NCBI GenBank assembly: GCA_964522405.1
Contig: CAZFTR010000003.1
Coordinates: 35,711 to 99,710 of the forward strand
Direction of reading: 5' to 3'
DNA length: 64,000 nt
Source: an uncultured Gammaproteobacteria bacterium
GTDB lineage: Bacteria > Patescibacteriota > Patescibacteriia > Magasanikbacterales > UBA922
Shown here: one piece after another, positions 1 to 64,000 of the stretch
Position numbering within the stretch: the first letter of the stretch is position 1
How the letters are laid out: each line of letters begins with the position of its first letter
Translations under genes and position numbers: made by a program
Notes under the pieces: model-generated
What the model saw: only the letters and a program-made list of their open reading frames with translations
Database searches by the model: none
What the model was told of the DNA's origin: nothing

Positions 1-1364
1 AAAATTCAGGTCTTGATTTTCCAAATAACCACAAGATAATCATAAATCTTGCTCCGGCAAATCTCAAAAAAGAAGGGACTCAATATGATCTAGGTATGGC
101 AGTTGCCTTATATGCTTCTTACAATCCAAACATTTATTTACATGTCGAGGATTCTCTATTTATTGGCGAACTTTCTCTAGATGGAAAGGTTAGGCCAGTA
201 AATGGAGTATTGGCTATGACTATCTACGCTACCCAAAAACAATACAAAAAAATCTTTGTTCCAGATCAGAACTCAGAAGAGGCTAGCCTGGTAGATGGTA
301 TTTCTATTTTTCCAGTAAAATCTCTTTTGCAACTAATAAACCACATTTCAGGTGCTAATAAAATTAAAAAAATAAGAGAGAAAGTAAATAAAACAATCAA
401 TACCAAAGCAAAACACAGCGTTGACATGAGTCATATAAGAGGTCAATCATTCGCCAAAAGAGCTCTAGAAATAGCAGCAAGTGGATCACACAATATTTTA
501 CTCAATGGACCTCCCGGTTCTGGTAAAACTCTACTAGCCAAAGCATTACCAAGTATTTTACCAAGCCTCACCAAGCAAGAAGCTATTGAAATAACCAAAA
601 TTTATTCAGTTCTAGGTCTTCTCAACAGAGATACACCTCTTGTGTCCGAGCGCCCCTTTCGCTCTCCTCACCATAGCGCCAGTGCAGCCTCACTGGTTGG
701 CGGAGGAAAAATACCCAAACCCGGTGAAATATCCCTGTCACATCTCGGGGTTTTATTTCTCGATGAACTTCCCGAATTCCCCAGGTCTGTTCTCGAGCAT
801 CTGCGCCAACCTCTTGAAGATGGCAAAATAAATATTTCCAGATCTGGAGGAAGCGCCTGCTTTCCAGCTTCTTTTATGATGATCGCAAGTCAAAATCCCT
901 GCCCCTGTGGATTTGCCACTGATCCTAGAAAAGATTGTGTTTGTAACCCTATACAAATAGCTTCTTACAAGAAAAAAATAAGTGGCCCACTTCTTGACCG
1001 TATTGATATGCATATCGAGGTTCCAAGAGTTGATTTTACAACCCTAACAAAAGATGAAAGCTCAGAAAATTCAATCCTAATTCGCAGAAGGGTTGATCAT
1101 GCTAGAAATATACAAAGATCCAGATTAAAAAACACATCTCTTGATTGCAATGCAAACTTAGACCAAAACTCTATAAAAAAATTCTGTAAGCTAAACAAAG
1201 ATTGCATGGATCTAATCGAGCAAGCAGTAGAGAAGATGGGTCTTTCAGCGAGGGGTTTTTATAAGACTATAAAAGTAAGTAGAACTATAGCTGATCTCGA
1301 CTTAAACAACTCTATTGAAACGAAACACGTTGCTGAAGCTCTACAATACCGACAACTTGCTTAA
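1..1364 (+). CDS. comM: ComM/YifB-family AAA+ ATPase (Mg-chelatase-like), 5'-partial; reading frame is open to the left window edge
   Basis: Frame 3 is open from nt 3 (NSGLDFPNNHKIIINLAPANLKKEGTQYDLGMAVALYASY...). Walker A NGPPGSGKTLLAKAL, FLDELPEF, ISRSGGS and a C-terminal Mg-chelatase-type domain are present. Confidence 0.8.
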   Translation, partial: NSGLDFPNNHKIIINLAPANLKKEGTQYDLGMAVALYASYNPNIYLHVEDSLFIGELSLDGKVRPVNGVLAMTIYATQKQYKKIFVPDQNSEEASLVDGISIFPVKSLLQLINHISGANKIKKIREKVNKTINTKAKHSVDMSHIRGQSFAKRALEIAASGSHNILLNGPPGSGKTLLAKALPSILPSLTKQEAIEITKIYSVLGLLNRDTPLVSERPFRSPHHSASAASLVGGGKIPKPGEISLSHLGVLFLDELPEFPRSVLEHLRQPLEDGKINISRSGGSACFPASFMMIASQNPCPCGFATDPRKDCVCNPIQIASYKKKISGPLLDRIDMHIEVPRVDFTTLTKDESSENSILIRRRVDHARNIQRSRLKNTSLDCNANLDQNSIKKFCKLNKDCMDLIEQAVEKMGLSARGFYKTIKVSRTIADLDLNNSIETKHVAEALQYRQLA

Positions 1365-1405
1365 AAAACACCCTTTCGAGGGGTGTTTTAAAAACCTTTA
1401 TAATA

Positions 1406-2797
1406 TTATCGTCTTACATAACGAAGAGGGTTCTGTTTTCTACCATTTACCCTAACCTCAAAGTGAAGATGCGGACCTGTTGAGCGTCCAGTTGAACCCA
1501 TCAATGCTATAGTTTCTCCTTGACTAACCTGCTGACCAACTGAAACATACATTCCATCTGTTCTGTTATGAGCATATAAAGTATGAACCCCATTTCCATG
1601 ATCAATTATAATATAACAACCATAACCACCATTCCACCCACACTTTGATTTTATTATGCGACCGGATTTTGCTGCATATATTGCGCTTCCACTTTTTCCG
1701 GCAACATCAAGACCTGTATGTCTCCAACCATAATACTGAGTGATTATACGAGCTGCTGATGGCCAAATATAATTCTGCCCAGCAGGCGCGTTTACAGACG
1801 GTGGCGGTGCCACAACTCTACTAAATGTTTTGGAGGTTGTTCTGGTAGCAACATAACGAGCTTGCGGTTTTCTACCGTCAGGAACAACTAACTCTTCTCC
1901 AACTACAATATCTGAACCATCTGATTGCAATCTATTAAAGGCAATAACTTGATCTTGTTCAGCTTTGTATTTTTTGGATATTGCAGAAATTGTGTCTCCG
2001 CGTTTAACAGTATGGAGGACTCCATCTATTGGCAAAATCTTCAATGAGTCTCCAGGGCGAATATATGATCTAGCTGACAAACCATTTGCCCAGAGAATTG
2101 TCTCCACATCAATTCCATAACGCTTGGCAATATTACTAACAACATCACCCGGTTGAACTTCGTACTGCACAATTCTTGATCTCTTGACTTGTTCGCTTCC
2201 AGGCGCCACTGTTTCCAGGTCAGCCCCAGGTGCAATTATTGGCTTAGTAAGAGCATGTCCACCGGCACTTATTCCTGTTAGGTCCTGTGGTTCTGTCTCC
2301 ATCTCCACCCCAATTGATTCAGCAGGCTGATCCAAGACAATCGCACCCTCTTTCCAAGCTGACTGTATTGTTTCAAGCTCAGTATCAACTGTTTCACTAA
2401 TTATTTCCTCCAAATCAAAATCCTGCTCACCAGGACCCACCACTTTATAGAGTATGGTTTTATGCCCCGGAATACTATCATGCTCTTTTGAGTATAGCTT
2501 ACTCTGGGGAATCATTATTACCAACATTATTACCAACAAAAACACCTGAATTGAACCTCTCCTACCCAAGATCTCAAAAGTGCTATATTTATGAAGAAGA
2601 ATATGTTTTCTTATAAATTTACCTACATGAAAAGAAATTTTGTAAATGTAAAATCCCAGGGTTTTCTTGTAAAGATTATTTACCTTTATCAACCCTTTCC
2701 AAACCCGTGACAAAACAAAAAATAGGCCACGTTTAGCAAAAACTAGACCTCTTAGTAATGTCAGCATTACTTTGTAGAATAAATATCGTTTGTTCAT
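1406..2797 (-). CDS. Membrane-anchored LysM-repeat M23 metallo-endopeptidase (cell-wall hydrolase)
   Basis: N-terminal TM segment, two LysM-like repeats (GDTISAISKKYK..., GDVVSNIAKRYGI...), and a C-terminal M23 core (HTGLDVAG...IIIDHGNGVHTLYAHN...GSTGRSTGPHLHFEVR). Confidence 0.8.
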   Translation of the reverse strand: MNKRYLFYKVMLTLLRGLVFAKRGLFFVLSRVWKGLIKVNNLYKKTLGFYIYKISFHVGKFIRKHILLHKYSTFEILGRRGSIQVFLLVIMLVIMIPQSKLYSKEHDSIPGHKTILYKVVGPGEQDFDLEEIISETVDTELETIQSAWKEGAIVLDQPAESIGVEMETEPQDLTGISAGGHALTKPIIAPGADLETVAPGSEQVKRSRIVQYEVQPGDVVSNIAKRYGIDVETILWANGLSARSYIRPGDSLKILPIDGVLHTVKRGDTISAISKKYKAEQDQVIAFNRLQSDGSDIVVGEELVVPDGRKPQARYVATRTTSKTFSRVVAPPPSVNAPAGQNYIWPSAARIITQYYGWRHTGLDVAGKSGSAIYAAKSGRIIKSKCGWNGGYGCYIIIDHGNGVHTLYAHNRTDGMYVSVGQQVSQGETIALMGSTGRSTGPHLHFEVRVNGRKQNPLRYVRR

Positions 2798-2904
2798 GCT
2801 TTTTTACTATTCTATTTACTGTTTATAGAATTAATATTACCATAAATACCAGGGGATTGAAATTTTGTTTCAAATATGCTACACTGATGTAACTGAATAA
2901 CAAT

Positions 2905-2976
<72 letters not shown>

Positions 2977-3145
2977 CAAATCAATTAACAAGTAGTCCAG
3001 CAGAATAGCGGGATCCCTGCCAGAGGCGGGACAATTAACAACTAATAAATAACAAGTGGTATATCCGGATTATCAGGAGTCATCCGTAAATCCGAATACC
3101 TAAGTCAGTACCATCAACACACCAACCATCCACACCTGTCTATAA

Positions 3146-3176
3146 TTTAAAAACTCCCAAGCGGGAGTTTTTTATT
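3146..3176. terminator. Bidirectional rho-independent terminator (ACTCCC-AAGC-GGGAGT flanked by A-run and T-run)
   Basis: Perfect hairpin with T-tracts readable on both strands. It sits between tRNA-Cys (+) and the stop of the minus-strand 3D-domain gene. Confidence 0.7.
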
Positions 3177-3177
3177 T

Positions 3178-3735
3178 TTATCTATAGGGATAAACTTCCA
3201 TTTTCAACCACTTAACACCAAAGTTTTTGGCCTCTTCATAGGTTGGCATCCAGATATCAATCCTTCTACTTCCATTATATTTAGAATTCATTCTATCTCT
3301 TACAACAAAACCATAGTTTTCTAGCTCTGGAATTTCTGCGTCCACAAAACGAACCTGAGTACCAAGAGCCAAGAAATTGGCTGCTATTGAATCTGCCAGT
3401 CCATATTTTTCATAGTACTGACACAGATCAAAGTTTGACATGGCCGGAATACATGGAGTACTGTCTGTCTGCCAAACATCACTTGAATAAGCTGTTGCCA
3501 AAACCCAAACTTCATATTTTGGTTTTACATCTGCAATCTCTGGAAGCACCACATCAGATTTCTGAGTAAATATTTCTGTTTCAAAAATTTCAGAAACAGC
3601 CTTTACCACATCAAAACTTCCGGCTTTTACAGCCTGAGGAAAAGCACTGGTCAGAAAAATACTAAACAAAAGTACTGTAGTTATAAAACCAACAATCAGT
3701 TCTCTATAAGTCTTTTTTAATAGTTTTTTATTCAT
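3178..3735 (-). CDS. 3D-domain (RlpA/MltA-like double-psi beta-barrel) cell-wall-binding protein with N-terminal TM anchor
   Basis: Signal/TM region LIVGFITTVLLFSIFL. C-terminal 3D-like block TAYSS...QTDSTPC...GTQVRF...GFVVRDRM...RIDIWM with three conserved Asp. Confidence 0.6.
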   Translation of the reverse strand: MNKKLLKKTYRELIVGFITTVLLFSIFLTSAFPQAVKAGSFDVVKAVSEIFETEIFTQKSDVVLPEIADVKPKYEVWVLATAYSSDVWQTDSTPCIPAMSNFDLCQYYEKYGLADSIAANFLALGTQVRFVDAEIPELENYGFVVRDRMNSKYNGSRRIDIWMPTYEEAKNFGVKWLKMEVYPYR

Positions 3736-3856
3736 AAATTTCTTAAATACAAAACCCTAGTATAAACTAGGGCAAGCCGTCTTTCATTGACGCCGAAGTA
3801 TACCATAGTGACTAGTGTTTGTCAATGTGATAAACTAGATACTGTAAGTTTTATTC

Positions 3857-3885
3857 TTGACTTTTATTGATTTCTTTGCTAGAAT
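3857..3885 (+). promoter_or_regulatory. Sigma-70-like promoter TTGACT-17-TAGAAT upstream of the PBP gene
   Basis: Hexamers read directly from sequence with 17-nt spacing, about 27 nt before the ATG at 3912. Confidence 0.4.
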
Positions 3886-3911
3886 AAGCCAAAAAAACAT
3901 ATACACTTTTT

Positions 3912-6779
3912 ATGCACAAACCAAAATTAAACAAAAGATCTTACGGTTATATAAAAGGAAAAAAGAAAAAAGCCCTAAAAGTCTTGAAAAAGAAAAGGGC
4001 TAAACTTCAAGGCCGTTTTCCTAATTTGAAAAGAAAAATTTTTGTCTGGACTAGCATGCTCGCTGTCTTTGGTCTTCTTTTTTTGACCATTTTTGTTGCT
4101 TGGGTAAGCAAGGATCTACCTGATCCTGATAAACTAACAGACCGACAGGTTGCTGAAAGTACAAAAATTTATGACAAAACCGGAGAGCATCTTCTCTACG
4201 AAATTTACTCTGATGAAAAACGTACATTGGTAGACCTTGATGAAATTCCCCAATACCTAATTGATGGTGTTATAGCAACTGAAGATACTAAATTCTATGA
4301 ACACAAAGGAATTAGACCTCTGAGTATTTTGAGAGCTTTTGTTTATGGTGTCTTCACAACCAAACGAGTGGCTGGGACCTCAACCTTAACCCAACAACTG
4401 GTAAAAAATGCTATTCTTACCAACGAGAGAACTATAACCAGAAAGATAAAAGAGGCTGTACTCTCAGTTCGTCTTGAACAAAAATATACTAAGGATCAAA
4501 TACTTAAAATTTATTTTAATGAAATACCATACGGATCCACAAACTACGGAGTAGAAGCTGCATCTCAAAGCTATTTTGGAAAACATGTTTCAGACTTGAG
4601 TTTAGCAGAAGCTGCAACACTGGCAGGAATTCCCAAAGCTCCGACAACCTATCTAAATAACCCTGAGCGTCTTTTAGAAAGAAGAAATTTCGTACTAAGA
4701 AGAATGTCAGAAGAAGGTTATATTACAGAAGAGCAGGCAAAAGAGGCCAAAGAACAAGAACTTGAACTGCAACAAAAATTTTCAGACATAAAAGCTCCTC
4801 ATTTTGTACTATACGTGAGAAAACAACTAGTTGAAAAATATGGAGAAAACACAGTTGACACTGGAGGGTTAAAAGTTATAACCACCCTTGATTGGGGAAA
4901 ACAACAAATCGCTGAAAAAGTAATGGAAGAAAAAGGTACTGAAGTTCTTGAGAAAGGCGGTGCAAATAACGCAGCCCTGATTTCACTTGACCCAAAGACA
5001 AACCAAATCATCGCCATGCTAGGATCCAAGGATTTTTTTGATGATTCTATAAATGGACAGTTCAATGTTGCTACTCTTGGAAGAAGACAGCCCGGATCTT
5101 CTATAAAACCAATCATTTATACTGCCAGCTTTGAAAAAGGATACACACCTGAGACCATCCTATTTGATTCTGTTACCAATTTTGCAGTATCAGGAAAAAA
5201 ATACACACCTTTAAACTATGATTTTCAAGAGAGAGGTTCAGTTAGCATGAGACAAGCTCTTCAGGGATCTTTAAATATTCCAGCAGTAAAAACACTTTAC
5301 TTGGTAGGAATAAATCAAGCTATTGAGTTTGCCAACAAACTAGGATACACCACCTTTAACAAAGACACAGTGGGGTTATCACTGGTTCTTGGTGGTGGAG
5401 AAGTAAATATGCTGGAACATGCCGGGGCCTATGCTGTTTTTGCCAACAAAGGTGTTAAACACAAAGAAATGATTAGTATCTTAAGAGTTGAAGACAAGGA
5501 TGGACAAGTTCTTGAAGAGTGGAAGAAAAAAAGAGGTGAAAAAGTTATTGACAAAGATCTTGCTGCACTAATTTCAAACGTTTTAAGCGATGATGAAGCT
5601 AGAGGATACGCTTTTGGAACTGGCGGAGTTTTAACACTCCCAGGAAGACCTGTAGCAGCAAAAACAGGAACAACCAATGGCTATGTTGACGGTTGGACAA
5701 TTGGATATACACCAAGTATCGTAACTGCTGTCTGGGCAGGAAATACAAATAATACACCTATGAAATTAGGATTTGGAGGAAGTGGTGTTGCCGGACCTAT
5801 TTGGAAAGGGTTTATGAGTGAAGCATTAAAAGATACTCCGGTTGAAAGCTTTCCAGAACCACCAAAAAACAAATCCAAAAAAGCCATACTCAAAGGATCA
5901 CATGGTGGGGGGGTAACACTTCTAGTTGATAAAGTTACCAACAAGCTAGCAACCAGCTCAACACCAGAAGAATATATTGTTGAAAGAACTTACATCCTTC
6001 CACACAGTATATTACACTATGTAAACAAAGATGATCCTCAAGGAGACCTTCCTGAAAACCCAGCAGATGATCCTCAATACCAAATATGGGAAAATTCAAT
6101 TCAGGATTGGATTAAAAGAAAAAAAGAAGAAGACCCTGAATGGGAAATAAGTTTTGAAGAGCCCCCAACTGAATATGACAATCTTCATTCACTTGAGCTA
6201 ATTCCAAAACTTGAAATTGTCTATCCTGCACCAAGCTCTACAATTACCAGCAGACAAATAAATACAGATATTAGAGTAACAGCTCCTCGCGGAGTTACCA
6301 AGGTCACATTTAGAATTGATGGAAAATATGTAGCAGTTGTTCGTCAGCATCCTTTTAATTTGAACTACTTTGCAGGTGATATTGACCCAGGAAAACACAC
6401 GCTTACAATTATTGTAGAAGATGATGTTGGAAACAAACTAGAGAAAGAAACTATTTTTATACTTGAAGCCGGTGAAGCACAACCAAGTGCTCAATGGACA
6501 AACCTTGGCAGCGAAATAGAACAAAGCTCATTTCCAAAAACACTATCAATAATACCAAGTAGAATTGATAAGATAGAATCTTTGGAAATTATAGCCAAAA
6601 AAGAAGATCAACAAATCTCGATTAAATCCATAGATAGTTTTGATAATCTTTTTAACGATAGTATTATTTTTAAGTGGGAAAATGCTCCTGAAAAAGGAGA
6701 TTGGCAAGTGTCTGCAAAAATAAAACTCAACAATGGAGACGAGATAGAATCAGGAAAAAGAACAGTTACTATAAATTAA
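3912..6779 (+). CDS. Class A penicillin-binding protein (glycosyltransferase GT51 + transpeptidase) with a long C-terminal Ig-like extension
   Basis: GT51 motifs EDTKFYEHKGIRP and GTSTLTQQLVKN. Transpeptidase motifs SGSSIKP (SxxK), SLN and KTGTT. N-terminal TM helix. Confidence 0.9.
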   Translation: MHKPKLNKRSYGYIKGKKKKALKVLKKKRAKLQGRFPNLKRKIFVWTSMLAVFGLLFLTIFVAWVSKDLPDPDKLTDRQVAESTKIYDKTGEHLLYEIYSDEKRTLVDLDEIPQYLIDGVIATEDTKFYEHKGIRPLSILRAFVYGVFTTKRVAGTSTLTQQLVKNAILTNERTITRKIKEAVLSVRLEQKYTKDQILKIYFNEIPYGSTNYGVEAASQSYFGKHVSDLSLAEAATLAGIPKAPTTYLNNPERLLERRNFVLRRMSEEGYITEEQAKEAKEQELELQQKFSDIKAPHFVLYVRKQLVEKYGENTVDTGGLKVITTLDWGKQQIAEKVMEEKGTEVLEKGGANNAALISLDPKTNQIIAMLGSKDFFDDSINGQFNVATLGRRQPGSSIKPIIYTASFEKGYTPETILFDSVTNFAVSGKKYTPLNYDFQERGSVSMRQALQGSLNIPAVKTLYLVGINQAIEFANKLGYTTFNKDTVGLSLVLGGGEVNMLEHAGAYAVFANKGVKHKEMISILRVEDKDGQVLEEWKKKRGEKVIDKDLAALISNVLSDDEARGYAFGTGGVLTLPGRPVAAKTGTTNGYVDGWTIGYTPSIVTAVWAGNTNNTPMKLGFGGSGVAGPIWKGFMSEALKDTPVESFPEPPKNKSKKAILKGSHGGGVTLLVDKVTNKLATSSTPEEYIVERTYILPHSILHYVNKDDPQGDLPENPADDPQYQIWENSIQDWIKRKKEEDPEWEISFEEPPTEYDNLHSLELIPKLEIVYPAPSSTITSRQINTDIRVTAPRGVTKVTFRIDGKYVAVVRQHPFNLNYFAGDIDPGKHTLTIIVEDDVGNKLEKETIFILEAGEAQPSAQWTNLGSEIEQSSFPKTLSIIPSRIDKIESLEIIAKKEDQQISIKSIDSFDNLFNDSIIFKWENAPEKGDWQVSAKIKLNNGDEIESGKRTVTIN

Positions 6780-6805
6780 ATATCAAAAAATCGATTAACA
6801 ATCAT

Positions 6806-6836
6806 AAATCCGCCTTTACGGGCGGATTTATTTTTT
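6806..6836. terminator. Bidirectional terminator AAATCCGCC-loop-GGCGGATTT with flanking A and T runs
   Basis: Hairpin read directly from sequence. It lies between the convergent PBP (+) and dnaN (-) genes. Confidence 0.7.
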
Positions 6837-6844
6837 ATAAAAAA

Positions 6845-7969
6845 TTACTGCCTAATAGGCATGACTATATAAAGATAATTATCTTTTTCTTTTGGTTTAA
6901 ACAAGCAAGGTGCATCACCACTATTCACGCAAAACTCAACACCGTCAGTTTGAAGATTCTGGAGACCGTCGAGGACATAGCGATGATTTAATAAAATTGA
7001 ATTTTCTTCACCACTTACCTCAGTATCAATAGCTGAACTATGTTCACCTGTTTGAGTACTTACAGAAGAAATACCTACTGAATTTTCTGAAGCATTTAAA
7101 TCAAAAGAAACTGCATTTACCCCAACAGTAGTAAACAAACTAGCTGCTTTTATTTTCTTAGTAACAATATCAAGCGGAAGAACTGTTGTCGTTTTAAAAT
7201 TTGTTGGAATTATCTGAGTGTAATCTGGATAACTACCATCAATAAGCCTAGCGGTTAACTCAAAACTATCATAGCGTAGCGCTATTTGATTTTCACTGAC
7301 CCAAAGTCTAGCTTGAGTTTCTGAATCAATATTCTTACCAACTCCAAGCAATCTAACCATCTCATTAACAACCCGACCAGGAACAATGCAATTAACAGAG
7401 TCAGAACCTTGTAAAACATCTATTTTAACCTCAGCAAGCCGATATGAATCTGTAGCCGCCAGTATTAAACCCCTAGCTCCGTCTTTGAAAAAAGAAAAGT
7501 AAACCCCTGACAGTTCTGGTCGTATTTCATTTTTGGCCACAGCTATCACAGCACGCGACAACGCTTCTTTTAGCGCAATAGCGTCCAGAGTAAAAGCATG
7601 ACTCTCCTCAACTTCAGGTATAACTGGATACTCATCAGAAGGTGATCCTTTTATTTTTGTACTTGAATTACCACATTTTACATTCAACTCATTGCCAACA
7701 AGAGAAATTTCTATCTGCTCATCACCTAGGAGACGAACATAATCTGAAATAGTTTTAGCTGGTACGCTAAACGAACCCTTTTCCTCTACGCGTGCCCGAA
7801 TAGTGGTTTTAACTGCTGATTCTAGGTTTGTAGAACTTAGTACAACACTGGAATCTGTAGCTTCTATGAGAATATTGGATAGTATAGGTAAACTGGTTTG
7901 TTTACCTGCAAGGGTGCTTGAGATATCCAGAGCATGTGTTAAATTTTCTCGAGTACATGTGAATTTCAT
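6845..7969 (-). CDS. dnaN: DNA polymerase III beta sliding clamp
   Basis: Typical DnaN N-terminus MKFTCTRENLTHALDISSTLAGKQTSLPILSNILIEA. The roughly 370-aa length fits a three-domain clamp. It lies immediately downstream of dnaA. Confidence 0.9.
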   Translation of the reverse strand: MKFTCTRENLTHALDISSTLAGKQTSLPILSNILIEATDSSVVLSSTNLESAVKTTIRARVEEKGSFSVPAKTISDYVRLLGDEQIEISLVGNELNVKCGNSSTKIKGSPSDEYPVIPEVEESHAFTLDAIALKEALSRAVIAVAKNEIRPELSGVYFSFFKDGARGLILAATDSYRLAEVKIDVLQGSDSVNCIVPGRVVNEMVRLLGVGKNIDSETQARLWVSENQIALRYDSFELTARLIDGSYPDYTQIIPTNFKTTTVLPLDIVTKKIKAASLFTTVGVNAVSFDLNASENSVGISSVSTQTGEHSSAIDTEVSGEENSILLNHRYVLDGLQNLQTDGVEFCVNSGDAPCLFKPKEKDNYLYIVMPIRQ

Positions 7970-8226
7970 GTCCTGTCCGTTTATATATATATAAATAACT
8001 AGTAATTGGTAATAGGGGCTGTGGATTATGTTGATAACTTTATTTTTTGTTTAGTTTTAGCTGAGTTTTTAGGTTTGTTGATGTTAGTAATTGGTGTAAG
8101 TTTTTTGAATAATCTGTTGATATTTTTTTGTGTAAATTTTTTCTTGTGGATATTATCTGGATATTTGTTTTTTTATTTACATTTTATTAATATGTTTTTG
8201 AATAGTTTATTGACAAGTTACTAACA
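7970..8226. promoter_or_regulatory. dnaA-dnaN intergenic origin-associated region, T-rich with DnaA-box-like 9-mers
   Basis: TGTGGATTA at 8020-8028 and TGTGGATAT at 8145-8153, against the consensus TGTGGATAA. The region is strongly T-skewed and AT-rich. The 72-aa ORF 8006..8224 is a low-complexity artefact. Confidence 0.5.
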
Positions 8227-9609
8227 TTATTTTGTTTGTGAATACAGTCTTTGTTTGATAAATTCAATATCTTGTTTTAGTTTTAAGTCATCTTCTATGT
8301 TTGAGGAGATCTTGGTGTGGGCATGCATCGCTGTTGTGTGATCTCTTCCGCCGAGTTCGTCACCAATTGCAGGGTATGAAAGTTTTAATTCCTCTCTTAG
8401 TAAAAACATGATAATTTGTCGTGGGAAAGCTAATCTTTTTTCTCTACTCTTTCCAAGAACATCTTCTATTTGAATGTCAAAGTATTCTGCAACTTCTGAA
8501 ATCATTTCTCTCGGAGTTGTTGATTTTTTCATGCTCTGTTCTTCAAAACTTGCAAGTGCGGATTTTACAGATTCCTTCGAAGGTTCTATGTTCTTGAGTT
8601 GATGTAAAGCTATTACTTTGTTTAGAGCGCCTTCGAGCTCTCGAATATTGTTGTGAATATTAATTGCGATTAAGTTTAGAAAATCTGGATCAATTTCAAA
8701 ATTTTTCTCTTGAGCCTTTGATTGTAGAATAGCTAGTCGAGTTTCAAGATCAGGATTTGAAATGTCAGCAATCATCCCCCATTCAAATCTGCTTCTTAAA
8801 CGATCTTCAAGGGCTGGAATTGCTTTTGGTGGTCTGTCACTGGTTAGTACAACCTGCTTTCCTTGTTGGTGAAGTTCATTGAAAGTATGAAAAAATTCTT
8901 CTTGGGTTTGTTCTTTTCCAGCGATAAATTGAATGTCATCAATAAGTAGAAGGTCAACTGTTCTGTATTTATCTTTGAATTCTTTTGCTCTTCCTTCTTT
9001 TACAGAACTTACAAATTCATTGGTGAATTTTTCTGAACTAACATAAAGAATTTTTGTTTGAGGGTTTGCTTCCAGCATGGCCTGTCCTATTGCTTGGATA
9101 AGATGAGTTTTACCAAGTCCTACACCACCATATATAAAGAGTGGGTTATAAGCCTCTCCCGGGCGGTCAGCAACAGCGTGTGCAGCTGCATTGGCAAGCT
9201 CATTTCCTTTTCCAACAATAAAATTATCAAATGTGTAATTTGGGTTAAGACCAAAACGTGAAGCGCGTTGATTTTTGGCAGCTGGTTTGTAAATAGGAGT
9301 GTTTTTTGTGGAAACACTTGGTTCTTCTGAAGAGGTGCATTCGTATTCATCAATATTTTTTATATTTTCAACAGCATACTCTACTCTTTTGATTGGTTTG
9401 CCGGTAATTCTCTCAAGAGATTTTACTAGAGTTGAATGATATTTTTTTTCTAACCAGCTTTTGGTAAAAGTATTTGGTACACAAATTACGATTTCTCCCT
9501 TTTCAAACTTAGCAATACCTGTGTTTCTAAACCAGGTAGTAAAATTTGCTTTTGATAGTTTGAGTTCAAAATCAGCAAGAATAGCTTGCCAGACTTCGTA
9601 ATTTGTCAT
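8227..9609 (-). CDS. dnaA: Chromosomal replication initiator DnaA
   Basis: AAA+ Walker A GGVGLGKTHLIQAIG, sensor motifs, and a C-terminal DNA-binding domain (TTAMHAHTKI). Confidence 0.95.
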   Translation of the reverse strand: MTNYEVWQAILADFELKLSKANFTTWFRNTGIAKFEKGEIVICVPNTFTKSWLEKKYHSTLVKSLERITGKPIKRVEYAVENIKNIDEYECTSSEEPSVSTKNTPIYKPAAKNQRASRFGLNPNYTFDNFIVGKGNELANAAAHAVADRPGEAYNPLFIYGGVGLGKTHLIQAIGQAMLEANPQTKILYVSSEKFTNEFVSSVKEGRAKEFKDKYRTVDLLLIDDIQFIAGKEQTQEEFFHTFNELHQQGKQVVLTSDRPPKAIPALEDRLRSRFEWGMIADISNPDLETRLAILQSKAQEKNFEIDPDFLNLIAINIHNNIRELEGALNKVIALHQLKNIEPSKESVKSALASFEEQSMKKSTTPREMISEVAEYFDIQIEDVLGKSREKRLAFPRQIIMFLLREELKLSYPAIGDELGGRDHTTAMHAHTKISSNIEDDLKLKQDIEFIKQRLYSQTK

Positions 9610-9790
9610 AATAATTTTTTTGAAAAACTAAGACCGTTAATCCATTGTATCACAGAACTTGATAACCCAAAATGTTCTGAATAAATAAAAAGTGAGTAAG
9701 ATGTGGAAAGGCTGTGGATTGTGTGGATAATTATTTAATGAAAAGAGATTTTTTTATTTAAATTTAGTGCTATTTCGGAAATAAAAAAAC
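9610..9790. promoter_or_regulatory. Candidate oriC core upstream of dnaA: DnaA-box cluster plus AT-rich unwinding stretch
   Basis: Perfect TGTGGATAA at 9722-9730. Adjacent CTGTGGATT (9712-9720) and ATGTGGAAA (9701-9709). These are followed by an AT-rich tract (GATTTTTTTATTTAAATTTAG...). Confidence 0.6.
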
Positions 9791-9848
9791 CGCCAATCCT
9801 CCTGTTTAAATTATGGTTTTTCATAAGCTAAACAGGCGGGCGGTTCTT
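9785..9848 (-). terminator. Long imperfect hairpin followed by a T-run on the minus strand; terminator for the GC-rich PGBD gene
   Basis: Minus-strand read: GAACCGCCCGCCTGTTTA...TAAACAGGAGGATTGGCGGTT then TTTTTTTATTT. Confidence 0.5.
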
Positions 9849-9931
9849 CATGAACTTTTCACCTTGGGGGGTGGCTGAATCAGCCGTAGGAAGGTGGGGT
9901 GTGTGGCGGGTGTGAGGGTTGAGGGTCAGCT

Positions 9932-10312
9932 CTAGTAGAGCAGTTCGGGCTCCGGGTAGAAGCCGTCCTCGCAGACCAGGGCGATCAGCGCCAGCTTGGT
10001 CGCGTCGTTGAACTCGCCATCGACCTGGACCTGCTCGCTCTCCTCGCTACCGTGGAGGATGAGGGCGGTCTGGAGCAGGCGCACGTCCCAGCCGGCGTCC
10101 TTCGGGTACATGACCTCGGCCCGGTACATCTGGTTGATGGTGGGCTCGTTGATCTCACCGGTGATCTCGAACTCGTCGTTGTCCTCCTGGTAGCTGCTCA
10201 GGGCCTGCCGAGTGCAGGGACCGAGCTCGCCATCGATCAGCAGCTCGCCGTCGGCGTCGTAGCCCTTGAGGGTCAGGAAGGCCTGGACCTGTCGGATCAG
10301 TTTGACATTCAT
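9932..10312 (-). CDS. Small protein with two peptidoglycan-binding (PGBD/PG_binding_1-like) repeats; gene is strongly GC-rich relative to its surroundings
   Basis: Repeats VQAFLTLKGYDADGELLIDGELGPCTRQALSSYQ and LLQTALILHGSEESEQVQVDGEFNDATKLALIAL. GAGGAG Shine-Dalgarno upstream. GC-rich codon third positions. Confidence 0.55.
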   Translation of the reverse strand: MNVKLIRQVQAFLTLKGYDADGELLIDGELGPCTRQALSSYQEDNDEFEITGEINEPTINQMYRAEVMYPKDAGWDVRLLQTALILHGSEESEQVQVDGEFNDATKLALIALVCEDGFYPEPELLY

Positions 10313-10394
10313 CTTGGGAACACTCCTCAGTGGTACCTGGCTATGGCCGGTACCTTCAAAAGTTCAAAATTAGTTATATCATTATTTTTTGGTC

Positions 10395-10423
10395 TTGACA
10401 AGTTTAAAGACTTTTAGTATAAT
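10395..10423 (+). promoter_or_regulatory. Sigma-70 consensus promoter TTGACA-17-TATAAT for the rpmH-rnpA-yidD operon
   Basis: Exact consensus hexamers with 17-nt spacer, about 70 nt upstream of the rpmH ATG. Confidence 0.65.
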
Positions 10424-10494
10424 TTTTGCACTATTCCTTTTAGTTTTGGTCTGGCTGGCCACAAGCTAGAAATTTCGAAAAAACTGATAAATAT

Positions 10495-10671
10495 ATGCCG
10501 AAAAGAACTTATCAACCAAAGAAGCGTAAAAGAGCTAAAACTCATGGTTTTTTTGCTAGAATGGCTACAAAGACTGGACGTAAGCTTCTTAAGAGAAGAA
10601 GAGCAAAGTCTAGAAAACAACTTACTGTAAGTGATGAAAAGAAAGGAAAACGCTTGAGAAAAACTAGATAA
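10495..10671 (+). CDS. rpmH: 50S ribosomal protein L34, with a roughly 13-aa basic C-terminal extension; absent from the ORF track because it is only 58 codons long
   Basis: Hand translation: [58 protein letters not shown]. Canonical L34 core. Conserved position before rnpA. Confidence 0.9.
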
Positions 10672-10749
10672 TTAGCTAAAATTAGCAGAAAATCTCGCCT
10701 AGGCGAGATTTTTGTGTTATAATATGCTTGCTGTTTGTTAATATTTTCT

Positions 10750-11127
10750 ATGATCCCCAAAGAAAATCGTCTAAAACATATGAAGGATTTTGATATTCTC
10801 TGGAAAGAGGGTAATTTTGTAAATTCCAAATATCTCTCAGCAAAGGTTTGGAAAATAGAGCCTGAGAAGTATGAAAGGCGTGGTTATTCAGTAGAGGATC
10901 TTAAAATTGGCTTTGTTGTGGGAAAAAAAGTTCATAAAAGTGCTGTAAAGCGTAACAAAATCAAGCGTCAGATGCGTGAAGTTGTGCGATTGCTCTTAAA
11001 GAGTGATAAGTTGAATCCTGGGTTTATGCTTGCTTTTACTGCAAAACCAGGTGTAGTTGGTGCTGAGTATGAGGAAATTAGTCAAAATACTGTTGATATT
11101 TTGAAAAAAGCAAGGATTTTGAGATAA
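10750..11127 (+). CDS. rnpA: RNase P protein component
   Basis: IPKENRLKHMKDFD N-terminus and RNR-like motif AVKRNKIKRQMRE. Position between rpmH and yidD. The ORF-track start at 10735 is probably 5 codons too long. Confidence 0.85.
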   Translation: MIPKENRLKHMKDFDILWKEGNFVNSKYLSAKVWKIEPEKYERRGYSVEDLKIGFVVGKKVHKSAVKRNKIKRQMREVVRLLLKSDKLNPGFMLAFTAKPGVVGAEYEEISQNTVDILKKARILR

Positions 11128-11139
11128 TTTGGCTAGTTT

Positions 11140-11415
11140 ATGCGAAGAATATTAAAATATCCACGAAAACCAGCACTTTTTTTAATAAGGGTTTATCAGA
11201 AATTCCTTTCACCTGATCATGGGCCTCTTAGGAATAAGTATCCTTATGGGTACTGCAAGTATTATCCTTCCTGTAGCCAGTATAGTTATGAAATTATTGA
11301 AAAAAAAGGTTTGGTTGTAGGTGTACCAAAATCTGTTTGGAGAATTCTGCGCTGCAATCCCTTTTCTGAGGGTGGGATTGATGAGCCTTATGAAAAAGAA
11401 AAAACTGACTGTTAG
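11140..11415 (+). CDS. yidD: Membrane protein insertion efficiency factor YidD
   Basis: YQKFLSP...CKYYPSCSQYSYEII...RILRCNPFSEGGIDEP matches the YidD signature. yidC, which normally follows, is not present. Confidence 0.85.
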   Translation: MRRILKYPRKPALFLIRVYQKFLSPDHGPLRNKYPYGYCKYYPSCSQYSYEIIEKKGLVVGVPKSVWRILRCNPFSEGGIDEPYEKEKTDC

Positions 11416-11426
11416 TCAGTTTTTAG
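11403..11426 (+). terminator. Hairpin AACTGAC-TGTTA-GTCAGTT plus a T-run, overlapping the yidD stop
   Basis: Read directly from sequence. Confidence 0.55.
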
Positions 11427-11645
11427 TTAGGGTTGTCATCAGCGATCGGAACACCTACGAAGTCCTGTCGCTCGCGAGCGACAGGACGAAGTAAGGGGTG
11501 AAGTGGAGAGGCCCCTTTCAATATGGTGAACGAATCGATTAAATGTTACTTTGATTATATAGAAAGGGATCCCTCGGCTTCATTTTTCTTTCAGAAAATT
11601 CCGCTCGGGATGACAGTTTATCCCCTTTTTTCCTTTTATGATTTA

Positions 11646-11873
11646 TCAACCATGAAGTTTAATAGTTTTCAATCTCGAAGTTTTTCCTCTTACTATTTCA
11701 ATTTTAGATTTCGGCATTTTCCAGTTCTTACTTAAAAATTGAATAAGAGATTTATTTGCTTCTCCATGAGTTGGAGGAGCTTTTAATTTTACTTTAATCG
11801 TCCCATCTTCCATTTCTCCAACAATTTCATTTTTAGAAGATCGAGGAATTAATTTTATTTTAATTAGTTTCAT
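11646..11873 (-). CDS. YggU/DUF167 (UPF0235) family small protein
   Basis: KVKLKAPPTHGEANKSLIQFLSK...IEIVRGKTSRLKTIKL matches the DUF167 signature. Confidence 0.75.
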   Translation of the reverse strand: MKLIKIKLIPRSSKNEIVGEMEDGTIKVKLKAPPTHGEANKSLIQFLSKNWKMPKSKIEIVRGKTSRLKTIKLHG

Positions 11874-11964
11874 AAGTTTTATTTCACTTTAAATCATAAT
11901 ATAAAATTAACAAAAATAAAACCACTCTTGCATAAGAGTGGTTTAGAAAATATTTTTTTAGTTT

Positions 11965-13323
11965 TTATTTTGCTTCTTTTTCTTCTTTCTTTTCTTCCTG
12001 CCTGTCGGCAGACACGGCAACTTTTTCAGAAGCTTTTTCTTCGCCAACAAATTTTTCTTTTAAAAATACAGTTACTTTTTTGTTGGCTAAAACATTTCTA
12101 ATAGTATCTTTTACTTCTGCGTGTCCAAGATTTTCCATTGCCTGAGGATCATCTTTGTAAGTTTGCTTCATGGTTTCAATTTCTTTTTCAAGTTCTTCGT
12201 CACTTACGGTGATATTGTTTTCAGTAGCAACATGGCGTGAAAGAAGACTTGCTTTGGCTCGCTTAGTAGCTTGAGTTTTGAAATCTTCAAATAATTCTTC
12301 TTCTGTTTTTTTGATATCAGCCATGTATTTCTCTACGCTAATTCCATGTCTATCCAAGTCTCTTTGAAGTTCATAAAACATTTTTTTGCGTTCAGCGTCT
12401 ACTATCACAACTGGGATTTCATCAAATTTACTTTTTTCAATAAGAGTATCAAAGATTTCAATCTCAAGTTTTTGTTCAGCTTTTTGCGCTTCTTCTGCTT
12501 CTAAATTTTTCTTCAGTAGTGCTTTTAGATCTTCAAGAGATTTTTGTCCAAGAGATTTTGCAAACTCATCATCAATTGCAGGAAATTGTCTTTCAAAAAC
12601 ATCTTTTACTTTTATTTCAAAAGTTGCTGGTTTTCCAGCAAGGTTTTTCTGATAATATTCTTTTGGAAAAGTTAATTCAAAAGATTTTTCATCATCTTTT
12701 TTTACACCGATAAGTTGTTCGTTGAATCCGGGAATATGTCTTCCTTCTTCTGAAAGATAAACTCGATAATCTTTTGCTTGGCCGCCCTCTACTGGAACTC
12801 CATCTTGCTTAAGATCCATATCAATCAAAACCATGTCATCTTTTGTCGAAGCTCCGCTCTTAACAACCTCTTTTGCTTGCATCTTGGTGAGATTTTCAAG
12901 CATTTCATCGGCTTCTTTGTCTGTAACTTCTTTGGTTTTCTTGGAAATTTTAATTTTGTCCAGATCAGCAAGTTCAACTTTTGGAAGAAGTGCCACAATT
13001 GCTTTGTAAACCAGGTCATTTCCTGGTGCAATCTTTTCAATATCAATTTGAGGCATACCAATAGTTTCCACGTCTTCTTCTTTTGCTGCAGCATAAAAAG
13101 TTCTCTGAACTATAGTTTCCAGAGCTTCTTGAAGAATTGCCATTTCTCCAACTTCCTTTTTTATAATATCATAAGGAGCTTTCCCCTTTCGAAAACCCTT
13201 AATAGCTGTTTTATTAGAGATCTTAATAGCTGCTTTCTTCATATCAGCCTCATATTCCTCGGGTTTTACTGTGATTACAAGCTCAACTTGAGACTGTGGA
13301 AGTGTTTTTGAAGTGTGTGACAT
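11965..13323 (-). CDS. tig: Trigger factor (ribosome-associated chaperone / PPIase)
   Basis: N-terminal ribosome-binding signature GFRKGKAP, roughly 450-aa three-domain layout, and a highly charged C-terminus. Confidence 0.9.
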   Translation of the reverse strand: MSHTSKTLPQSQVELVITVKPEEYEADMKKAAIKISNKTAIKGFRKGKAPYDIIKKEVGEMAILQEALETIVQRTFYAAAKEEDVETIGMPQIDIEKIAPGNDLVYKAIVALLPKVELADLDKIKISKKTKEVTDKEADEMLENLTKMQAKEVVKSGASTKDDMVLIDMDLKQDGVPVEGGQAKDYRVYLSEEGRHIPGFNEQLIGVKKDDEKSFELTFPKEYYQKNLAGKPATFEIKVKDVFERQFPAIDDEFAKSLGQKSLEDLKALLKKNLEAEEAQKAEQKLEIEIFDTLIEKSKFDEIPVVIVDAERKKMFYELQRDLDRHGISVEKYMADIKKTEEELFEDFKTQATKRAKASLLSRHVATENNITVSDEELEKEIETMKQTYKDDPQAMENLGHAEVKDTIRNVLANKKVTVFLKEKFVGEEKASEKVAVSADRQEEKKEEKEAK

Positions 13324-13445
13324 AAATATTATTTAATTTATTATCTAATAACAGCAACATTATGCGTTATTTTGCCTAAAATGTCAAGGATTTAAGGAAT
13401 AAAATAGCTAGCCCAAGACCTCTCAACATGTTACAATATAGGGGT

Positions 13446-16136
13446 ATGAAAAAACAAAACTTCGTAATAATTGATGGAAATGCCATAATTCACCGGGCTT
13501 ATCATGCTCTTCCTCCTCTTACTGCTCGGGACGGAACTGTGGTAAATGCAGTTTATGGCTTTACTTCCATGCTTCTCAAGGTTTTAAATCATTTAAAACC
13601 TGATTATCTAGCAGTTAGTTTTGATTTACCAGGTGGAACCTTTCGAGATGAGATTTATGAGGATTATAAGGCAACCAGAGTAAAGGCAGACCAGGAGCTA
13701 TATGACCAAATTCCACTTGCTCATGAGGTGGTAGAAGCTTTTGATATACCAATATATACCAAAGAAGGCTATGAGGCAGATGATGTCATCGGTACAATCA
13801 CTCATAAAACCAAGAAACTCAAAGTAAAAGGCATAACTAGCATAATTGTTTCAGGAGATAAGGATCTTCTTCAGTTGGTAGATGATCAAAAAGTAGAGGT
13901 TTACCTGCTTAGAAAGGGGATTTCAGAGTATGAACTCTATGATGACAAGGCTGTTGAAGAGCGTTTTGGCTTTGGTCCTGAGTATATAGTGGATTTTAAG
14001 TCGCTTATGGGTGACAGTTCTGACAATATTCCCGGTGTGGCAGGTGTTGGTAAGAAAACAGCCACAGATTTGATTCAAAAAGTAGGTGGATTAGATAAAA
14101 TATACAAAAATCTTGATAAATTAGAGGATTTTGGCATAAAGGGGTCAGTTAAGAAGAAACTTGAAGCAGATGAGGACAATGCTCGCATGAGTAAGGAATT
14201 GGCTCAAATCCATACAGATGTAAAAGACATTAAGTTTTCTATCAAAGATTGCGTAGTTTCAGAGTTAAATATAGAGGAAATAAAGGAATTATTTAAAAAA
14301 TTTGAGTTTTATTCTCTCATAAATCGACTTCCTGGGGTTAAAGCTAGCGAAAGAAAAGCCAGCAAATCTTCAAAAAAAGAAAAAACTAGAAATATTGAGT
14401 TAGATGAGCTGGTTTCTTCTCTCAAAAAAGCAGAAAGTTTTTATTGTAAAGAAGTTCTCGACGGAAAAGATTTATTTTCAGACAAGTTAAGAGGATTGGT
14501 TTTTGTTACCGGAGGGGAATCAAGTTTTCTGGAACTAAATTGGCTTCCAGGAAAAACAGAAATTCAAAAAAAAGATCTGAAGAGTTTTAATCAGATTTTT
14601 TCAGATCAAGAAAAGACCCTTGTTGGTCATGATTTGAAGAAATTAATAAAATCATTGGATGTTTTTGGTTTGGGTGTTGAAAATCAGCTTTTTGATGTTA
14701 TGGTTGCCTCATACATAATAGATTCTAGTAGTAGAAATCATGATTTGGCTAGTGTGGTTTTGAGAGAAACAGGAAAAGAACTACACAAATCAAATGAACA
14801 GGGTACTTTGTTTGGGGTAGATCCTTCAGTGGTTGCCACACATGGATCATATATTCTAGAAGTCCAGGAAAAACAAGTAGAAAAATTAAAAAAGGACGCA
14901 AATCTGGGACTTTTTGAAAAAATAGAAATGCCACTTATTCCGGTTCTGGCAGAAATGGAGTTTAATGGAATTGCAGTTGATAGTAAACTTCTCAATGGTT
15001 TGTCAGAGCGAGCCACAAGTACTATAAATAAACTAAATAAGAAAATTTGGAAAGAAGCAGGGGAAGAATTCAATGTAGCCTCATCAGTTCAGCTTCGTGA
15101 AATTCTTTTTGAAAAAATGGAACTACCAACAGAGGGAATTAAAAAAGGAAAAACAGGATATTCAACTGCCTCCTCAGAGCTAGAAAAGCTTAGAGGGTTT
15201 AGTCCTGTAATAGAAATGATAGAAGAGTTTAGAGAGGTTTCAAAACTTCAGAATACCTATACAGATGTTTTGCCAGGTTTGGTAAACAAAAATACAAGAA
15301 GAATACACACTACATTTAATCAGGCAGTAACTACAACCGGAAGATTATCCAGTTCAGATCCAAATTTACAAAATATACCGATACGAACAGAACTTGGCAG
15401 AGAAATAAGAAATGCTTTTGTTTCAGAAAAAGGAAATACACTGATAGCGGCAGATTATTCACAGATTGAACTTAGGATTGTGGCCTCACTGGCGCAGGAT
15501 AAAACACTTTTGGAGATTTTTAAAAAAGGAGAAGATGTGCACAAAGCAACTGCAGCAGCCATAAATGGAGTTCCGCTTAAGGATGTAACCAAAGAAATGA
15601 GAAGTGCAGCCAAAGAGGTAAATTTTGGAGTGCTCTATGGTATGGGAGCTTTTGGGTTGTCAATGAGAACCGGAATTCCTGCTTGGCAAGCAAAAGAATT
15701 TATAGAAAAATATTTTGAAAAGTTTAGTGGAGTGAAAAAATACCTGGATCAAACACTTAAGTTCGCCAAAAAAGAAGGATATGTAGAAACGCTTTTTGGA
15801 AGACGAAGATATATAGTGGAATTAAAATCCCAAAATTATCAAATCAGAAGTGCGGGAGAGAGAATGGCAATCAATATGCCGATTCAAGGAACAGCAGCAG
15901 ACTTGATGAAAATGGCCATGATAAAAGTTTTTCAGAAAATAAAAGAAATAAAGAATTATCGTCAAAAAATAAGGATGATTTTACAGGTTCATGATGAATT
16001 GGTACTGGAAGTGGGCAAAGGAATGGAAAAAGAGATTTCAGAATTGGTAAAAGAAGAAATGGAAAATGTCACTGAGCTTAGAGTTCCAATAGAAGTTCAT
16101 GTTGGCGCGGGGAAAAGTTGGGGCGGGATAAAATAA
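13446..16136 (+). CDS. polA: DNA polymerase I
   Basis: 5' nuclease N-terminus (IIDGNAIIHRAYHAL). Polymerase motifs RRIHTTFNQAVTTTGRLSSSDPNLQNIP, DYSQIELR and QVHDELV. The ORF-track start at 13428 is probably 6 codons too long. Confidence 0.95.
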   Translation: MKKQNFVIIDGNAIIHRAYHALPPLTARDGTVVNAVYGFTSMLLKVLNHLKPDYLAVSFDLPGGTFRDEIYEDYKATRVKADQELYDQIPLAHEVVEAFDIPIYTKEGYEADDVIGTITHKTKKLKVKGITSIIVSGDKDLLQLVDDQKVEVYLLRKGISEYELYDDKAVEERFGFGPEYIVDFKSLMGDSSDNIPGVAGVGKKTATDLIQKVGGLDKIYKNLDKLEDFGIKGSVKKKLEADEDNARMSKELAQIHTDVKDIKFSIKDCVVSELNIEEIKELFKKFEFYSLINRLPGVKASERKASKSSKKEKTRNIELDELVSSLKKAESFYCKEVLDGKDLFSDKLRGLVFVTGGESSFLELNWLPGKTEIQKKDLKSFNQIFSDQEKTLVGHDLKKLIKSLDVFGLGVENQLFDVMVASYIIDSSSRNHDLASVVLRETGKELHKSNEQGTLFGVDPSVVATHGSYILEVQEKQVEKLKKDANLGLFEKIEMPLIPVLAEMEFNGIAVDSKLLNGLSERATSTINKLNKKIWKEAGEEFNVASSVQLREILFEKMELPTEGIKKGKTGYSTASSELEKLRGFSPVIEMIEEFREVSKLQNTYTDVLPGLVNKNTRRIHTTFNQAVTTTGRLSSSDPNLQNIPIRTELGREIRNAFVSEKGNTLIAADYSQIELRIVASLAQDKTLLEIFKKGEDVHKATAAAINGVPLKDVTKEMRSAAKEVNFGVLYGMGAFGLSMRTGIPAWQAKEFIEKYFEKFSGVKKYLDQTLKFAKKEGYVETLFGRRRYIVELKSQNYQIRSAGERMAINMPIQGTAADLMKMAMIKVFQKIKEIKNYRQKIRMILQVHDELVLEVGKGMEKEISELVKEEMENVTELRVPIEVHVGAGKSWGGIK

Positions 16137-16175
16137 TGAGTCTAAAGAGAAAAGTATAAAGGTGAACGGTGGAAA

Positions 16176-16202
16176 AATTCTGATGTAAGTCAGAATTTTT
16201 TA
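16176..16202 (+). terminator. polA terminator AATTCTGA-TGTAAG-TCAGAATT plus TTTTT
   Basis: Read directly from sequence. Confidence 0.65.
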
Positions 16203-16228
16203 TTGTGAAAACTGAAAAGTTCGGCGTA

Positions 16229-16628
16229 AATAAAAACGCCCCGATGGTCAATCGGAGCGCGTTTGCTGCTGAAGGGTGGCGGGGCTCGGAGAGTCCCGCC
16301 GACGAGTCCTGATGGTCGGCTGCTGGAACAGCCAACCGGATCTCGCCGCCCACTCAGCGCAGCGCGCAGCTCAACGAGGGAAGAGACCCCTCGCAGGCCA
16401 TCGGCACCTGAAGACCCAGGCGCGTAGCACACCGTTAGCCGCTTTGTGGACATCGTCCATTAAAGCACACTTTCTGAGTCTTGTCAAGCAGTTGCGCGCC
16501 TCACCGCTGCCCTCGACAGGCGGCAAAGGAGGACGCAATGCGCTCATCGTCACCGCCCGAACTTCGTCGTCAACCACCAGGCCCTCTGCCTGAGCTTCGC
16601 TTCAGTCCTGAAGATGAGGCTCTTTAAT
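16229..16628 (+). ncRNA. Candidate structured RNA 'element A': GC-rich, non-coding-looking, paralogous to element B at 28971-29215; family not identified
   Basis: No credible ORF of 60 aa or more. Preceded by a -10-like TAAATA and bounded by the polA terminator and a 20-bp inverted-repeat terminator. Its 5' 80 nt align with element B with compensatory hairpin changes. Strand is inferred from promoter and terminator placement. Confidence 0.45.
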
Positions 16629-16650
16629 ATTGTCAGGATGGTTATAAAGT

Positions 16651-16703
16651 ATCCAAACAAAAAATACAGCCAAAAGCTGTATTTTTTGTTTGGATTTTTT
16701 TTG
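16651..16703. terminator. Bidirectional terminator: 20-bp perfect inverted repeat ATCCAAACAAAAAATACAGC-CAAAA-GCTGTATTTTTTGTTTGGAT followed by T-run
   Basis: Read directly. It separates element A (+) from the convergent ndh-like gene (-). Confidence 0.75.
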
Positions 16704-16721
16704 TAGATTGACGACTTTAGT

Positions 16722-17948
16722 TTAATCCTCAATATCAACAATATATCTAAAACCAAAACCGTGCAGAGTCCAGTCAATGGCAATTTTCAATTTACGCATA
16801 AAACCAGGCATAAAAAGTAGATAAACAGTACGACGAATCCACCAGGCCAATCTTCCAAATAATACAAAATTGCCAATAATCATCACACCATACCAGTCAC
16901 CAATAGGCATTAGCACTCCTCTTGGTTTAAACATAAAAGGTCTGGTTTTTTTAGTTCTATAAGTTCTAGAGATGTGCTTAGCAACATACTGAGCTTCTTT
17001 GTGAGCAGCTTCAGCAAGCTGAGGATAAGGAATATTACTGTCAGGATCAAGGAGAAGCATAATATCTCCAATAGCGTAGAGAGAAGGATCATTTATGTGG
17101 GTGAGTTTATTGGTAACCGGAATTCTGCCTTTTTGAGTATGAGATTTTGCCAGAAATTTATCAGCAATATTGCTAAATCCGGTAGTCCAAATAGTAATAT
17201 CGCTTTTAATTGTTTTGTCACTATCAAGTACAACGCTATCAGCTCTTACTTCTTTTACACGGGTTCGCAAATAAGTTTTAATTCCTCTTTTTCTGAATCT
17301 GTTTGTTATTTTCTTGCGAACTTTTTCGGGCATGACCTTAAGAAGAAGATCTCCGGATTCAACAATACTGATGTTTACTTTGATATGAGGATAGAGTTTA
17401 GCTACATCTCTCTCAACAAAATCGCAAAATTGACCGGCAACCTCAACACCTGTAAATCCACCTCCGGCAACAACAATTTCCAGATTTTTTTGACTACAAT
17501 TTTCAAGTTTTTTGATAATTTCCTCATGAAGATCAACAGCACCCTTGAGACTTCGCACATGATGCGAAAATTTCTCTGCACCTTTTACTCCGAAATAGTT
17601 AGTAGTGCTACCAAGGGCAACAACACAGTATTCATAACTAATTTCCCCCATGCTTGTAACAACTTTTTTGGATTTTGGTTGAATTTTTTTTATTTCAGCT
17701 TTTATAAAACTGTGGGGAGTATGATGAACCAATTCGCGAAGAGGGACAGCACAATGATTTGGCTCTATAGAGCCGGCAGCAGCTTCATGAAGCATGGGAA
17801 CAAAAGTAAAATAATTGTTTTTATCAACAATGGTAATTTTTTTGTTGATGTTTTTCTTCTTTAGAAGTTTAGAAAGCGAGCGAAAAGTCTCATAGCCTCC
17901 AATACCAGCTCCAAGAATTAGAATATCAGTTTTTATATTTTTATGCAT
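16722..17948 (-). CDS. ndh: Type II NADH dehydrogenase-like FAD/NAD(P)-binding oxidoreductase with a C-terminal membrane anchor
   Basis: Dinucleotide-binding GAGIGG at the N-terminus, a second GxGxxG (AGGGFTGVE), and a hydrophobic C-terminal tail. Confidence 0.75.
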   Translation of the reverse strand: MHKNIKTDILILGAGIGGYETFRSLSKLLKKKNINKKITIVDKNNYFTFVPMLHEAAAGSIEPNHCAVPLRELVHHTPHSFIKAEIKKIQPKSKKVVTSMGEISYEYCVVALGSTTNYFGVKGAEKFSHHVRSLKGAVDLHEEIIKKLENCSQKNLEIVVAGGGFTGVEVAGQFCDFVERDVAKLYPHIKVNISIVESGDLLLKVMPEKVRKKITNRFRKRGIKTYLRTRVKEVRADSVVLDSDKTIKSDITIWTTGFSNIADKFLAKSHTQKGRIPVTNKLTHINDPSLYAIGDIMLLLDPDSNIPYPQLAEAAHKEAQYVAKHISRTYRTKKTRPFMFKPRGVLMPIGDWYGVMIIGNFVLFGRLAWWIRRTVYLLFMPGFMRKLKIAIDWTLHGFGFRYIVDIED

Positions 17949-18003
17949 AAGATTATATCCCCCCTCCTTGAAAAGGAGGGGGTTAGGGGGTAGTTATCAA
18001 TAA

Positions 18004-18417
18004 TTATTTTTTAGAGGATTTTTTTATGAGAAGAGATTTGATTTCATCAAGGTCTTTTTGCATGTCCTGGATTTCGCGTTCAGCTTTTCTGTTTACTGCA
18101 TAGTCATATTTAGCAGTAATTCTGTCCCGTTCAGTTTGTCTGTTCTGGCTCATAAGGATAATAGGAGCCTGAATAGCTGCAACACAAGATAAAATTAGAT
18201 TGAGAAGAATAAAAGGGTATGGATCCCATTGATTGCTCCAGGCAGCCACATTGATCATCATCCAAAAAACTAAGAAAGTTAAGAAAATAATAATAAATAA
18301 CCAACTTCCAAAAAAAGAAGTAATGCTGTCAGTTGATCGTTGTCCAAGAGTTAACTTTTTTTTACCGGCTATTACCGGATGCTCTCCAGTTTTTCTATGT
18401 TTAAAAGGAATTTTCAT
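18004..18417 (-). CDS. DUF1003-family membrane protein
   Basis: WDPYPFILLNLILSCVAAIQAPIILMSQNRQ...RD matches the DUF1003 signature. Two TM helices. Confidence 0.7.
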   Translation of the reverse strand: MKIPFKHRKTGEHPVIAGKKKLTLGQRSTDSITSFFGSWLFIIIFLTFLVFWMMINVAAWSNQWDPYPFILLNLILSCVAAIQAPIILMSQNRQTERDRITAKYDYAVNRKAEREIQDMQKDLDEIKSLLIKKSSKK

Positions 18418-18591
18418 AGTGGCTTAATTATATCACAAAAATAATTGAAAAAAAATAAAATAAAAAACACCGAGTGGTGTTAAATTAAGATTCTCGACCG
18501 GCCCATGCTGAAGTGACAGGTGGTCGAGCATGGGACGGTGGGGTGAAAGAGCAGTGTGGTTTCCTCCTGTAAGGTTTGGCGGCGCAGCTCG

Positions 18592-18807
18592 CTACATGGA
18601 GGTGAAGATATGCCCCCGGAAGTCTTCAACTGCCATGGTGCGGACCGAAGTCCAGCCGATGTATGAGAGATGGACGTGGGGACGTCCCCCAAATTCGAAT
18701 TGGACATCCGGGCGAGCGATCCTCTCCTCGATTTCTTCCCTGGAGTCCAAGAGCGCGACCTGAACCACCTTGCGACCCTTGAGTCTCGGGTGGTCAACGA
18801 TTCTCAT
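18592..18807 (-). CDS. Hypothetical 71-aa protein encoded in a GC-rich segment; no family recognised
   Basis: Only protein-like frame in the GC-rich block 18470-18810. The other frames translate to Arg/Ser/Pro-rich junk. A pseudoknot-like repeat and a hairpin terminator lie just downstream on the minus strand. Confidence 0.3.
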   Translation of the reverse strand: MRIVDHPRLKGRKVVQVALLDSREEIEERIARPDVQFEFGGRPHVHLSYIGWTSVRTMAVEDFRGHIFTSM

Positions 18808-18958
18808 AGCCCCTCCTCTAGGCGCGTATTTAAGGAATAGTTAATCAAATAGGTAAGTTTTTGTCAAACAAAAAATTCCTATTTTGTGAAAGGAATTTTT
18901 TGCTATCTTTTTTGTACAAAAAAGGGAATGCCGACTTTGTGAGGAGTGCCGGCAACTC

Positions 18959-19441
18959 CTACCAGGGAAGCTTGAACGAGATGGTCGGCTTGAAGGCCAG
19001 AGACCAAGGACCGTCGACCAGCTTTCCCACTCCGAAGAGGAAAAGCAGGGAGGTCGTCTCGTTGATCTTGACGCCCGGGGTGACGGACAGTCCGATCAAA
19101 TGCTTCCACTCGTCGTTGTAGGGAGGGGTGGGTTCGTAGAGCAGGGTGATGGAGAGGAGGCTCTGCTCGGAGAGCTTAACCACTGGGCCAGTGAAGACAC
19201 GCGGGTTAGGTTTCAGTGCTGTCGTCGGGATCGAGATCCCGATTTCCGAGTGCCAGCCCAGTCCCTCGACCACCGGGAAGGCCACTCCGACGCCGAGCAC
19301 GGTTTTGCTCGGCAGAAACTTGGCGCCGTCGTCGGGGAAGGCCACGGCCCAGCTCTGGCCTGCGCCGATGCGGAAGGTCTGGGCGTTGGCAGTGTTGTAG
19401 AGGGGGGTGAGGATGGACAGGATCAGGATCAGGTTTTTCAC
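18959..19441 (-). CDS. Secreted beta-strand-rich protein with signal peptide and C-terminal aromatic residue (OmpW/PagL-sized beta-barrel-like); GC-rich
   Basis: Signal peptide MKNLILILSILTPLYNTANA. Alternating hydrophobic pattern. Ends ...FKLPW. Start overlaps the upstream gene by 4 nt (ATGA). Confidence 0.45.
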   Translation of the reverse strand: MKNLILILSILTPLYNTANAQTFRIGAGQSWAVAFPDDGAKFLPSKTVLGVGVAFPVVEGLGWHSEIGISIPTTALKPNPRVFTGPVVKLSEQSLLSITLLYEPTPPYNDEWKHLIGLSVTPGVKINETTSLLFLFGVGKLVDGPWSLAFKPTISFKLPW

Positions 19442-19713
19442 TTGGTTTCTCCTTCAAGTCCTTTAGTGAGCCAGTCGAAGAGCTTCACTCTGAGTCGCGA
19501 CTTGGCGAAAAACCAGCCTGCGCATGCGATGATGCCGGCCATGAAACCAGACCCCAGCATGTGGAACTTCAGGTTCTGCTCAGGGTTGAAACCCAGAAGG
19601 TCGCTACAGTAGTTGAACAAGTCGATCATGGCGTAGGCGTACAGGGAGACGCACCACAGAATCAACACGCCAGAGAGACCCCAGATCGGAATCACCAGGA
19701 TTTTTTTGACCAC
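19438..19713 (-). CDS. Small two-TM membrane protein (91 aa), first gene of a GC-rich two-gene cassette
   Basis: Two hydrophobic helices (ILVIPIWGLSGVLILWCVSLYAYA and GSGFMAGIIACAGWFFA). Translationally coupled to 18959..19441. Confidence 0.4.
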   Translation of the reverse strand: MVKKILVIPIWGLSGVLILWCVSLYAYAMIDLFNYCSDLLGFNPEQNLKFHMLGSGFMAGIIACAGWFFAKSRLRVKLFDWLTKGLEGETK

Positions 19714-19821
19714 AGTCGCCTCCGCGAACGGTTTAGAAGGAACAATTCAAGCTTGATGATCCAACTCTATCATATTTTTCTGTATGTGTCAAGTATATTT
19801 GGCTAAAATAAGCTAAAAAAA

Positions 19822-19905
19822 CGTCATCTACAAAATGACTAGATTTATAAATTATTGATTTTTTCGCTAAATATAGTATAATAAGATTGTCATAAAAAAT
19901 ATGAC
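19822..19905 (+). promoter_or_regulatory. Promoter TTGATT-16-TATAAT (19855-19882) with two GTCAT/ATGAC palindromes: GTCATA-N5-TATGAC at 19889-19905 over the predicted start site, and GTCAT-N9-ATGAC at 19822-19844
   Basis: Read directly. Sits just 5' of the TrmB-like regulator gene, so a likely auto-operator. Confidence 0.45.
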
Positions 19906-19911
19906 AAAACT

Positions 19912-21450
19912 ATGGTAAATAAAGATTTAGAAAAATTGGGCTTTACAAAGAATGAAGTAAAAATTTATCTTTCTCTTTTTGATCTTGGAAAAGTTCGGGC
20001 TGGAGAGATAATAGATTATACTAAATTGCATAGAAATATAGTTTATACAGTTTTAGATGAGTTAGTTAGAAGAGAGCTGGCAAGTAAGACGCTAAGTAAG
20101 GGAATAGCAGAGTTTGTGGCAAATAATCCAGATAGATTAATAGAAGAAGTGGATACAAAGAAGAGTATTGCTGAAAAATTGGCAGAAAGTTTAAAAATTA
20201 AGCAGGAAGAAAAACCTAGAGAGGTTGCAGTTTATGAAGGGGTTGAAGGAATAAAGCACGTTCGAGATAAAACCTTAAATTTAAAAAAAGAAAATACAGT
20301 ACATGTCATGGGAGCTTCAAAACTCAGCACAATGCCGGAGTTAGAAAAATATTGGAAAGCATATCACAAGAAAAGAGATCTACGCGGACAAGAAGCAAAG
20401 TTTTTATTTTTTCGTGGAGCTGCCAATTCATCTGATTGGCGTAAAAATTTACCAAATACAGAAGTTAGGGATCTGCCATTCAATGCAGAGATGCCGATTT
20501 GGTTTGAATTTTATGATGATCAATTAGGAATAGGATTACCATCAGAAAATCCACTGCTTTTTATAATAAAAAGTAAAGAAGCAGTAGAAGGATTTAAACC
20601 CTTTTTTGAATATTTTTGGAATCAGGATGTTTATGTAGATAGTGGAGAGGGAGCGCTTGATAGAGCTTTTTATTCCATGCTTAATGAACTTGAAGAGGGA
20701 GAAGAGTATTATGTACTCGGTGCTACACATGGAGAGCAAGCAGAAAGTACTTTGAGTTTTTTTGACCAGTATCATAAGAAGAGAATTGAAAAAGGAGTTA
20801 TAACAAATATGCTTGTTACACAGGATTCTTTTGAGATAATTAAGCATAGATATTCTTCTATGGGAGATCCGGATTTTGAGATAAGTCATGTGAAAAGAAT
20901 GCTGACCACAACGCCACAACCCTTTCAAATAAATATGTATAAAAATAAAGTACAAATGGTTTTGTATGGAGATGAGAATAGAGTCATGTATATGGATGAT
21001 CAAGATGTTTATGCTGGATTTAAAAGCTATTTTGACATGCTTTGGGGCCAAAAAATGGCAACCTACTCAGATGATCAGGGCGCAAGTATTGCCTTTGAGG
21101 ATATTTTGAAAACATTAAGTTCTGGAGATGAATTGCTGGTCATGGGAATTTCAGAGTTTGATCCAGATTTTTTTAAGTTTATTGAGAGCTTTCATGGGAT
21201 TAGGTCAAAAAAAGGAATAAGTGCAAGAATTTTGCTGAATGATAATGCCAAGAAAATGGGAAATGCCTTGGGAAAATTAGAGAAAACAAAAGTTAAATAT
21301 ATGAAGGAGGGTGTGGTAACTCCAGCAGTTTTTCTGATATATGGTGAAAAGATCTTGTTCAGTATTCCAAATCAGAGAACATTTTTTAGTTTAGATAACA
21401 AAGCGGCAGCAGAATCATTTAGAACGTATTTCAATTCACTTTGGGGATAG
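19912..21450 (+). CDS. TrmB-family winged-HTH transcriptional regulator with a large C-terminal domain
   Basis: N-terminal LGFTKNEVKIYLSLFDLGKVRAGEIIDYTKLHRNIVYTVLDELVRRELA matches the TrmB HTH. The roughly 400-aa C-terminal region is unassigned. Confidence 0.6.
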   Translation: MVNKDLEKLGFTKNEVKIYLSLFDLGKVRAGEIIDYTKLHRNIVYTVLDELVRRELASKTLSKGIAEFVANNPDRLIEEVDTKKSIAEKLAESLKIKQEEKPREVAVYEGVEGIKHVRDKTLNLKKENTVHVMGASKLSTMPELEKYWKAYHKKRDLRGQEAKFLFFRGAANSSDWRKNLPNTEVRDLPFNAEMPIWFEFYDDQLGIGLPSENPLLFIIKSKEAVEGFKPFFEYFWNQDVYVDSGEGALDRAFYSMLNELEEGEEYYVLGATHGEQAESTLSFFDQYHKKRIEKGVITNMLVTQDSFEIIKHRYSSMGDPDFEISHVKRMLTTTPQPFQINMYKNKVQMVLYGDENRVMYMDDQDVYAGFKSYFDMLWGQKMATYSDDQGASIAFEDILKTLSSGDELLVMGISEFDPDFFKFIESFHGIRSKKGISARILLNDNAKKMGNALGKLEKTKVKYMKEGVVTPAVFLIYGEKILFSIPNQRTFFSLDNKAAAESFRTYFNSLWG

Positions 21451-21513
21451 ATTGTGGACTCAGAAAGTACTTGATTTATGTTATAATAAAAATTCTAAAA
21501 ATAACCAAATTTC

Positions 21514-22473
21514 ATGATAATTTTTATCTACGGACCAGATACATTTCGTTCTAGAATTTATCTCAAGAAAATGATAGATAAATTTAAAGCTGATCGAGAT
21601 CCAGCAGGATACAATATTACTGAATTAGACTGTTTGAATTCAGAAGAGGTACAAAAGGTCATGTCAGAGATATTGGCAATTCCATTTTTGGCAGAAAAAA
21701 GAATGGTAATAGTCAAGAATTTGATCAGTTCAAAAGAAGTAGAACTAAAAAAAGAATTAAGAAGAAGAATAGAAGAAAAAGATTTGCCTGAAACAAGTAT
21801 AATTGTGGTAAGTGAGGAATCAGAGAAATTTCGAGCAAAGGCAGACAAAGAATTTCTAGAATTATTAAAAAAAGAAAAATACAAAGAGTATTTTAAGGTT
21901 TTAGAAGGAAAAGAGTTGTCAGTTTGGGTAAATCAAGAGGTGAAAATGCGAGGTGGTTCAATTGATAGAAAAGCCCTCAGTTATATAGTGGATAATTTCA
22001 ACTCAGACATGTGGTCGCTGAGCCATCTTGTTGATCAGCTAACAGCTTATAAGTCAGATGGAAAAGTAGAATTGGAAGATGTAAAAAAATTTTTAGAAGA
22101 AAAAATCGATGATAATATATTTAACTTGGTTGATGCTATTGTTGCCGGAAAAAAAGACCAGGCATTCAAGATGATGCGAGAGCAGTACAGAAAAGGAGAA
22201 GACAGTTTCTACGTATTTGCCATGATATTGCGTCAGTTTAAGATTATGCTACAAATTCGAGATCTAATCGATAGAGGCATTAAACCGGATGCGAAAGAGC
22301 TTGGACTTCATCCATTTGTAGTGAAGAAAACAATCCCATTAGTAAATAGATATTCAATGGCTCAGCTCAAGGAAATTTACAATCAGCTTTTGCAAATAGA
22401 TATTAAAACAAAGACCGGTCAAGGAGACCAGTCAGTTATGCTTGACCTTTTTGTTGGGTCTATTCATATATAG
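21514..22473 (+). CDS. holA: DNA polymerase III delta subunit
   Basis: IIFIYGPDTFRSRIY N-terminus, the roughly 320-aa size, and overall HolA-like helical C-terminal pattern. Confidence 0.7.
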   Translation: MIIFIYGPDTFRSRIYLKKMIDKFKADRDPAGYNITELDCLNSEEVQKVMSEILAIPFLAEKRMVIVKNLISSKEVELKKELRRRIEEKDLPETSIIVVSEESEKFRAKADKEFLELLKKEKYKEYFKVLEGKELSVWVNQEVKMRGGSIDRKALSYIVDNFNSDMWSLSHLVDQLTAYKSDGKVELEDVKKFLEEKIDDNIFNLVDAIVAGKKDQAFKMMREQYRKGEDSFYVFAMILRQFKIMLQIRDLIDRGIKPDAKELGLHPFVVKKTIPLVNRYSMAQLKEIYNQLLQIDIKTKTGQGDQSVMLDLFVGSIHI

Positions 22474-23566
22474 GTTCAATGCCTTGAGCTTTCATTTCGT
22501 TCAGAACTTTTTGTCTCATTTCAGGTAGTGCTTCCTCAAGAACTCTGTTTGCGATCTCAGCCGGACAATTTTTGGGTAATACCAATCTTAGAGGTCTTTC
22601 CATACCTTTTCTGGCAGCAGCTTGATTTAGTTGTTCTGTATCAATTTTTCCTTCAATTTCTTCTATTTTGTCAAAATTTATTATTCTTTCAGATGCAGTC
22701 ATTCCACCATTTAGGGGTGACATTTTTTTGGAAGATGCTTGTGCTTGGTCAGCATCATTAAATAGATCAACCGCACCAAGACCTTGGTCTTTTTTGGTAA
22801 CGGTTCTATAACCTATACTCATCTCAACAGGCAATCCGTCAGGTCTTTCAACATTCTCTTGAATATATTTAACCGCTCTAGTTAAAATCTGTTGTATAAG
22901 AGCATCAATTTTTTCAGAATCCATGTCTGCCGGCATATCCATATCAAGAAGAAGTCCAAATTCATCTCCACTGAAGTGAACTCTAACGTCATCAGGTCTG
23001 ACACATAAGTCAATTGCTTGTCCAAAATCTCTCAATAGTTTATTTCCTGCCTCGTGCCCATAAACATCATTGATAGTTTTAAGTCCGTTTACATCAATAC
23101 TTACCGGAACAAGAATTTTTTGTGGGCCCCTAACATTATCTTCTATATTTTCTAGACTGCTCGATAATCTATCATTAAATTGTTGACCGGTTGCTAGCTG
23201 GGGATTTAAACGATCTTTTCCCTGCTCTGCTTTTATTTCAGCAACCCTTATTCTACCCTTTAATTCACCGATGACTCTATTTGCGGCATGAATAATGCGC
23301 TGATCAAGCTCTTCACCGTCAACTGCTCTTTTGAGCCTTTCGGCAGGAGTGTCAGCAATTCTTCTTATTTCCCTTGATTGCCACTGCTCAAGTGTATGTC
23401 TTGCCTGCTCATCAAGAGAGGATTCTTTTATTACTCTTTCAACAATTTTTCTATATTTTCCATCACTAGCTATATCTTCCATTGATTCAATTAAATCATC
23501 ACTTACTTGGTCCTTTGCTACGACTTGGGCAGCAAGTCTAGAAGCCTCACTTCCTTCTCCAGGCAT
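22460..23566 (-). CDS. GGDEF-domain (diguanylate cyclase-like) protein with a variant SGDEF active-site motif
   Basis: IDVNGLKTINDVYGHEAGNKLLRDFGQAI...RVHFSGDEFGLLL. The N-terminal helical region is unassigned. Confidence 0.6.
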   Translation of the reverse strand: MPGEGSEASRLAAQVVAKDQVSDDLIESMEDIASDGKYRKIVERVIKESSLDEQARHTLEQWQSREIRRIADTPAERLKRAVDGEELDQRIIHAANRVIGELKGRIRVAEIKAEQGKDRLNPQLATGQQFNDRLSSSLENIEDNVRGPQKILVPVSIDVNGLKTINDVYGHEAGNKLLRDFGQAIDLCVRPDDVRVHFSGDEFGLLLDMDMPADMDSEKIDALIQQILTRAVKYIQENVERPDGLPVEMSIGYRTVTKKDQGLGAVDLFNDADQAQASSKKMSPLNGGMTASERIINFDKIEEIEGKIDTEQLNQAAARKGMERPLRLVLPKNCPAEIANRVLEEALPEMRQKVLNEMKAQGIEPIYE

Positions 23567-23623
23567 ATATTTATGATTTAATAATAAAACTCGGTTTTAC
23601 CCGAGTTTATTGTATCATATTCT

Positions 23624-23881
23624 TTATTTTGCGCCAGTATTTACTTTTTTCATAAGTCTAGATAACTTGCGTGCAGCGGCGTTTTTCTTGATAACACCCT
23701 TTTTTGCAGCTTTATCCAGCTTTTTTTGAGCAAATTTTACTTTATCTTTTATATCAGCAGATCCAATTGATTTTTTAGCATCTTTTATAGCTGATTTAAA
23801 GGCTTTTTTTACTTTTAGGTTAGCTACAGCCTTTTTTTGTGATTGGCGCAATGCTTTTTTAGCATTTCTTAAATTTGGCAT
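23624..23881 (-). CDS. rpsT: 30S ribosomal protein S20
   Basis: MPNLRNAKKALRQSQKKAVANLKVKKAFKS... basic helical S20 pattern. Confidence 0.85.
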   Translation of the reverse strand: MPNLRNAKKALRQSQKKAVANLKVKKAFKSAIKDAKKSIGSADIKDKVKFAQKKLDKAAKKGVIKKNAAARKLSRLMKKVNTGAK

Positions 23882-23969
23882 AAATTGCTTAAGTTTCTAA
23901 CTAAATGTCCGAAGACGTGAGAGTGAGATGAGTATAGCAGGAGTGGTGGGATTTGTCAAGATTAAGAGG

Positions 23970-24782
23970 TTATTTCCGCTTCTTATACCAATAAACAAAA
24001 AATGCACCAGTATAAAGGTATTGAGAAATAAATTGGATGCATTCAGGTTTAGAATACCAGCCGGTCAGAACATAGAGGGGTAAACCAAGTGCCCCTTTTT
24101 TATGATAGAGAATAGTCCCGGATAGATCATAGGCTTTTGTAAAAATAGAACTTGAGGGAGCAATCATATTTAGATTTTTCATAGCAGATAAACCTTCATG
24201 AATGCTGTATCCCAGCAAGAAACCGGCTTGAAGGATCAGATAAGCAAGAGTAATATTGAAAATAGTTTTGAGTTTAATTTTTACAATAGAAAAATGAATC
24301 AAGGTAACAAGGCCAACAGCAAGAACTATACCAATAAAGATCGGAAGAAGAGAATATTTACCGGCAAAAGAGAAAATAGCAATTTCAGTTCCTTCTCTCA
24401 TTACCATAAACATAGCTAGAAGAAAAATACCTTTTTTAGATAAGTTCAGGGTAGCTTTGTTGGTAATGTGATGTTTGATTTTGCTACCGTTTTTGACCAT
24501 CCAAACAATAAAAGTAGTAATCAGAACAACAGCAATCAAGCTGGCTGCACTTTCCCAAAGTTTGGCAGTAGCATCAATCTCTCCAATAAAAGAAGAGAGC
24601 GTCATGAGAATGGCACCAAAAACCAGAGAAGCCAGAATTCCAGCACCAGTCCCCTGCCAAACATTTTTCTTTAGGTTTGAGTTGTCAGATTTATCTAGAA
24701 ATTCAAGAAGAATAACAATAATAAGAAAAGCTTCCAGACCTTCTCGAAAAGCAATAATCATCGCTTGGATAAATGTTTCCAT
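23970..24782 (-). CDS. FTR1/EfeU-family iron permease
   Basis: Two REGxE motifs (FREGLEAFLII and MREGTEIAIF) and multiple TM helices. Confidence 0.75.
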   Translation of the reverse strand: METFIQAMIIAFREGLEAFLIIVILLEFLDKSDNSNLKKNVWQGTGAGILASLVFGAILMTLSSFIGEIDATAKLWESAASLIAVVLITTFIVWMVKNGSKIKHHITNKATLNLSKKGIFLLAMFMVMREGTEIAIFSFAGKYSLLPIFIGIVLAVGLVTLIHFSIVKIKLKTIFNITLAYLILQAGFLLGYSIHEGLSAMKNLNMIAPSSSIFTKAYDLSGTILYHKKGALGLPLYVLTGWYSKPECIQFISQYLYTGAFFVYWYKKRK

Positions 24783-24809
24783 GAGGTTTAAATTATTTAA
24801 ATAACAAAT

Positions 24810-25385
24810 TTATTTTTTAACTTCGCTATACCTAAAGCAAGAAACTTCATGATCATTGACCATGCCAACAGCTTGCATAAAGGCATAGATAATAGTGGAA
24901 CCAACAAAATTCATATCTCGCTTTTTTAGATCTTTAGATATTTTATCAGAAAGATCAGTTTTTGCCGGTATCTCTGACATGGATTTAAATTTATTTTGAA
25001 TAGGTTTGTAGTTTACAAAATTCCATATATATTTGTCAAAACTGCCGAACTCTTTTTGAATTTCTAGAAAGGCTTTGGCGTTTTGAATTGCTGATTTTAC
25101 TTTGAGACGATTACGAATAATCCCTTCATTTTGAAGTAGTTGATCTATTTTTTTCTGATTGTACTTTGCAATTTTATTTGGGTCAAAATCATCAAAAGCT
25201 TTTCTATAGTTTTCTCTTTTTTTCAAAACAGTGTCCCAAGAAAGTCCTGCCTGGGCACCTTCAAGAATGATCATTTCAAAAAGTTTTTTGTCATCATGAA
25301 CCGGAAGACCCCAATCTTCATCATGGTATTTTGTGTTTAGTTTATTTTTAAGAGTGGACCAGGCACATTTGGGTTTGGTTTTCAT
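24810..25385 (-). CDS. tag: DNA-3-methyladenine glycosylase I
   Basis: WGLPVHDDKKLFEMIILEGAQAGLSWDTVLKKRENYRKAFDDFD is the Tag signature. A Cys/His Zn site is present. Confidence 0.85.
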   Translation of the reverse strand: MKTKPKCAWSTLKNKLNTKYHDEDWGLPVHDDKKLFEMIILEGAQAGLSWDTVLKKRENYRKAFDDFDPNKIAKYNQKKIDQLLQNEGIIRNRLKVKSAIQNAKAFLEIQKEFGSFDKYIWNFVNYKPIQNKFKSMSEIPAKTDLSDKISKDLKKRDMNFVGSTIIYAFMQAVGMVNDHEVSCFRYSEVKK

Positions 25386-25387
25386 AT

Positions 25388-26155
25388 TTATTTTTTAAAA
25401 GTTCCTACAATCAAATCATGAAATTTTCCATTTGTTGCGAGTATGGTTGAACTGTCTTTTGTTATTGGTTTGCCTTCAATATCAGTCACTTTTCCTCCGG
25501 CTTCTTCAACAATAATAGTAAGTGCAGCAATATCCCAAATTTTTATGCTAGCTTCAACCATGATTTCCACTTTGCCTTGGGCTAACATATGATAGCAAAT
25601 ACAATCACCAACACCTCTATGGCCCCAGGCCTTTTCAGATAGATTTACCAAGGAATCTACAAGTCCGAGTTTTCTGAAGTATTTTATACCACCAAAATAT
25701 AGATAAGATTCAGATAGATCCTGTATATCTGAGACATTAATTTTTTGATCATTCAGAAAAGCGCCCTTACCTTTTTCTGCATACAACATTTCTTTCAGTG
25801 CAGGAGCATTTGAAACACCTACGATGATTTCTCCATGGTGCATCAGCGCAATTTGAGTGCCAAAAAGAGGAATTTGCCGAGCATAGTTTTTTGTTCCATC
25901 AATAGGATCAATAACCCATTGATATTCAGAAGTTAAGCTGTCTTCTCCAGATTCTTCGCCAAGAAAAGAATGATTAGGAAAAGATTTTTTAATAGTTTCA
26001 ATAATGGCTTTTTCAGATTCAGTGTCAGCAATAGTGACAGGAGAAAGATCAGATTTTCTTTCCCATTTTAAATTGTTTGAATAATGCTCCAGAATAATTT
26101 TTTCAGCATTTTTTGCTGCTTCTATGGCAACTTGGAGAAATTGGCTTTTTTTCAT
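25388..26155 (-). CDS. Inositol monophosphatase family protein (SuhB-like)
   Basis: DPIDGTKNY, WVIDPIDG and GEESGE motifs. Start placed at the internal MKKSQF... to avoid a 77-nt overlap with the upstream gene. Confidence 0.75.
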   Translation of the reverse strand: MKKSQFLQVAIEAAKNAEKIILEHYSNNLKWERKSDLSPVTIADTESEKAIIETIKKSFPNHSFLGEESGEDSLTSEYQWVIDPIDGTKNYARQIPLFGTQIALMHHGEIIVGVSNAPALKEMLYAEKGKGAFLNDQKINVSDIQDLSESYLYFGGIKYFRKLGLVDSLVNLSEKAWGHRGVGDCICYHMLAQGKVEIMVEASIKIWDIAALTIIVEEAGGKVTDIEGKPITKDSSTILATNGKFHDLIVGTFKK

Positions 26156-26162
26156 ATGTTTA

Positions 26163-26504
26163 TTATTCTTGGATGCAGCCTTTGTCACTAACATAAGGAG
26201 AAACTGGCGTTGGGCATTCACATTTTGAAAAATGTACACATTTTTTGCTTGGGCCTGAATAAGTAGGATTTGCTAGAAAGTTTAAAATACGACAATTTGG
26301 ATTTTCTTCACATTTATCAATGGGTGTAATTTTTGAGCATTCTTTATCAGTACCTTTTGATATCCATTTCCCACCTGTTGATTCACATATGTTTGCTTGT
26401 TCCTCCTCAAATGGGTCATATTTTTCATTATTAATGATTTTTCCACTGCTACAACCTACGCCTACTAAGAGAAGCGTGATCGTTAGTAAAAGTATTTTTT
26501 TCAT
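26163..26504 (-). CDS. Small cysteine-rich lipoprotein (hypothetical)
   Basis: Lipobox LLVGVGCSSG after a signal peptide. Ten Cys residues in 113 aa. Confidence 0.5.
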   Translation of the reverse strand: MKKILLLTITLLLVGVGCSSGKIINNEKYDPFEEEQANICESTGGKWISKGTDKECSKITPIDKCEENPNCRILNFLANPTYSGPSKKCVHFSKCECPTPVSPYVSDKGCIQE

Positions 26505-26573
26505 AGAATTGCTAATTATTTGAATTAATTATTCTGATAATCTCCTTTTTTTATTTTAAAAAGAATTTTTGAT

Positions 26574-27089
26574 TTAAGGATGCTCGTAATGCGTTTCTAC
26601 TACGCCAATTTTATAAGATTTAGTTTTTGTAAGTCTTAATGGTAATGCTTTATTTGCTTCTTCAAATAATTTTATGCCATCACCCAATAAAACCGGCATG
26701 GTGAATAAAATAAACTCATCAATCAAATTAGACTTTATGAATTGATTTGCCAGATTTGCGCCACCAACAAGCCAAATATTACCTTCTAATTTATCAACAA
26801 TTTTTTTGATATTTCCAGAAACAAAAGTAACATTTTCGTCTTTGCCAGTTTTTTTGTTTGAGAAAACATATCCTTTCTGTTTTTTGTAAGGATAATCACA
26901 ATCAAAACCTAGTATTTGTTGATAAGTTGTGTCACCCATAATTACAATATCTATCGGTTTAATAAAATCATTATAACCCATATCTTCTCCAGAATTATTA
27001 AACTGATCAAGCCACTTTACAGAACCATCTTTGGTGGCAATAAATCCATCAAGACTCATTGCAATGTATAGAATTATTTTTTTTGCCAT
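26574..27089 (-). CDS. RibD C-terminal domain / dihydrofolate-reductase-like reductase
   Basis: MAKKIILYIAMSLDGFIATKDGSVKWLD...IVIMGDTTYQQI matches the RibD_C family. Confidence 0.7.
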   Translation of the reverse strand: MAKKIILYIAMSLDGFIATKDGSVKWLDQFNNSGEDMGYNDFIKPIDIVIMGDTTYQQILGFDCDYPYKKQKGYVFSNKKTGKDENVTFVSGNIKKIVDKLEGNIWLVGGANLANQFIKSNLIDEFILFTMPVLLGDGIKLFEEANKALPLRLTKTKSYKIGVVETHYEHP

Positions 27090-27123
27090 ATTATAAATAA
27101 AAAACTCAATCACTATTAAATTT

Positions 27124-27387
27124 TTATTTTAGTGCACCTTCCTTTATAAGAAGCTTGCGTTTGTTTTCTATTCCTCTATTATACCCGCCTAGTCCACCAT
27201 CTGATCTAATGACTCTATGGCAAGGTATCTGTGGGTTATAATTTTTCGCCATCAGGTTGCCAACCACCCTAGAAGCTTTTGGATTTCCAGCTTGCCTAGC
27301 CACTTCTTTATAGGTCATGATTTCCCCTTTTGGAATTTTAGACACCACCTTAAGAACTTTTTCTTTAAAATTTGTTTGTTGATTCAT
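27124..27387 (-). CDS. Methylated-DNA-protein-cysteine methyltransferase, DNA-binding/active-site domain only (standalone MGMT C-domain)
   Basis: TYKEVARQAGNPKASRVVGNLMAKNYNPQIPCHRVIRSDGGLGGY with the PCHRV active-site motif. Confidence 0.75.
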   Translation of the reverse strand: MNQQTNFKEKVLKVVSKIPKGEIMTYKEVARQAGNPKASRVVGNLMAKNYNPQIPCHRVIRSDGGLGGYNRGIENKRKLLIKEGALK

Positions 27388-27529
27388 AATATTAAGAGAA
27401 AACTATCCAGATTTATTATCGTGCTAAAAAAATTAAGTTGTTTTTAAAACTTCTGTAACTTCATACACGGTGTTAAGCAGCATACGAACATATAAGTTTA
27501 ACTTATTACAATTCACATCGTCACATCAA

Positions 27530-28648
27530 CTACTCCCCCAACCCAACCTTCTCAATCACAACCGGCTCAATCACCCTCTCCCCCTCAGTAATCCTCACAA
27601 CATCTTTATCAATCTTGGCAAGTTCTTTATACGCAGTATTATAGTGATTTACTGTTGTACTCATACTGTTCCCAAGTTTTTTCATATAGTTTTCGTAGGC
27701 TGCTACATGCTTGCCCAACATCTCTACATTTTTTCGAATACTTTTTGCACCTTCTTCAATCTTGAAGGCGCGTAGTCCTTGCAGCACTGTTTGCAAGTAC
27801 GCTGCGAATGTTGTTGGTGAAACTATTACTACTTTTTTTTCTTTGAATGCATACTCAATCAAACTTCGTGTGTTTACTTTCACTGCACCAACTTCGTTTA
27901 CAAGTAAATCATAATAAATTGCCTCACTGGGAATAAACATGAAGGCAAATTCAAGTGTTCCTGAATTTGGTTTTATATATTTACTTGTTTCATCAATTCG
28001 TTTTTTTAAATCTGATTTAAATTCTCTTTCTAATTTTTCTCGTTTCTCTTCATTTGTTTCGTCACTGAGTTTCTGATAATTTTCCAATGAAAATTTTGCA
28101 TCAACTGGTATCAATCCATCTTTTGTAAATATTGCAGCGTCAACCACATCTCCATCTTCAAACTGATGTTGAATTTTGAATGCTGTTGGAGGTAACATGT
28201 TTTCTAGAACAAGTTGCAATCCTGCTTCTCCCAAGTTCCCTCTTTGTTTCTGACTTTTAAGAACTTTTTCTAGGTTTTGTAATTGTTCTGAAAATCCGAT
28301 CACTTGCTGATTTGTTTTATCAAGACTGGTTAGTTTTTCTGTAATTTCTGCTATCATTTTTGAACTCTGTCCTGTAATTCCCTGAATAATCTTGGTACTT
28401 TGTCCAAATTGATCCTGAATTGTCTTATTTAGGTTCTGCTGTGTCTCATTCATGGCCTTATGAGTCTCTGACATCTTTGTATCCATAGTTTTGTTCAGGT
28501 CTTGAATTTGCTGTTGGAGCATTATAAATAGGTTTTGATCTCCTGAGCCACCTTCTTGCATTGATTTTAGTTTTTTGAAAAGTAGAAAAATTCCCACAAC
28601 TGCGCCAAGAAGTAGGATTAGTAATATATATGTTATGAATGATTGCAT
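27530..28648 (-). CDS. rmuC: DNA recombination protein RmuC
   Basis: N-terminal TM, long coiled coil, and conserved C-terminal block FAFMFIPSEAIYYDLL...VVIVSPTTFAAYLQTV. Confidence 0.8.
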   Translation of the reverse strand: MQSFITYILLILLLGAVVGIFLLFKKLKSMQEGGSGDQNLFIMLQQQIQDLNKTMDTKMSETHKAMNETQQNLNKTIQDQFGQSTKIIQGITGQSSKMIAEITEKLTSLDKTNQQVIGFSEQLQNLEKVLKSQKQRGNLGEAGLQLVLENMLPPTAFKIQHQFEDGDVVDAAIFTKDGLIPVDAKFSLENYQKLSDETNEEKREKLEREFKSDLKKRIDETSKYIKPNSGTLEFAFMFIPSEAIYYDLLVNEVGAVKVNTRSLIEYAFKEKKVVIVSPTTFAAYLQTVLQGLRAFKIEEGAKSIRKNVEMLGKHVAAYENYMKKLGNSMSTTVNHYNTAYKELAKIDKDVVRITEGERVIEPVVIEKVGLGE

Positions 28649-28843
28649 AGTAGTCTTGATTTTTTAATTAAAATGATATAAACTGGGTTCATCATTAGTT
28701 AGGATTATAGCATGTACAGGAGTTAATGCAAATCGTTGTGGATAGTATCTTAATATTGTACGACACTCTCAACTATGCTTAAATTAGCCATAAATTAGAA
28801 AAATTGCTAATTTACCTTCCCATTCTTTTCAAGACAATATCAT

Positions 28844-28915
28844 GACCCCATAGTTTAATGGATAGAACAAGAACCTCCTAAGTTCTGGGTCCACGTTCGA
28901 TTCGTGGTGGGGTCA
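28844..28915 (+). tRNA. tRNA-Arg (anticodon CCU)
   Basis: Folded by hand: acceptor GACCCCA/TGGGGTC, D-stem GTTT/GAAC, anticodon stem AGAAC/GTTCT with loop CTCCTAA, T-arm CCACG-TTCGATT-CGTGG, discriminator A. Confidence 0.8.
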
Positions 28916-28970
28916 CATTTGGAAATTCTATATTTATAGGATTTCTTTTTTTAGATCAATTTTGCTTTTC

Positions 28971-29215
28971 AAATAAAAACACTCGATGATATCATCGAGC
29001 ACATTGTTGATGAAGGGCGGCGGGTCTCAGAGAGTCCCGCCGATGAGCTCCCATGTGTCGGCTCCGGTTCAGCTCGACAAGAGCTCATCACTCAAAGGTG
29101 AGGCAGGCCAGCATACAGGAAAAATCTGGTTTCCGGTAGCGATAAACATTCTAACCGCAGTATCGCGAAAGTACGGCGGTTCGAGTGCATTAGGCACCGC
29201 ATCACAGAGCTAGTT
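28971..29215 (+). ncRNA. Candidate structured RNA 'element B', GC-rich, paralogous to element A; sits about 55 nt after tRNA-Arg
   Basis: No protein-like ORF. The 5' 80 nt align with element A with compensatory changes in the first hairpin. Blocks of similarity continue through the element. Confidence 0.45.
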
Positions 29216-29422
29216 CAATTTACACGCTTTACTCTATTTTGTCAAATTTATATTTAATGATTTTTTAATAAAAATTTAATGATTATCGTGAAACATCAGT
29301 TTAGAATTTTTTAATTAAATCTTAATCTTTTTCCTAGTTTTATAGAGTAGTCTGTACAAAATTATTAAATGTGGGCTGTTTTGACTTTCCTAAACTGTGC
29401 ATAACTCTCCAAAGAGTTTAAT

Positions 29423-30280
29423 GTGGAACTCAAACTGATTGATTTTTCAAGCATTTTTCTCTATACTACTTCTACTATGAGTCAACTTATCAAACAACTT
29501 CAAGAATTTGATCTTTCTGATAGTGAAGCGCGTCTTTATCTGGCTTGCCTTGAACTTGGTCCTGAATCTGTGCAGAATATTGCCAAACTCTCTAAACTAA
29601 ACCGAGTTACTGCCTACGGAGTTATTGATTCTCTTATTAAGAAGGGATTTCTTCATGAAGTTATGGAGAAAAATAAGAGAAAGATTGCTGCTTATTCTCC
29701 TTCTTAACTCTATGACGTGGTCAGCAGAAGAGAAGAAAAGCTCAAAAAGCAGATTAAAAAGCTTGATTTACTAGTTCCAAACCTCAAAGCTGTAACTGGT
29801 GGCAAGAAGACCGGCACTAATATTATCTATTACGAAGGTGAGGAAGGTTTGAAGAACTGGGCATCTGATGCTCTTGAGACAAAAGATGAATTGCTGGAGT
29901 GGGTTAGAATTGAGACTTTTGGTAAACCTTTTAAAAAATATCTAGAAACTTACTATTTTCCTGAAAAATTTAAAAAACAAATTCCAACTAGATTTATTCT
30001 TATTGATACTCCTGAAGGAAAAGAGTATGTGCAAAAAAGATATATAAACAACCCAGATGCTTCTCCTATAAAAGCCAGATTTATTTCAAGGGAAGATTTT
30101 GATGTGCCTGCTTTTACCATTGTCTATAATGATAGATTTAGTATTGCTTTGCCAAAAGAACTAAGAGCTGTAACTGTGGTTGATAATTTAATAGCTGATA
30201 GTCAGAGAAAAATGTTTGAATTTGCCTGGAGACATGCGACTGGTGAGATGCAGAATAAGCCCTACCCACTAGATAATTAA
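29423..30280 (+). pseudogene. TrmB-family regulator gene interrupted by a single in-frame TAA (29705-29707); the two ORF-track pieces 29423..29707 and 29717..30280 are one reading frame
   Basis: Both pieces are in the same frame. The upstream piece ends ...KRKIAAYSPS* and the downstream continues LYDVVSRREEKLKKQIKKL..., as the intact paralog at 19912 does (..NPDRLIEEVDTKKSIAEKL..). N-terminal TrmB HTH LSDSEARLYLACLELGPESVQNIAKLSKLNRVTAYGVIDSLIKKGFL. Confidence 0.6.
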
Positions 30281-30446
30281 CAATGTTGTCGGAAGCTTAC
30301 AACATTTTAACTAGATAAATTAGACTATACTCAGCCTAATTTTTTATATAATCTAAAAATTGTAATTTTCCAATTTACATTTTGCTCATTTTAAATTATA
30401 TTATATTTGAATATTCAACTGGCTCCAAAGGAGCTAGGAGGCAAGA

Positions 30447-30716
30447 ATGACCAGAATGAGCGCCTACTTCGGTGGCGGTGTTATCAGCTTCAAGAGAGAC
30501 CCCGACGACAAGATGTCGCCTACTGACGGCGTGATCCAGCCGGGCAAGGAGTTTGAATTCTACCCGTCCTACTACGAGCGCATCATTCTGACCCACGGTC
30601 GTGCCACCATCAATGGCAAAACCATGGTCGCTGGTGATGAGATCGTCGTTCCTACAGGTAAAAAGATCTGCATCCTGGCTCACGAAGTGAGCTGTTACGA
30701 GTGCTACTACAGCTGA
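30447..30716 (+). CDS. ppnP: PpnP/YaiE (DUF1255) family cupin-like pyrimidine/purine nucleoside phosphorylase homolog; GC-rich gene
   Basis: SAYFGGGVISFKR...GKEFEFYPSYYERIILTHGRATINGKTMVAGDEIVVPTGKKICILAHEVSCYECYY parallels E. coli YaiE (NEYFSGKVKSIGF...GEYTF...VISGAL...AGSVFNVPGHSEF...YLCRY). AGGAGG Shine-Dalgarno. Confidence 0.55.
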   Translation: MTRMSAYFGGGVISFKRDPDDKMSPTDGVIQPGKEFEFYPSYYERIILTHGRATINGKTMVAGDEIVVPTGKKICILAHEVSCYECYYS

Positions 30717-30830
30717 GACCAACAAAGGGGAACTCACGTGCACGTGTATCTTGACGGCAGCCTTTGCCAGTCGTCGAGATGCATTCAAAACAACCCAGAA
30801 TATGGGTTGTTTTGTTAGTTTAAGATGAAA

Positions 30831-31817
30831 TTATTTTATATATTCAAATTGTAATTTTGAAACTAAATCTGTTTTTTTAATCTCAGATTCTATTTTCATC
30901 TCAAGTCTGCGCTCAAGACCGTGAGCAAGTGATTCAGAAATTTTTAATAATTTATTTTGATCCATTTCCAGTTGATCTAAGTTCTCGAGAGCTTTTTTTC
31001 CTGTTTCTTTTGAAATAAAATCCTTTGGAAAATCAATTAATAGTCCTCTACCAAAGTTTTTCATAATATGTGCTGCTGTGATTGATAGATTCATAGCATG
31101 AGGACTGTTATGTTGGCACTGCAAATCAGCTTCTAGAAGTTCTGTATTTAGTTTTGAGGTTAAAATCTTGTCTGAAATATTTTTTCCTGTTTCATTTATG
31201 TCTGTTGCTAGATTTATATTAATTCTTCTGTGAGAACAAGAGCTTCCAGTGTATTGTTTTATGTAGTTTTCAAGATTTCCTGCGCTTGGAATGACTGGAT
31301 CAGGACCTAGATGATTTACTTTTGTTTGTATTACCGGATCATATGGTGACATGGAGTGGATATCTAGCCAAACTCCTCCTGGCTTCAAACTTTTTATAGT
31401 TTTAAAAATATTCTTCATGGTTTTTTTGTGAAGTATTCTAAGTTGCTTTAGAATTTTTTCATTTTTTCTAAAATCAAAAACATTTCTAATTGCTTTTTCA
31501 GAACTTATTCTTCCGAGATCAAGTATTCCGCGTGGAATTTGTACATCAAATATATCTACTCGTATTTTCTTTTTGGAATTTTCTACTAATTTCTTTGCGG
31601 TTGTGTGGGCAAGTTCTCTTGTTCCAAAATCATATTCTATTTTAAGAAATTTTTTAAAAGTACCTTCAGAATCCTGAAGCGCTTCCCGAAGCAGGGGATT
31701 ATTTTCATAAAAATCTATTCCATCATCTGAATGCAGACATAGCAAAAGGCAATCAGGTCGATCAGATTTGTAATTTGAATAAGTTGTAATTTTAAATTTT
31801 TCTGTTTTTATTTTCAT
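30831..31817 (-). CDS. Hypothetical protein, possibly N-formylglutamate-amidohydrolase (FGase)-like amidohydrolase/deacylase
   Basis: LLLCLHSDDGIDFYENNPL and GGVWLDIHSMSPYD resemble the FGase-family HxG...DxHSM pattern. AT-rich. Immediately downstream of the ATP-grasp gene on the same strand. Confidence 0.35.
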   Translation of the reverse strand: MKIKTEKFKITTYSNYKSDRPDCLLLCLHSDDGIDFYENNPLLREALQDSEGTFKKFLKIEYDFGTRELAHTTAKKLVENSKKKIRVDIFDVQIPRGILDLGRISSEKAIRNVFDFRKNEKILKQLRILHKKTMKNIFKTIKSLKPGGVWLDIHSMSPYDPVIQTKVNHLGPDPVIPSAGNLENYIKQYTGSSCSHRRININLATDINETGKNISDKILTSKLNTELLEADLQCQHNSPHAMNLSITAAHIMKNFGRGLLIDFPKDFISKETGKKALENLDQLEMDQNKLLKISESLAHGLERRLEMKIESEIKKTDLVSKLQFEYIK

Positions 31818-31912
31818 ATTATAATTTTAAATTTAGACAACCAAATGCCAAATATATTTTGACACTTAGATGCCCGCGCTGTGTCCTCCAGGTACAACGC
31901 TTGGCCTCCTTA

Positions 31913-33223
31913 TCAGTTGTTGATCAGTGTGCGGAACTCGTCCCGCGCAGCGCTCGCAGCGATTTGCGAGGTAGCCACGACTGCGAACGAGAACCAGCCC
32001 TTGAGCTCAGGATCAGGTGGCGAGACGATGATGATCTTCACCTTCGCGCAGTCAGTCTCTTCCTGAACTCGGCGTTCGGCCTGCTCGGCAAGAGCGTTCA
32101 ACTCACTGGCGGAGAAGACCTTACCCTTGATGGGCGGATCTTCGTCGTACTCAGCGAAGAGTTGGCTCTTGTTCGTTTCCCAGAGCTTGGCCAGTTGCTC
32201 CAGGATGTTGAGGATCACGCTCGTGAGCAGCACGCGCGCGTTGCTCTCGAAGTAGAAGCGAACTCTTTCTCCGAGTGCTGCATCCACGTCGGCGTCACCG
32301 CGGTAGCCCATCTCGTGCAGATGCCAGCCGTAGGCGAGCGCTTCCTCGATGACTTGCTCGAGACCGGGGATGGCAGGGCAAGGCACGGTGCAGCCCACCG
32401 ACTCAAGGCCATTGAGTCGACGGAGCGTGGTCGCCACGATCTTCGGACCTGCGTCCATGATCTCCATGACCACCGAGATGGCCTTCAGACCCTGGTAGAG
32501 ATCGTAGAGGTGTGGCTCGACCAGTACTGCGACCGGGTCAGCGATCTTGGCGATCGCTTTTCGCAGCTCTGCTTCGGTCGCGCAGAGCGCGTTGCCCAGG
32601 CCACCGGCCGAAACGATCTCGCGCAGAACCGCGCGCACGGCCCTCGCCAGCTCCTTGCGCGCCCGATCGAAGATCTGCTTGCGATCAGTGATGGCGGTCG
32701 GTGCGTTGGGTAGCGGAAGTCCATGCTCGTCACAGTAGAGCGTGAACCTCTGCTTGTCGTTGCTGCGTTGCGGTAGGCCTGCCTTGACCAGGTCTTCGGG
32801 GGTGCCGAGCACCTCGAGACCGAGTTCATTCCCCAGCTTGCAGACCGATGCGTGTTGCATGAGTGGTCCCAGCTTGTAGCCCTGGCGGCCGAGCTCGGTG
32901 ATCTCCCGACAAAGTCGCGGACTCCTTCGAATTTCTGCCACGAAATCAAAGGGTGAGCCCGGCATGTGGTCGAGGTAGAGCGGCTTGACCCGGAAGCCCA
33001 TGATCGAGGCGTGGTAGTCGAGGAGCTCCTCAATACCTTCGGTCGGCGGCAAGATGATGGTGTCGCCCGGCCCGATGCGCCACAATCCACGCAAGACCAG
33101 TTTGGCGCATTTGGCAGCGACCTTGCCCTCAGCCGGTTTGTTGAAAAACCTGCCGTAGTTCTCAACTGCGATAACTTTCATTTCCCCCTGCTCCAAGTGC
33201 GTGGATTCAAAAAAACTTCTCAC
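31913..33223 (-). CDS. ATP-grasp-fold carboxylate-amine ligase-like protein; GC-rich gene
   Basis: C-terminal catalytic block GYRGDADVDAALGERVRFYFESNARV parallels the D-Ala-D-Ala ligase/RimK pattern GxRGxARVDF....E(V/I)N..PG. The plus-strand ORF 31859..32713 is an antisense shadow. Confidence 0.5.
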   Translation of the reverse strand: MRSFFESTHLEQGEMKVIAVENYGRFFNKPAEGKVAAKCAKLVLRGLWRIGPGDTIILPPTEGIEELLDYHASIMGFRVKPLYLDHMPGSPFDFVAEIRRSPRLCREITELGRQGYKLGPLMQHASVCKLGNELGLEVLGTPEDLVKAGLPQRSNDKQRFTLYCDEHGLPLPNAPTAITDRKQIFDRARKELARAVRAVLREIVSAGGLGNALCATEAELRKAIAKIADPVAVLVEPHLYDLYQGLKAISVVMEIMDAGPKIVATTLRRLNGLESVGCTVPCPAIPGLEQVIEEALAYGWHLHEMGYRGDADVDAALGERVRFYFESNARVLLTSVILNILEQLAKLWETNKSQLFAEYDEDPPIKGKVFSASELNALAEQAERRVQEETDCAKVKIIIVSPPDPELKGWFSFAVVATSQIAASAARDEFRTLINN

Positions 33224-33545
33224 CCACGCTGTGCGGGTAATTTTTTTGCTCTATTGCCTAATAAAACAAAAAACTTACCCGCATGGATAAGAAGTTTGTT
33301 CCAAAAATCTATTCAAAAGACTTTGGCTTATCTTTCCCAGCAAGGGTTGGAAGGAGCACCTTGCTCAGATTGAGTAGGTTGCTAGAGAGTCACAGGGCCA
33401 ATTCCCTCATCTCTTCTTGATATTTCTAAATTGTCTAAAAGATCTGTTATTAGAATAATATATTTTTGGAAAATTGTCAAATTCGGTTTTTTGGTTGACC
33501 TAGAGAAAAATATCTGCTATAATCTTTCTACTTTGTTTAAATAAC

Positions 33546-33619
33546 GGGCCTGTAGCTCAGCTGGCTAGAGCATCGCCATGGCATGGCGGGGGTCAGGAGT
33601 TCGAATCTCCTCAGGTCCA
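33546..33619 (+). tRNA. tRNA-Ala (anticodon GGC)
   Basis: Acceptor GGGCCTG/CAGGTCC with the G3:U70 Ala identity pair. Anticodon loop ATGGCAT. T-arm AGGAG-TTCGAAT-CTCCT. Confidence 0.8.
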
Positions 33620-33628
33620 CATTTTTTT

Positions 33629-34699
33629 ATGCTATCTATTGGAATTGTTGGTTTGCCCAATGTTGGAAAGTCTACTCTTTTCAACGCTCTTACCAAGAGT
33701 AAGCAGGCTGATGCACAAAATTATCCTTTTTGTACTATCGAACCAAATGTCGGTATTGTTGAGGTGCCTGATCAACGTCTTGCTCAACTATCTGAAATTT
33801 CAAAATCCCAGAAAACTGTACCAACTGCTATTGAGTTTGTAGATATTGCCGGATTGGTAAAAGGTGCATCAGAGGGCGAGGGTCTGGGAAATAGGTTCTT
33901 GTCGCATATTCGCGAAGTTGATGCTATTGCTCACGTGGTACGTGGTTTTGATGACAGTAATATTACCCATGTTCATGGAAATATTGATCCAAAATCTGAT
34001 GCTGAAGTTATAAATTTGGAATTGGTTATGGCTGATTGGCAGACTGTCAGTAAACGTTTGGAAAAAACTAAGGCAAAAGCAAAGGGAATTGCTGCCAAGG
34101 AATTACAAAAAGAGTTGGAATTGCTAGAGAGGCTATCAAGTCATCTTGAAGCTGGAAAAAATGCTCGAACTTTGGAATATACTGACGATGAAATGGAAAT
34201 TATCAGAGATTTGCATCTGCTCTCCATGAAGCCTATGATGTACATTGTAAATGATAATGAAAAGTTAGCAGAAACTTCTTTTGAGATCGAGCCGGGAGTT
34301 CCCAGTGTCCAGATTTGTGCTCGTCTTGAAGCTGAATTGGTTGGGTTGTCTGATCAGGAAGCTCAAGAATATATGAAAGAGTTAGGTATGGAGCAAACAG
34401 GTCTTGATAAAATTATTATTGCTGGTTATAAATTATTAAATTTAGTAACTTTTTTTACTTCTGGTGAGCCAGAAACAAGAGCTTGGACTGTTATTGAGAA
34501 TACCAAAGGGCCTGATGCAGCTGGTGTAATTCATACTGATTTTATAAAAGGATATATTAAGGCTGATGTGGCAAATGTGGCTGATTTTATTGAGAGTGGC
34601 GGCTGGAATGGTGTAAAAGAATCAGGTAAAATGCGTCTTGAGGGAAAAGATTATATTGTCAAAGATGGTGATGTTTGTTATTTTCATGTAAGCACTTAA
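33629..34699 (+). CDS. ychF: Ribosome-binding ATPase YchF (Obg-family GTPase/ATPase)
   Basis: [23 protein letters not shown]-terminus and C-terminal TGS domain. The ORF-track start at 33578 would run through the tRNA, so the start is placed at the ATG at 33629. Confidence 0.9.
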
Positions 34700-34822
34700 A
34701 AGAAGAAAAATTTTCATTAAAATTCGTTGAAATCAGCGGATTTTTTTATTTTGTATATTAGATAAATTATGCTACTATTGATTTATCTATAATCTTTTAT
34801 TAAATTTATTATTTTTTTAAAT

Positions 34823-37579
34823 TTGCTTATGAAAAAGAAAATTTTATTTGCAGGTTTTCTAGTTTTTGCTTTTATCTTGGCTTCAGGTCAGGTTTTGGCT
34901 CAAACAGATCCTGTTACAGAAGGTGATTCAGATGATCAACCGGTTCCAGAATTGTATCAAGAGGCTGTAGTTGAAGAGTCTGATGCGCCAGAAGAAGTTC
35001 CAGAGGATGTAATAGAAGATGAACAAGTTAGTGCAGAAGATCTTGGTGTGGAAGAGGCAAGGATTTTACCTGATAATCCTCTTTATGCGTTCAAGAGATT
35101 TGCTCGCGGAGTTCGTGAGGCTGTTACTTTTAATCCAATAAAAAAAGCTGAACTTCGTCTACGATATGCAAATGAAGAACTTGCTGATGCTCAAAAACTC
35201 CTAGATGAGAAGTTTGAAGATGAGGATGCTGTTCGCGCTGCTACCAAAGCAGTTGAGCGTTTTGAAAGAAGGATTGAGAAGATCAGCGATAAAACTGATA
35301 AATTAAAAGAGAAAATTGATGAAGATGGCAGGGTAGATAGATTTTTAGACAATGTTCTTGATAAACAAATCAAACAGCAGAAAGTTTTAGAAAAAGTTGA
35401 GCGAAGAATTATTGAACATGCTCCGGAAGAGGTTGCAAAAAGAGTTTTAGAAAGAGTTCAAGATGTGCGTGACAGATCTGCTGAACATGTTGCTCAGGTT
35501 ATGACTCGAGTCGAAGAAAATCAAGAAAGGATTGTTCAACGTTTTGATCGTGTTTTAGATGCTCAGGAAGGAAGTGGATTCAAAGAACTTAGAAATCTTG
35601 AAGTTTTAAAACGTATTGAAGATCATGTACCAGAGCAAGCCAGAGAAGCTATTGTACATGCACAGGAAAATGCTTTTAAGCGCTTAGGTAATGGTTTTAG
35701 AGATCATTCTGCCGAAGATTTTGAAAGATATACTAGACATATGGGCGGTGATGAGACTAGATATATGGAGATTTTTGATCGTCCTGAATTTGTAGAAGAT
35801 GCACCCGAAGAAATTAAACAAAAAATGGAAAAAATTAAAGATCTTGCTGCCAGAAGGCTTCAGCATAGGGTTGAAGAGATAAATGATAGATTTGATGATG
35901 AGCAATTTGAAAGACGTACTCGCGATAGAATGTTCGAACATCTCAAAGAAGGAGAGATTGCTAATCCTGCTAAGATTCGAGTTATGCAGGAACTTGGAGA
36001 GAGAATGCATTTTGAAGATAAGAAAATGCAGGAAGAAATGGTAAAACATGAAGATGAAAGTGTTGATGCTTTTATTGCCGCTTTTCCTGACGCTAAAGCT
36101 GATGCAGAAAGATTTCGTGAATTATCCAAAAAAATGGCAGACAATCCTGATCCAAATACATTTAGATTGATCCAGGATTTAGAAAGAAAAGTAATGGCTG
36201 ATCCTGAAATGGCCGATTTTATAAGAAAAATGGAAGTTGAAGCCAAACAGGGATTTGCCCAAAAAGCTACACAAGTAGGAGAAGATTTTTTTGAAGAGAT
36301 TATTTCCAGTAATCCGGCAGATATAGAAATCTTCAAACAACTACAAAGAGATTTTGCTGAAAATCCTGATGACTTCTTTGGTCCTCCGGGATTCAATGGC
36401 GAGCGTCCTGAATTTGAGGATCATCGATATGGACCTCCTCCGGGATTTGATCGTTATTTTGACCGAGCTCTTGATAAGCAAACTGAAAAAATTACAGATT
36501 ATCTGGGTGAGATAGATAATCCTATGGATTTCCAACAGTTCCAATCAAGATTTGATATTCCAGAAGAAGCTCTTGCTGAATTAAAAAGAAGACAGGGAGA
36601 TTTTGATGATAAGTTTAGAGACAGAAGGGTTGATGTTGAAGAATATGAGCATAAGCAGGCCTGGGATCAGTTAGAGAGAGAGTTTGATCAGAGATTGAAA
36701 AATGTAGGGGATGTTGGAAAGGATGAAATTATAAAAGAATTTGATGAGCGTCGAAAACAGCTTTCCAATCAAGCTGATGTCAGACGAAAAGAATTTTTTG
36801 AGAAGAGTATTACAAATGACCCTTTTTGTGATCAGAGATGCCAAGAGCAGGAGAGACATTTCTTTGATGAGAGGATGAGAAAAGACCAAGAAAGGCGTAG
36901 GGAAAATGAAGAATTTTATGAGATCGAAAAAGAGATCAATGAATTTTTCTGGAAAAAAGAAAAAGAAAAAGTAGAAGGTCAGATGCGCGAGGATGGAAAT
37001 TTCTTTGTAGGAAAATGTGGGGATGCTGAATCTTGTGAAAAATGGTGTATAGAAAATCCAGGACATCCAGAATGTGATCGGCCAGATGGTCAACCCGGAC
37101 CAGATGATCATCGTCGTGATGATAGATTTTTCCAAAAAGATGATTTTGAATTTGATGGAGAAAAGTATCAAGAGAAATATCCAAATCCAGATAAGCTAGA
37201 AAAAGAAGGCTTTGAAACCGGCCCTATTGGCGATAGGGATGATTGGGAAAAAAGAGGGTTGGCGCCAATGCCAAGTCCTGGTCCTAAAAAATACCAAAAA
37301 GAAGGCTTTGAAACCGGCCCTATTGGAGACAAGTATGAGGACAAATATGAAAAAAAGGACTATGATGATAGGTATGATAAGGAAAAGTATGATTACCAAG
37401 ATAAAGATCTCAGATCAGCACCTATGCCGGGTAGTGATGTTGGGCACAGAGGTTTGGCTCCGGTTCCTACTCCGGGAATGCAAAATAACATTCCAAAACC
37501 AGGCTTAGCACCTATTCCAAGTCCAGGGCCTGCAAATGATCTTGAAAAAACAGGTCTCGCCCCGATGCCAAGTCCTTAA
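34823..37579 (+). CDS. Large secreted, highly charged (D/E/K/R-rich) repetitive protein with C-terminal tandem motifs
   Basis: Signal peptide KKKILFAGFLVFAFILASGQVLA. About 900 aa of charged low-complexity helical sequence. C-terminal repeats KEGFETGPIGD (x2) and GLAP(M/V/I)PSPGP-type (x4). Roughly 30-nt DNA direct repeat at 37203 and 37301. Confidence 0.6.
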   Translation: MLMKKKILFAGFLVFAFILASGQVLAQTDPVTEGDSDDQPVPELYQEAVVEESDAPEEVPEDVIEDEQVSAEDLGVEEARILPDNPLYAFKRFARGVREAVTFNPIKKAELRLRYANEELADAQKLLDEKFEDEDAVRAATKAVERFERRIEKISDKTDKLKEKIDEDGRVDRFLDNVLDKQIKQQKVLEKVERRIIEHAPEEVAKRVLERVQDVRDRSAEHVAQVMTRVEENQERIVQRFDRVLDAQEGSGFKELRNLEVLKRIEDHVPEQAREAIVHAQENAFKRLGNGFRDHSAEDFERYTRHMGGDETRYMEIFDRPEFVEDAPEEIKQKMEKIKDLAARRLQHRVEEINDRFDDEQFERRTRDRMFEHLKEGEIANPAKIRVMQELGERMHFEDKKMQEEMVKHEDESVDAFIAAFPDAKADAERFRELSKKMADNPDPNTFRLIQDLERKVMADPEMADFIRKMEVEAKQGFAQKATQVGEDFFEEIISSNPADIEIFKQLQRDFAENPDDFFGPPGFNGERPEFEDHRYGPPPGFDRYFDRALDKQTEKITDYLGEIDNPMDFQQFQSRFDIPEEALAELKRRQGDFDDKFRDRRVDVEEYEHKQAWDQLEREFDQRLKNVGDVGKDEIIKEFDERRKQLSNQADVRRKEFFEKSITNDPFCDQRCQEQERHFFDERMRKDQERRRENEEFYEIEKEINEFFWKKEKEKVEGQMREDGNFFVGKCGDAESCEKWCIENPGHPECDRPDGQPGPDDHRRDDRFFQKDDFEFDGEKYQEKYPNPDKLEKEGFETGPIGDRDDWEKRGLAPMPSPGPKKYQKEGFETGPIGDKYEDKYEKKDYDDRYDKEKYDYQDKDLRSAPMPGSDVGHRGLAPVPTPGMQNNIPKPGLAPIPSPGPANDLEKTGLAPMPSP

Positions 37580-37674
37580 TTTGAAATTAGATTTTTTAAA
37601 AAGCACTCAGATTTAGTTGAGAGTGCTTTTTTATTTGGTGGCTTTTATTTTTATTTTTAATAAGATATAATAAG

Positions 37675-38409
37675 TTGACTATGAGATATGAACGCATAAA
37701 AAATCCAGATTATATTCATCATCAGAATATTGATGCATCTATTATAAAAGAGTTTATTTTTGGTGCAGAAGATGGAATGGTTTCTACTATGGGTTCAATT
37801 ACTGGAATTGCAGCTGCTACTGGAAATCCTTTTACAGTTATTCTTGCCGGTTCTGTTATTATTGCGGTAGAGTCTATTTCAATGGCAGTTGGATCTTATC
37901 TTTCAAACAAATCAGAACAGTCAATTGACAGGAGAATGATAGAAGAGGAAAAAGAAGAAATTAAAAATCAGCTAATGGAGGAAAAAGAAGAGATGATAGA
38001 ATTATTTGTGAGAGATGGCTGGCCAAAGAAACTTGCCAAAGAGATGGCTGATATAACTGAGAAGGACAAAGATCTTATGCTTAGAGAAATGGCTTATAGA
38101 GAATTAAAAATCGATCCGGATGATGGAAGGGTTCCATTTAAAAATGGAATTGTAATGGGCTTTTCATATATTGCCGGTGGTTTAATACCTCTTTTACCTT
38201 ATTTATTCTTGGATTTATTTGTAGCAATTCCTGTTTCAATTGTCTTCACTCTTGTTAGTCTTTTTGTTCTTGGTAGCTTTACTAGTAGATATTCAAGACG
38301 TACTTGGTGGAAAGCCGGTGCGGAGATGTTAGTACTGGCCGGATTGGCGGCTATGGTTGGTTATTTGGCAGGTCAAGCAATTGATAATTGGTGGGCAAGT
38401 GGAAAATAA
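37675..38409 (+). CDS. VIT1/CCC1-family (vacuolar-iron-transporter-like) membrane protein
   Basis: GAEDGMVSTMGSITGIAAATGN N-terminal block, a central charged loop, and C-terminal TM helices. Confidence 0.65.
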   Translation: MTMRYERIKNPDYIHHQNIDASIIKEFIFGAEDGMVSTMGSITGIAAATGNPFTVILAGSVIIAVESISMAVGSYLSNKSEQSIDRRMIEEEKEEIKNQLMEEKEEMIELFVRDGWPKKLAKEMADITEKDKDLMLREMAYRELKIDPDDGRVPFKNGIVMGFSYIAGGLIPLLPYLFLDLFVAIPVSIVFTLVSLFVLGSFTSRYSRRTWWKAGAEMLVLAGLAAMVGYLAGQAIDNWWASGK

Positions 38410-39540
38410 TTATTTTTTGCTAAATTTGAAGATTTCTCTCGCCAAATGTTGTTTTGGCCGGTGATAGACCAAAGTTTTTTCTTTTTCAGTGAATGGGATT
38501 TGATTAAATCCTATTTTTTTTATCTCATCTACACAGTTAATTGTTATCCAGCTTTCATCATGGTCAAATTTTGGAATTATAAAAATAACAACAGCATCTT
38601 TTTTTAAGATTTTCTTAAATGATCTAAATGAATTTGCATAAAGCCTTTTCAGTTCACTAGTTTGTTTCTCCATTTGTTCTCTGGTTTCTTTTCCATGGAG
38701 TGGTTTACCAAGATATGGTTCTGATACGATTAGATCAATTGATTCAGGTTTTAATTTTTTATCTATATGAGTTGCATCAGATATAAAAACTCTTTCTTCA
38801 ACATCTTCTATTTCTGGGTTATTTTCTTTTATCCATTCTATATTATTTCTAGTGTCTTCTGTTGCCTTGCTCGAAATATCTGATCCAATAATTGTTTTGA
38901 AGCCCAGTGTTAGAGCTTCGGTAAGTACTGTTCCAGATCCGCAAAAAGGATCAAGTAAGGTAGATTTTGTATTTGCCTGAGAGAGATTTATCATAATTCT
39001 GGCCAACTTGGGTGGAAGCATGCCACTCTTGGTGTCAAAACCAGGTCGATCATAATCTCTTTTACTAAATTCTTCTATGGGTTGAATAGCGACAGTTTGA
39101 TAAATTTTATTGTTTATAATTGTAAAATCTGTTCCTCGTTTGACCAAGTTATTATGAATAATTGTTGCTGAGTTTTTTGGTTCTATATATCTTACTGATT
39201 TTCCAAGTTGCTTTAATTCTTTTTTTACCTTTATACCGGTATTTTTGGATGATACTGAAAAATGAATTTTTGAACTTTCGTCTTTCATGAGTTCCACAAG
39301 AGTATTTTCTATGTTTTTTATGGTAGGAATTAATTTTGTAATTTTGACAGTTCCACCAAGTTGGAGCATGATTTCTTCGGCATCAAATTTATGATAGGTT
39401 TCAAGAATTAGATATTTTTTACTTTCTGAAATTGTCTGGTATTTGATTTTTTTTGCAGAAAAAACCGCTTTGATTTCAGCGGTTGAAATATGAGGTTGAT
39501 GCCCTAGTTCAAAGGCATAGATATTTTTTGGGTCAGCCAT
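38410..39540 (-). CDS. THUMP-domain class I SAM-dependent RNA methyltransferase (RlmL/Trm14-like, UPF0020)
   Basis: SAM motif LLDPFCGSGTVLTEA and catalytic DLIVSEPYLGKP (xPPY-like). N-terminal THUMP-like region. Confidence 0.65.
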   Translation of the reverse strand: MADPKNIYAFELGHQPHISTAEIKAVFSAKKIKYQTISESKKYLILETYHKFDAEEIMLQLGGTVKITKLIPTIKNIENTLVELMKDESSKIHFSVSSKNTGIKVKKELKQLGKSVRYIEPKNSATIIHNNLVKRGTDFTIINNKIYQTVAIQPIEEFSKRDYDRPGFDTKSGMLPPKLARIMINLSQANTKSTLLDPFCGSGTVLTEALTLGFKTIIGSDISSKATEDTRNNIEWIKENNPEIEDVEERVFISDATHIDKKLKPESIDLIVSEPYLGKPLHGKETREQMEKQTSELKRLYANSFRSFKKILKKDAVVIFIIPKFDHDESWITINCVDEIKKIGFNQIPFTEKEKTLVYHRPKQHLAREIFKFSKK

Positions 39541-39541
39541 A

Positions 39542-39889
39542 CTAGTCTTTTTCTTCGATTACTTCTTGATTAAATGGATTTTTAGTTATCATACTGGTAG
39601 TTGTAAATTTTTTTTCTAGATTAACCTTGGTTTCTTGATAAAGTTTGAAATTGATAGGTCTTGTGCCTGGATCTCTTTGGAGTATCAAAGCTGCGTCAGT
39701 AGTATCAATTGTTTTATAGATATAAGAATAAGCAAACCAAATTGTAGCTAGAAATATACTGACAAAGACAATAATAGAGGATATGCTCAAAATTTTCAAG
39801 TTTATATAGCTTTTGTACTCAACCCCAAAAGGAACCTCTGCTTTTGGTTTAGGTTTTTTTCCTTCTTTTTTTCCTTTTTTAAACTTCAT
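39542..39889 (-). CDS. Small single-TM membrane protein, last gene of the type IV pilus assembly operon (PilP-position)
   Basis: Lys-rich N-terminus and one TM helix. Translationally coupled (1-nt gap) to the upstream pilO-like gene. Confidence 0.35.
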   Translation of the reverse strand: MKFKKGKKEGKKPKPKAEVPFGVEYKSYINLKILSISSIIVFVSIFLATIWFAYSYIYKTIDTTDAALILQRDPGTRPINFKLYQETKVNLEKKFTTTSMITKNPFNQEVIEEKD

Positions 39890-39891
39890 AT

Positions 39892-40452
39892 TTAGTGGGT
39901 AAATACTTTTGCAGAAAAATTAAGAGTTATGCTTGGTTGCTCATTTTTTATTTTTTGATTGTTTTTTAGGTTAATATTGTCTATTAATACATAAAAAGGC
40001 AGATTCTCTATTGCTTCGAGGTAGCTTATATGATTTTCAAAGCTGCCAATATTATGAAAAGTGAAAGTGAAATAGCCGCCATCACTTATCTGGTTATCAA
40101 GTTTTGGATCTCCTGCTTGAAAGTCAAGATTAGTGCTTTGTCTAATATTGTGTGCTTCTGCCAAAGATTCAAATTTAGTTATCAGTTCTAGTTGTTCATT
40201 TTTATCAACTGTCATTTCTCGGTATGAATCAATTGTTTCATAAATCTCATCTAATTCGTGAATTGATTTTCTGAGCAAACGGGTTTTCTGGTAACTGTCT
40301 TCAATATTTTGTTCTGTTATTCCTATGTCTCCCTTTAGTTCAGTGATATTTTTTGCAGAAGGAATAATTATATAAATAAGCACAATTGAGATTACTACCA
40401 ATAGTGTGAGTATGCTTAGCAAAATTTTATTTTTTATAGATAATCTCAACAT
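39892..40452 (-). CDS. pilO: PilO-like pilus assembly membrane protein
   Basis: N-terminal TM, coiled coil, and position after pilN in the operon. Confidence 0.45.
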   Translation of the reverse strand: MLRLSIKNKILLSILTLLVVISIVLIYIIIPSAKNITELKGDIGITEQNIEDSYQKTRLLRKSIHELDEIYETIDSYREMTVDKNEQLELITKFESLAEAHNIRQSTNLDFQAGDPKLDNQISDGGYFTFTFHNIGSFENHISYLEAIENLPFYVLIDNINLKNNQKIKNEQPSITLNFSAKVFTH

Positions 40453-40453
40453 A

Positions 40454-40993
40454 CTATTTTATTTTTGCTTCTATTCCAAATGAAATATCTGTTTTTTTGG
40501 TTAACTGTGATGGAGAAATTGGTACAGACTCAATACATAAATCTTTACAATCTAATGCTAAGAGTTTGGTCTTAAGCTCTAGAAGATTTTCTCGATTTAG
40601 AGCAAAACCAGATAAAGTTACAGTCTTTCTATTTAAATCTATGGTTAATTCGTTTAATCGAATGTTTTCAGGTATTGCTTCAGAAACAAGATTGATTTTG
40701 TCGGTCCAGGTTTTATATTGTTTTTGAATTGCATCTGCCTGTGACAATGATTGGTTTATGGTATTTATTTTTTTGTTAATTTCCGCATGCGAATTTGAAG
40801 TGTCAGATATGCCAATACTCATAGCGCTAAAATGAGATTGCATAAATGATTGAGCTGCCAGTAAAAAAATTCCTGAAAGACAAATAATTATCAGAAAACC
40901 TTGTAAAACTGTTCGTACAAATTGAAAAATAATAATTCGCTGTAATGAATTCTTTTTTTCTTTGGAAAGGAGATTTATTCTGATCGGATACAT
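40454..40993 (-). CDS. pilN: PilN-like fimbrial assembly membrane protein
   Basis: Short cytoplasmic N-terminus, TM helix (LQGFLIIICLSGIFLLAA), periplasmic coiled coil, and position after pilM. Confidence 0.55.
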   Translation of the reverse strand: MYPIRINLLSKEKKNSLQRIIIFQFVRTVLQGFLIIICLSGIFLLAAQSFMQSHFSAMSIGISDTSNSHAEINKKINTINQSLSQADAIQKQYKTWTDKINLVSEAIPENIRLNELTIDLNRKTVTLSGFALNRENLLELKTKLLALDCKDLCIESVPISPSQLTKKTDISFGIEAKIK

Positions 40994-40995
40994 AA

Positions 40996-42102
40996 TTATA
41001 TTATATCGATTTTCGAAAAAGGATTATCAGCTGCTCGTATTGCCAGCCCTATTGCTGTTGAATAGGTTAGTGAAGTCTGATCCGGAACATTTATTTTCTT
41101 TTTGTTTGATAGATTTTTCCAAGGATGGCCAGGCTGACATTCTATTCCCAGTTCTTTGGAAAGCAGTTCTGGTAGTTGTTTTATATTTGTACCTCCACCA
41201 CACATAGTAATATGAGTGATTCTATTATTTTCAGGAAAATGAGTATAATAAAATTGTATGGCTTTTTTTATTTCGTGTATAAATAAGTTGGTTAATTTCA
41301 TAACAGTTGCCCATACCTTTTTATCTTTTGAATAGGTCAATCCATTTTTATGCATAATTTCTTTTGCCTCTTCATAGTCAATATTCATTTGTTGAGAAAT
41401 CGCAGTTGCAAATAATTCTCCGGAAAAGGGTAGAGAAGTGCTAAATCTAACACTATTATTATCATATACTACAAAGCTTGATCTAGCTGCTCCAATATCT
41501 AGAAGTGCTCTTGCTTCGCCGGTATAGTCTTTGCTGGCAGTGACCAGTGATCTGGCGAGAGCCAGAGCTTCGATTTCAAGCGCAATTACTCCCAGTCCCA
41601 CTGATTGCAAAAGATAAGTGTAGCTGTCACTGGTATGTCTTGGTATAGCTCCAATTAGAATATAAGTTTTATTTTCATCTGCTTTTTTGTTGGGTAGGAT
41701 TTGCCAGTCTAGATAATATTCACTGTCTTCATCAAAAGGAATATGTTTTTTTGCTTCAAGTGTAATGTCATCATCAATTACTTCTTCATTTTTTTTGTGT
41801 ACTGTAATTAATTTGATAAAGCTCTGAGGTTCAGGAAGAGAAGCAACGGTCCATGGTGATTTTATTGATTTATTTCTGTTTCCATTTCCTCTTAAAAGTT
41901 TTTGAAGATAATGCCTGACTTTTTCCGGTTTTTGTAATTCTCCATCAACAATTAGCCCGGGAGGCATATGAATACTGTGAATTTCTTTTAGTTCATATCG
42001 TGGGCCATGCAATTTTGAAGAATTGTTGCTAAGTTGCACAAGTTTGATAGAGAGATCGCCTATATCCAGGCCAAATGCATTTGGAAAGGGATTATGAATC
42101 AT
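40996..42102 (-). CDS. pilM: Type IV pilus assembly protein PilM (actin-like ATPase fold)
   Basis: FGLDIGDLSIKLVQL N-terminus, actin-fold phosphate motifs, and the roughly 370-aa size. Confidence 0.75.
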   Translation of the reverse strand: MIHNPFPNAFGLDIGDLSIKLVQLSNNSSKLHGPRYELKEIHSIHMPPGLIVDGELQKPEKVRHYLQKLLRGNGNRNKSIKSPWTVASLPEPQSFIKLITVHKKNEEVIDDDITLEAKKHIPFDEDSEYYLDWQILPNKKADENKTYILIGAIPRHTSDSYTYLLQSVGLGVIALEIEALALARSLVTASKDYTGEARALLDIGAARSSFVVYDNNSVRFSTSLPFSGELFATAISQQMNIDYEEAKEIMHKNGLTYSKDKKVWATVMKLTNLFIHEIKKAIQFYYTHFPENNRITHITMCGGGTNIKQLPELLSKELGIECQPGHPWKNLSNKKKINVPDQTSLTYSTAIGLAIRAADNPFSKIDII

Positions 42103-42110
42103 TTTTTTGC

Positions 42111-43223
42111 TTAAAAATTTTGTATTAATGTAAACATGGGCATGATTACTGCTACTGCAACCCCTGCCACTACTAATCCTAAGATAATTATAATTATTGG
42201 TTCAATAACTGTAGAGAAATTTTTCATGGTTCTGTCTACTTCTGTGCTGTAAAATTCAGCAAGTTCAGAAAGCAACCTATCAACTTCTCCTGTTCTCTCT
42301 CCAACCATTATCATTTCTGTTACCATTGGTGGGTATAGTTTTTCATAGCTGTTTAAAACTTGAGACATTGGTTCACCTTTTTTAAGTCTGGTAGCAGTTT
42401 CATGCAAAGTATTTTTGAAAAGTACGTTTGAGCAAGTTTCAGCACTGATGTCTACTGCATCAATTATTGGAATAGTGCTTTTGAGTAGTGATGAAAGTGT
42501 AAGAGAAAATCTTGCCAGATTAATATGTTGTATAACTTTACCAATAATTGGCAGTTTTAAATTCAAACTGTGAATTGCTTTTTTAAATCCTGGTGATTTT
42601 TTAAGAAAAACAATAAAGACTACTATTATTCCAATCAAGACCAAAAACATGATAGCAACATTTATGGGATTACTCATGAATTTGGTTATTGCTACCAGAA
42701 CTTTTGTGGCAATTGGCAAGTCTGATCCAAATTGGTCAAATAAAGTAATTAATTTGGGAAGAACAACTGTGGTCATCAATATTCCTACTACTATTATAGC
42801 TAAAATAATAATGCTTGGATATATCATTGCTCCTTTGACGCTAGAGTTAAGAGTCTGCTGTTTTTTCATCTGAGTTACAATATGTCCAAGGGATTCTTCC
42901 AGAGTACCGGCTGCTTCGCCAGAAGCAATCATTTTGACATACATTGAATCAAATAGTTTTGTGTGCGGTGCAAGTGCCTCACTAAGTTGTTTTCCTTGTT
43001 CAACTTCTGCCCGAACTTGTTCAATGGTAATTTTAAATTTTTTGTTTTCAGTTTCTTTTTCCAGTATGGCTAGACTTTCAGTGAGAGAAAGTCCAGCATG
43101 GAGCATGGTTTGCAGGTGATCAATAAAAAAGATCTTATCAATCAAAGAAATCCTGGTTAAGTGAACATTGACCCAGTTATTAATTTTTTGTTCCAAAGGA
43201 CTTAATTCTCTTTTTTGGGACAT
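42111..43223 (-). CDS. pilC: Type IV pilus / T2SS platform protein PilC (GspF family)
   Basis: Two GspF-like repeats and three TM segments. The size and conserved GEAAG / GE(R/K)TG loops fit the family. Confidence 0.8.
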   Translation of the reverse strand: MSQKRELSPLEQKINNWVNVHLTRISLIDKIFFIDHLQTMLHAGLSLTESLAILEKETENKKFKITIEQVRAEVEQGKQLSEALAPHTKLFDSMYVKMIASGEAAGTLEESLGHIVTQMKKQQTLNSSVKGAMIYPSIIILAIIVVGILMTTVVLPKLITLFDQFGSDLPIATKVLVAITKFMSNPINVAIMFLVLIGIIVVFIVFLKKSPGFKKAIHSLNLKLPIIGKVIQHINLARFSLTLSSLLKSTIPIIDAVDISAETCSNVLFKNTLHETATRLKKGEPMSQVLNSYEKLYPPMVTEMIMVGERTGEVDRLLSELAEFYSTEVDRTMKNFSTVIEPIIIIILGLVVAGVAVAVIMPMFTLIQNF

Positions 43224-43227
43224 AATA

Positions 43228-44964
43228 TTATTCTCGCGTGACTCTTAGGATTTCTTCTATGGTAGTTATTCCTTGTTTTGCTTTTATTACTCCATCTTGA
43301 AGCATGGTTATCATCTGTTGGCTTTCTATGGCATGCTGTCTGATTTGTTGGGCATTGCCTCCGGAATTTATAATAGTTGAAAGCTGATCTTCGGTTTCTA
43401 ATACTTCATATATACCGATTCTTCCTTTGTAGCCAGTATTATGACATCTTTTGCATCCCTTTGCTCGGAAAAAAGTCATTTGCTCCAGTTTTCTCTCTTG
43501 GTCAGTGAGTTTAATTCCGTGGCTATCAAATAATTCATTTAAAACTTCTGTTTTGATCAATCTGGAAAGTTCTTTTAATTCATCTTTTTGTAGAGGAAGG
43601 GCTTGGGCACAGTATTTGCAAAGTCTTCTTACCAGTCTCTGGGCAATTATGCAGTTGAGAGTAAAGGCTACTAGAAATGGAGGAATATTCATGTCAGTTA
43701 ATCGAGGAATCGTGGTCGGCGCATCATTGGTGTGAAGAGTCGAGAGAACTAGATGTCCTGTCATGGCAGAGTGAACAGCAATTTCAGCAGTTTCCTGATC
43801 ACGAATTTCTCCAACCATGATTATATCAGGATCTTGTCTTAGAAATGCTCGAAGACCATTTGCAAAACTAAATCCAGCTTTTTCATTGATTTGGCTTTGG
43901 TTTATGCCAGTAATATGATATTCAATCGGGTCTTCTATGGTGCAAATATTTACTTTGGCTGTATTTAGTTTTCCAAGAATTGAATACAGCGTTGTAGTTT
44001 TACCGCTTCCTGTTGGGCCGGTTACAAGTACCATTCCATGGGGTTTGTTTATAGAATCTTCTACCAGTTGCTTTGGTCCAGGATGAAATCCAAGCTGGTC
44101 AAGTGTTAGAGGTTTTGAGCCTTCATGAAGAAGACGCATAACAATTTTTTCTCCTCCATATACTGGCATAACAGATACACGAAATGCCAGCGCCTCATCA
44201 TGCACATCAATTTTAAATCTTCCGTCCTGAGGAATCATATGTTCATCTATTTTTAGATGGGCAAGTATTTTTACTCTGGCCACAATTCCGTTTTGAACAT
44301 GTTTGGGAAGAGTCATCACTTGTCTCAAAATACCATCAATTCTATATCTGACAATAAGACCGTTTTCTGTTGGTTCTATATGAATATCACTTGAATTTTC
44401 AAAAACAGCATGCTCCAGAATACTGTTAAGGATATTTATAATTGGAACTTCTTGAGCAACTTTTTTTAGTTCTCCTTCTTCGGCAATTTCTTCTTCTTGT
44501 TTTGAAAGTTTCTCAATTACTTTATCACTGGCCAGATTGCTGTGATATTCACGCAGAGTTTCTTTTATTTGGGTTGGAGTGGTTATAAATACTTTTGGCG
44601 AGAGCCCAGTTTTCCTCCTGACAAATTCAATAGTTTGGATATCTGTTGGATCAGTTAGTGCTATTGAAAGAGTAGTTTTTTTTCTGTCAAATGCTACTAC
44701 ATTATGGTTTTCTGCAAATTGGGCAGGAATTAAATCTACGTTTTCTTTTTTTATTTCTTGCTCCTTGAGCAGAACAAAATTTATTTTTAATAGTTCTGAG
44801 GCCCACTGATAGAGTTGCTTTTCCTCGACAATATTTTGTCGTACAAAAAAATTCTCCAGTGATTGATTTTTTATACTTGCCTGCTTTTGATGGGCCTGGA
44901 TCTGTTCACTGTTAAGACCAAGTTTATTTTTTAAAACATTTATAAGTACATTAACTGGAAGCAT
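43228..44964 (-). CDS. pilB: Type IV pilus assembly ATPase PilB (GspE family)
   Basis: Walker A GPTGSGKTTTLYS, Asp box, His box, and a C-terminal tetracysteine (CKYC...CKRC). N-terminal GSPII-like domain. Confidence 0.9.
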   Translation of the reverse strand: MLPVNVLINVLKNKLGLNSEQIQAHQKQASIKNQSLENFFVRQNIVEEKQLYQWASELLKINFVLLKEQEIKKENVDLIPAQFAENHNVVAFDRKKTTLSIALTDPTDIQTIEFVRRKTGLSPKVFITTPTQIKETLREYHSNLASDKVIEKLSKQEEEIAEEGELKKVAQEVPIINILNSILEHAVFENSSDIHIEPTENGLIVRYRIDGILRQVMTLPKHVQNGIVARVKILAHLKIDEHMIPQDGRFKIDVHDEALAFRVSVMPVYGGEKIVMRLLHEGSKPLTLDQLGFHPGPKQLVEDSINKPHGMVLVTGPTGSGKTTTLYSILGKLNTAKVNICTIEDPIEYHITGINQSQINEKAGFSFANGLRAFLRQDPDIIMVGEIRDQETAEIAVHSAMTGHLVLSTLHTNDAPTTIPRLTDMNIPPFLVAFTLNCIIAQRLVRRLCKYCAQALPLQKDELKELSRLIKTEVLNELFDSHGIKLTDQERKLEQMTFFRAKGCKRCHNTGYKGRIGIYEVLETEDQLSTIINSGGNAQQIRQHAIESQQMITMLQDGVIKAKQGITTIEEILRVTRE

Positions 44965-45079
44965 ATATAAATAGACTAAAACAAAAGAGAAAATACTCTT
45001 CTTTATTTAATGATAGCATATTTTTGCTTTGTTAGATAGGTGATTTATTGACTTTTTGGGATTGAAAGTGTAATCTATT

Positions 45080-45811
45080 TTGCATATGTTAAAAAAACTA
45101 ATTTATATAATTCAATTCCGAACAGATGCTTCAGAAGAGCATGAAAAAAAATGTTTCAATGAGCAATTAAGTGATTATCAAGATAATCTAGTTTTTATAA
45201 ATGCTGTGAATCAAGAACTTTCACTTGAAAAAATGCCCAATGTAGCTGCAATTATTCTTGGCGGAAGCGGTCAATTCTATGCCTCAAAAGATGATCAAAG
45301 AGCTCCTCATAAAAAAACTCTTGATTTTATAGATCGAGTTTTGGAGGCAGAGATCCCGCTGCTTGGAATATGTTATGGAATGCAAATGTTATGTGTGAAA
45401 TACGGATCTAAAATGGTGGATGATAAAAAATATCATGAAAATGGTAGTTTTTTGGTGGAGAAGTTGGCAGCGGCAGATAGCGATCCTTTGCTTGGTAAAA
45501 TGCCACAAGAATTTTTTGGTCAATTTGGTCATAAAGAGGCTGCTATAAACATTCCTGATGATTTAATATGTCTTGCCAGATCAGAGCGGGTTGATTGTCA
45601 GGCTGTTCGTGTGAAAGGTAAGGATGCTTGGGGTGTTCTTTTCCATGCAGAATTAAATTATCAGCATCTTAGAGAAAGGACTATGATTTTTCCTGACTAC
45701 GCAAGTGATCCGCAAAATCTTGAAGAGTCAATGAAGAATTTTCAAGAGGCTCCGGAGTCAAATGATTTCCTTAGATTTTTTGTTAAGTTGGCTTTGGATA
45801 AAAATCATTGA
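45080..45811 (+). CDS. Class I glutamine amidotransferase-like protein (standalone GATase1 / gamma-glutamyl hydrolase-like)
   Basis: Nucleophile elbow LLGICYGMQ and a His in VLFHAELN. No synthase domain is fused. Confidence 0.65.
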   Translation: MHMLKKLIYIIQFRTDASEEHEKKCFNEQLSDYQDNLVFINAVNQELSLEKMPNVAAIILGGSGQFYASKDDQRAPHKKTLDFIDRVLEAEIPLLGICYGMQMLCVKYGSKMVDDKKYHENGSFLVEKLAAADSDPLLGKMPQEFFGQFGHKEAAINIPDDLICLARSERVDCQAVRVKGKDAWGVLFHAELNYQHLRERTMIFPDYASDPQNLEESMKNFQEAPESNDFLRFFVKLALDKNH

Positions 45812-46071
45812 CAAGAGTAATTTTTTTTGATAGCTTGTAGTTAAGTATGAGTAATATAAAAACAAACAACTTCTTTTTCTTTTTTGGAGATTCCGCTAGG
45901 CGGTAAGTCTTTTTCAAAAGATTTGTTCACCGCCAAAAGCGGTGTTTTTTTCTACTCAATTTTGGTTTGACAACGGTATTTAGGTAAATATCATTGTCAG
46001 TCCAAAAGCATTTGCCTAGGACTAACTGCTCTTTCTTTTTTTGTTTTTTCTTCGGCACAGGGGTCTATTCC

Positions 46072-47052
46072 ATGTTCAAAAAGACGGCGCTTCTCGCCAC
46101 TCTCAAGGTCCTCCAGGCGTATGCTGCCAAGCAGGCTGTCGATCAGATGTTCGAGGCACAGAGGCGTGCCTTCGACAAGATGAGCGACTTCCAACGGCGT
46201 CTCGCCAGGCGTGCCTTCATCTACAGGCGTCGGGCTATGTACGCCAGGAACTGGCACAACCCTCGTACTGTGGGGTGCGAGCTCGAACTCGTCATGTGTC
46301 GTCTTTCCGAGGACGGCAGCTTCTACGAGATCCATGGCAAGGTCGCGGAGCTGGTCGAGAAGATCGCAGCTCAGCATCCGAAGCTGGCCAAGTTCTTCGA
46401 CATCGAGTTCTCGGCGCATCAGATCGAGATCAGAACCGGAGTGCACATCTGCATTAACCAGATGCTCGACGAGCTGTTCGAGCTGATCGGCATCGCTCGA
46501 AAGGTCGCGGCTGAGCTGGGCTACGAACTCCACGCGGTTGAGTACATCGACTGCGAGTACAAGTTCGCTGCCCTCGACGTCACGCCGGGAGAAGTCGAGC
46601 CTGCCTACCTGGCCTTTGCCATGCAGAACCCGAGCAAGATCGACGCCATGTGCCGCGTGGCAGCGTTCCAGGTCTCGTTCGGACTCTGCAGCGAGCGCGA
46701 GGCCATCGACGTGCACAACCGGCTCATCGAGGCTCTGCCTGAGCTCATGCTTCGCTGGATGGACAGCGTTCGCAAGAAGCTCTTCGGACAGGTCATCGCG
46801 CCTGGGGTCTTCGACACGGGTCCGCTTCAGAACCTGGGCGAGCTCTTCGACCGCATGGCTGAGGCTGGATGTCTCGGTGGTCGCAAGGGGCGTTACTACC
46901 CGGCGATTCGGCTCCAGGACAAGATCCCGGTGGCTGAAGTGCGGATCGGCGGCGCCACCGACGATCGGGAGCAGATGTTCCGGATGATCTGCGAGTTCTT
47001 CAAGGTCGCATTCCCGAGAGAGGCTCCGCCTCTCCGTCACATCTTCTGGTAG
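46072..47052 (+). CDS. GCS2/YbdK-like carboxylate-amine ligase-related protein (short paralog, tentative); strongly GC-rich
   Basis: GC-rich third codon positions on the plus strand. TVGCELELVMCRL resembles the YbdK 'TLGIELEM' ligase motif. The first 26 codons of the ORF track (FFFCFFF...) are AT-rich non-coding, so the start is placed at 46072. The minus-strand ORF 45997..47040 is an antisense shadow. Confidence 0.4.
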   Translation: MFKKTALLATLKVLQAYAAKQAVDQMFEAQRRAFDKMSDFQRRLARRAFIYRRRAMYARNWHNPRTVGCELELVMCRLSEDGSFYEIHGKVAELVEKIAAQHPKLAKFFDIEFSAHQIEIRTGVHICINQMLDELFELIGIARKVAAELGYELHAVEYIDCEYKFAALDVTPGEVEPAYLAFAMQNPSKIDAMCRVAAFQVSFGLCSEREAIDVHNRLIEALPELMLRWMDSVRKKLFGQVIAPGVFDTGPLQNLGELFDRMAEAGCLGGRKGRYYPAIRLQDKIPVAEVRIGGATDDREQMFRMICEFFKVAFPREAPPLRHIFW

Positions 47053-47094
47053 GAGGAAGGGGGGGAGGTCGGCGTGTTCCCCACCACGCTGACC

Positions 47095-47136
47095 AAACTC
47101 TTTTGCATATAAGTTTTATATGCAAAAGAGTTTTTT
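47095..47136 (+). terminator. Strong terminator: 18-bp stem AAACTCTTTTGCATATAA-GTT-TTATATGCAAAAGAGTTT plus T-run
   Basis: Read directly from sequence. Confidence 0.75.
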
Positions 47137-47573
47137 CCACAAAATTTATTGACTGATTTTGTATATATGCTAATCTATAATTAGTATGAATCTAAAAAAT
47201 AGTCAAAAATTCATTATTCTGCCAGTGACTCCCTCCTAATTTGGCGGTTTTTTAGAACATATTTACCTCAACCCGCCAAAAAGGCGGGATTTTATTTATT
47301 TGGCTAATTTAAGATAAATCCCTTGACTAAACCATCTAAATTTGCTAATTTAAATTGTTAAATAGTGTTAAGATTAGAAGTTGATAAATAATATGATTAT
47401 TTTACAACTTTTGTTCTTTACAGTTGATGCTAGAAATTGTCCTTGTCTATTGATTTGCTGAATTTTCAGTGCATCAATAGGCAAGGACAGCTCTGTCCGG
47501 GCCGGTACGGGCATGACGTCCAAGCTGGCTTTGCCAGACAACCACCACGAAGCAGAGGGAGTCGAGAAGGCAA

Positions 47574-48950
47574 TTGGCCACGAAGCGACATCGAAACAAT
47601 TACGAGCGGGTTCGCAACAGACTCGCTGAACTCTTCACCAACGTCCCACGTGTTGCACTGGGACAGCGATTGACGCTGGGGCTTGAGGAGGAGTTCCAGT
47701 TCGTTCAGTCGACCGGCCTTCCCGGCCAGGCCTACCCCGTCATCGAGGGTGTCAGCCGGATGGAGGGCTACGAAGCTGTCTACGACGACATCTTCACTGA
47801 CGAGCTGATAGCTGCCCGTCATCCGGTTTTCGGGGGGCTGGGCTGGGATGCCGGCTACTCTCTGGTCGAGTGGGATTCCCCGCCTGTCACTCGAGTACAG
47901 ACGGCCGACGCTCTGCGCAACCAGATGCTCTGCACGGTGCTGCCGCTCGCAGGCCGAAACAGGCTGACGGTGGCGGGTATCGGCAGACTGCCTCTCGGCA
48001 AGGGCAGATCTGAGAGCTGGAAGCGCAAGGGTCGCTATGAGACCATGCGTTCCTGCTACGGGCCGGAGATCAACGCCGCTACCATGTGTGCGGCTCGCCA
48101 GGTCTCGGTCGGCACGCGGAGTATGCGTCACCAGATCAAGGTGACCAACACCTTCCTGGCGCTCTCGGGCGCCATCACGGCCATGACCGCCAACTCTCCG
48201 ATTCACTGCGGTCGAGCGCACAAGAAGATGCTGGCTTCGCGTCAGTTCTTCTGGTCCTCGTTCGCTGAGGCGAGTCGGGTCGGAGTCCCCAACCGACCCT
48301 TCGGCGGTCTCGGCTCTCTCCTCGACTGGCTGCTCGGCGAGAAGCTGCTCTTCTACAAGAAGGATGGCCAGTACGTCAAGTGCGGTCAACTCTTCTGGAG
48401 GGCGGCGGCTCGCTACGTCAACGACGACGAGATGTTCACGCAGATGGCACTGCTCCACATCGGCACCTGCTGGCAGGAGGCGCGGGCACGCATTCTCAAC
48501 GGTACGGTCGAGTTCCGCTCCATGTGCCAGCAGCCTCAGTCCACTGGTGCTGCCTGCGAGGCTCTGATCGTCGGACTGGCTGAGAACGTCGGCGAGGCCT
48601 GGGATCTGGTTCTGACCCACACCTGGGATCAGTGGCGAGAGAGTCGCGATCGTGGAGCCTGCCTCAGCTTCGGCGCCAAGGTCGGTCGCGAGCCCATGGT
48701 TCGAGTCTGCAACAGCGTGCTCAACGTGGCTGAGCGTGGACTCAAGATGCGTAAGTTGCGCGAAGAGCGCTATCTGCGCCCCTTCCGCGAGCGCGTCCTG
48801 CGCCGTCGGGCCCCGGCTCTCGACCAGCTTCGTTCCTGGGGCAAGGGTGGGCGCCAGCAGCTGATCCAGGACTCGGCCTACGAGATTGAGGCGTTGCCCA
48901 GCTACAGCAGCTACCGCGACCAGCTCGAGGCCATGGCCAGCTGCGCCTAG
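47574..48950 (+). CDS. Glutamate-cysteine-ligase family 2 (GCS2/YbdK-type) carboxylate-amine ligase; strongly GC-rich
   Basis: LTLGLEEEFQFVQSTGL matches the GCS2 N-terminal signature. GC-rich third codon positions. The annotated start is TTG, and the true start may be the in-frame TTG just before TLGLEEEF. The minus-strand ORF 47466..48974 is an antisense shadow. Confidence 0.55.
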   Translation: MATKRHRNNYERVRNRLAELFTNVPRVALGQRLTLGLEEEFQFVQSTGLPGQAYPVIEGVSRMEGYEAVYDDIFTDELIAARHPVFGGLGWDAGYSLVEWDSPPVTRVQTADALRNQMLCTVLPLAGRNRLTVAGIGRLPLGKGRSESWKRKGRYETMRSCYGPEINAATMCAARQVSVGTRSMRHQIKVTNTFLALSGAITAMTANSPIHCGRAHKKMLASRQFFWSSFAEASRVGVPNRPFGGLGSLLDWLLGEKLLFYKKDGQYVKCGQLFWRAAARYVNDDEMFTQMALLHIGTCWQEARARILNGTVEFRSMCQQPQSTGAACEALIVGLAENVGEAWDLVLTHTWDQWRESRDRGACLSFGAKVGREPMVRVCNSVLNVAERGLKMRKLREERYLRPFRERVLRRRAPALDQLRSWGKGGRQQLIQDSAYEIEALPSYSSYRDQLEAMASCA

Positions 48951-49208
48951 CATCAACGACCGAATCGCCGTCATCAGGGAGACGGCGTGTAGGGAGGGAA
49001 TTGGGCGGAGTGTGTGCGTGTCATGCGTAGCACACCGCCCCGGTTCTTGTGCAAATAAGTTTATTGTTTGTAAAAGAAACTTTAATAGTGAGTAATCAAT
49101 AGTGTTTAAGCACTATTGATTTTTTTATTTAATAAATCTTAATCAGTAACAAAATTGCCAGTAAGTTTTTTTTGTGTTAATCTTCACCTCATAAATTATA
49201 AAATTCTT

Positions 49209-50300
49209 ATGGAAAAAATTGATGAAATGGTAAAAATAACTTCTGATCTAATTAGAATTAGATCTACTCATGACAGACAAGATCAAATTGCCAAGTGTGT
49301 TGACTATGTGGCTGATTTTTTTAAAGAAACTGAATTAAAAGTTGAAAGATTTGAATCAGATGGTGTTGCTTCTCTTGTGGTAACCAAAAATACAAATTCA
49401 CCAACTGTTTTTTTATGTGGGCATGTTGATGTTGTTGATGGTCAAGAAAAACAATTTCTGCCAGAAATTGAAGAAGATAAAATATTTGGACGTGGAGCTA
49501 TGGATATGAAGAGTGGAGTTGCTATTATGATGATTCTTATGAAGGAGCTCTCAACAACTGAACATAATTTTGGATTGATGATTGTTGGAGATGAAGAAAT
49601 CGGCGGGGCCAATGGTTCAGCCTTTCTACTAGAGAAAGGCTATAGATGTAAGTCTGTGGTAATTGCTGACGGCGGTGAAAAAATTAATAGAATAATTGAA
49701 AAGGAGAAGGCCTCTTTGAGAATTAAATTAACTGCCAGTGGAAAATCTACACATAGTTCAAGACCATGGCTTGGCATAAATGCCAATGAAATATTAATTG
49801 AAGCTATTCAGAAAATTAAAACTTTATTTATAAATCTTGATGAGCATCCAGAGGATCACTGGGTAAAGACTCTTAGTGTCGGCAAAATAAATGGAGGCAT
49901 TGCTTATAATCAAGTTCCTGCAAGCGCTCAGGCAGAGTGTAATATTCGTTATACGGAAAATGAGACAAGAGATCAGATTATTTCTTCTATCAAAGCTGTT
50001 TTACCGGAAAATGTTGAAATTGAATATATAGGTATTTGTGACGGGTTTAAACTTGAAAAAGAAGATTCAATGGTTCAGGAATATCAAAAAGCAATAGAAT
50101 CAGTAGGAAAAACCCCTGAATTTCTTAAGACCCATGGTGGATCTGATGCAGGTTATTTTGCTAAATTGGGAATTCCGGTACTTATGAGCCAGCCTGAAGG
50201 TGCTAATCTTCATGCTGATGGTGAGTATGTTTATATATCTTCTATGGTTGATTATTATAAAATGTTGCGCAGTTTTTTAAATTCTGTAGCTTTAAAATAG
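49209..50300 (+). CDS. M20-family metallopeptidase / deacylase (ArgE/DapE-like)
   Basis: GHVDVV, GRGAMDMKSG and DEEIGG metal-binding motifs. Dimerisation-domain layout. Confidence 0.75.
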   Translation: MEKIDEMVKITSDLIRIRSTHDRQDQIAKCVDYVADFFKETELKVERFESDGVASLVVTKNTNSPTVFLCGHVDVVDGQEKQFLPEIEEDKIFGRGAMDMKSGVAIMMILMKELSTTEHNFGLMIVGDEEIGGANGSAFLLEKGYRCKSVVIADGGEKINRIIEKEKASLRIKLTASGKSTHSSRPWLGINANEILIEAIQKIKTLFINLDEHPEDHWVKTLSVGKINGGIAYNQVPASAQAECNIRYTENETRDQIISSIKAVLPENVEIEYIGICDGFKLEKEDSMVQEYQKAIESVGKTPEFLKTHGGSDAGYFAKLGIPVLMSQPEGANLHADGEYVYISSMVDYYKMLRSFLNSVALK

Positions 50301-50447
50301 TATTTTAGCCTTTAATTAGCTTATTCTTGACAAAAAAAACCAATTTTGATATAGTAGTCACGCCCTTTTTTGGGCGTTTTGTCTTGTTACGATCCAAGAC
50401 TCGGTCGAAGGGGGATAATTAAATTATTAACTAAATCAGTATTTCGT

Positions 50448-51056
50448 ATGAATAATTATGAAATGCTTTGTGTATTACCAGGAACTTTAACAGAAACTGA
50501 AGTAAAAGAACTTCTGCAAAATGTTGAAGATACATTGAAGAAATACGGTGGTACAATTGCCAAAACCCATGACATGGGAAAAAACAGACTTGCCTATCCA
50601 ATGCAACACATTAGATATGGATATTTTCAACTTTTTTATTTTTCTGCAGAACCAGAGGCTCTTGCAGAGATTGAGCGCAGAATTCGCTTAATTGGAAAAT
50701 TGCTTAGAATAATTATTCGTGGCTATAATCCAGAAAAAGTTGACCCGGTAGAGTTTATTAGCTCTGCAAATATTACACCATCTGCGACTACAGCTCCTGA
50801 AAAAGAAGTTGCTCAGATTCCAGAAGTTACTATTCCAAAAGCCAAGAAACCAGCCATGCCAGTCGTGAAGAAAGAAGAAAAGCCTGCAGAAGTTTCAGAA
50901 ACTACAGCAGAAAAAGCAGACTTGCCTGCTGATAAGAAAGAAGAAAAGATTGCAGAAGAAAAACCAGCTCCAGAGAAAAAAGGTTCTGAAGTTACACTTG
51001 AGCAGATTGATGAGAAGCTTGATGAGCTTCTTGAAAAGGACTTGGAAAATCTATAA
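50448..51056 (+). CDS. rpsF: 30S ribosomal protein S6 with an acidic C-terminal extension
   Basis: MNNYEMLCVLPGTLTETEVKELLQNVEDTLKKYGGTIAKTHDMGKNRLAYPMQHIRYGYF. Position before ssb and rpsR. Confidence 0.85.
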   Translation: MNNYEMLCVLPGTLTETEVKELLQNVEDTLKKYGGTIAKTHDMGKNRLAYPMQHIRYGYFQLFYFSAEPEALAEIERRIRLIGKLLRIIIRGYNPEKVDPVEFISSANITPSATTAPEKEVAQIPEVTIPKAKKPAMPVVKKEEKPAEVSETTAEKADLPADKKEEKIAEEKPAPEKKGSEVTLEQIDEKLDELLEKDLENL

Positions 51057-51156
51057 AATATTTGAGATTTGCCAGTTAAGAATTATTTAATTTTTTGACT
51101 GACAGATCAGAAAAACTATGTTAACATGAAAATGTTAATTCATTAAGAAAAGTTCT

Positions 51157-51594
51157 ATGGACTTAAATCGAGCAACAATATTGGGGCGCTTAACTAGAGA
51201 TCCAGAAGTACGAAGTACAAATTCTGGACAGACTGTTACTTCTATGGGAGTAGCAACCGGAAGAGTTTGGACTGATCAGAGTGGTGTTAAACAAGAAAGA
51301 ACAGAATTCCACAATTGCGTTTTATGGGGCAGGCTTGGAGAGATCGCAGGTCAGTATCTTGCCAAAGGTAGACAAGTTTATCTAGAGGGAAGATTACAGA
51401 CACGTGATTGGACAGGCCAAGATGGTGTTAAGAGATATAAAACAGAAATTGTAGTAGAGAATATGATTATGCTTGGTGGGCCTCGATCAGGTGGTGCAGC
51501 TCCACAATCTAGTCAGGCTTCTGCTCCTGTATCAGATAATCTAGATAGTCAAGTAGTAGAAGAAGAAATTAAAGTGGAAGATATACCATTTTAA
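51157..51594 (+). CDS. ssb: Single-stranded DNA-binding protein
   Basis: OB-fold N-terminal region (ATILGRLTRDPEVR...) and the acidic C-terminal tip ending DIPF. Confidence 0.9.
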   Translation: MDLNRATILGRLTRDPEVRSTNSGQTVTSMGVATGRVWTDQSGVKQERTEFHNCVLWGRLGEIAGQYLAKGRQVYLEGRLQTRDWTGQDGVKRYKTEIVVENMIMLGGPRSGGAAPQSSQASAPVSDNLDSQVVEEEIKVEDIPF

Positions 51595-51617
51595 TTTCAA
51601 ATTAAATAATTATCGTT

Positions 51618-51857
51618 ATGATTCACAAGAAGAAAAAGAGAATTCTTGGAAAAAAGAAACGCCAGTGTTATTTCAAAGTAAATAACATTAAACATGTTGA
51701 TTATAAGGATGTTCAAACTCTTAGACGTTTTATTTCATCTTATGGAAAGATTCGTCCAAGAAGAAAAACAGGACTTTCTGCAAAATATCAACGCAAAGTT
51801 GCCAATGCTATTAAGCAGGCACGCATTGCAGGATTGATTTCTTTTGTTCCAAAATAA
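51618..51857 (+). CDS. rpsR: 30S ribosomal protein S18
   Basis: CYFKVNNIKHVDYKDVQTLRRFISSYGKIRPRRKTGLSAKYQRKVANAIKQARIAGLI. Confidence 0.9.
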   Translation: MIHKKKKRILGKKKRQCYFKVNNIKHVDYKDVQTLRRFISSYGKIRPRRKTGLSAKYQRKVANAIKQARIAGLISFVPK

Positions 51858-51997
51858 AATTCTAAAAATATAGGCTTCTATTAAGAGGCTTATAAAAAAC
51901 ATCGGTTTATAACCGGTGTTTTTTTGTGTATAATGGTAGTAGCTTAATTTGGAACAAAGCATTTTTTGTTTCAGACGGTAAATCTTGATTAAATTTT

Positions 51998-52453
51998 ATG
52001 TCACAAGAAATTGAACCATCCGGTTTTAGTCGAGAGGCAGAACCTTCCCACGAAACCAAGGAGTCAAAAGAAAAAGAACTAAGCCAGGAATTAAAAGCTG
52101 CTGCTGCCATGGAGCGCGCTGATTATCTGGCTGGTGAAGTGAAGCAAAGTAAGAAACAAATGCAAAATATTATTGTGCACATGCAGCAGGTTTTAAATAC
52201 TATTCGTCAGTTGCGAGCACAGCTTCAGCTTTCTACAGATCAAGATGTTGAATCAGTTGAACAGGATAAAGAAAGGGTTGAAAAATTGAAAAAGAAAATT
52301 GCTGAATATTCTGATGAACTTTTGAAAATGAAAGATGAACTTATTGCTGAACAAATGCAAGAATTACAAAATCAAGGAAAAGTGACAAATGATGCACTGA
52401 AAGAAACAGCAGAGAAAATGGTTGATGAAATTTTAAAAGTAGCTCAAGAATAA
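51998..52453 (+). CDS. Hypothetical coiled-coil protein
   Basis: Heptad-rich, charged, with no TM segment. It precedes the prepilin-like genes. Confidence 0.35.
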   Translation: MSQEIEPSGFSREAEPSHETKESKEKELSQELKAAAAMERADYLAGEVKQSKKQMQNIIVHMQQVLNTIRQLRAQLQLSTDQDVESVEQDKERVEKLKKKIAEYSDELLKMKDELIAEQMQELQNQGKVTNDALKETAEKMVDEILKVAQE

Positions 52454-52460
52454 TTTTACT

Positions 52461-54236
52461 ATGCGCCTGTCAAAACAAAACCAAGGATTTACTTTGATAG
52501 AGATATTGGTGTCATTGGCTATTTTTGCTTTGTTTGTGGTTGGAATTTATGGTGGAATTCAGTTAGTTTTCAGAATTGTTTATCAATCTCGAGTTACTAT
52601 TATTGAGTCAGCAATTCTCAATGAACAAGTTGAAATAGTTCGTAATTTAGCTTTTGCTGATGTTGGGATTGTCGGAGGAAGTCCATCTGGTCTCCTTGCT
52701 CGCACTGTGACTACCACCAGAAATAATATTGATTTTGAAATAACTCGAACCATTAGAAATATTGATGACGCTTATGATGGAACTGTTGGGGGTAATCCAA
52801 ATGATACTGCTCCTGCGGATTATAAATTGGTGCAAATTGAAATAAATTGTTCAAGTTGTAATCAGAGAAATCCGTTATCAGTGCAAACCTATGTGTCACC
52901 AAAATATCTGGAAGGTAATCCAGAAAATGGCGCATTATTTGTTCAAGTTTTTGATGCCAGTGCTCTACCGGTGCAAGGTGCCCAAGTTCATGTAGTTGCA
53001 ACTTCAACTGCTGTACCTGTTGATTTTACAGACACAACTGACAATGATGGGATGTTGCGCATTGTCGACCTTAGTCAGGGTCTTGGAGCTTATGATATTA
53101 CAGTTAGTAAATCCGGATTTACTAATGATGCCACTCTGAGAGCAACTCAATCAATTCCAAATCCGGTTAAGCCACCAGCTTCTGTCATTGCTCAAGATGT
53201 TAGTGAGATCAGTTTTGCAATTGATCAGATTTCTTCAGTAGATATTTCAACTATTGATGAGCAGTGTCAAGTAGTTGCTTCTGTGCCTTTTACTTTTCGT
53301 GGAACAAAATTATTGGGTACAGACCCTAATACTCTAAAGGTAAACAGCTCGGTTCAGACCAGTGGCAGTGGAACTTATACTTTTCCTTCTTTGGAGTGGG
53401 ATTCTTACGCAGTTTCTGTCAGTGATTATGATTTGATTGGTAGTATTCCAAATATTCCTTTTACATTGTTACCAGCATCAAATCAGCCAGTTCAGTTAAT
53501 AGTTGGGTCAAATGCTAGCAATTCACTTTTGATTAGTGTCAGAGATGGGATTACAGGACAGCCAGTGCCAAATGCAAGTGTTCAAGTAAGTTCCGGAGGA
53601 TTTGATCAGACCAAAATCACTGGTGTTGGAAGTACGCGACAAACTGATTGGTCTCTCGGATCTGGACAGTTATTTTTTTCTAATCAATCACAGTATTGGT
53701 TTGATGATGGTGGTATTGATGTAAATAATCCGGATGGAGATATTAAATTATTGCAAATTGGACAAAACTACGTTGCTTCAGGCGAGCTTGAATCTTCAAT
53801 TTTTGATCTTGGTACAGGTGTTGATTATGTAAATATAATTTGGGAGCCAATTTCCCAGCCAGAAGATACAGATTTGAAGTTTAGAATTGCAACTGCTGAC
53901 AATACAAATCCATCAGCTTGGGATTATTTCGGATATGATGGAACTACAAGTACTTATTATACAATTGAAAATTCTGTAATAAATTCTCTTCATGACGGAG
54001 ACAGGTATTTGAGATATAAAGCATATCTCGGCACTAGTAATTCAACATCAACTCCAGTTTTTTCTGATATCTCTTTTACTTTTACCAACAGCTGCACTCC
54101 GCCCGGCCAGGCCTATTATACTCCGAGCTCTGGAAATTATGATGTGCAAATTACTCATGGAAGTTATCAAGTTTATAATACCAATGTTGAAGTTAGTGGT
54201 GATGTATTTTTAACTGCTGACTTGGTGGCACAATAA
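52461..54236 (+). CDS. Large (591 aa) prepilin-like protein with a class III signal (G/FTLIE) and beta-rich extracellular domains
   Basis: MRLSKQNQGFTLIEILVSLAIFALFVV is a type IV pilin N-terminus. Several Ig/carbohydrate-binding-like beta segments follow. Confidence 0.7.
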   Translation: MRLSKQNQGFTLIEILVSLAIFALFVVGIYGGIQLVFRIVYQSRVTIIESAILNEQVEIVRNLAFADVGIVGGSPSGLLARTVTTTRNNIDFEITRTIRNIDDAYDGTVGGNPNDTAPADYKLVQIEINCSSCNQRNPLSVQTYVSPKYLEGNPENGALFVQVFDASALPVQGAQVHVVATSTAVPVDFTDTTDNDGMLRIVDLSQGLGAYDITVSKSGFTNDATLRATQSIPNPVKPPASVIAQDVSEISFAIDQISSVDISTIDEQCQVVASVPFTFRGTKLLGTDPNTLKVNSSVQTSGSGTYTFPSLEWDSYAVSVSDYDLIGSIPNIPFTLLPASNQPVQLIVGSNASNSLLISVRDGITGQPVPNASVQVSSGGFDQTKITGVGSTRQTDWSLGSGQLFFSNQSQYWFDDGGIDVNNPDGDIKLLQIGQNYVASGELESSIFDLGTGVDYVNIIWEPISQPEDTDLKFRIATADNTNPSAWDYFGYDGTTSTYYTIENSVINSLHDGDRYLRYKAYLGTSNSTSTPVFSDISFTFTNSCTPPGQAYYTPSSGNYDVQITHGSYQVYNTNVEVSGDVFLTADLVAQ

Positions 54237-54247
54237 TTTTTTGAAAA

Positions 54248-54868
54248 ATGTTGAAAAAAATAATTAAAAATCAAAATGGATTTACAGTGCTGGAATTAAC
54301 AGTTGCAGTGGCAATTTTTGCTATTTTGAGTTTGGCAGTTTCATGGTTGGTAATCAGAAGTTGGAGATCAAATGCTGTAATTTGGGAACAGCTCACCACT
54401 CAAAATGATGGAAGAAAAGCTGTAAAGCAAGTTGTAGATGATGTTCGTCGAGCAGAAGAATCAAGTCTTGGTTCATTTCCAATTGTTCTTGCTGATGATT
54501 ATGAATTGGCCTTTTACGCAAATATTGATAATGATAGTATTCGCGAAAGAGTTAGATTTTGGCTTGATGATTCAAATTTGAAAAAAGGCATAATTGAGCC
54601 AACTGGAAATCCTCTGCAATATGACATCCAAACAGAGACAGAAGTAATAATAGCAAGTGATGTGGTCAATACTACCAGTTCAGTTCCGGTTTTTTCATAT
54701 TATGATTCTAGTTATACGGGCGAAGAGTCGGCAATGATAACCCCTGCCAATATTACTGATCTTAGAGTGGTAAAAGTTCAATTGGAACTTGAAAAAGATC
54801 CAACAGAAACACCAGTTCCGCTCCATGTTGAAAGTACAGTGCAGATTCGTAATTTAAAAGATAATTAA
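54248..54868 (+). CDS. Minor (pseudo)pilin with type IV prepilin N-terminus
   Basis: MLKKIIKNQNGFTVLELTVAVAIFAILSLAV. Confidence 0.7.
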   Translation: MLKKIIKNQNGFTVLELTVAVAIFAILSLAVSWLVIRSWRSNAVIWEQLTTQNDGRKAVKQVVDDVRRAEESSLGSFPIVLADDYELAFYANIDNDSIRERVRFWLDDSNLKKGIIEPTGNPLQYDIQTETEVIIASDVVNTTSSVPVFSYYDSSYTGEESAMITPANITDLRVVKVQLELEKDPTETPVPLHVESTVQIRNLKDN

Positions 54869-54869
54869 T

Positions 54870-56267
54870 TTGATGATGTTTGTAAAAAAAATACTCAAAG
54901 AAATATTATTGAGCAAATCAGGTAGCATGCTGGTCTTTGTGATGATTTTTGGGTTTATGGCTTTTACTGTGATTATTTTGGGGGTAAGTGGTTATGCCAT
55001 GTTTGAAAACAAAGCCTCAAATCATCAAAAAGCTCGAACTGCTTCATTTCATATAGCAGAAGCTGGTGTAAATTATTATCGTTGGCATCTAGCACATAAT
55101 CCAACTGATTATCAGGATGGAACAGGTCAGCCTGGTCCCTACCTTCATGAGCATAAGGATAAAGATGGAAATCTAGTTGGCTATTTTTCTCTTGAAATTG
55201 ATGAGCCGTTGTCAGGTTCAACTATTGTGGTTGTTCGTTCAACTGGTTGGTTGGCAAGTGAACCAAATATCACCAGAACTATTCAAGTGCGCGTGGGTTT
55301 TCCAGCTTTAACTGATTATTCTTTTGTTGAAAATTCAAATATGAATTTTAGTCCAACAACTCAAGTTCATGGAAAAGTACATGCAAACGGAGGAATAAAA
55401 TTTGATGGTACGACTGACGCAGTTATACAGAGTGCAAAGGAAACTTACCAGTATGGATATCAGACTAAGCCGGGAATTTGGGGAGATGGTGGACCTACAG
55501 AGCTCTGGGATTTTCCAGTAGCTCCAAAAGATTTTAATTCTATAAGTGCTGATTTGGCTGCTGTTCGTGATCTTGCGGATAATGGGGGAATTCATCTTAA
55601 TTCTTCTGGTCAAGAGGGTTGGCATATTGTTTTTAAAGCAAATGGTACTTTTGATTTATATAGGGTTACTCAGAGACAGTGTTATTATGGAAATGGTTAT
55701 TTTTGGTGGTGGTGGTGGGTTGGGGATACTCATTGTTATGATATTCAGAGTGAGACTTTTGTACAAAATTATCAGATTCCTGAAAATGGAGCAGTTTTTA
55801 TAGAAGATGATGTTTGGGTTGATGGTGTGGTCGATGGAAGAGTTACTATTGGAGCTGGTAGATTTCCTGTTCTTGAATCTACTTATCAGGAAATTTACCT
55901 AAATGGAAATATAACTTATGAAGAGCAGGCCAGTGATGATGTTCTCGGGCTTATTGCTCAGGGCGATGTTATTGCTCCATATGATTTGCCGGATGATTTA
56001 GTTATAAATGCCGCAGTATTATCCCAATTTAAAAAAATTATCAGACCTTATTACCACAGCTCTTATAATCCAAGTATCAAAAATAGTCTGACATTTTTAG
56101 GGTCACAAATTTCTTATGATGGTGGTGGTTGGAAATGGGGTAACCCAGTTGTTTCCGGTTTTGTTAATACTAATTATATTTATGATGGAAATCTCAGGTA
56201 TTTTCCGCCGCCCGGCTTTCCTGTTGGAAATACTTATGAGCTTATAAGTTGGGAAGAAATTGAGTGA
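54870..56267 (+). CDS. PilX-like minor pilin / pilus-associated protein (N-terminal TM plus large ectodomain)
   Basis: N-terminal hydrophobic segment MLVFVMIFGFMAFTVIILGV. Translationally coupled to the preceding pilin gene. Contains a WWWW motif. Confidence 0.45.
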   Translation: MMMFVKKILKEILLSKSGSMLVFVMIFGFMAFTVIILGVSGYAMFENKASNHQKARTASFHIAEAGVNYYRWHLAHNPTDYQDGTGQPGPYLHEHKDKDGNLVGYFSLEIDEPLSGSTIVVVRSTGWLASEPNITRTIQVRVGFPALTDYSFVENSNMNFSPTTQVHGKVHANGGIKFDGTTDAVIQSAKETYQYGYQTKPGIWGDGGPTELWDFPVAPKDFNSISADLAAVRDLADNGGIHLNSSGQEGWHIVFKANGTFDLYRVTQRQCYYGNGYFWWWWWVGDTHCYDIQSETFVQNYQIPENGAVFIEDDVWVDGVVDGRVTIGAGRFPVLESTYQEIYLNGNITYEEQASDDVLGLIAQGDVIAPYDLPDDLVINAAVLSQFKKIIRPYYHSSYNPSIKNSLTFLGSQISYDGGGWKWGNPVVSGFVNTNYIYDGNLRYFPPPGFPVGNTYELISWEEIE

Positions 56268-56352
56268 ATAACTAAATAGCCAAAAATGGTTTTTTTTGAT
56301 ATAGTATTGTAAGGATTTGCATGCAAGTCCTTATCAGTAAAATAAATTTATT

Positions 56353-57234
56353 ATGAGTAAAGTTAGAAAAGGCGTAATTACTGTCGCTGGTCTTGGTACA
56401 CGTTTTTTACCAGCCACAAAAGCTATGCCAAAAGAGATGTTGCCAGTACTTGATAAGCCGGTAGTCCAATATATAGTAGAAGAAATGGCAGCAAGTGGAA
56501 TTACAGAAATAATATTTGTAACCAGTTCAAAGAAAACAGCAATTGAAGATCATTTTGATCGAAATCATGATTTTGAATGTGCATTAGAGAAGGCTGGAAA
56601 GTTTGAAAGATTAAAGCCATTGGTAGAATTATCCAAAAAAGTTCGTTTTTTCTATACCAGACAATCAGCTCCTCTTGGAAATGGTCATGCCCTGCTCTGC
56701 ACTAGGGAATTTATTGGAAATCAACCTTTTGCTTTTTCAGACGGGGACAGCATTATTGATTCCAAGACTCCCGTTATTAAGCAGTTGGTCAAAGTTTTCA
56801 ATAAGCAAAAGGCCTCTGTTATTGGGGTTCAGAGAATTGATGACAAAGAAGCAATGACTAAGTACGGGAATGTATATGCTAAGCCTCTTAAAGAAAAAAG
56901 AACTTATAAAGTAAGTGAATTTATAGAAAAACCAAAATTAAAAAATGTCTCACCGGAAGGATTAATAGTTGGTGGGATGAGATATATTTTCACCAGCGAT
57001 ATTTGGAATTTTCTTGAGAAACAGAGAAAAGGAAAGGGCGGGGAGATCTGGCTTGCCGACGCAGCAAACGCACTTGCCAAGAAAAAACCATTTTTTGCTT
57101 ATGAATATGAAGGAAAGTATTTTGATACCGGCAACAAGGCATCGCTGCTTAGAACCTCACTCCACTTTGCCATGAAAGATCATGATTTAAAATCAGAAGT
57201 TTTAAATTTATTAAAAGAAAAATCAGAAATATGA
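56353..57234 (+). CDS. galU: UTP--glucose-1-phosphate uridylyltransferase
   Basis: GVITVAGLGTRFLPATKAMPKEMLPVLDKPVVQYIVEEM N-terminus and GalU-type C-terminal motifs. Confidence 0.9.
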   Translation: MSKVRKGVITVAGLGTRFLPATKAMPKEMLPVLDKPVVQYIVEEMAASGITEIIFVTSSKKTAIEDHFDRNHDFECALEKAGKFERLKPLVELSKKVRFFYTRQSAPLGNGHALLCTREFIGNQPFAFSDGDSIIDSKTPVIKQLVKVFNKQKASVIGVQRIDDKEAMTKYGNVYAKPLKEKRTYKVSEFIEKPKLKNVSPEGLIVGGMRYIFTSDIWNFLEKQRKGKGGEIWLADAANALAKKKPFFAYEYEGKYFDTGNKASLLRTSLHFAMKDHDLKSEVLNLLKEKSEI

Positions 57235-58571
57235 TTTCTTTAAATAAAATCAGGATTTCAGCATTTGTATTTTTTCTTGCTGCGGGTTTTTTGGTGTTTG
57301 CTGGTGGGGTTGGGGCTGCAGCGGAAGGATATTGTTTTTATTTGGAACCACCGGGTTTAACAGATTTATGTTATAAATATGATAAAGCTGCAAATGAAAT
57401 AGATGCAGATAGTTTAGCAGGTTGCAATACTTGGTCAGAAGAGTTAACCAAGGGAGAGGCTTTCCCGGAAAAATTAGTCGGTGGTATAGAGTTAGAGAAA
57501 TTTTCTACTGGTTGTCCTGATTTAAATATGTTAGATGCTGACGGTTCAGTAATGTATAAAATGAGTCATGTCCAAGTAAAGACCGGTGATCAAATTATTT
57601 TGTTTCCTATCCCGGTTGGAGCTTTGGAGATAAATTCAGATGCTTTGGCTGGAATTTTACCTAATATTTCTCACCCTAAATTTGTTTCCAGCGCTAATAA
57701 GCAATTGAATCCGACATTAACCCTAGAGCAAGTAAAAAAAGCAATTCAATTATTACAAACAAAAACTTGTTGTGTTCCCAAAGATCCAGATGCTGGACTG
57801 AAGTGTGGGGTTGCTGAATTAACAGATTTTGTTAAATCAGGTTTAAATGACAAGAACATTGCTATAAATTCGCCATTTGACTTTAAGCAAATTGAGAATT
57901 GGATTAATCCGCAAAATCCAGCTCAACCAAAATGGACTGATTTGTTTAAATGTCCGGTTCCTAAAAATATCCTTGGAGGAGGATATGCACTTTATACTGA
58001 TATTTCATGTTCTAGCCCATCACCAGTCGAAGCGCCGTCAGATAAGTATAATCAACAGCAGGGTGGAGTTATTATTGCTATAAGCGGGTATTGTGGTAGA
58101 AGTGAATCTTATCAATACTGCGCTTGTGATAAGGAGATTACCAGTTGCTACAAAACAGACAAAGCAAATGAACTAGATTGTCAAAAGGAAGCAACTCAAA
58201 AATTTGGAGCAGGTGCTTTTTGTCAAAAAACCATTATTGGTCATTCATGTAGTTTTAAAAAAGGCGGTGAATATACTGGTCCTACAGGATTATCAAACGA
58301 AGAGCTAAAAGCCATGGTCAAAGGACTGCATAAACTTCAAACTACAGATATAAGAGTTTTGATTGGTAATGCCATCAGAGTTTTAATGGGAATTATGGGA
58401 AGTATCGCTCTTGCTATGTTTACACTTGGTGGAATTATGTTTATGACAGCTTCCGGTAACGCAGAAAAGACTAAAAAAGGAATCAATATTGTAGTTTGGA
58501 GTGGACTTGGTTTGATTGTTATAGTATCAAGTTATGCTCTGGTTGATTTTATTTTGAAGGTTTTGAAATAA
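57231..58571 (+). CDS. Pilin-module paralog 1: secreted cysteine-rich ectodomain (about 370 aa) plus C-terminal TrbC/VirB2-like two-helix membrane module
   Basis: Signal peptide. C-terminal LMGIMGSIALAMFTLGGIMFMTASGNAEKTKKGINIVVWSGLGLIVIVSSYALV matches the family motif shared by the eight paralogs. Start overlaps the galU stop (ATGA). Confidence 0.6.
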   Translation: MISLNKIRISAFVFFLAAGFLVFAGGVGAAAEGYCFYLEPPGLTDLCYKYDKAANEIDADSLAGCNTWSEELTKGEAFPEKLVGGIELEKFSTGCPDLNMLDADGSVMYKMSHVQVKTGDQIILFPIPVGALEINSDALAGILPNISHPKFVSSANKQLNPTLTLEQVKKAIQLLQTKTCCVPKDPDAGLKCGVAELTDFVKSGLNDKNIAINSPFDFKQIENWINPQNPAQPKWTDLFKCPVPKNILGGGYALYTDISCSSPSPVEAPSDKYNQQQGGVIIAISGYCGRSESYQYCACDKEITSCYKTDKANELDCQKEATQKFGAGAFCQKTIIGHSCSFKKGGEYTGPTGLSNEELKAMVKGLHKLQTTDIRVLIGNAIRVLMGIMGSIALAMFTLGGIMFMTASGNAEKTKKGINIVVWSGLGLIVIVSSYALVDFILKVLK

Positions 58572-58596
58572 ATATAGCCAATAGAAAAAGTTTCTT

Positions 58597-59970
58597 ATGA
58601 AAAAAAGGTTCACAAAAATTTTATTACTCTGCTTGTCTTTCTTGGTTCTTGGTTTTGGCTGTAAGGGTTTGAGTGAAGAGGAAATTGCTGCTTTTCAACC
58701 GGTAGTTTTGAATTATTGGACAGTTTACAATGATCTTGACATGCTTCGAGGATTTGCTGCAGAATACAAAAAAATACGACCTTATGTAACTATAAATATA
58801 CGACAAGTTAGATATGATGAATTTGATCGCTTGTTTACCAATGCGCTTGCTGACGATGTTGCTCCTGATTTAGTTTCTATGCACAATAGATGGGTTAGGG
58901 CTAATTCACATAGATTGTCTCCAATGCCTGAGAGTGTTGAGGTTTCAAGGTTAGTTGTTAAAAGTGAATTTAGCAAAGAAATAGAAGTCCTTCCGGAAAT
59001 AACTCAAATGCCTTCTATCCAATCTATGAAAAGTGCCTATGTTAAAACTGTGGTTGAGGATGCGGTTGTGGGTGGGCAGGTTTATGGTTTGCCAATAGCT
59101 ATGGATACTATGGCAATTTATTATAATAAGGGTTTACTTGATAAAGCCGGGATTCCGGAACCGCCGGCAGATTGGGATGAGTTTGTTGAGGCTGTAAAAA
59201 AGACAACTCGTTTTGATAGCACAGGTAGAATAATGCAATCAGGGGTTGCTTTGGGAACAGGGAAAAATATTGATAATTCTTTTGATATTTTATCACTTTT
59301 GATGATGCAGAGCGGTGTAAAAATGGCCAGTGGAGGAAGGGTAACTTTTGCTGATGGTTTGAAAAAAGCTCGAAGTTCACATCCTACTTTTCAAGCTTTG
59401 AGATTTTATAGTGATTTTGCTACGCCCACCAAAGAAGCATATAGCTGGAACAATGATCAAGAAAATGCACTTGATGCCTTTGTAAGAGGAAAAACAGCTT
59501 TTTATCTTGGGTTTGCTTTTGATCAGAGAAGAATAAGATCTCGAGCGCCTGGCATTGACCTGGAAGTAATACCTATGTTTCAGTTAAATCAGGCTTCGCC
59601 GGTTAATATTTCAAATTATTGGTTGGAGTCAGTGGTAAGAAGATCAAAAAATCAAAATGAGGCCTGGGATTTTATCAGATATATAACTGCGCTTTCAAGT
59701 GTACAAGTCTACACAGACAGAACTCTGCAACCAACCCCATACAGATCACAAATTGAAAGACAGATGGAAAATCCAGAATTGGAACCTTTTACTTCACAAG
59801 TACTTTTTGCAGAAAATTGGTTTAATGGCCGAAATTTTTCCAGTGCCAAAGAAGCTATCTCAAATATGATTGACACTTATCTTGAGCCATATTCACAAGA
59901 CAAGGATCCTCTAATGAGAGATAAGGAAATAATTAATAATGCTGCTAGTAGAGTTCAGCAGGCTATGTAA
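58597..59970 (+). CDS. ABC-transporter extracellular solute-binding lipoprotein (SBP family 1, sugar-type), embedded within the pilin-module array
   Basis: Lipobox LVLGFGC. The size and pattern fit SBP_bac_1 (WTVYND..., AFYLGFAFDQRR). Confidence 0.65.
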   Translation: MKKRFTKILLLCLSFLVLGFGCKGLSEEEIAAFQPVVLNYWTVYNDLDMLRGFAAEYKKIRPYVTINIRQVRYDEFDRLFTNALADDVAPDLVSMHNRWVRANSHRLSPMPESVEVSRLVVKSEFSKEIEVLPEITQMPSIQSMKSAYVKTVVEDAVVGGQVYGLPIAMDTMAIYYNKGLLDKAGIPEPPADWDEFVEAVKKTTRFDSTGRIMQSGVALGTGKNIDNSFDILSLLMMQSGVKMASGGRVTFADGLKKARSSHPTFQALRFYSDFATPTKEAYSWNNDQENALDAFVRGKTAFYLGFAFDQRRIRSRAPGIDLEVIPMFQLNQASPVNISNYWLESVVRRSKNQNEAWDFIRYITALSSVQVYTDRTLQPTPYRSQIERQMENPELEPFTSQVLFAENWFNGRNFSSAKEAISNMIDTYLEPYSQDKDPLMRDKEIINNAASRVQQAM

Positions 59971-59976
59971 TTTTTT

Positions 59977-60699
59977 ATGAAACTCTTAATATTTTTCTCA
60001 ACAGTTTTATTTCTAAGTTTTGTTTTTTTATTTTCTCCCGGTGTGGTGAGTGCAGAAGGTGATTGTGAGTTGAATTATGAAGATTTTGGACTTAAGTGTC
60101 AGCCTATAGCTGATTGTGGGGATTCTGCAGAAATAACAGCTCAGACTCAGAAACATCACTCGGATGTTGGTCAGGGTTCTTTAGTTGTTCAAAGTGGTAA
60201 AACTGTTATAACAGGTCAGTGCGCTGACGCAAATCAAGTTTGTTGTTTCAAAACAGGTTCAGCAACTTCCGGAAGTGCTGCAGGAACATCGTTTGAAAAG
60301 CCTACATCAGGTAATACTGATAGCTTTGTCCCTACAAAACCGGATAAATACTTAGGTCCGTTGCCTCCTTGTGCTTGGGCTGGTACTTGTAGAGGAATCA
60401 ATGATGTCCTCTCAGTTGCTGTGAAGTGGGGAAGTAGAATCTTTGGATTTATTGGTTCAATGGCATTTGTTATGTTTGTCTATGGTGGATTTATGATGAT
60501 GATTTCAATGGGAAATGCTGAAAGAGTAAAAAAAGGAACTGATATAATGGTGGCAGCTGTAGTAGGTTTGATAATTGCTTTCAGCGCTTATTTGATTGTT
60601 GGATTTATACTTGATGCAATCGGAGTTACAGATCCGCAATTTAGGGCTGTTGATAAAATAAGTGCTGTTTTTGATCTGGTGGGTGACAGATTCTTATAA
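59977..60699 (+). CDS. Pilin-module paralog 2: N-terminal Cys-rich ectodomain plus C-terminal TrbC/VirB2-like module
   Basis: IGSMAFVMFVYGGFMMMISMGNAERVKKGTDIMVAAVVGLIIAFSAYLIV. Confidence 0.6.
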   Translation: MKLLIFFSTVLFLSFVFLFSPGVVSAEGDCELNYEDFGLKCQPIADCGDSAEITAQTQKHHSDVGQGSLVVQSGKTVITGQCADANQVCCFKTGSATSGSAAGTSFEKPTSGNTDSFVPTKPDKYLGPLPPCAWAGTCRGINDVLSVAVKWGSRIFGFIGSMAFVMFVYGGFMMMISMGNAERVKKGTDIMVAAVVGLIIAFSAYLIVGFILDAIGVTDPQFRAVDKISAVFDLVGDRFL

Positions 60700-60748
60700 G
60701 TGTGCTATAGTATAATACTTTTATTTCGGGATAAAGATTTATCATTTT

Positions 60749-61552
60749 ATGAAAAAAAGTACCAAAATTTTAGTTATAATGTCTTGTCTTGTTTTTGTAG
60801 GTTTAGTTTTCGTGCCGCTTGTTGCTGAGGCAACCAATGTTAGTGTGGTTAAACTTCAAAATCCTCTTGGTACTACCAATATTCCTCAGATAATAGGTGG
60901 TTTTATTGCTAGATTGTTAGCGTTAATTGGTTCAATAGCGCTTCTCATGTTTATAATTGGTGGGTTCATGTGGCTTACTTCTGCCGGTAATCCTGAGAAA
61001 ATCCAAAAAGGTATACAAACTATGATTTGGTCTGCTATTGGAGTGTTTATCATTTTCAGCTCTTATGCTATACTACAGCTAATCTTAAAAGGGCTGAGTG
61101 TAGAGAGTTATGCTGACGCACCGAATCCTTTTACTGTAGAAGAGGGAGTTGATGGTACATCATCCGAAGGAAAGCAAGGTTGTTACTGTATTTTCAAAGA
61201 AGATGAAGAAGCTGGTGAAAAGAAAGTAACCGCGCCTGTTAAGCAGGGTGATTGTACGGATTATGCAGAAGCAGCAAAAGAAACAATAAAATCATGTAAA
61301 TGGTATGAGACAGCTTCAGCAGCTGCAGCTACTGAAAAACAAAGTGAATGTCAGAAAAATTACAGCAAATTTGGTTTAAGCTGTAATACTAAAACAACTT
61401 GCGATAAGTCATCTGAATCAAAATCAAAAATCAAAAGCGCTTGGGCAGAAAAATCAAAACCACATAAGAATTCAAAAAAGAAATCATATTTTATAACTTG
61501 GCAGTGTCTGGGACAGCCGACAAATGTGGTATGTTGTGTGAAGAAGCCTTAA
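60749..61552 (+). CDS. Pilin-module paralog 3: N-terminal TrbC/VirB2-like module plus C-terminal Cys/Lys-rich domain
   Basis: IGSIALLMFIIGGFMWLTSAGNPEKIQKGIQTMIWSAIGVFIIFSSYAIL. Confidence 0.6.
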   Translation: MKKSTKILVIMSCLVFVGLVFVPLVAEATNVSVVKLQNPLGTTNIPQIIGGFIARLLALIGSIALLMFIIGGFMWLTSAGNPEKIQKGIQTMIWSAIGVFIIFSSYAILQLILKGLSVESYADAPNPFTVEEGVDGTSSEGKQGCYCIFKEDEEAGEKKVTAPVKQGDCTDYAEAAKETIKSCKWYETASAAAATEKQSECQKNYSKFGLSCNTKTTCDKSSESKSKIKSAWAEKSKPHKNSKKKSYFITWQCLGQPTNVVCCVKKP

Positions 61553-61603
61553 TTTTAAAAGTATTACTATGAATACTATCCAAAATAGAAGGGGGGTGAT
61601 TAC

Positions 61604-62047
61604 ATGTATTGGCTAACAAAACTTGCTAAACACAAAGTTGCTATGAGTTTTGCTGTAGCACTTGCTTTCGGTTTATTGCTAGCTCCGGCTGCAAATGTTG
61701 GTGCTGCTGCAACTGATACATTCGGAATATCCCCTGTTGGAAGTGAATTAAAAACAACTCTTGGAGACACTGACCTTCGAACAACTATTGCCAGATTGAT
61801 TAATGTTGCTTTGAGTTTGCTTGGTATCGTAGCAGTTGTGATCATCCTAATGGGTGGATTTAAATGGATGACTGCTGGTGGTAATGAAGATAAAGTAGCA
61901 GAGGCTAGAAAATTAATCTTCTCTGGTATTATCGGACTTGCAATCATCATGACCAGTTGGGCAATTGCTCTATTTGTATTTAACAAATTGGCAGAAGCTA
62001 CAACCGGAACAACAGCTGGAATACCTACTGAATTCCAAATTAAGTAA
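61604..62047 (+). CDS. Pilin-module paralog 4: core-only TrbC/VirB2-like small membrane protein
   Basis: LLGIVAVVIILMGGFKWMTAGGNEDKVAEARKLIFSGIIGLAIIMTSWAIALF. Confidence 0.65.
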   Translation: MYWLTKLAKHKVAMSFAVALAFGLLLAPAANVGAAATDTFGISPVGSELKTTLGDTDLRTTIARLINVALSLLGIVAVVIILMGGFKWMTAGGNEDKVAEARKLIFSGIIGLAIIMTSWAIALFVFNKLAEATTGTTAGIPTEFQIK

Positions 62048-62167
62048 AATTGATGAGTGGGGCAGGGCTGGTCTCTGCCCCCTATTTTACAGCAGGAAAT
62101 TAAATATAAGATTGTTCAAACTTTTATATATAATTTTCTGCAAAACTGCAGAACTAAAAATATTTCT

Positions 62168-62596
62168 ATGTATAAAAAAATAATATTAGCCTTTGGTGGT
62201 TTTTTTGTAATTTTTGGAGCATTGCTAAGTGTTGACATAGTAAGAGCTCAGCAAACCCCAATTTGTGATTTTGACCCGGTTACAGATCCTCTGGGACTTG
62301 CTTGTGCCAGTGCTACAGGATTAAAAGCAGATGATCCTCGTCTTATAGCAGGAAGAATTATAAATGTAACATTAGGAATTTTGGGAATTTTAGCAACAGT
62401 TTTGATTGTCTATGCAGGATTTAGATGGATGACCGCAGGTGGAAATGAAGAAAATGTAAAAACAGCTCAAAAAATTCTTATCTCAGCAGTAATTGGTTTG
62501 CTTATTATTCTGACAGCTTATTCTGTAACTGCTTTTGTGATTAAAAAGGCTTATTCCGCGACTACCGGAGTACAGTACGGAACACCGGTACCATAA
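62168..62596 (+). CDS. Pilin-module paralog 5: core-only TrbC/VirB2-like small membrane protein
   Basis: ILGILATVLIVYAGFRWMTAGGNEENVKTAQKILISAVIGLLIILTAYSVTAF. Start placed at the internal ATG (MYKKIILAFGG...), which gives a signal peptide. Confidence 0.6.
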   Translation: MYKKIILAFGGFFVIFGALLSVDIVRAQQTPICDFDPVTDPLGLACASATGLKADDPRLIAGRIINVTLGILGILATVLIVYAGFRWMTAGGNEENVKTAQKILISAVIGLLIILTAYSVTAFVIKKAYSATTGVQYGTPVP

Positions 62597-62621
62597 TTTG
62601 AAATTTCTATAAATATTTTCA

Positions 62622-63365
62622 ATGCTTATGAAGTTTAAAACAAAGTTAAAAGTAGCAGTTTTTGCAGTCTTGGTAGTTTGTGCAGGATTTAGCGCTAGTG
62701 TAGTATATGGGCAAAATTCTAGTGACCCATATGGTTTGGATACCACTGCCGGAGCAGCACAATTAACAACAGATAAAGATGTGCCTACCATTATTGGTAA
62801 TGTGGTTGGTGCGGCACTTTCTCTGGTTTCTGTTTTGTTTTTTATACTTATGATCTATGGTGGAGTTCGTTGGATGCTGGCGCGCGGACATGAAGATGAG
62901 GCTAGAAAAGCACTAGATACTATTATCGGAGCAATAATCGGTATTTTGATTATTCTTGGAGCATACGCTATAACTAGATTTATTTTGGAGGCGCCTGGAG
63001 CTGGTAGTTCTGGTGGCGGTGGAGGTACTACCCAAGAACAACAGGTTGGTTCATGTACACCAGACCCAGCAGTTGATGACGATGATATAGGCACTGACTT
63101 AGATCCAAAATGTATGGCTTTAAATATTGGCCTTGTTGTGGGTGATGAGGCTGGAAATACTCAAAAATGTGCTGCTGCGGAAATAAACGGCGTTAAAGGG
63201 GTTTGTGTAGTCGATCCTGTTGCAGCTAATAATGGTGCAGCATCATGCATGGTCGCAGATGATGGAGGAACAAAATATAAAGCAGCATGTGCAAGTCTCT
63301 CCGGAGAGACAGCGTGTAAAGGTCATAAATCAGGCGCAGCTAGTATTTGTAAATTTGAAAAATAG
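62622..63365 (+). CDS. Pilin-module paralog 6: TrbC/VirB2-like module plus Gly-run and Cys-rich C-terminal domain
   Basis: LVSVLFFILMIYGGVRWMLARGHEDEARKALDTIIGAIIGILIILGAYAIT, then SSGGGGG and a Cys-rich tail. Confidence 0.6.
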   Translation: MLMKFKTKLKVAVFAVLVVCAGFSASVVYGQNSSDPYGLDTTAGAAQLTTDKDVPTIIGNVVGAALSLVSVLFFILMIYGGVRWMLARGHEDEARKALDTIIGAIIGILIILGAYAITRFILEAPGAGSSGGGGGTTQEQQVGSCTPDPAVDDDDIGTDLDPKCMALNIGLVVGDEAGNTQKCAAAEINGVKGVCVVDPVAANNGAASCMVADDGGTKYKAACASLSGETACKGHKSGAASICKFEK

Positions 63366-63374
63366 GCTTCTTCT

Positions 63375-64000
63375 ATGCATTTCCTTAGAAATATTATACT
63401 GGGATTTATAGCATCTTTTCTGATCGTGGGCGCAACATACGCTGCCTTTGATTTGACTGATGCTGGCAGCTCTCTTGGTAAAGTGACTAAAAAATCCGGA
63501 ATTGATCAAAAGGATATTGGTAAATACGTGGGAAATGTTATAGCTAGTGCTTTGGCCATAGTTGGATTGATATTTTTGATACTCATGGTCTATGCCGGGT
63601 TTAAATGGATGCTCTCCAGAGGAAATGAAGATGAAGTTACCAAAGCAAGAGAGACAATAATAGCGGCAACAATTGGGCTCATCGTGATAGCGGCAGGATA
63701 TGCCATAACTAGATTTATTACTGATCAGATAATCGCCAAAGCGCCTGATACAGAATTTAGTGGGCCTAGTGGACAGTCAGATACAGTTGGTGGTGTAGGT
63801 GCAGCATGTTGTATTGTTCCTTCCACTCCGGATCATTGTCATTCAGAGTCTGATCCAGGCGGGCTTTATACAGCTAGTATGAGAACTCCGAAACAGTGTT
63901 TAAGTATTTCTGAAAATTCTGCTTCATGTGCTTATGGTGAGGGTTGGGAAATGTATGAGACAGAGACTTTTGCTGATTGCTTAAAAGTATTTGAATGTTG
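63375..64000 (+). CDS. Pilin-module paralog 7 (3'-partial; runs off the window): TrbC/VirB2-like module plus Cys-rich C-terminal domain
   Basis: Hand translation from the ATG at 63375: ...IVGLIFLILMVYAGFKWMLSRGNEDEVTKARETIIAATIGLIVIAAGYAIT... then CCIVPSTPDHCH... Not in the ORF track because no stop lies within the window. Confidence 0.55.
   Translation, partial: MHFLRNIILGFIASFLIVGATYAAFDLTDAGSSLGKVTKKSGIDQKDIGKYVGNVIASALAIVGLIFLILMVYAGFKWMLSRGNEDEVTKARETIIAATIGLIVIAAGYAITRFITDQIIAKAPDTEFSGPSGQSDTVGGVGAACCIVPSTPDHCHSESDPGGLYTASMRTPKQCLSISENSASCAYGEGWEMYETETFADCLKVFEC

Follow-up and report, generated by a model that had tools for sequence, protein, structure and literature searches.

Nine gene-sized GC-rich islands in an AT-rich bacterial chromosome include an ATP-grasp cassette that is GC-rich in at least five diverged genomes

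Under the usual model, DNA of foreign composition is a recent arrival that will fade, while structured RNA genes are normally GC-rich in AT-rich genomes. LdmS is an ATP-grasp ligase under S-box control (PMC9486568). The stretch of DNA analysed here, 64 kb in length and hereafter the window, carries a gene of comparable design within one of nine islands of GC-rich DNA. It derives from an uncultured bacterium, probably a member of the Patescibacteria/CPR, whose genome appears to be small.

Segmentation of the window by a 300-nt GC profile and a two-state HMM yielded exactly nine GC-rich segments of 54–63% GC against a background of 35.3%; these are numbered in order below, with HMM coordinates unless otherwise stated. 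They total 6451 bp at a mean GC of 0.609 (background 0.353), and a GC of 0.60 in one 300-nt interval lies some 9 binomial standard deviations above background. The sequence-only reading of this DNA had described nine blocks of about 60% GC, and the segments fall within about 50 nt of its coordinates; windowed GC and ORF GC3, once computed, were non-uniform as it had claimed, GC3 being 0.71–0.92 in island ORFs and 0.19–0.27 in host ORFs. The density it had thought unusual is so: a single criterion gave 10.9 islands per 100 kb in the window (9.4% of bases), against 0.08 in unrelated contigs totalling 1.18 Mb and 0.99 in relatives' contigs located via PolA (0.9 Mb). The dinucleotide signature distance between islands and host is 0.202, compared with 0.043 among host chunks; the three largest islands differ from one another by 0.07–0.08. 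CpG has a relative abundance of 0.99 within islands, against 0.52 in host DNA, so that the islands lack CpG depletion. Codon usage also departs from that of the host towards C- and G-ending codons, third positions in every island comprising C 0.42–0.59, G 0.22–0.37, A 0.02–0.14 and T 0.04–0.20, and codon positions 1 and 2 and amino-acid usage are likewise of high-GC type. Untranslated parts within the islands have 62% GC, compared with 27% in host intergenic DNA, and the limits of the islands match promoter and terminator sites. The AT-rich, host-like flanks previously remarked upon were recovered as sigma-70-like promoter-like and terminator-like sites around most units, the flanking signals at the peptidoglycan-binding-domain (PGBD) unit, like the 71-aa unit's promoter, being read by eye only.

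Seven of the nine segments hold eight protein genes, and the other two, elements A and B, are non-coding minus-strand RNAs that are paralogues of each other. The window contains the replication origin region, and island 1 (9833-10354, minus strand, GC 0.625) has rpmH on one side and, on the other, the DnaA-box cluster (~9700-9730) that lies upstream of dnaA. It is a single PGBD gene (CDS 10312 to 9932, 126 aa, GC3 0.92) matching PF01471 (PG_binding_1; E 1.9e-9), with GC-rich untranslated parts (5' 42 nt, 3' 99 nt, GC 0.60–0.61) and no homologue among 5.8 billion proteins. Island 3 (18493-18826, minus strand, GC 0.590) has one 71-aa ORF (18807 to 18592, GC3 0.71) followed by a terminator (18481 to 18466). 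Island 4 (18924-19731, minus strand, GC 0.583; promoter-like site 19792 to 19764) comprises two genes overlapping by 4 nt, encoding a 91-aa two-transmembrane protein (19713 to 19438, GC3 0.73) and a 160-aa secreted beta-rich protein ending in FKLPW (19441 to 18959, GC3 0.83). Pfam searches with the proteins of islands 3 and 4 returned no match. Island 6 (30419-30782, plus strand, GC 0.541) is an 89-aa PpnP-like (cupin) gene (CDS 30447-30716, GC3 0.71; promoter 30374-30402, terminator 30786-30814) that just passes the cut-off for PF06865 (Ppnp; 25.2 bits, cut-off 25, E 2e-5); the whole cassette lies between two copies (at 30357 and 30846) of the 13-bp direct repeat AAATTGTAATTTT (empirical P ~0.003).

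Islands 8 and 9, both on the plus strand, encode GCS2-family carboxylate-amine ligases that match PF04107 (E 1e-5 and 5e-9 respectively). Island 8 (46083-47094, GC 0.613; CDS 46072-47052, GC3 0.78) scores 26 bits, where the cut-off is 21, and has a promoter at 45967-45994 and a GC-rich terminator hairpin at 47067-47094. Island 9 (47480-49043, GC 0.632; CDS 47574-48950, TTG start, GC3 0.78) scores 36.3 bits, and its leader (94 nt) and trailer (93 nt) are GC-rich (0.62–0.63), with a terminator at 49094-49121; its closest outside match is 25% identical. Directly upstream of this pair is an AT-rich class-I glutamine amidotransferase/peptidase C26-like gene (45080-45811, plus strand; PF00117 E 8e-15, PF07722 E 6e-7), which appears from its sequence to be functionally coherent with amide-bond ligases, and directly downstream an AT-rich M20-family peptidase gene (49155-50300, plus strand; PF01546 E 1.4e-25).

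Island 7 (minus strand; CDS 33181 to 31913, 422 aa; HMM GC-rich part 31872-33136, GC 0.613) encodes a PGM1-like ATP-grasp ligase. Its sequence match (Pre-ATP-grasp, E 4e-4) is under the Pfam cut-off; the ATP-grasp fold is confirmed at the level of the predicted structure, an AlphaFold model with pLDDT 89 that Foldseek aligned to 3WVQ/3WVR (E 2.8e-22, TM 0.75). With Pfam matches for the PGBD, GCS2 and ppnP-like genes, the earlier by-eye annotations hold. The PGM1-like ATP-grasp island and the two GCS2 islands, three in all, probably encode amide-bond ligases that depend on ATP and are set among AT-rich hydrolases (C26-like, M20). The ATP-grasp gene is preceded by a host-type regulatory leader (33220-33480, minus strand; promoter 33480 to 33452) with a SAM-I (S-box) aptamer at 33426 to 33325 (RF00162, 62.1 bits, gathering score 44.4), a riboswitch terminator at 33291 to 33274 and, at 33240 to 33220, a second T-run hairpin; by analogy, the predicted ligase is likely to be turned on at low SAM. 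A tRNA-Ala(GGC) gene (33546-33620, plus strand; ARAGORN and Rfam) is divergent from this cassette, an adjacency repeated in L088. An AT-rich 328-aa gene (30831-31817, GC3 0.19) without a Pfam match follows the ATP-grasp CDS on its strand after a gap of 95 nt, making a mosaic gene pair, and may have its own promoter (31851 to 31824).

Syntenic orthologues of the ATP-grasp gene occur in four other genomes (L087, L088, L089 and L170), the conserved order being Pyr_redox, holA, S20, RmuC, tRNA-Arg and ATP-grasp. The tRNA-Arg(CCT) gene (28844-28916, plus strand), which adjoins RmuC, anchors the region in the window, L087, L088 and L089; by-eye inspection of L170 showed a partial tRNA-like end at its edge. 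Rfam identified a SAM riboswitch before the orthologue in L088 (48.4 bits) and L170 (60.6 bits), that of L089 is assigned by homology only, and none was found in L087. GC3 of the ATP-grasp gene in the five genomes is 0.75, 0.75, 0.78, 0.73 and 0.66, where background GC3 is 0.25–0.59 and that of RmuC 0.29–0.59, and third-position composition is near-identical across four ATP-grasp orthologues. Synonymous sites are saturated, codon identity at conserved residues being close to chance (e.g., 71 observed, 66 expected). Since GC3 is high in all five despite saturation, the composition is maintained and not fading. The ATP-grasp island is thus an old one: at least five diverged genomes have inherited it, it is GC-rich in each, and the claim that the blocks have 'not yet ameliorated' fails for it. 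This persistence is demonstrated for one of the nine islands; the remaining eight may yet be recent. Divergence is also much faster in the ATP-grasp proteins than in proteins of the host (53% identity between L088 and L089, compared with 89% for RmuC), so that recurrent replacement out of some unseen GC-rich pool may have occurred; across four taxa, ATP-grasp and RmuC distances agree only roughly.

Composition, signature and absence from relatives point to a foreign origin of the islands. The explanation we favour, to which we give about an even chance, is that they are single-gene units of foreign derivation, with GC-rich transcripts maintained by selection at the transcript level. Single-gene fragments from high-GC lineages would have arrived at different times. 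Type IV pilus genes are present in the host and would be compatible with DNA uptake, and no mobility gene such as an integrase or transposase was seen among the ~65 larger window ORFs scanned. Resident units would resist drift to host composition through a force that applies to the transcribed segment as a whole, most probably selection for strongly folded GC-rich transcripts (mRNA stability or translation rate). Relative to synonymously shuffled controls, which may bias the scores because shuffling also destroys dinucleotide context, ATP-grasp mRNAs of five lineages have folding z-scores of -2.8, -7.2, -2.4, -2.6 and -4.6, GCS2b has -4.3 and the 160-aa protein of island 4 -4.4, compared with 0.07, -2.25 (tig), 0.18 and -1.5 for host genes; the excess is modest overall, being weak in GCS2a (-1.4) and absent in the PGBD gene (-0.4).

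We find it improbable, despite some evidence in favour, that the nine islands were each acquired recently and independently from a high-GC donor and are too young to have ameliorated. Besides the atypical composition and signature, polA, DUF1003 and holA are contiguous in the closest relatives (L125 and L092), and the window has element A with a Pyr_redox gene, and the 18493-19731 islands with a TrmB-like gene, inserted at that place; islands 3 and 4 are absent from the syntenic site in both. Possible target-site-like direct repeats surround two cassettes, and across ~2.2 Mb of fetched loci ATP-grasp was the only island protein found. Against this reading stand the ATP-grasp orthologues, syntenic and GC-rich in five genomes at synonymous saturation, and the wiring of islands into host regulation (the S-box riboswitch) and coherent AT-rich neighbourhoods. 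Furthermore, a search of 5.8 billion proteins/clusters and 1.84 billion representatives for the donor lineage that the sequence-only reading had expected gave best outside matches 25–39% identical, or none, which is unexpected if the transfer was recent and came from well-sampled high-GC phyla. Horizontal acquisition therefore keeps its foreign-type signature and insertions relative to L125 and L092 but loses its identifiable high-GC donor.

We consider it equally doubtful that native or long-resident genes were made GC-rich by a local, non-adaptive process, either GC-biased gene conversion at recombination hot spots or a repair bias tied to transcription units. Biased gene conversion has reportedly been proposed for bacteria (PMC4450053). 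Conversion hot spots would account for an ATP-grasp gene both GC-rich and fast-evolving, for GC-rich untranslated parts and for a third-position profile uniform across unrelated islands and lineages. However, the effects of biased conversion reported for bacteria amount to a few percent, and the one here is far larger, GC3 rising from 0.25 to 0.75–0.9 with boundaries sharp within tens of nucleotides; a local process also leaves unexplained the high-GC codon positions 1 and 2, the amino-acid usage and the absence of some islands from relatives.

Far less credible is the view that the blocks are structured RNA genes, with ORFs that are chance open frames, although it is true of elements A and B. 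Both were correctly seen as GC-rich blocks and are here corrected to non-coding units transcribed from the minus strand. Element A (16237-16622, GC 0.632; terminator 16260 to 16236) has an internal promoter-like site, TTGACA-17-TTTAAT, near 16475-16447, which makes its 3' part (~220 nt) the paralogue of element B (A–B homology E 1.8e-8). Element B (28979-29212, HMM segment 29015-29210, GC 0.566) is an RNA of ~225 nt, convergent with tRNA-Arg(CCT), with a promoter (TTGACA-17-TAAATT, 29245 to 29217) and terminator (29002 to 28979). Neither has codon periodicity, both fold strongly (z-scores -2.8 for A and -5.8 for B), they share hairpins with 3 compensatory pairs, and Rfam searches assigned no family to either; they are structured non-coding RNAs. 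Antisense frames do stay open in GC-rich DNA, as had been remarked. The seven other blocks, however, show a pronounced three-base periodicity, their GC3 clearly exceeding GC2, and among them are Pfam domain matches, a confident ATP-grasp fold and invariant motifs conserved across nine ATP-grasp-family homologues; for these the RNA reading is refuted.

Independent Logan assemblies of three separate sequencing runs (SRR8146440, SRR8146441 and SRR31802803) are each 100% identical to the window and span AT/GC junctions at 10354, 18493-19731, 31872 and 33136. Contig L001 crosses the island 1 junction, L002 and L003 cover 18493-18826 (the exact 71-aa protein was found in Logan), and L004 (SRR31802803) spans the junction between the 30831-31817 gene and the ATP-grasp island; at junctions so crossed the islands are real units and not chimeric. 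We thus give next to no credence to contamination, an engineered construct or chimerism of the metagenome assembly, as the sequence-only reading had partly entertained: the source assembly is of metagenome type, Logan contig ends tend to fall near islands and the terminal 30 nt of L001 map elsewhere (8343-8372), but contigs end at terminator hairpins, where a de Bruijn graph is expected to break, the assemblies of the three runs match the window across several junctions, and four other environmental genomes carry the GC-rich ATP-grasp cassette in the same neighbourhood, which makes an engineered origin implausible.

If foreign-derived units are indeed kept GC-rich by transcript-level selection, the genome holds two lasting compositional classes of genes. 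The persistence of the ATP-grasp island is not predicted by the model in which foreign DNA is recent and fades. In its predicted function and regulation, island 7 resembles LdmS, both being ATP-grasp ligases with S-box control.

A 300-nt composition profile combined with a two-state HMM resolved nine GC-rich segments in the window, here called islands, at 9833-10354 (island 1), 16237-16622 (element A), 18493-18826 (island 3), 18924-19731 (island 4), 29015-29210 (element B), 30419-30782 (island 6), 31872-33136 (island 7), 46083-47094 (island 8) and 47480-49043 (island 9). Their GC content ranges from 0.54 to 0.63 and they amount to 6451 bp with a mean of 0.609, as against 0.353 for the background. 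A sequence-only reading had proposed at least nine such blocks, together with a windowed computation of GC and GC3 as a check; composition was indeed non-uniform, and the blocks were recovered to within tens of nucleotides. Counted by one uniform criterion, islands number 10.9 per 100 kb of the window and make up 9.4% of it; by that criterion there are 0.08 islands per 100 kb in 1.18 Mb of contigs from unrelated bacteria and archaea, and 0.99 per 100 kb in 0.9 Mb of contigs belonging to relatives found via PolA. The island pattern is genuine and highly unusual. Coding islands have GC-rich third codon positions, as that reading had held (GC3 of 0.71-0.92 vs 0.19-0.27 in host genes), and third-position usage in every island falls within 0.42-0.59 for C, 0.22-0.37 for G, 0.02-0.14 for A and 0.04-0.20 for T. 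CpG is strongly depleted in host DNA (relative abundance 0.52) and not at all in the islands (0.99), while the dinucleotide signature distance between islands and host is 0.202, compared with 0.043 between chunks of host DNA and 0.07-0.08 when the three largest islands are set against one another. Promoter-like and terminator-like AT-rich sites bound each island, in agreement with the host-like flanks originally described.

The suggestion that the mosaic might be a chimeric assembly is contradicted by Logan assemblies of three runs (SRR8146440, SRR8146441 and SRR31802803): their identity to the window is 100%, and several of them cross AT/GC junctions. No publication naming these runs came to light. 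Individual Logan contigs match at 100% identity over 9914-11594 (L001), 18468-28972 (L002), 18035-24784 (L003) and 30793-32177 (L004), and a further contig (L086) does so over the SAM riboswitch and ATP-grasp gene of island 7; contig ends coincide with terminator hairpins. L001, which covers the rpmH/PGBD junction, matches the window to 9914, and its last 30 nt (L001 1679-1708) correspond to the body of dnaA in inverted orientation (8343-8372). This inverted end probably arose as an artefact, from a graph tip or a chimeric read, since 30 equals k-1; it is also conceivable that the origin carries a structural variant. Exact-sequence look-ups found host proteins on record from an NCBI contig of 110,401 bp, and the 422-aa ATP-grasp product on record in both NCBI and Logan. 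Three further island proteins that were looked up, the PGBD protein (9932-10312), the 71-aa protein (18592-18807) and the PpnP-like protein (30447-30716), have records only from short Logan contigs, which suggests that these GC-rich genes were left uncalled, or given another start, in the deposited record.

The AT-rich setting of the islands comprises dnaA, dnaN, rpmH-rnpA-yidD, PBP1A, trigger factor and polA, a type IV pilus cluster, ribosomal proteins S6, S18 and S20, and six T4SS_pilin paralogues. Among the closest PolA relatives are contigs with names pointing to groundwater metagenomes (0.1-um filter fraction), and the host is probably a member of the Patescibacteria/CPR. The DNA glycosylase Tag is too widespread to place the host, with a best hit of 70% identity and hits in many phyla. 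GC skew changes sign near 7.8 kb, consistent with an origin beside dnaA/dnaN. The T4SS_pilin domain (PF18895) occurs in six consecutive genes (57231-63365), and pilin-like proteins with an N-terminal methylation motif are encoded just upstream of that run (52461-54868).

Seven of the islands are coding, with strong codon periodicity, and the gene annotations first made by eye stand after Pfam comparison. Island 1 encodes a 126-aa PGBD protein with a PG_binding_1 domain; island 3 a 71-aa orphan; island 4 is a two-gene unit for a 91-aa two-transmembrane protein and a 160-aa secreted beta-rich protein; island 6 encodes a PpnP-like protein of 89 aa, island 7 an ATP-grasp enzyme of 422 aa, and islands 8 and 9 two GCS2-family ligases (GCS2a and GCS2b). 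The small proteins of islands 3 and 4 have no Pfam match. On the GCS2 profile (PF04107) the two ligases score 26.0 and 36.3 bits, where the cut-off is 21, in a match that takes in part of the profile (positions 22-167 of 291). For the ATP-grasp protein, a confident AlphaFold model (pLDDT 89) had as its top whole-chain Foldseek match the peptide ligase PGM1 (3WVQ/3WVR; 3WVR_B at E 2.8e-22, TM 0.75); next in rank came further ATP-grasp peptide ligases of Streptomyces, and BesA. The pre-ATP-grasp domain PF18604 scores 21.3 bits in the window protein, below its cut-off of 27.5, and is a precomputed match in 8/8 homologues. A profile search of 1.84 billion representatives found 823 relatives of the ATP-grasp family at E <=0.001, within which the riboswitch-linked core comprises about eight representatives before scores fall steeply; in amino-acid usage the core is uniformly of the high-GC type (GARP/FYMINK ratio 1.23-1.52).

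The GC-rich ligase genes are embedded in functionally coherent AT-rich neighbourhoods, since the GCS2 pair has a C26/GATase-like gene on one side and an M20 peptidase gene on the other, both AT-rich, and the ATP-grasp gene stands behind an S-box riboswitch, with an AT-rich gene starting 95 nt downstream of its coding sequence. Three islands are predicted to encode ATP-dependent amide-bond ligases set among peptidase/amidohydrolase genes, and one of these, the ATP-grasp island, would be induced at low SAM. Between the GCS2 genes, an AT-rich spacer of about 385 bp (47095-47479) has promoter-like sites of its own and a strong terminator-like hairpin at 47272-47288, and may harbour a small RNA or peptide gene.

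Elements A and B are non-coding, their position-specific GC being flat, and both lie on the minus strand instead of the strand implied when they were first described. Each ends at an intrinsic terminator (A, 16260->16236; B, 29002->28979) and B is preceded by a promoter, TTGACA-17-TAAATT, at 29245->29217. Relative to shuffled sequences B folds strongly (z -5.8) and A less so (z -2.8); the two have about 120 nt in common at their 3' ends (E 1.8e-8), including common hairpins with three compensatory pairs, as counted from these two sequences only. Neither belongs to an Rfam family, relaxed Rfam searches gave nothing credible, and no further member was found in the fetched loci or in viral contigs; GC-rich non-coding stretches in two of those loci (L088 and L089) were unsupported by comparison as homologues. 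A and B are a possible new small-RNA family. Element A has an internal promoter-like site, TTGACA-17-TTTAAT, in the stretch 16447-16625, and so may be made up of two units: about 150 nt of GC-rich 5' sequence that B lacks, and a 3' paralogue of B of about 220 nt.

Some of the islands are insertions relative to close relatives. In L125 (PolA about 75% identical) and L092, the closest relatives, the genes polA, DUF1003 and holA are contiguous; in the window, element A and a Pyr_redox gene lie between polA and DUF1003, and islands 3 and 4 (18493-19731) with a TrmB-like gene lie between DUF1003 and holA. Element A and 18493-19731 are accordingly absent from the orthologous site in these two relatives; the ATP-grasp gene is not, being present in four related loci (L087, L088, L089 and L170). 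Two cassettes, each comprising promoter, gene and terminator, are flanked by exact direct repeats that may be insertion scars: 13 bp (AAATTGTAATTTT) at 30357-30369 and 30846-30858 around the entire ppnP cassette (empirical P ~0.003 per site), and 11 bp (AAAGGAATTTT) at 18404-18414 and 18889-18899 around the 71-aa cassette (empirical P ~0.04 per site). Apart from these short repeats no att-type flank was seen; the larger ORFs of the window, when scanned, included no integrase, recombinase, transposase or reverse transcriptase, and a comparison of islands for shared mobile-element ends revealed no sequence common to different islands other than that between A and B.

Nor could the high-GC donor that had been postulated be identified by homology. 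A search of 5.8 billion clusters gave eight homologues for ATP-grasp, with 39% identity at best, and the ATP-grasp homologues sit in relatives of the host at the same place and not in high-GC genomes; a metagenome scan with the ATP-grasp alignment found no relative. GCS2b has a single outside homologue, 25% identical; the PGBD protein has none among 5.8 billion proteins, and the other island proteins none in 2.2 Mb of fetched loci. Other GC-rich islands of one gene each occur in relatives, encoding secreted proteins of 134 aa (L087, 10391-10795; GC3 0.91) and 141 aa (L091, 21032-21457; GC3 0.87) and a 71-aa ORF (L088, 8831-9046), none of them homologous to window islands. The L087 island occupies the slot between Pyr_redox and holA that islands 3 and 4 (18493-19731) occupy in the window.

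The ATP-grasp cassette is where the history of an island can be followed. In L087 (GCA_964365165.1), L088 (SRR28842990) and L089 (GCA_964554925.1) the gene adjoins tRNA-Arg(CCT) and RmuC, and in L087 and L088 the genes S20, holA and Pyr_redox follow further along, as they do in the window; tRNA-Ala(GGC) is the divergent neighbour of the cassette in the window and L088. In the window a SAM-I riboswitch (RF00162; 62.1 bits against a gathering score of 44.4), with its terminator at 33291->33274, precedes the coding sequence, which starts at 33181. Rfam also detects a SAM riboswitch before the orthologue in L088 (48.4 bits) and L170 (60.6 bits); in L170, a 3.4-kb contig (JGI 3300010430), the shared neighbourhood consists of this upstream riboswitch and, recognized by eye only, a conserved downstream spacer and a partial tRNA-like end. 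The L089 leader (3171-3372) is 78% identical in nucleotides to the L088 riboswitch and falls below the Rfam gathering score, and none was detected before the orthologue in L087 (2297-2775). The conserved neighbourhood and riboswitch indicate that the cassette is inherited. A second hairpin with a T-run (33220-33240), lying between the riboswitch terminator and the start codon, may be a second attenuation element. An AT-rich motif with DnaA-box-like repeats (TGTATACA...CACAGTTATCCnnnGTTTTCCnCAGAnTTATnCACA) separates the cassette from tRNA-Arg/RmuC in L088 (5380-5450), L089 (5860-5930) and L170 (~3000-3060), with 89.9% identity between the first two; it is absent from the window, where DnaA boxes lie at ~9700-9730, beside island 1.

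Throughout these five genomes the ATP-grasp gene has remained GC-rich, with GC/GC3 of 0.60/0.75 in the window, 0.60/0.75 in L087, 0.62/0.78 in L088, 0.59/0.73 in L089 and 0.54/0.66 in L170. Background GC3 in the same genomes is 0.25-0.59; RmuC has 0.29 in the window, 0.59 in L087, 0.38 in L088 and 0.49 in L089, and the neighbouring gene in L170 has 0.28. Where orthologues share a residue, they use the same codon about as frequently as chance predicts (71 observed vs 66 expected; 72 vs 68), and synonymous sites have therefore turned over completely. Neutral amelioration predicts that only a small part of the starting GC3 excess should be left by the time of synonymous saturation, and none of the five lineages shows decay toward the host. 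Because its sites are saturated and its GC3 is kept in all lineages, the view that the islands have not yet ameliorated is contradicted for the ATP-grasp island, the composition of which is maintained by a gene-specific force. Of the interpretation put forward in the sequence-only reading, foreign-like composition and some of the insertions are upheld, and recency and chimerism are not.

Island boundaries fall at promoters and terminators, which makes the unit the transcript, or the DNA fragment beneath it. Untranslated stretches inside islands have 62% GC, pooled over 676 nt, against 27% in host intergenic DNA, and two non-coding RNAs, A and B, belong to the same compositional class as the coding islands. 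Absolute mRNA folding per 120 nt is about -42 kcal/mol in islands and about -16 in host genes. Relative to synonymous shuffles, fold z-scores for ATP-grasp in the five lineages are -2.8, -7.2, -2.4, -2.6 and -4.6; those for GCS2b, the 160-aa protein, GCS2a and PGBD are -4.3, -4.4, -1.4 and -0.4, and four host genes have 0.07, -2.25, 0.18 and -1.5. This folding excess is suggestive, not decisive, in favour of transcript-level selection. With moderate confidence, we favour a reading in which foreign-derived single-gene units would enter the host genome and selection at the level of the transcript would then keep them GC-rich.

A local biased conversion or repair process that makes the islands GC-rich is unlikely. 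GC-biased gene conversion has reportedly been described in bacteria by Lassalle et al. in 2015, and the locally raised GC3 resembles its effect, as does the fast evolution of the conserved ATP-grasp island (53% identity between L088 and L089, vs 89% for RmuC); against it, the amino-acid composition of the islands is also shifted, and to our knowledge their magnitude and boundary sharpness are far beyond reported bacterial GC-biased conversion. Plain recent transfer of the eight islands other than the ATP-grasp island is likewise improbable; it would suit their foreign-like composition and the absence of some from close relatives. Codon-level translational selection as the sole cause was rejected because of the equally GC-rich untranslated parts, a viral origin because of the lack of any viral-contig match to the A/B motif or PGBD protein, and identity with rRNA or other known structured RNAs because Rfam at gathering threshold recovers only three tRNAs and the SAM riboswitch in the window.

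Beyond the favoured reading of foreign-derived units held GC-rich by transcript-level selection, it is possible, if doubtful, that the lineage maintains two heritable compositional classes of gene, a minority of units, coding and non-coding, being kept at about 60% GC over the whole transcript for long enough that synonymous sites become saturated. The cause would be either selection for transcripts that are highly structured, long-lived or translated slowly, or a bias of repair or conversion that acts on particular units; foreign GC-rich genes would join the class and not ameliorate, and composition would mark a functional transcript class, not recent ancestry. Atypical base composition is routinely taken as a sign of recent horizontal transfer. 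If the persistence seen in the ATP-grasp gene holds, composition can be a stable, gene-specific trait, and amelioration dating and composition-based detection of transfer would be unreliable in such lineages. The literature searched had nothing specific on GC-rich islands in CPR genomes that persist and do not fade. How local GC is maintained, by selection or by biased conversion, is a debated question for bacteria, and the cassette offers a tractable natural case in which transcript selection can be set against biased conversion. GC-rich genes in AT-rich genomes may escape gene callers or acquire wrong starts, and those of the present kind may be thrown out as contamination in binning. Also new for study from this locus is a PGM1-like ligase under S-box control, in what is probably a CPR bacterium.

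Several known systems invite comparison. As a regulatory precedent, LdmS of Staphylococcaceae comes closest, an L-Asp-L-Met ligase of the ATP-grasp type that is under S-box control and whose gene accompanies that of the M20 peptidase HmrA (PMC9486568); as with the predicted amide-bond ligase of the window, an ATP-grasp gene stands behind a SAM-I riboswitch, and the M20 partner is echoed by the M20 and C26-type peptidase genes adjoining the other two ligase islands. LdmS (7R8Q) is nevertheless a distant fold match to the window ATP-grasp (ranks 31 and 44), PGM1 (3WVQ) being the closest, and compositional contrast with the host is a trait of the window and no feature of ldmS. The PGM1-type ligases of Streptomyces (3WVQ/3WVR, 8YND) and BesA (8YI6) share the whole-chain fold, and homologues of the window protein carry PF18604; sequence identity to the window ATP-grasp is, however, 14-19%, and, unlike the PGM1-type genes, the window gene is solitary, riboswitch-controlled and outside any secondary-metabolite cluster, in a host that is no actinomycete.

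GC-rich structural RNA genes stand out in AT-rich genomes, which is the basis of GC-content screens for ncRNA in AT-rich archaea. Elements A and B resemble them in being GC-rich, strongly folding and non-coding, with their own terminator and promoter, and differ in having no Rfam family or other member in the fetched loci; moreover, the same compositional class here takes in seven protein-coding units. Integron cassettes are likewise mobile units of one gene, frequently a gene for an orphan protein, but the window has no integrase, attC-like sites or array, and its units each have their own promoter and terminator and are spread over 40 kb. Lawrence & Ochman are said to have set out, in 1997, the amelioration model for horizontally acquired genomic islands, which the window units resemble in that their base composition, codon usage and dinucleotide signature are atypical and some of them are absent from close relatives; as with genomic islands, two adjoin tRNA genes. 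Unlike genomic islands, the window units are single genes and not multi-gene, have no integrase, transposase or att-type structure, and are richer in GC than their AT-rich host, no donor being identifiable. Contrary to the amelioration model, at least one of them has not ameliorated despite saturated synonymous divergence across five lineages.

Follow-up and report, generated by a model that had tools for sequence, protein, structure and literature searches.

Two paralogous GC-rich non-coding loci as a possible pair of small RNA genes in a Patescibacteriota genome

What do two GC-rich, ORF-poor islands specify in the AT-rich genome of a member of the Patescibacteriota, if not proteins? The two loci, here called A and B, lie within a 64,000-nucleotide stretch of one contig, the whole of the DNA that was analysed and referred to below as the window, and were originally predicted to be paralogous elements resembling structured RNAs. 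Their unusual composition is clear: against a genome and window background of 38% GC, the GC content of A (16229–16455) is 63–66% and that of B (28971–29212) is 50–53%, and a 100-nt GC scan recovered both, as 16199–16645 and 28968–29148, among a total of eight GC-rich islands in the window. In the GC-IGR approach, long GC-rich intergenic regions of AT-rich genomes are taken as candidates for structured non-coding RNAs, and a motif gains acceptance only when it is backed by many representatives and by covariation (PMC6429828, PMC11109978, PMC8723152). Loci A and B resemble such candidates, having been spotted as GC-rich, ORF-free intergenic regions of an AT-rich genome, but differ from the accepted motifs in comprising two sequences, and the GC criterion is confounded here by acquired GC-rich protein genes. 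The six other islands hold genes for a PG_binding_1 protein, a Ppnp/cupin-like protein, a pre-ATP-grasp protein behind a SAM riboswitch and two GCS2/YbdK-type ligases, as well as a small three-gene unit; as read from the sequence, they have their own promoter-like sequence, a long structured GC-rich 3' UTR and a terminator ending GTTTTTATTT, and their protein genes were probably acquired horizontally. Because these six islands are ordinary protein genes, GC-richness alone is weak evidence for a non-coding RNA here. Where acquired GC-rich genes are scattered through a genome, it is an unreliable guide; in the present one it mostly marks such genes, and of the eight islands only A and B depart from this pattern, having no coding signal.

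The paralogy of the two loci was substantiated by alignment, which also delimits it. A blastn comparison of A with B returned a single significant block of 96 nt with 77% identity (E ~1e-10), of which no third copy was found in the window by blastn, and the homology is limited to a 119-nt module (A, 16229–16347; B, 28971–29089) whose global alignment has 92 matches and a z score of 18.8 versus shuffled sequences. The block reported to align base for base is real, but confined to this module. Homology ends exactly at the module edge and the flanks are unrelated: the 5' domains of A and B (106 and 121 nt, respectively) align with z = 0.0, equal to shuffled sequence, and a further collinear block that had been described, beginning GCAGGCCA, falls in this part and was not upheld. 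The promoter regions align weakly (29 of 46 matches, z 1.5). An internal insertion had also been assigned to A, but the structured cores measure 227 nt in A and 242 nt in B, and the surplus of 170–190 nt in A lies outside the promoter-like site. Positions 16456–16650, which include that site, have 55% GC and fold z scores of +0.57 and −0.71 on the two strands, and the portion past it (16490–16650) is GC-rich filler (55%) with neither fold signal nor periodicity, outside the conserved and structured unit. The extent of 16229–16628 first given for A was therefore too long, its structured element being 16229–16455, or 16229–16489 with the promoter-like site, a size like that of B.

Neither locus behaves as a protein gene. 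Candidate open reading frames in A and B have flat GC at codon positions 1, 2 and 3 (0.42–0.73) with no GC3 excess, in contrast to the eight genes of the six other islands (GC3 0.70–0.92, GC2 0.32–0.48), and codon-position GC cleanly separates the protein-gene islands from A and B. No reading frame is conserved between the two loci, as all six frames give the same short block with stops within, and a manual count in the best-frame core gave 2 synonymous versus 5 non-synonymous differences. An exact look-up of ten A and B ORFs in a collection of 15 billion proteins produced no record, 5.8 billion protein clusters contained nothing at E ≤ 10 for the module translated in all six frames, a 105-aa ORF across the 16490–16650 filler had 0 matches among 1.84 billion representative proteins, and tblastn with the island proteins as queries likewise found nothing in A or B. 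A and B are non-coding, in agreement with the original prediction, and these coding tests also remove the possibility that either is what is left of a decayed GC-rich protein gene. We consider it extremely improbable that the loci encode small proteins (for example, through the minus-strand ORFs of 37 aa at 29095–29205 and 68 aa at 16374–16577) or fragments of GC-rich genes: open frames of 37–105 aa are present and a good Shine-Dalgarno sequence precedes an ATG at 16539 on the plus strand, yet the codon periodicity, shared frame and homologues expected of such genes are absent, and the longest minus-strand ORF reads through the terminator.

That terminator also fixes the strand. The first hairpin of the original prediction was identified by a terminator scan as a minus-strand Rho-independent terminator in both copies, with a GC stem-loop and an immediate T run on the transcribed strand. 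In A (16228–16260) it comprises the stem-loop GCGCTCCGATTGACCATCGGGGCGT with a 10-bp stem (minus strand, 16260..16236) followed by TTTTATTT, and in B (28971–29002) the stem-loop GTGCTCGATGATATCATCGAGTGT (minus strand, 29002..28979) followed by the same tract, TTTTATTT. The −10-like hexamers thought to precede both elements, 'AAATAAAAAC', are the complement of this minus-strand T-tract. Pairing in the first hairpin is indeed kept despite differing stems, as had been observed, but is a poor guide to a functional RNA fold because any stable stem serves a terminator; the methodological point is that a 'compensatory hairpin' turned out to be a terminator read on the wrong strand. The minimum free energy (MFE) of the module is −60.8 (A) and −53.5 (B) kcal/mol on the minus strand versus −54.5 and −48.0 kcal/mol on the plus strand, an advantage of 5–6 kcal/mol, and the fold z scores of the whole units are −5.58 and −5.30 on the minus strand versus −3.47 and −3.95 on the plus strand. 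Several minus-strand G-U pairs would, in addition, read A-C on the plus strand. The RNA of both loci is thus on the minus strand, and the plus-strand orientation originally assumed has to be abandoned on the strength of the terminators, the minus-strand folding and the G-U pairs.

At both loci the minus-strand terminator stands back to back with the plus-strand terminator of a convergent neighbour, polA for A and tRNA-Arg(CCU) for B. The former (16173–16204) is an inverted repeat with a T run that also gives a terminator-shaped Rfam near-hit, and the latter (28922–28952) is a hairpin and T run seen in the sequence 3' of the tRNA gene. The presence of a terminator for each direction implies that transcription arrives on the minus strand at each locus. 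The description of A as lying between two strong terminators also proved accurate, the plus-strand one at 16173–16204 being matched on the other side by a bidirectional one at 16651–16695. Upstream of the structured core on the minus strand, B has a promoter-like site, TTGACA-17-TAAATT (29217–29245), which a promoter scan scored at 10/12, a figure that measures consensus match only. The site at the matching position in A, TTGACA-17-TTTAAT (16461–16489, minus strand), was read from the sequence and is rejected by the scanner, as its second hexamer has T rather than A at position 2; a TG lies two bases upstream of this hexamer. The distance from promoter-like site to module is 142 nt in A and 156 nt in B.

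Folding of the minus strand gives the same order of parts in both loci. A self-closing multibranch 5' domain (A, 16348–16453, 66% GC, MFE −53.2 kcal/mol, z −3.17; B, 29090–29210, 50% GC, MFE −37.2 kcal/mol, z −2.94) is followed by a long hairpin, P1/P2 (A, 16301–16347; B, 29042–29089), which in A adopts an identical fold alone or in context and shows compensatory and wobble changes relative to B. The next hairpin, P3, was located by pattern search as GGCGGG-A-CUC-UCC-GAG-C-CCCGCC in A (16278–16300) and GGCGGG-A-CUC-UCU-GAG-A-CCCGCC in B (29019–29041), consensus GGCGGG-A-CUC-UCY-GAG-M-CCCGCC. Between P3 and the terminator lies a single-stranded linker, ACCCUUCAGCAGCAAAC in A (16261–16277; unpaired in both the MFE and centroid structures, with 13 of 17 positions common to B) and GCCCUUCAUCAACAAU in B (29003–29018; unpaired in the MFE structure), with an unpaired consensus of 16–17 nt, (A/G)CCCUUCA(G/U)CA(G/A)CAA. 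The module alone has fold z scores of −6.56 (A) and −6.62 (B), and its three-hairpin architecture is predicted independently from each copy, so that the proposed structured-RNA-like folding holds, each element folding well beyond shuffled controls. The GGCGGG/CCCGCC hairpin, which had been singled out as conserved, occurs within 3 mismatches only at the A and B sites in the window, with 0 expected by chance, and its stems are invariant between the copies; this invariance neither supports nor contradicts the pairing of P3.

The substitutions between the two copies suggest that helices have been maintained. There are 28 pairs in the same columns of both copies and all 56 of the resulting 56 cells pair, with none broken; 20 pairs are invariant, six have one-sided G-U changes and two have double changes, C-G/U-A in P1 and G-C/U-G at the P1/P2 junction, which bears out the earlier view that differences between the copies keep their helices. 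A control in which the partners were slid by 1–3 columns left 33–47% paired. By hand, a second full compensation (G-C/U-A) can be seen closing P2 if a one-column indel is allowed. Sites that differ between A and B make up 10 of 56 paired and 30 of 65 unpaired positions, and when 10 random substitutions were placed in paired positions all pairs stayed intact in 5e-6 to 3e-4 of simulations, an optimistic figure because the pair set was chosen as common to both copies. Mapping the MFE structure of A onto B by MAFFT columns gave a more mixed picture, with 21 of 41 pairs unchanged, seven changed on one side, two changed on both, nine broken and two gapped; the broken pairs fall where P2 and the terminator are paired in a different register in the two copies. 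A shuffle control on the pair set (126/500) is uninformative with two sequences, and an RNAalifold prediction for the full-length pair was discarded because it over-fitted an unreliable 5' alignment. The structural support thus consists of two sequences from one genome, on which no statistical covariation test is possible, and selection on RNA helices appears likely from the pattern of changes, short of a demonstration by the standard applied to RNA families.

The occurrence of the loci outside this genome was addressed in several ways. By its DNA polymerase I, the organism belongs among Candidatus Magasanikbacteria (CPR); no close relative has been sampled, since the best non-self match of this protein is 66% identical. 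In the closest relative the stop codons of polA and Pyr_redox_2 are 3 bp apart and the A site is empty, compared with 585 bp between the two genes in the window, which places A in an insertion; in two further relatives polA is followed by other genes and nothing resembling A is present. The covariance model R1, derived from the A and B sequences, which it scores at 133–136 bits, returned nothing above 17 bits in the rest of the window (best 16.8 bits, at 30725–30817) and nothing on the syntenic loci of the relatives. An exact-pattern scan for P3 across 185,579 species genomes returned 63 loci, all of them generic GC hairpins in high-GC taxa, of which none extends beyond the hairpin or exceeds 30 bits with the covariance model. 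Searching the JGI metagenomes for P3 plus linker gave one chance match, without the 5' arm, three patterns searched in IMG/VR gave chance matches only, and a blastn search in 'distant' mode with A (16200–16700) against plasmids and phages was negative; the genome, metagenome and IMG/VR scans require exact patterns, which diverged relatives may escape.

Comparison with known RNA families gave no assignment. At Rfam gathering thresholds, cmscan of the whole window detected three tRNAs together with a SAM-I riboswitch, the latter providing a positive control, and at both loci a search with relaxed filters on both strands at E ≤ 10 yielded terminator-shaped near-hits only, with no match at A or B to RNase P RNA (RF00010/RF00011), tmRNA, SRP RNA, 6S RNA, riboswitches or ribozymes; ARAGORN likewise found no tmRNA. 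The statement that the elements do not look like RNase P RNA, tmRNA or SRP RNA is thereby confirmed, and the two copies in this one genome may, as had been suggested, represent an undescribed family. Some bacteria carry two paralogs of 6S RNA (RF00013), to which A and B compare in size class, in being predicted independent genes and in being two in number, but from which they differ in fold, a multibranch 5' domain with three hairpins rather than a long rod with a central bubble. It is hardly credible, and already largely refuted, that A or B or both are very divergent versions of a housekeeping RNA (RNase P, 6S, SRP or tmRNA): rnpA is present in the window, whose 64 kb yielded no RNase P RNA, and a length of 230–240 nt is within the 6S or SRP range, but besides the failure of every such model and the multibranch MFE folds, a housekeeping gene should be at a conserved locus in relatives, where the A site is empty and the covariance model is negative.

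Taken together, these observations fit best, at a probability of roughly 45%, with A and B being paralogous minus-strand genes for trans-acting small RNAs of about 225–240 nt, in each of which a variable 5' domain precedes a conserved 3' module. The A RNA would run from about 16453 to 16229 and the B RNA from about 29210 to 28971, each starting at a sigma-70-type promoter and ending at its own Rho-independent terminator. The order along the RNA would be a self-contained variable 5' domain, the bulged P1/P2 hairpin, P3, the C-rich linker and the terminator hairpin. Such RNAs would most likely be regulatory or protein-binding and act in trans, the conserved 3' module conferring stability and a binding surface, with the linker offering a site for base pairing, P3 a handle for a protein, or both. 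The analysis shows the homology, the strand, the terminators, the lack of coding signal and the same architecture folding independently in the two copies, whereas promoter activity, the positions of the 5' ends and any action in trans are inferred. Several observations tell against a pair of small RNA genes, namely the number of copies (two, in one genome), the lack of the conserved A at position 2 in the −10 hexamer of A, the 5' domains that are not detectably homologous, the absence of a homologue in the relatives, the preselection of the 28-pair set and the breakage of 9 of 41 pairs when the A fold is mapped on B. A search for linker targets in the window returned only self-antisense artefacts in GC-rich pseudo-ORFs, and no partner gene was found near A or B.

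Paralogous, terminator-ended, trans-acting small RNAs are familiar from other bacteria, examples being OmrA/OmrB, GlmY/GlmZ and Qrr. Like these, A and B are stand-alone intergenic loci with a terminator, their promoters being predicted, and the duplicates keep one RNA part and diverge elsewhere, with a single-stranded stretch adjoining the terminator. In contrast to them, A and B are longer (~230 nt), have a GC content far above that of the host genome, match no described family in sequence or structure and are two copies in one genome. We know of no chaperone or target of such small RNAs in this phylum. If real, the two loci would make up a new family of a type already well known, that of bacterial small RNA genes ending in a terminator, most likely as a lineage-specific pair. 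Regulatory RNAs of CPR/Patescibacteria are, to our knowledge, hardly described, nothing on them having come up in literature searches, and a confirmed pair of such genes, running from promoter to terminator with a conserved 3' module, would give the study of RNA in ultra-small, uncultivated bacteria a concrete point of departure. A more speculative version, to which we give very little credence, is a modular RNA in which an interchangeable 5' domain sets the target or cargo and the 3' module, with its invariant P3 and linker, is the handle for a protein encoded elsewhere; the data are compatible with it because of the sharp 5'/3' boundary, the like architecture and length of the two loci and the lack of a known family, and if true it would amount to a lineage-specific RNA-guided or RNA-scaffolded system.

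The main rival to a pair of small RNA genes, which we regard as somewhat unlikely, is that the 119-nt module is a structured 3'-UTR or terminator cassette, a repeated intergenic element copied between acquired GC-rich cassettes or arriving with them, with a role in terminating and stabilising transcripts at convergent junctions rather than as an independent RNA, and that the upstream DNA is decayed, unrelated cargo. The composition of the six other islands, as protein genes with promoters, long structured 3' UTRs and terminators, lends it weight, as do the weak covariance-model match on one island 3' UTR (16.8 bits, 30725–30817), the halt of A/B homology exactly at the module, the status of A as an insertion relative to the closest relative and the ~160–190 nt of unstructured GC-rich filler in A. 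A and B also resemble structured 3' UTR or terminator modules and REP/BIME elements in having stable GC hairpins at convergent junctions, a terminator end and more than one copy; unlike REP/BIME-like repeats, there are only two copies, both of which include a structured 5' domain as well as a promoter-like site, and no palindromic unit is repeated elsewhere in the window. Against a cassette, the module is absent from the 3' UTRs of the other islands, for which 16.8 bits at best compares with 133–136 for A and B, both 5' domains are closed folds (z about −3) with no residual codon periodicity, each copy has a TTGACA hexamer upstream of the module, the two distances matching, and the helix-preserving changes suggest selection on RNA after duplication.

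It is also conceivable, though improbable, that the module is a cis-acting conditional terminator of a riboswitch- or attenuator-like kind, in which the folding of P1 decides whether the terminator forms and read-through produces an antisense RNA. By eye, the 3' arm of P1 (CUC(G/A)UCGG) resembles the 3' arm of each terminator and could pair with the terminator 5' arm over 5–7 bp as an anti-terminator, and rmuC lies on the strand of B, 327 nt downstream, with the opposite-strand tRNA-Arg gene between. However, the alternative pairing is short and would span the very stable P3, A has no minus-strand gene after it for ~3 kb and faces the convergent polA, the rmuC genes of relatives are without such a leader, and no riboswitch family matches although the same scan detects the SAM-I riboswitch elsewhere in the window; neither locus combines an aptamer-model match with a same-strand downstream gene, as a riboswitch or cis-leader would. 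Read-through would cross the convergent 3' end of polA at A, or pass through tRNA-Arg into rmuC at B.

Finally, the hairpins might act as DNA, forming one end of a small mobile element or serving as a site of recombination. The absence of A from the syntenic site of the closest relative, the position of B after tRNA-Arg and a contig of the Logan collection of public assemblies that ends exactly at island borders are in keeping with such an element, but neither terminal inverted repeats nor convincing target duplications are present, the tRNA 3' end is not repeated, and the fold is strand-specific owing to its G-U pairs, a property indicative of RNA; an action as DNA is therefore very improbable. 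Direct repeats flanking A (16112–16133 and 16214–16235) and AT-rich pairs around B were estimated to be at chance level and were set aside. About 40 of the larger window ORFs, up to ~52 kb, were compared with Pfam and proved to be housekeeping or island genes, including dnaN, dnaA, polA, PBP1, type IV pilus genes, S6 and SSB; these proteins included no mobility gene, whether for a reverse transcriptase, a transposase, an integrase or a TnpB/IscB-type protein, and no other RNA-guided nuclease. Logan contigs from two sequencing runs (SRR8146440 and SRR31802803) represent the same organism at 100% identity and confirm several island junctions (L069 corresponding to window positions 18468–28972 and L073 to 30793–32177), indicating that the islands are not assembly chimeras.

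The window contains six islands with a GC content of 53 to 62%, compared with 38% for this CPR genome, situated at 9811-10364, 18465-19745, 30413-30787, 31852-33206, 46041-47126 and 47447-49077. They cluster near the replication origin, at distances of up to about 40 kb, and the genes inside them are intact, with very high GC3 values of 0.70-0.92. The islands appear to have been acquired recently, by horizontal transfer from donors with a high GC content. Several of their junctions are matched at 100% identity by Logan public-assembly contigs from two runs. Two independent Logan contigs of the same organism, L069 (window 18468-28972) and L073 (30793-32177), end a few bases from GC-island borders, and their ends at 18468, 28972 and 30793 coincide with terminator hairpins or T-tracts. 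These ends could represent assembly breaks at palindromes, a drop in coverage of GC-rich DNA, or islands that are present or absent between strains.

The first island carries a GC-rich PG_binding_1 gene (9932-10312, minus strand) that has a promoter-like sequence and a terminator of its own. The gene is inserted in the presumed oriC region, with dnaA (8227-9609) on one side and rpmH on the other. At this site in the closest relative, dnaA and rpmH are separated by a short spacer only. The second encodes a GC-rich 160-aa ORF (18959-19441, minus strand) with no match in Pfam or NCBIfam and a signal-peptide-like N-terminus; its C-terminal residues (...SFKLPW) are reminiscent of an outer-membrane beta-barrel protein, which, if so, would be odd for a CPR bacterium.

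Downstream of the small GC-rich island genes lie structured, GC-rich 3' UTRs of 100-150 nt, whose closing terminators carry the tail GTTTTTATTT. Examples are found at 9781-9931, 18470-18591 and 30717-30817, and at 4780-4895 of L075, which comes from a relative. The covariance model built from the candidate small-RNA genes A and B gives a weak match (16.8 bits) at 30725-30817. Adjoining element A is a further stretch of about 160 nt with 55% GC (16490-16650), for which no coding periodicity, folding signal, homolog or B counterpart was found. In three cases, B among them, a TrmB-like gene lies adjacent and divergent to a GC-rich unit; the others are the island at 18465-19745 with 19912-21450, and 3909-4223 with 4452-4779 in L075. 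The TrmB-like regulator gene at 29423-30280 has a single in-frame stop after codon 94, reflecting a pseudogene, a sequencing error or recoding.

A full SAM-I riboswitch (33325-33426, minus strand, 62 bits) lies upstream of a GC-rich 436-aa ORF (31913-33223, minus strand), the sole match of which is a weak one to pre-ATP-grasp, and the two were probably acquired jointly. Such an ORF is an unusual SAM riboswitch cargo. Two paralogous GC-rich GCS2/YbdK-type carboxylate-amine ligases (45994-47052 and 47574-48950, both plus strand) are flanked by an AT-rich glutamine amidotransferase and an M20 peptidase, and the region (45080-50300) looks like a small cluster of mixed origin for peptide or gamma-glutamyl metabolism. 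Both ligase islands also contain a long spurious ORF on the opposite strand.

Follow-up and report, generated by a model that had tools for sequence, protein, structure and literature searches.

The two GC-rich blocks of this locus are two separate things. The right one is a conserved small regulon, in which the gene for a TrmB-family regulator lies back to back with an operon for a predicted outer-membrane-type β-barrel, and the left one is a lineage-specific orphan gene for a protein of 71 aa. A conserved TrmB-barrel regulon joined by an orphan 71-aa gene is the best overall explanation of the locus, and one that we hold to be fairly probable. Within the window (the whole 64,000-nt stretch of DNA analysed here), the blocks lie at ∼18508–18810 and ∼18920–19718 and have 55–65% GC against a background of ∼35%. 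An earlier note on this DNA had described them as adjacent insertions; the pair of blocks and its composition were borne out, whereas the word insertion suits the left block and not the right.

The three minus-strand ORFs in these blocks (71, 160 and 91 aa) are real, as judged from codon periodicity, ribosome-binding sites and junction-spanning contigs. Specifically, codon-position GC matches exactly the frames of the three ORFs (GC3 0.71–0.83, GC2 0.37–0.44), a coding-type pattern that the alternative ORFs overlapping them do not have, and all three carry GGAGG-type ribosome-binding sites. Both host/island junctions are spanned independently by Logan contigs (L001 and L003, SRR31802803); an assembly chimera could therefore be ruled out.

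Conservation and composition of the barrel operon

The operon of the right block is transcribed from a promoter at 19764–19792 (minus strand; TTGACA, 17 nt, (TG)TAGAGT) that aligns with, and is conserved in, L005, L007, L009 and L014. Its 5′ leader contains a palindrome, TCAAGCTTGA (19747–19756), which is conserved in relatives: it occurs in the window, in L007 and L009, as a variant in L014, and in five further loci. The first cistron encodes a small two-TM protein of 91 aa (19438–19713, minus strand; GTG start, GGAGG at 19719–19723), and the second the 160-aa barrel protein (18959–19441, minus strand; GTG start, AAGGAG ribosome-binding site). Translational coupling of the two through an overlap of stop and start had been proposed before and was upheld, except that the overlapping sequence is not ATGA but GTGA, the barrel gene having a GTG start. 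A GC-rich hairpin that extends from the 160-aa stop codon and is followed by CUUUUUUGU (18916–18959, minus strand; centroid fold) constitutes the first terminator of the operon. The AT-rich spacer between the blocks contains, just as the earlier note had it, a palindrome with perfect 12-nt arms, CAAAAAATTCCT/AGGAATTTTTTG (18869–18902). Read on the minus strand, it is a perfect AT-rich hairpin, CAAAAAAUUCCU...AGGAAUUUUUUG, followed by UUUG (fold z = −3.2), and probably serves as a back-up, the second terminator in the stretch that separates the barrel operon from the 71-aa gene.

Divergent from the operon lies the gene for a 512-aa TrmB-family regulator (19912–21450, plus strand; Pfam PF01978, E = 1e-9, residues 6–62), the composition of which is host-like (GC3 0.26). 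A search of genome contigs with this protein returned a single match, distant and archaeal. Immediately upstream of its start is a candidate operator palindrome, TTGTCATA-N5-TATGACAA (19887–19907), which is conserved in L007, L014 and 26 of 36 metagenome loci, and a TATGATA motif just upstream of the operon −10 resembles an operator half-site. From the conserved divergent layout and these palindromes, we infer that the TrmB-type protein controls the barrel operon. The regulator shares the N-terminal winged-helix TrmB domain (PF01978) with its family and, as in the classic local-regulator layout, has a palindrome at its own promoter. In contrast, its ∼400-aa C-terminal repeated modules match no sugar-binding TrmB domain, and its putative target is a barrel protein rather than a sugar transporter.

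The right block had been thought to be possibly foreign or phage-derived cargo. This view was not sustained, as the barrel gene, the divergent TrmB gene, the promoter and the operator are conserved and co-diverge in many lineages. The barrel gene is conserved across ∼20 related lineages; it adjoins a divergent TrmB-like gene in L004, L005, L007, L009 and L011–L014, and the divergent pair is present in 18 of 37 metagenome loci, all retrieved via the regulator. The gene order NDH-2, DUF1003, barrel, TrmB of the window is kept in L018 and L027, while PolA, holA, GGDEF and RmuC nearby are common to L011–L013. Likewise, the motifs of promoter, operator and leader in the intergenic DNA can be aligned across lineages, and the pairwise identities of the TrmB and barrel proteins are correlated (r = 0.76). 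We conclude that the right block is an ancestral, lineage-conserved small regulon and not a recent insertion.

The composition of the barrel gene is nonetheless foreign-looking. Its GC3 is 0.83 here versus 0.26 in its neighbours, its codon usage favours CTG, GCC, ATC and AAG, and in nearly all lineages its GC3 exceeds that of the neighbours, by 0.1–0.6. Across the window GC3 is strictly bimodal, with 47 host ORFs at 0.19–0.30 and 8 island ORFs at 0.71–0.92; island genes carry GGAGG Shine-Dalgarno sequences, whereas most of the ∼45 host genes have none. We rejected translational selection on highly expressed genes as an explanation of this offset: GC3 is host-like in the genes for ribosomal protein S6, trigger factor and DnaN, and the barrel gene is also enriched in four-fold codons that end in G. 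We found no paper on Shine-Dalgarno and codon usage in Patescibacteria. Elsewhere in the window, further islands encode GCS2-like, ATP-grasp-like, PG-binding and Ppnp-like proteins. These have no counterparts in ∼230 kb of related loci, and the island after PolA bears no similarity to the one at the same position in L011.

The bimodal GC3, the codon usage typical of a GC-rich genome, the GGAGG sites that host genes mostly do not have and the other islands without counterparts could all be read as signs that both blocks are recently acquired cargo from a diderm donor that is GC-rich and uses Shine-Dalgarno sites, the barrel being a leftover OMP without a proper membrane. The absence of the 71-aa block from L018 and L027 probably fits as well, and horizontally acquired DNA of up to 13% has been reported for Patescibacteria (PMC12455944). 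The islets described there are, like the blocks of the window, intergenic units of one or a few genes with atypical GC and codon usage, and the 71-aa block is likewise lineage-specific. In contrast to such islets, the barrel operon stands in conserved synteny, co-diverges across lineages and has no mobility genes, and its compositional offset persists where amelioration should be complete. Specifically, the same site, regulator and alignable promoter DNA are found in lineages that differ by 50–60% at the protein level, a divergence over which synonymous sites would have been fully ameliorated. The GC3 offset also recurs across backgrounds, including genomes of 48% and 56% GC. No tRNA, no convincing flanking or direct repeats and no mobility genes were seen at or near the borders; phage, plasmid, PHROG and PADLOC searches gave no matches, the comparison of the cassette DNA with plasmids yielding one 59-nt chance match only. 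Moreover, the correlation between TrmB and barrel identities already leans toward barrel genes that follow the regulator/host tree. We consider a recent acquisition of both blocks unlikely; the barrel gene is an old lineage feature written in GC-rich codons, not a recent foreign insert.

The barrel protein, its two-TM partner and the host envelope

The 160-aa protein is predicted to be an exported eight-stranded β-barrel of the OmpX/Ail/NspA class. AF2, Foldseek, alternating hydrophobicity and the C-terminal motif agree on an exported, outer-membrane-type barrel, which is what the earlier note had suspected. The AF2 model (pLDDT 94.6, pTM 0.81) has eight strands of 11–14 residues and a helix at residues 2–15. 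Nearly every strand has one strongly hydrophobic face and one that is small or polar, and alternating hydrophobic and polar residues are clear in six of the eight. When the model was compared with the PDB by Foldseek, the top matches were NspA, Ail, OmpX and OmpA-TM (1p4t, 3qra, 2mnh, 1qjp, 1qj9); the matches in a viral library were phage-encoded OMP barrels. The signal peptide with its AxA site, as read from the sequence, is MKNLILILSILTPLYNTANA followed by QT, with predicted cleavage after A18-N-A20, and the family alignment shows the same signal-peptide layout in 63 relatives. At the C-terminus the family has F-x-L-P-[FWL]; the window protein ends in KLPW.

A full phmmer search placed the protein in an unnamed family of 64 cluster representatives of ∼160 aa. 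By contrast with phmmer, word-indexed searching returned no matches for the 160-aa protein and only three for the family profile. Among curated OMP families in Pfam and NCBIfam (Ail_Lom, OMP_b-brl, OmpA_membrane, OmpW), the window protein had no match; three to four of the 63 relatives matched OMP_b-brl or DUF2490 (best E ∼1e-4 to 3e-5), and a few also touched the Pfam family Autotransporter. In size (∼140 mature residues) and in having a Sec signal peptide, the window barrel resembles OmpX/Ail/Lom (Ail_Lom), NspA/Opa and the OmpA N-terminal domain, and it shares with the OmpX/Ail/NspA/OmpA class the eight long strands in antiparallel order, the hydrophobic face toward the lipid and the C-terminal aromatic residue. 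OmpX, Ail, NspA and OmpA-TM are its best structural matches, with TM scores of 0.56–0.61 at a sequence identity of only 11–14%. Unlike them, the window family belongs to CPR-like genomes that are AT-rich and probably lack both BAM and an outer membrane, is linked to a TrmB regulator and has a compositionally aberrant coding sequence. Lambda Lom is a phage-encoded small barrel of the Ail_Lom type; such phage-encoded Ail/Lom-type barrels resemble the present case in that parasites are able to encode proteins of this kind. On the strength of the predicted fold, the 160-aa protein would be an outer-membrane-type eight-stranded barrel, with a correspondingly presumptive function.

The 91-aa protein has an N-in/C-in topology by the positive-inside rule and a basic C-terminal tail. 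It has no homologues, local tblastn included, and no Pfam, NCBIfam, PHROG or PADLOC match. In L007, L025 and L047 its place is taken by small two-TM ORFs that are unrelated to it, and a comparison with the 77-aa protein of L007 showed no sequence similarity. Nor does the 91-aa protein match any described two-TM family, such as holins or SLATT-like small two-TM effectors, in sequence; SLATT_1 was touched only by the positional analogue in L025, at E = 0.003 and below the cut-off. On its sequence, the 91-aa protein is a lineage-specific orphan. As this partner is not conserved, its role in the barrel system is therefore weakly supported.

An outer-membrane-type barrel is odd in a simple-envelope host, as had been pointed out before, and the host indeed looks like a single-membrane, CPR-type organism. 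T4SS_pilin and DUF5667 are Pfam families typical of CPR. The 64 kb encode three T4SS_pilin proteins, DUF5667 and a PilB-PilC-PilM-type pilus operon with small proteins and without a secretin, and no OM-related Pfam domain was found among the ∼40 host proteins of the window that we scanned. Relatives come from groundwater metagenomes in which CPR abound (SRR26275510), and the few CPR cells described so far are monoderm (PMC8871954). From these 64 kb we infer that the host is a monoderm of the Patescibacteria/CPR type.

If the host were instead diderm, the 160-aa protein could be an ordinary small OMP that is inserted by BAM and odd only in its composition. Its sequence shows all the hallmarks of a BAM substrate (signal peptide, eight-stranded barrel, C-terminal aromatic residue), the identity of the host is derived from 64 kb only, and genes for BamA/Omp85, Lpt or Lol could sit elsewhere in the genome. 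We find this quite improbable in view of the pilins and DUF5667, the pilus operon that is devoid of a secretin, the count of zero OM-related domains in ∼40 host proteins and the CPR-rich groundwater from which the relatives were recovered. There is also a small chance that the barrel works in the outer membrane of a diderm partner, being either secreted and self-inserting at the contact site or expressed in the partner, and that selection tied to this task maintains the family-wide GC-rich codons and the Shine-Dalgarno sites in genomes that are otherwise AT-rich and poor in such sites. If so, these features would mark a compositional class of Patescibacteria genes not described before.

The 71-aa gene and its 3′-UTR

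The left block contains the gene for the 71-aa orphan protein (18592–18807, minus strand; ATG start). The protein-like frame that the first reading had seen there is backed by codon periodicity (codon-position GC 0.60/0.39/0.71) and by a ribosome-binding site, AGGAGG (18812–18817), 4 nt upstream of the ATG. The sole database match of the 71-aa protein was itself, from a Logan contig; there was no match in the PDB, in plasmids or by local tblastn against all loci, and a single-sequence AF2 model reached a pLDDT of 43. L018 and L027, the nearest relatives with shared gene order, do not have the block; in them only ∼235 nt separate the barrel stop codon from DUF1003, and the spacer DNA between barrel and DUF1003 is too diverged between these relatives and the window to set the borders of an insertion. 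The cassette, which the earlier note had treated as a unit to be sought in relatives, is thus carried by them in part: the barrel gene is found in many lineages, the 71-aa block not in L018 and L027. The block is probably a recent horizontal acquisition.

Downstream of the 71-aa gene lies a GC-rich 3′-UTR hairpin (18497–18539, minus strand), the arms of which (18497–18509/18527–18539) are paired at 12 of 13 positions around a 17-nt loop; the fold has an MFE of −19.7 kcal/mol (z = −3.2). The intrinsic terminator of the gene follows at 18466–18481 (minus strand; AACACC-ACTC-GGTGTT, then TTTTTATTTTA). It was found by a terminator scan and also in the fold, and its hairpin and T-run at 18481–18466 confirm a terminator predicted beyond the repeat. 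The repeat itself had been likened to a pseudoknot. Its elements CTCGACC (18493–18499), CCCATGCT (18502–18509), GGTCGAG (18522–18528) and (AG)CATGGG (18527–18534) do follow the 1-2-1′-2′ order, as do the two complementary pairs of H-type pseudoknots, but a knot topology does not result: the arms overlap, and the loops of 0–2 nt cannot span the helices. Loops of this length are too short to cross helices of 7–8 bp. The second pair (CCCATGCT/CATGGG) is part of the longer hairpin with 13-nt arms, which overlaps the CTCGACC/GGTCGAG pairing (18490–18499/18522–18531) on both arms and competes with it, and both the MFE and the centroid structure of the region are a single hairpin. A pseudoknot is sterically implausible; unlike in H-type pseudoknots, one 13-bp hairpin with a competing pairing explains the repeat better, and there are no homologues for covariation.

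The left block might also be a structured, pseudoknot-bearing non-coding RNA, the 71-aa ORF being spurious. Homologues of the protein were not found and its AF2 model is poor, the 3′ part folds better than shuffled sequences, and two interleaved perfect 7-bp stems arose in just 5 of 5000 dinucleotide shuffles of the same 109-nt stretch. Such an arrangement is seen in 1 of 95 comparable windows of the other GC-rich islands as well. The rarity is not compelling on its own, all 64 kb having been scanned. Against an RNA stand the codon periodicity, which overlapping ORFs do not share, the AGGAGG before the ATG, and the mutually overlapping stems with their short loops. Neither the left block nor the 16.2-kb island gave more than noise in an Rfam search at a permissive threshold, with nothing relevant even at E = 1, and homologues of the left block were found in none of the collections searched. 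We regard a non-coding left block as very improbable; to all appearances the 71-aa ORF is a true gene rather than an RNA, albeit one without a detectable relative.

A model for the regulon and its implications

CPR need to scavenge lipids. A secreted, soluble eight-stranded barrel of the lipocalin or avidin kind, binding a lipid or small ligand scavenged from a partner, would suit a probable monoderm with this need and would fit the eight strands and the signal peptide, but it is highly improbable given strands of 11–14 residues, the split between hydrophobic and small or polar faces on nearly every strand, the C-terminal aromatic motif, and top PDB matches that were transmembrane barrels in 50 of 50 cases and a lipocalin or avidin in none.

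In the regulon that we favour, the TrmB-family regulator (19912–21450), encoded back to back with the sigma-70-type promoter, would probably bind the palindrome over its own start region and the half-sites at the divergent −10. Release of the promoter would then yield a bicistronic mRNA, both cistrons of which have strong Shine-Dalgarno sites of the type largely missing from host genes. The 91-aa product may sit in the cytoplasmic membrane as a hairpin of two helices; for the 160-aa product, the predicted course is export by Sec, cleavage after Ala18-Asn-Ala20 and folding into an eight-stranded, lipid-facing barrel. Given a host that resembles a monoderm of the Patescibacteria type, the likeliest workplace of the barrel would be the surface of the symbiont or the interface with a partner cell, where it might act, at low certainty, as a small adhesin or pore. 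The high GC, and GC3 in particular, would be a maintained trait of the whole barrel family in AT-rich genomes, not the relic of a recent transfer. The left block, with the ribosome-binding site, 3′-UTR hairpin and intrinsic terminator of its own gene, would have been gained between the terminators of the barrel operon and the DUF1003 gene.

A GC3 that stays 0.1–0.6 above that of neighbouring genes across > 50% protein divergence contradicts the rule that atypical composition equals recent transfer. Tools for island prediction would be misled by such a persistent offset, which suggests that particular genes are subject to a selective or mutational force. The barrel family and its TrmB partner provide a defined target for expression, lipid-insertion and DNA-binding tests. 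If the host is single-membraned, conserved and regulated barrels that resemble BAM substrates bear on how ultra-small symbionts contact and tap their partners, and also on whether the ancestors of CPR had two membranes.

The GC-rich blocks and the predicted barrel

The window has a background of ~35% GC, from which islands of ~60% GC stand out with sharp borders, two of them at 18508-18810 (left block) and 18920-19718 (right block). Two Logan contigs from run SRR31802803 span positions 17260-19013 and 18999-20342 at 99.9-100% identity; as they cover the AT/GC junctions, an assembly artefact is ruled out. The three ORFs proposed in the earlier note are all present on the minus strand, encoding 71 aa (18592-18807), 160 aa (18959-19441) and 91 aa (19438-19713). 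Their GC3 values of 0.71, 0.83 and 0.73, respectively, with GC2 of 0.37-0.44, match what genuine genes in GC-rich DNA should show, and the alternative ORFs overlapping them lack this codon-position GC. A GGAGG-type ribosome-binding site lies upstream of each of the three, whereas among the 45 host ORFs of the window only ~3 have one. The 91-aa stop does overlap the 160-aa start, but as GTGA rather than ATGA. Overall, the earlier observation was largely correct.

A word-indexed search with the 160-aa protein gave no match. Full phmmer against 1.84 billion representatives matched 64 proteins, nearly all of 145-230 aa and 25-40% identical to the query. In their alignment, the N-terminus is a signal peptide that closes with AxA-like motifs, a Pro is conserved, and the C-terminus reads F-x-L-P-[F/W/L]. 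The window protein matched no curated family, and a handful of its relatives touch OMP_b-brl, DUF2490 or Autotransporter. The AlphaFold2 model built with this alignment (pLDDT 94.6, pTM 0.81) combines a signal helix with eight strands, each 11-14 residues long; in six of the eight, a strongly hydrophobic face alternates with a small or polar one. Foldseek placed NspA, Ail, OmpX and the OmpA transmembrane domain first in the PDB (TM 0.5-0.6), and phage-encoded outer-membrane barrels among viral models. Given the model, the structural matches and the strand pattern, the proposed outer-membrane-type barrel is well supported as a fold prediction.

Descent of the regulator-barrel pair and of the left block

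Divergent from the barrel operon lies the gene of a 512-aa TrmB-family regulator (19912-21450, plus strand), and relatives carry the same arrangement. In locus L007 (GCA_043821725.1), a TrmB-like homologue and a 77-aa two-TM ORF are divergently oriented, the latter overlapping a barrel gene of 165 aa, and the barrel likewise has a divergent TrmB-like gene in L004, L005, L009 and L014. L011-L013 also have PolA, holA, GGDEF and RmuC nearby, as in the window. A metagenome scan seeded with the regulator N-terminus gave 37 loci, 18 of which contain the barrel gene, in most cases divergent and 130-215 nt upstream. Two loci, L018 and L027, share the window order NDH-2, DUF1003, barrel, TrmB, with flanking proteins 64% identical to those of the window.

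The control region shared by regulator and barrel is alignable across lineages at the DNA level. Conserved in it are a palindrome at the regulator start, TTGTCATA-N5-TATGACAA (found in 26 of 36 loci), a barrel operon promoter, TTGACA-17-TATGAYA, and a leader palindrome, TCAAGCTTGA. Pairwise identities of regulator (~50-60%) and barrel (~35-40%) covary (r = 0.76). Shared synteny, aligned control DNA and this covariation bear the mark of a regulator and its target inherited vertically together. The same linkage across many lineages argues against a recent insertion, and the reading of the right block as foreign cargo is not supported.

The slot that separates the promoter from the barrel gene varies in content, with an unrelated two-TM ORF in L007, L025 and L047, a soluble 87-aa ORF in L009, and nothing in L005, L011, L014 and L018. 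The 91-aa protein, which has two hydrophobic helices and a basic tail, had no relatives in family, PHROG, PADLOC or related-locus comparisons; together with the changing slot, this points to an accessory outside the core of the system.

Only for the left block does foreign insertion remain the best reading. In L018 and L027 only ~235 nt separate the barrel stop from DUF1003, so that the block would have been gained in the window lineage or lost in theirs. Its 71-aa ORF shows coding periodicity, lies behind an AGGAGG site and is followed by a terminator of its own; protein, PDB, plasmid and related-locus searches returned no relatives, and no usable structure model was obtained. Two hairpins after the barrel stop, one GC-rich with a U-run (18916-18959) and a perfect AT hairpin (18869-18902) corresponding to the palindrome noticed earlier in the AT-rich spacer, are predicted to be tandem terminators insulating the 71-aa gene. 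The two terminator modules after the barrel gene, compared over 18858-18889 and 18909-18942, have a T-run, an A-run and the loop TTTGTGA in common (~80% identity over 15-16 nt pieces), which could reflect local duplication at arrival of the 71-aa block or chance in low-complexity sequence.

The repeat 3′ of the 71-aa ORF had been read as having pseudoknot topology. A repeat search extended the CCCATGCT/AGCATGGG pair to 13-nt arms (18497-18509/18527-18539, 12 of 13 paired), both of which the CTCGACC/GGTCGAG pair overlaps, and the minus-strand RNA folds as a single long hairpin (-19.7 kcal/mol, z = -3.2). In an H-type pseudoknot, loops of 0-2 nt would have to span helices of 7-8 bp, which established pseudoknot geometry forbids, and the pseudoknot reading is not supported. 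Interleaved 7-bp stems were rare in shuffles (5 of 5000) and occurred in 1 of 95 other GC-rich windows; the CTCGACC/GGTCGAG pairing is possibly fortuitous. No Rfam family matched the region, and no homologues were found for covariation. We read the hairpin as a putative mRNA 3′-end stabilizing element before the terminator.

A recurrent GC3 and Shine-Dalgarno offset

GC3 in the window is strictly bimodal, with 47 host ORFs at 0.19-0.30, eight island ORFs at 0.71-0.92, and nothing between. The offset recurs almost everywhere in the barrel family, L014 being the single exception. Barrel versus neighbour GC3 was 0.70 and 0.30 in L011, 0.74 and 0.28 in L009, 0.68 and 0.33 in L005, 0.74 and 0.26 in L033, and 0.82 and 0.22 in L035; it was 0.66 against ~0.47 in L052 (48% GC genome) and 0.86 against ~0.55 in L053 (56% GC genome). 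Barrel genes also have Shine-Dalgarno sites where neighbouring genes lack them.

The offset cannot have persisted from a single old transfer, because 50-60% protein divergence should have left synonymous sites at host composition. Nor does the usual high-expression bias account for it: G-ending four-fold codons are enriched in the barrel gene, and the host S6, trigger factor and DnaN genes are AT-rich at third positions. The offset might stem from selection acting on the structure or stability of the mRNA, from a restricted tRNA set doing the decoding, from Rho-related effects where mRNA is C-rich, or from biased gene conversion in a surface gene prone to recombination. In compensation, the Shine-Dalgarno site may allow initiation on a structured GC-rich mRNA, the host's other messages being unstructured.

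In L016 (3111-3704, minus) and L048 (3212-3823, minus), the regulator's divergent partner is a different, beta-rich protein of ~200 aa with a signal peptide. These partners (31% mutual identity; GC3 0.84 and 0.87 versus 0.23-0.30 for the regulator) matched neither the barrel-family HMM nor Pfam, and constitute a second GC-rich exported family in the divergent slot. Directly upstream of a distant barrel-family member in L053, a 158-aa ORF (2207-2683, plus) has the same extreme GC3 as that member, 0.86 versus ~0.55 in the neighbours; the offset can therefore reach an adjacent gene.

GC-rich islands of the window lie at 9857-10321, 16245-16605, 18508-19718, 30454-30762, 31894-33164, 46084-47082 and 47478-49033. 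Island genes encode a PG_binding_1 protein (126 aa), a Ppnp-like cupin (89 aa), a pre-ATP-grasp protein (436 aa; 31913-33223, minus) and two GCS2-type carboxylate-amine ligases (352 and 458 aa). Unlike host genes, most genes of the other islands have GGAGG-type sites; related loci totalling ~230 kb contained no counterparts. The pre-ATP-grasp gene lies directly downstream of a SAM riboswitch (Rfam RF00162, 62 bits; 33325-33426, minus), so that a metabolite sensor is connected to at least one of the foreign-looking genes. The island at 16245-16605 (63% GC), directly after the PolA stop, has no ORF with codon periodicity and no Rfam match; with a fold z of about -2.4 for either strand and, on the minus strand, a hairpin with a U-run at ~16225-16255, it may be a ~360-nt unknown RNA or a decayed gene. 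The corresponding position next to PolA in L011 is taken by an unrelated gene of 68% GC whose product is a secreted, Ala/Thr-rich protein of 147 aa.

The host

Host genes in the window include dnaA, dnaN, PolA, a class A PBP, and a PilB-PilC-PilM pilus operon followed by three small proteins, with no secretin there. Also present are pilin-like proteins, DUF5667 and three T4SS_pilin proteins; DUF5667 and T4SS_pilin are families typical of Patescibacteria/CPR. The T4SS_pilin domain (PF18895) occurs in three neighbouring proteins (57231-58571, 59977-60699 and 60749-61552) adjoined by a solute-binding protein, which points to a possible type IV secretion or conjugation-like surface apparatus. Shine-Dalgarno sites are missing from most host genes. 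In several, a TATAAT-like box stands within ~10-15 nt of the start codon, e.g. DUF1003 (18004-18417), TGTGATATAATTAAGCCACTATG, which suggests very short or absent leaders. One related locus originates from Fennoscandian deep groundwater.

The few CPR cells described so far are monoderm (PMC8871954). Judged within the 64-kb window, the host is very probably a CPR-type monoderm. The interest of the finding lies in a conserved, TrmB-linked family of outer-membrane-type barrels, with a persistent GC3 and Shine-Dalgarno signature, in probably monoderm ultra-small bacteria.
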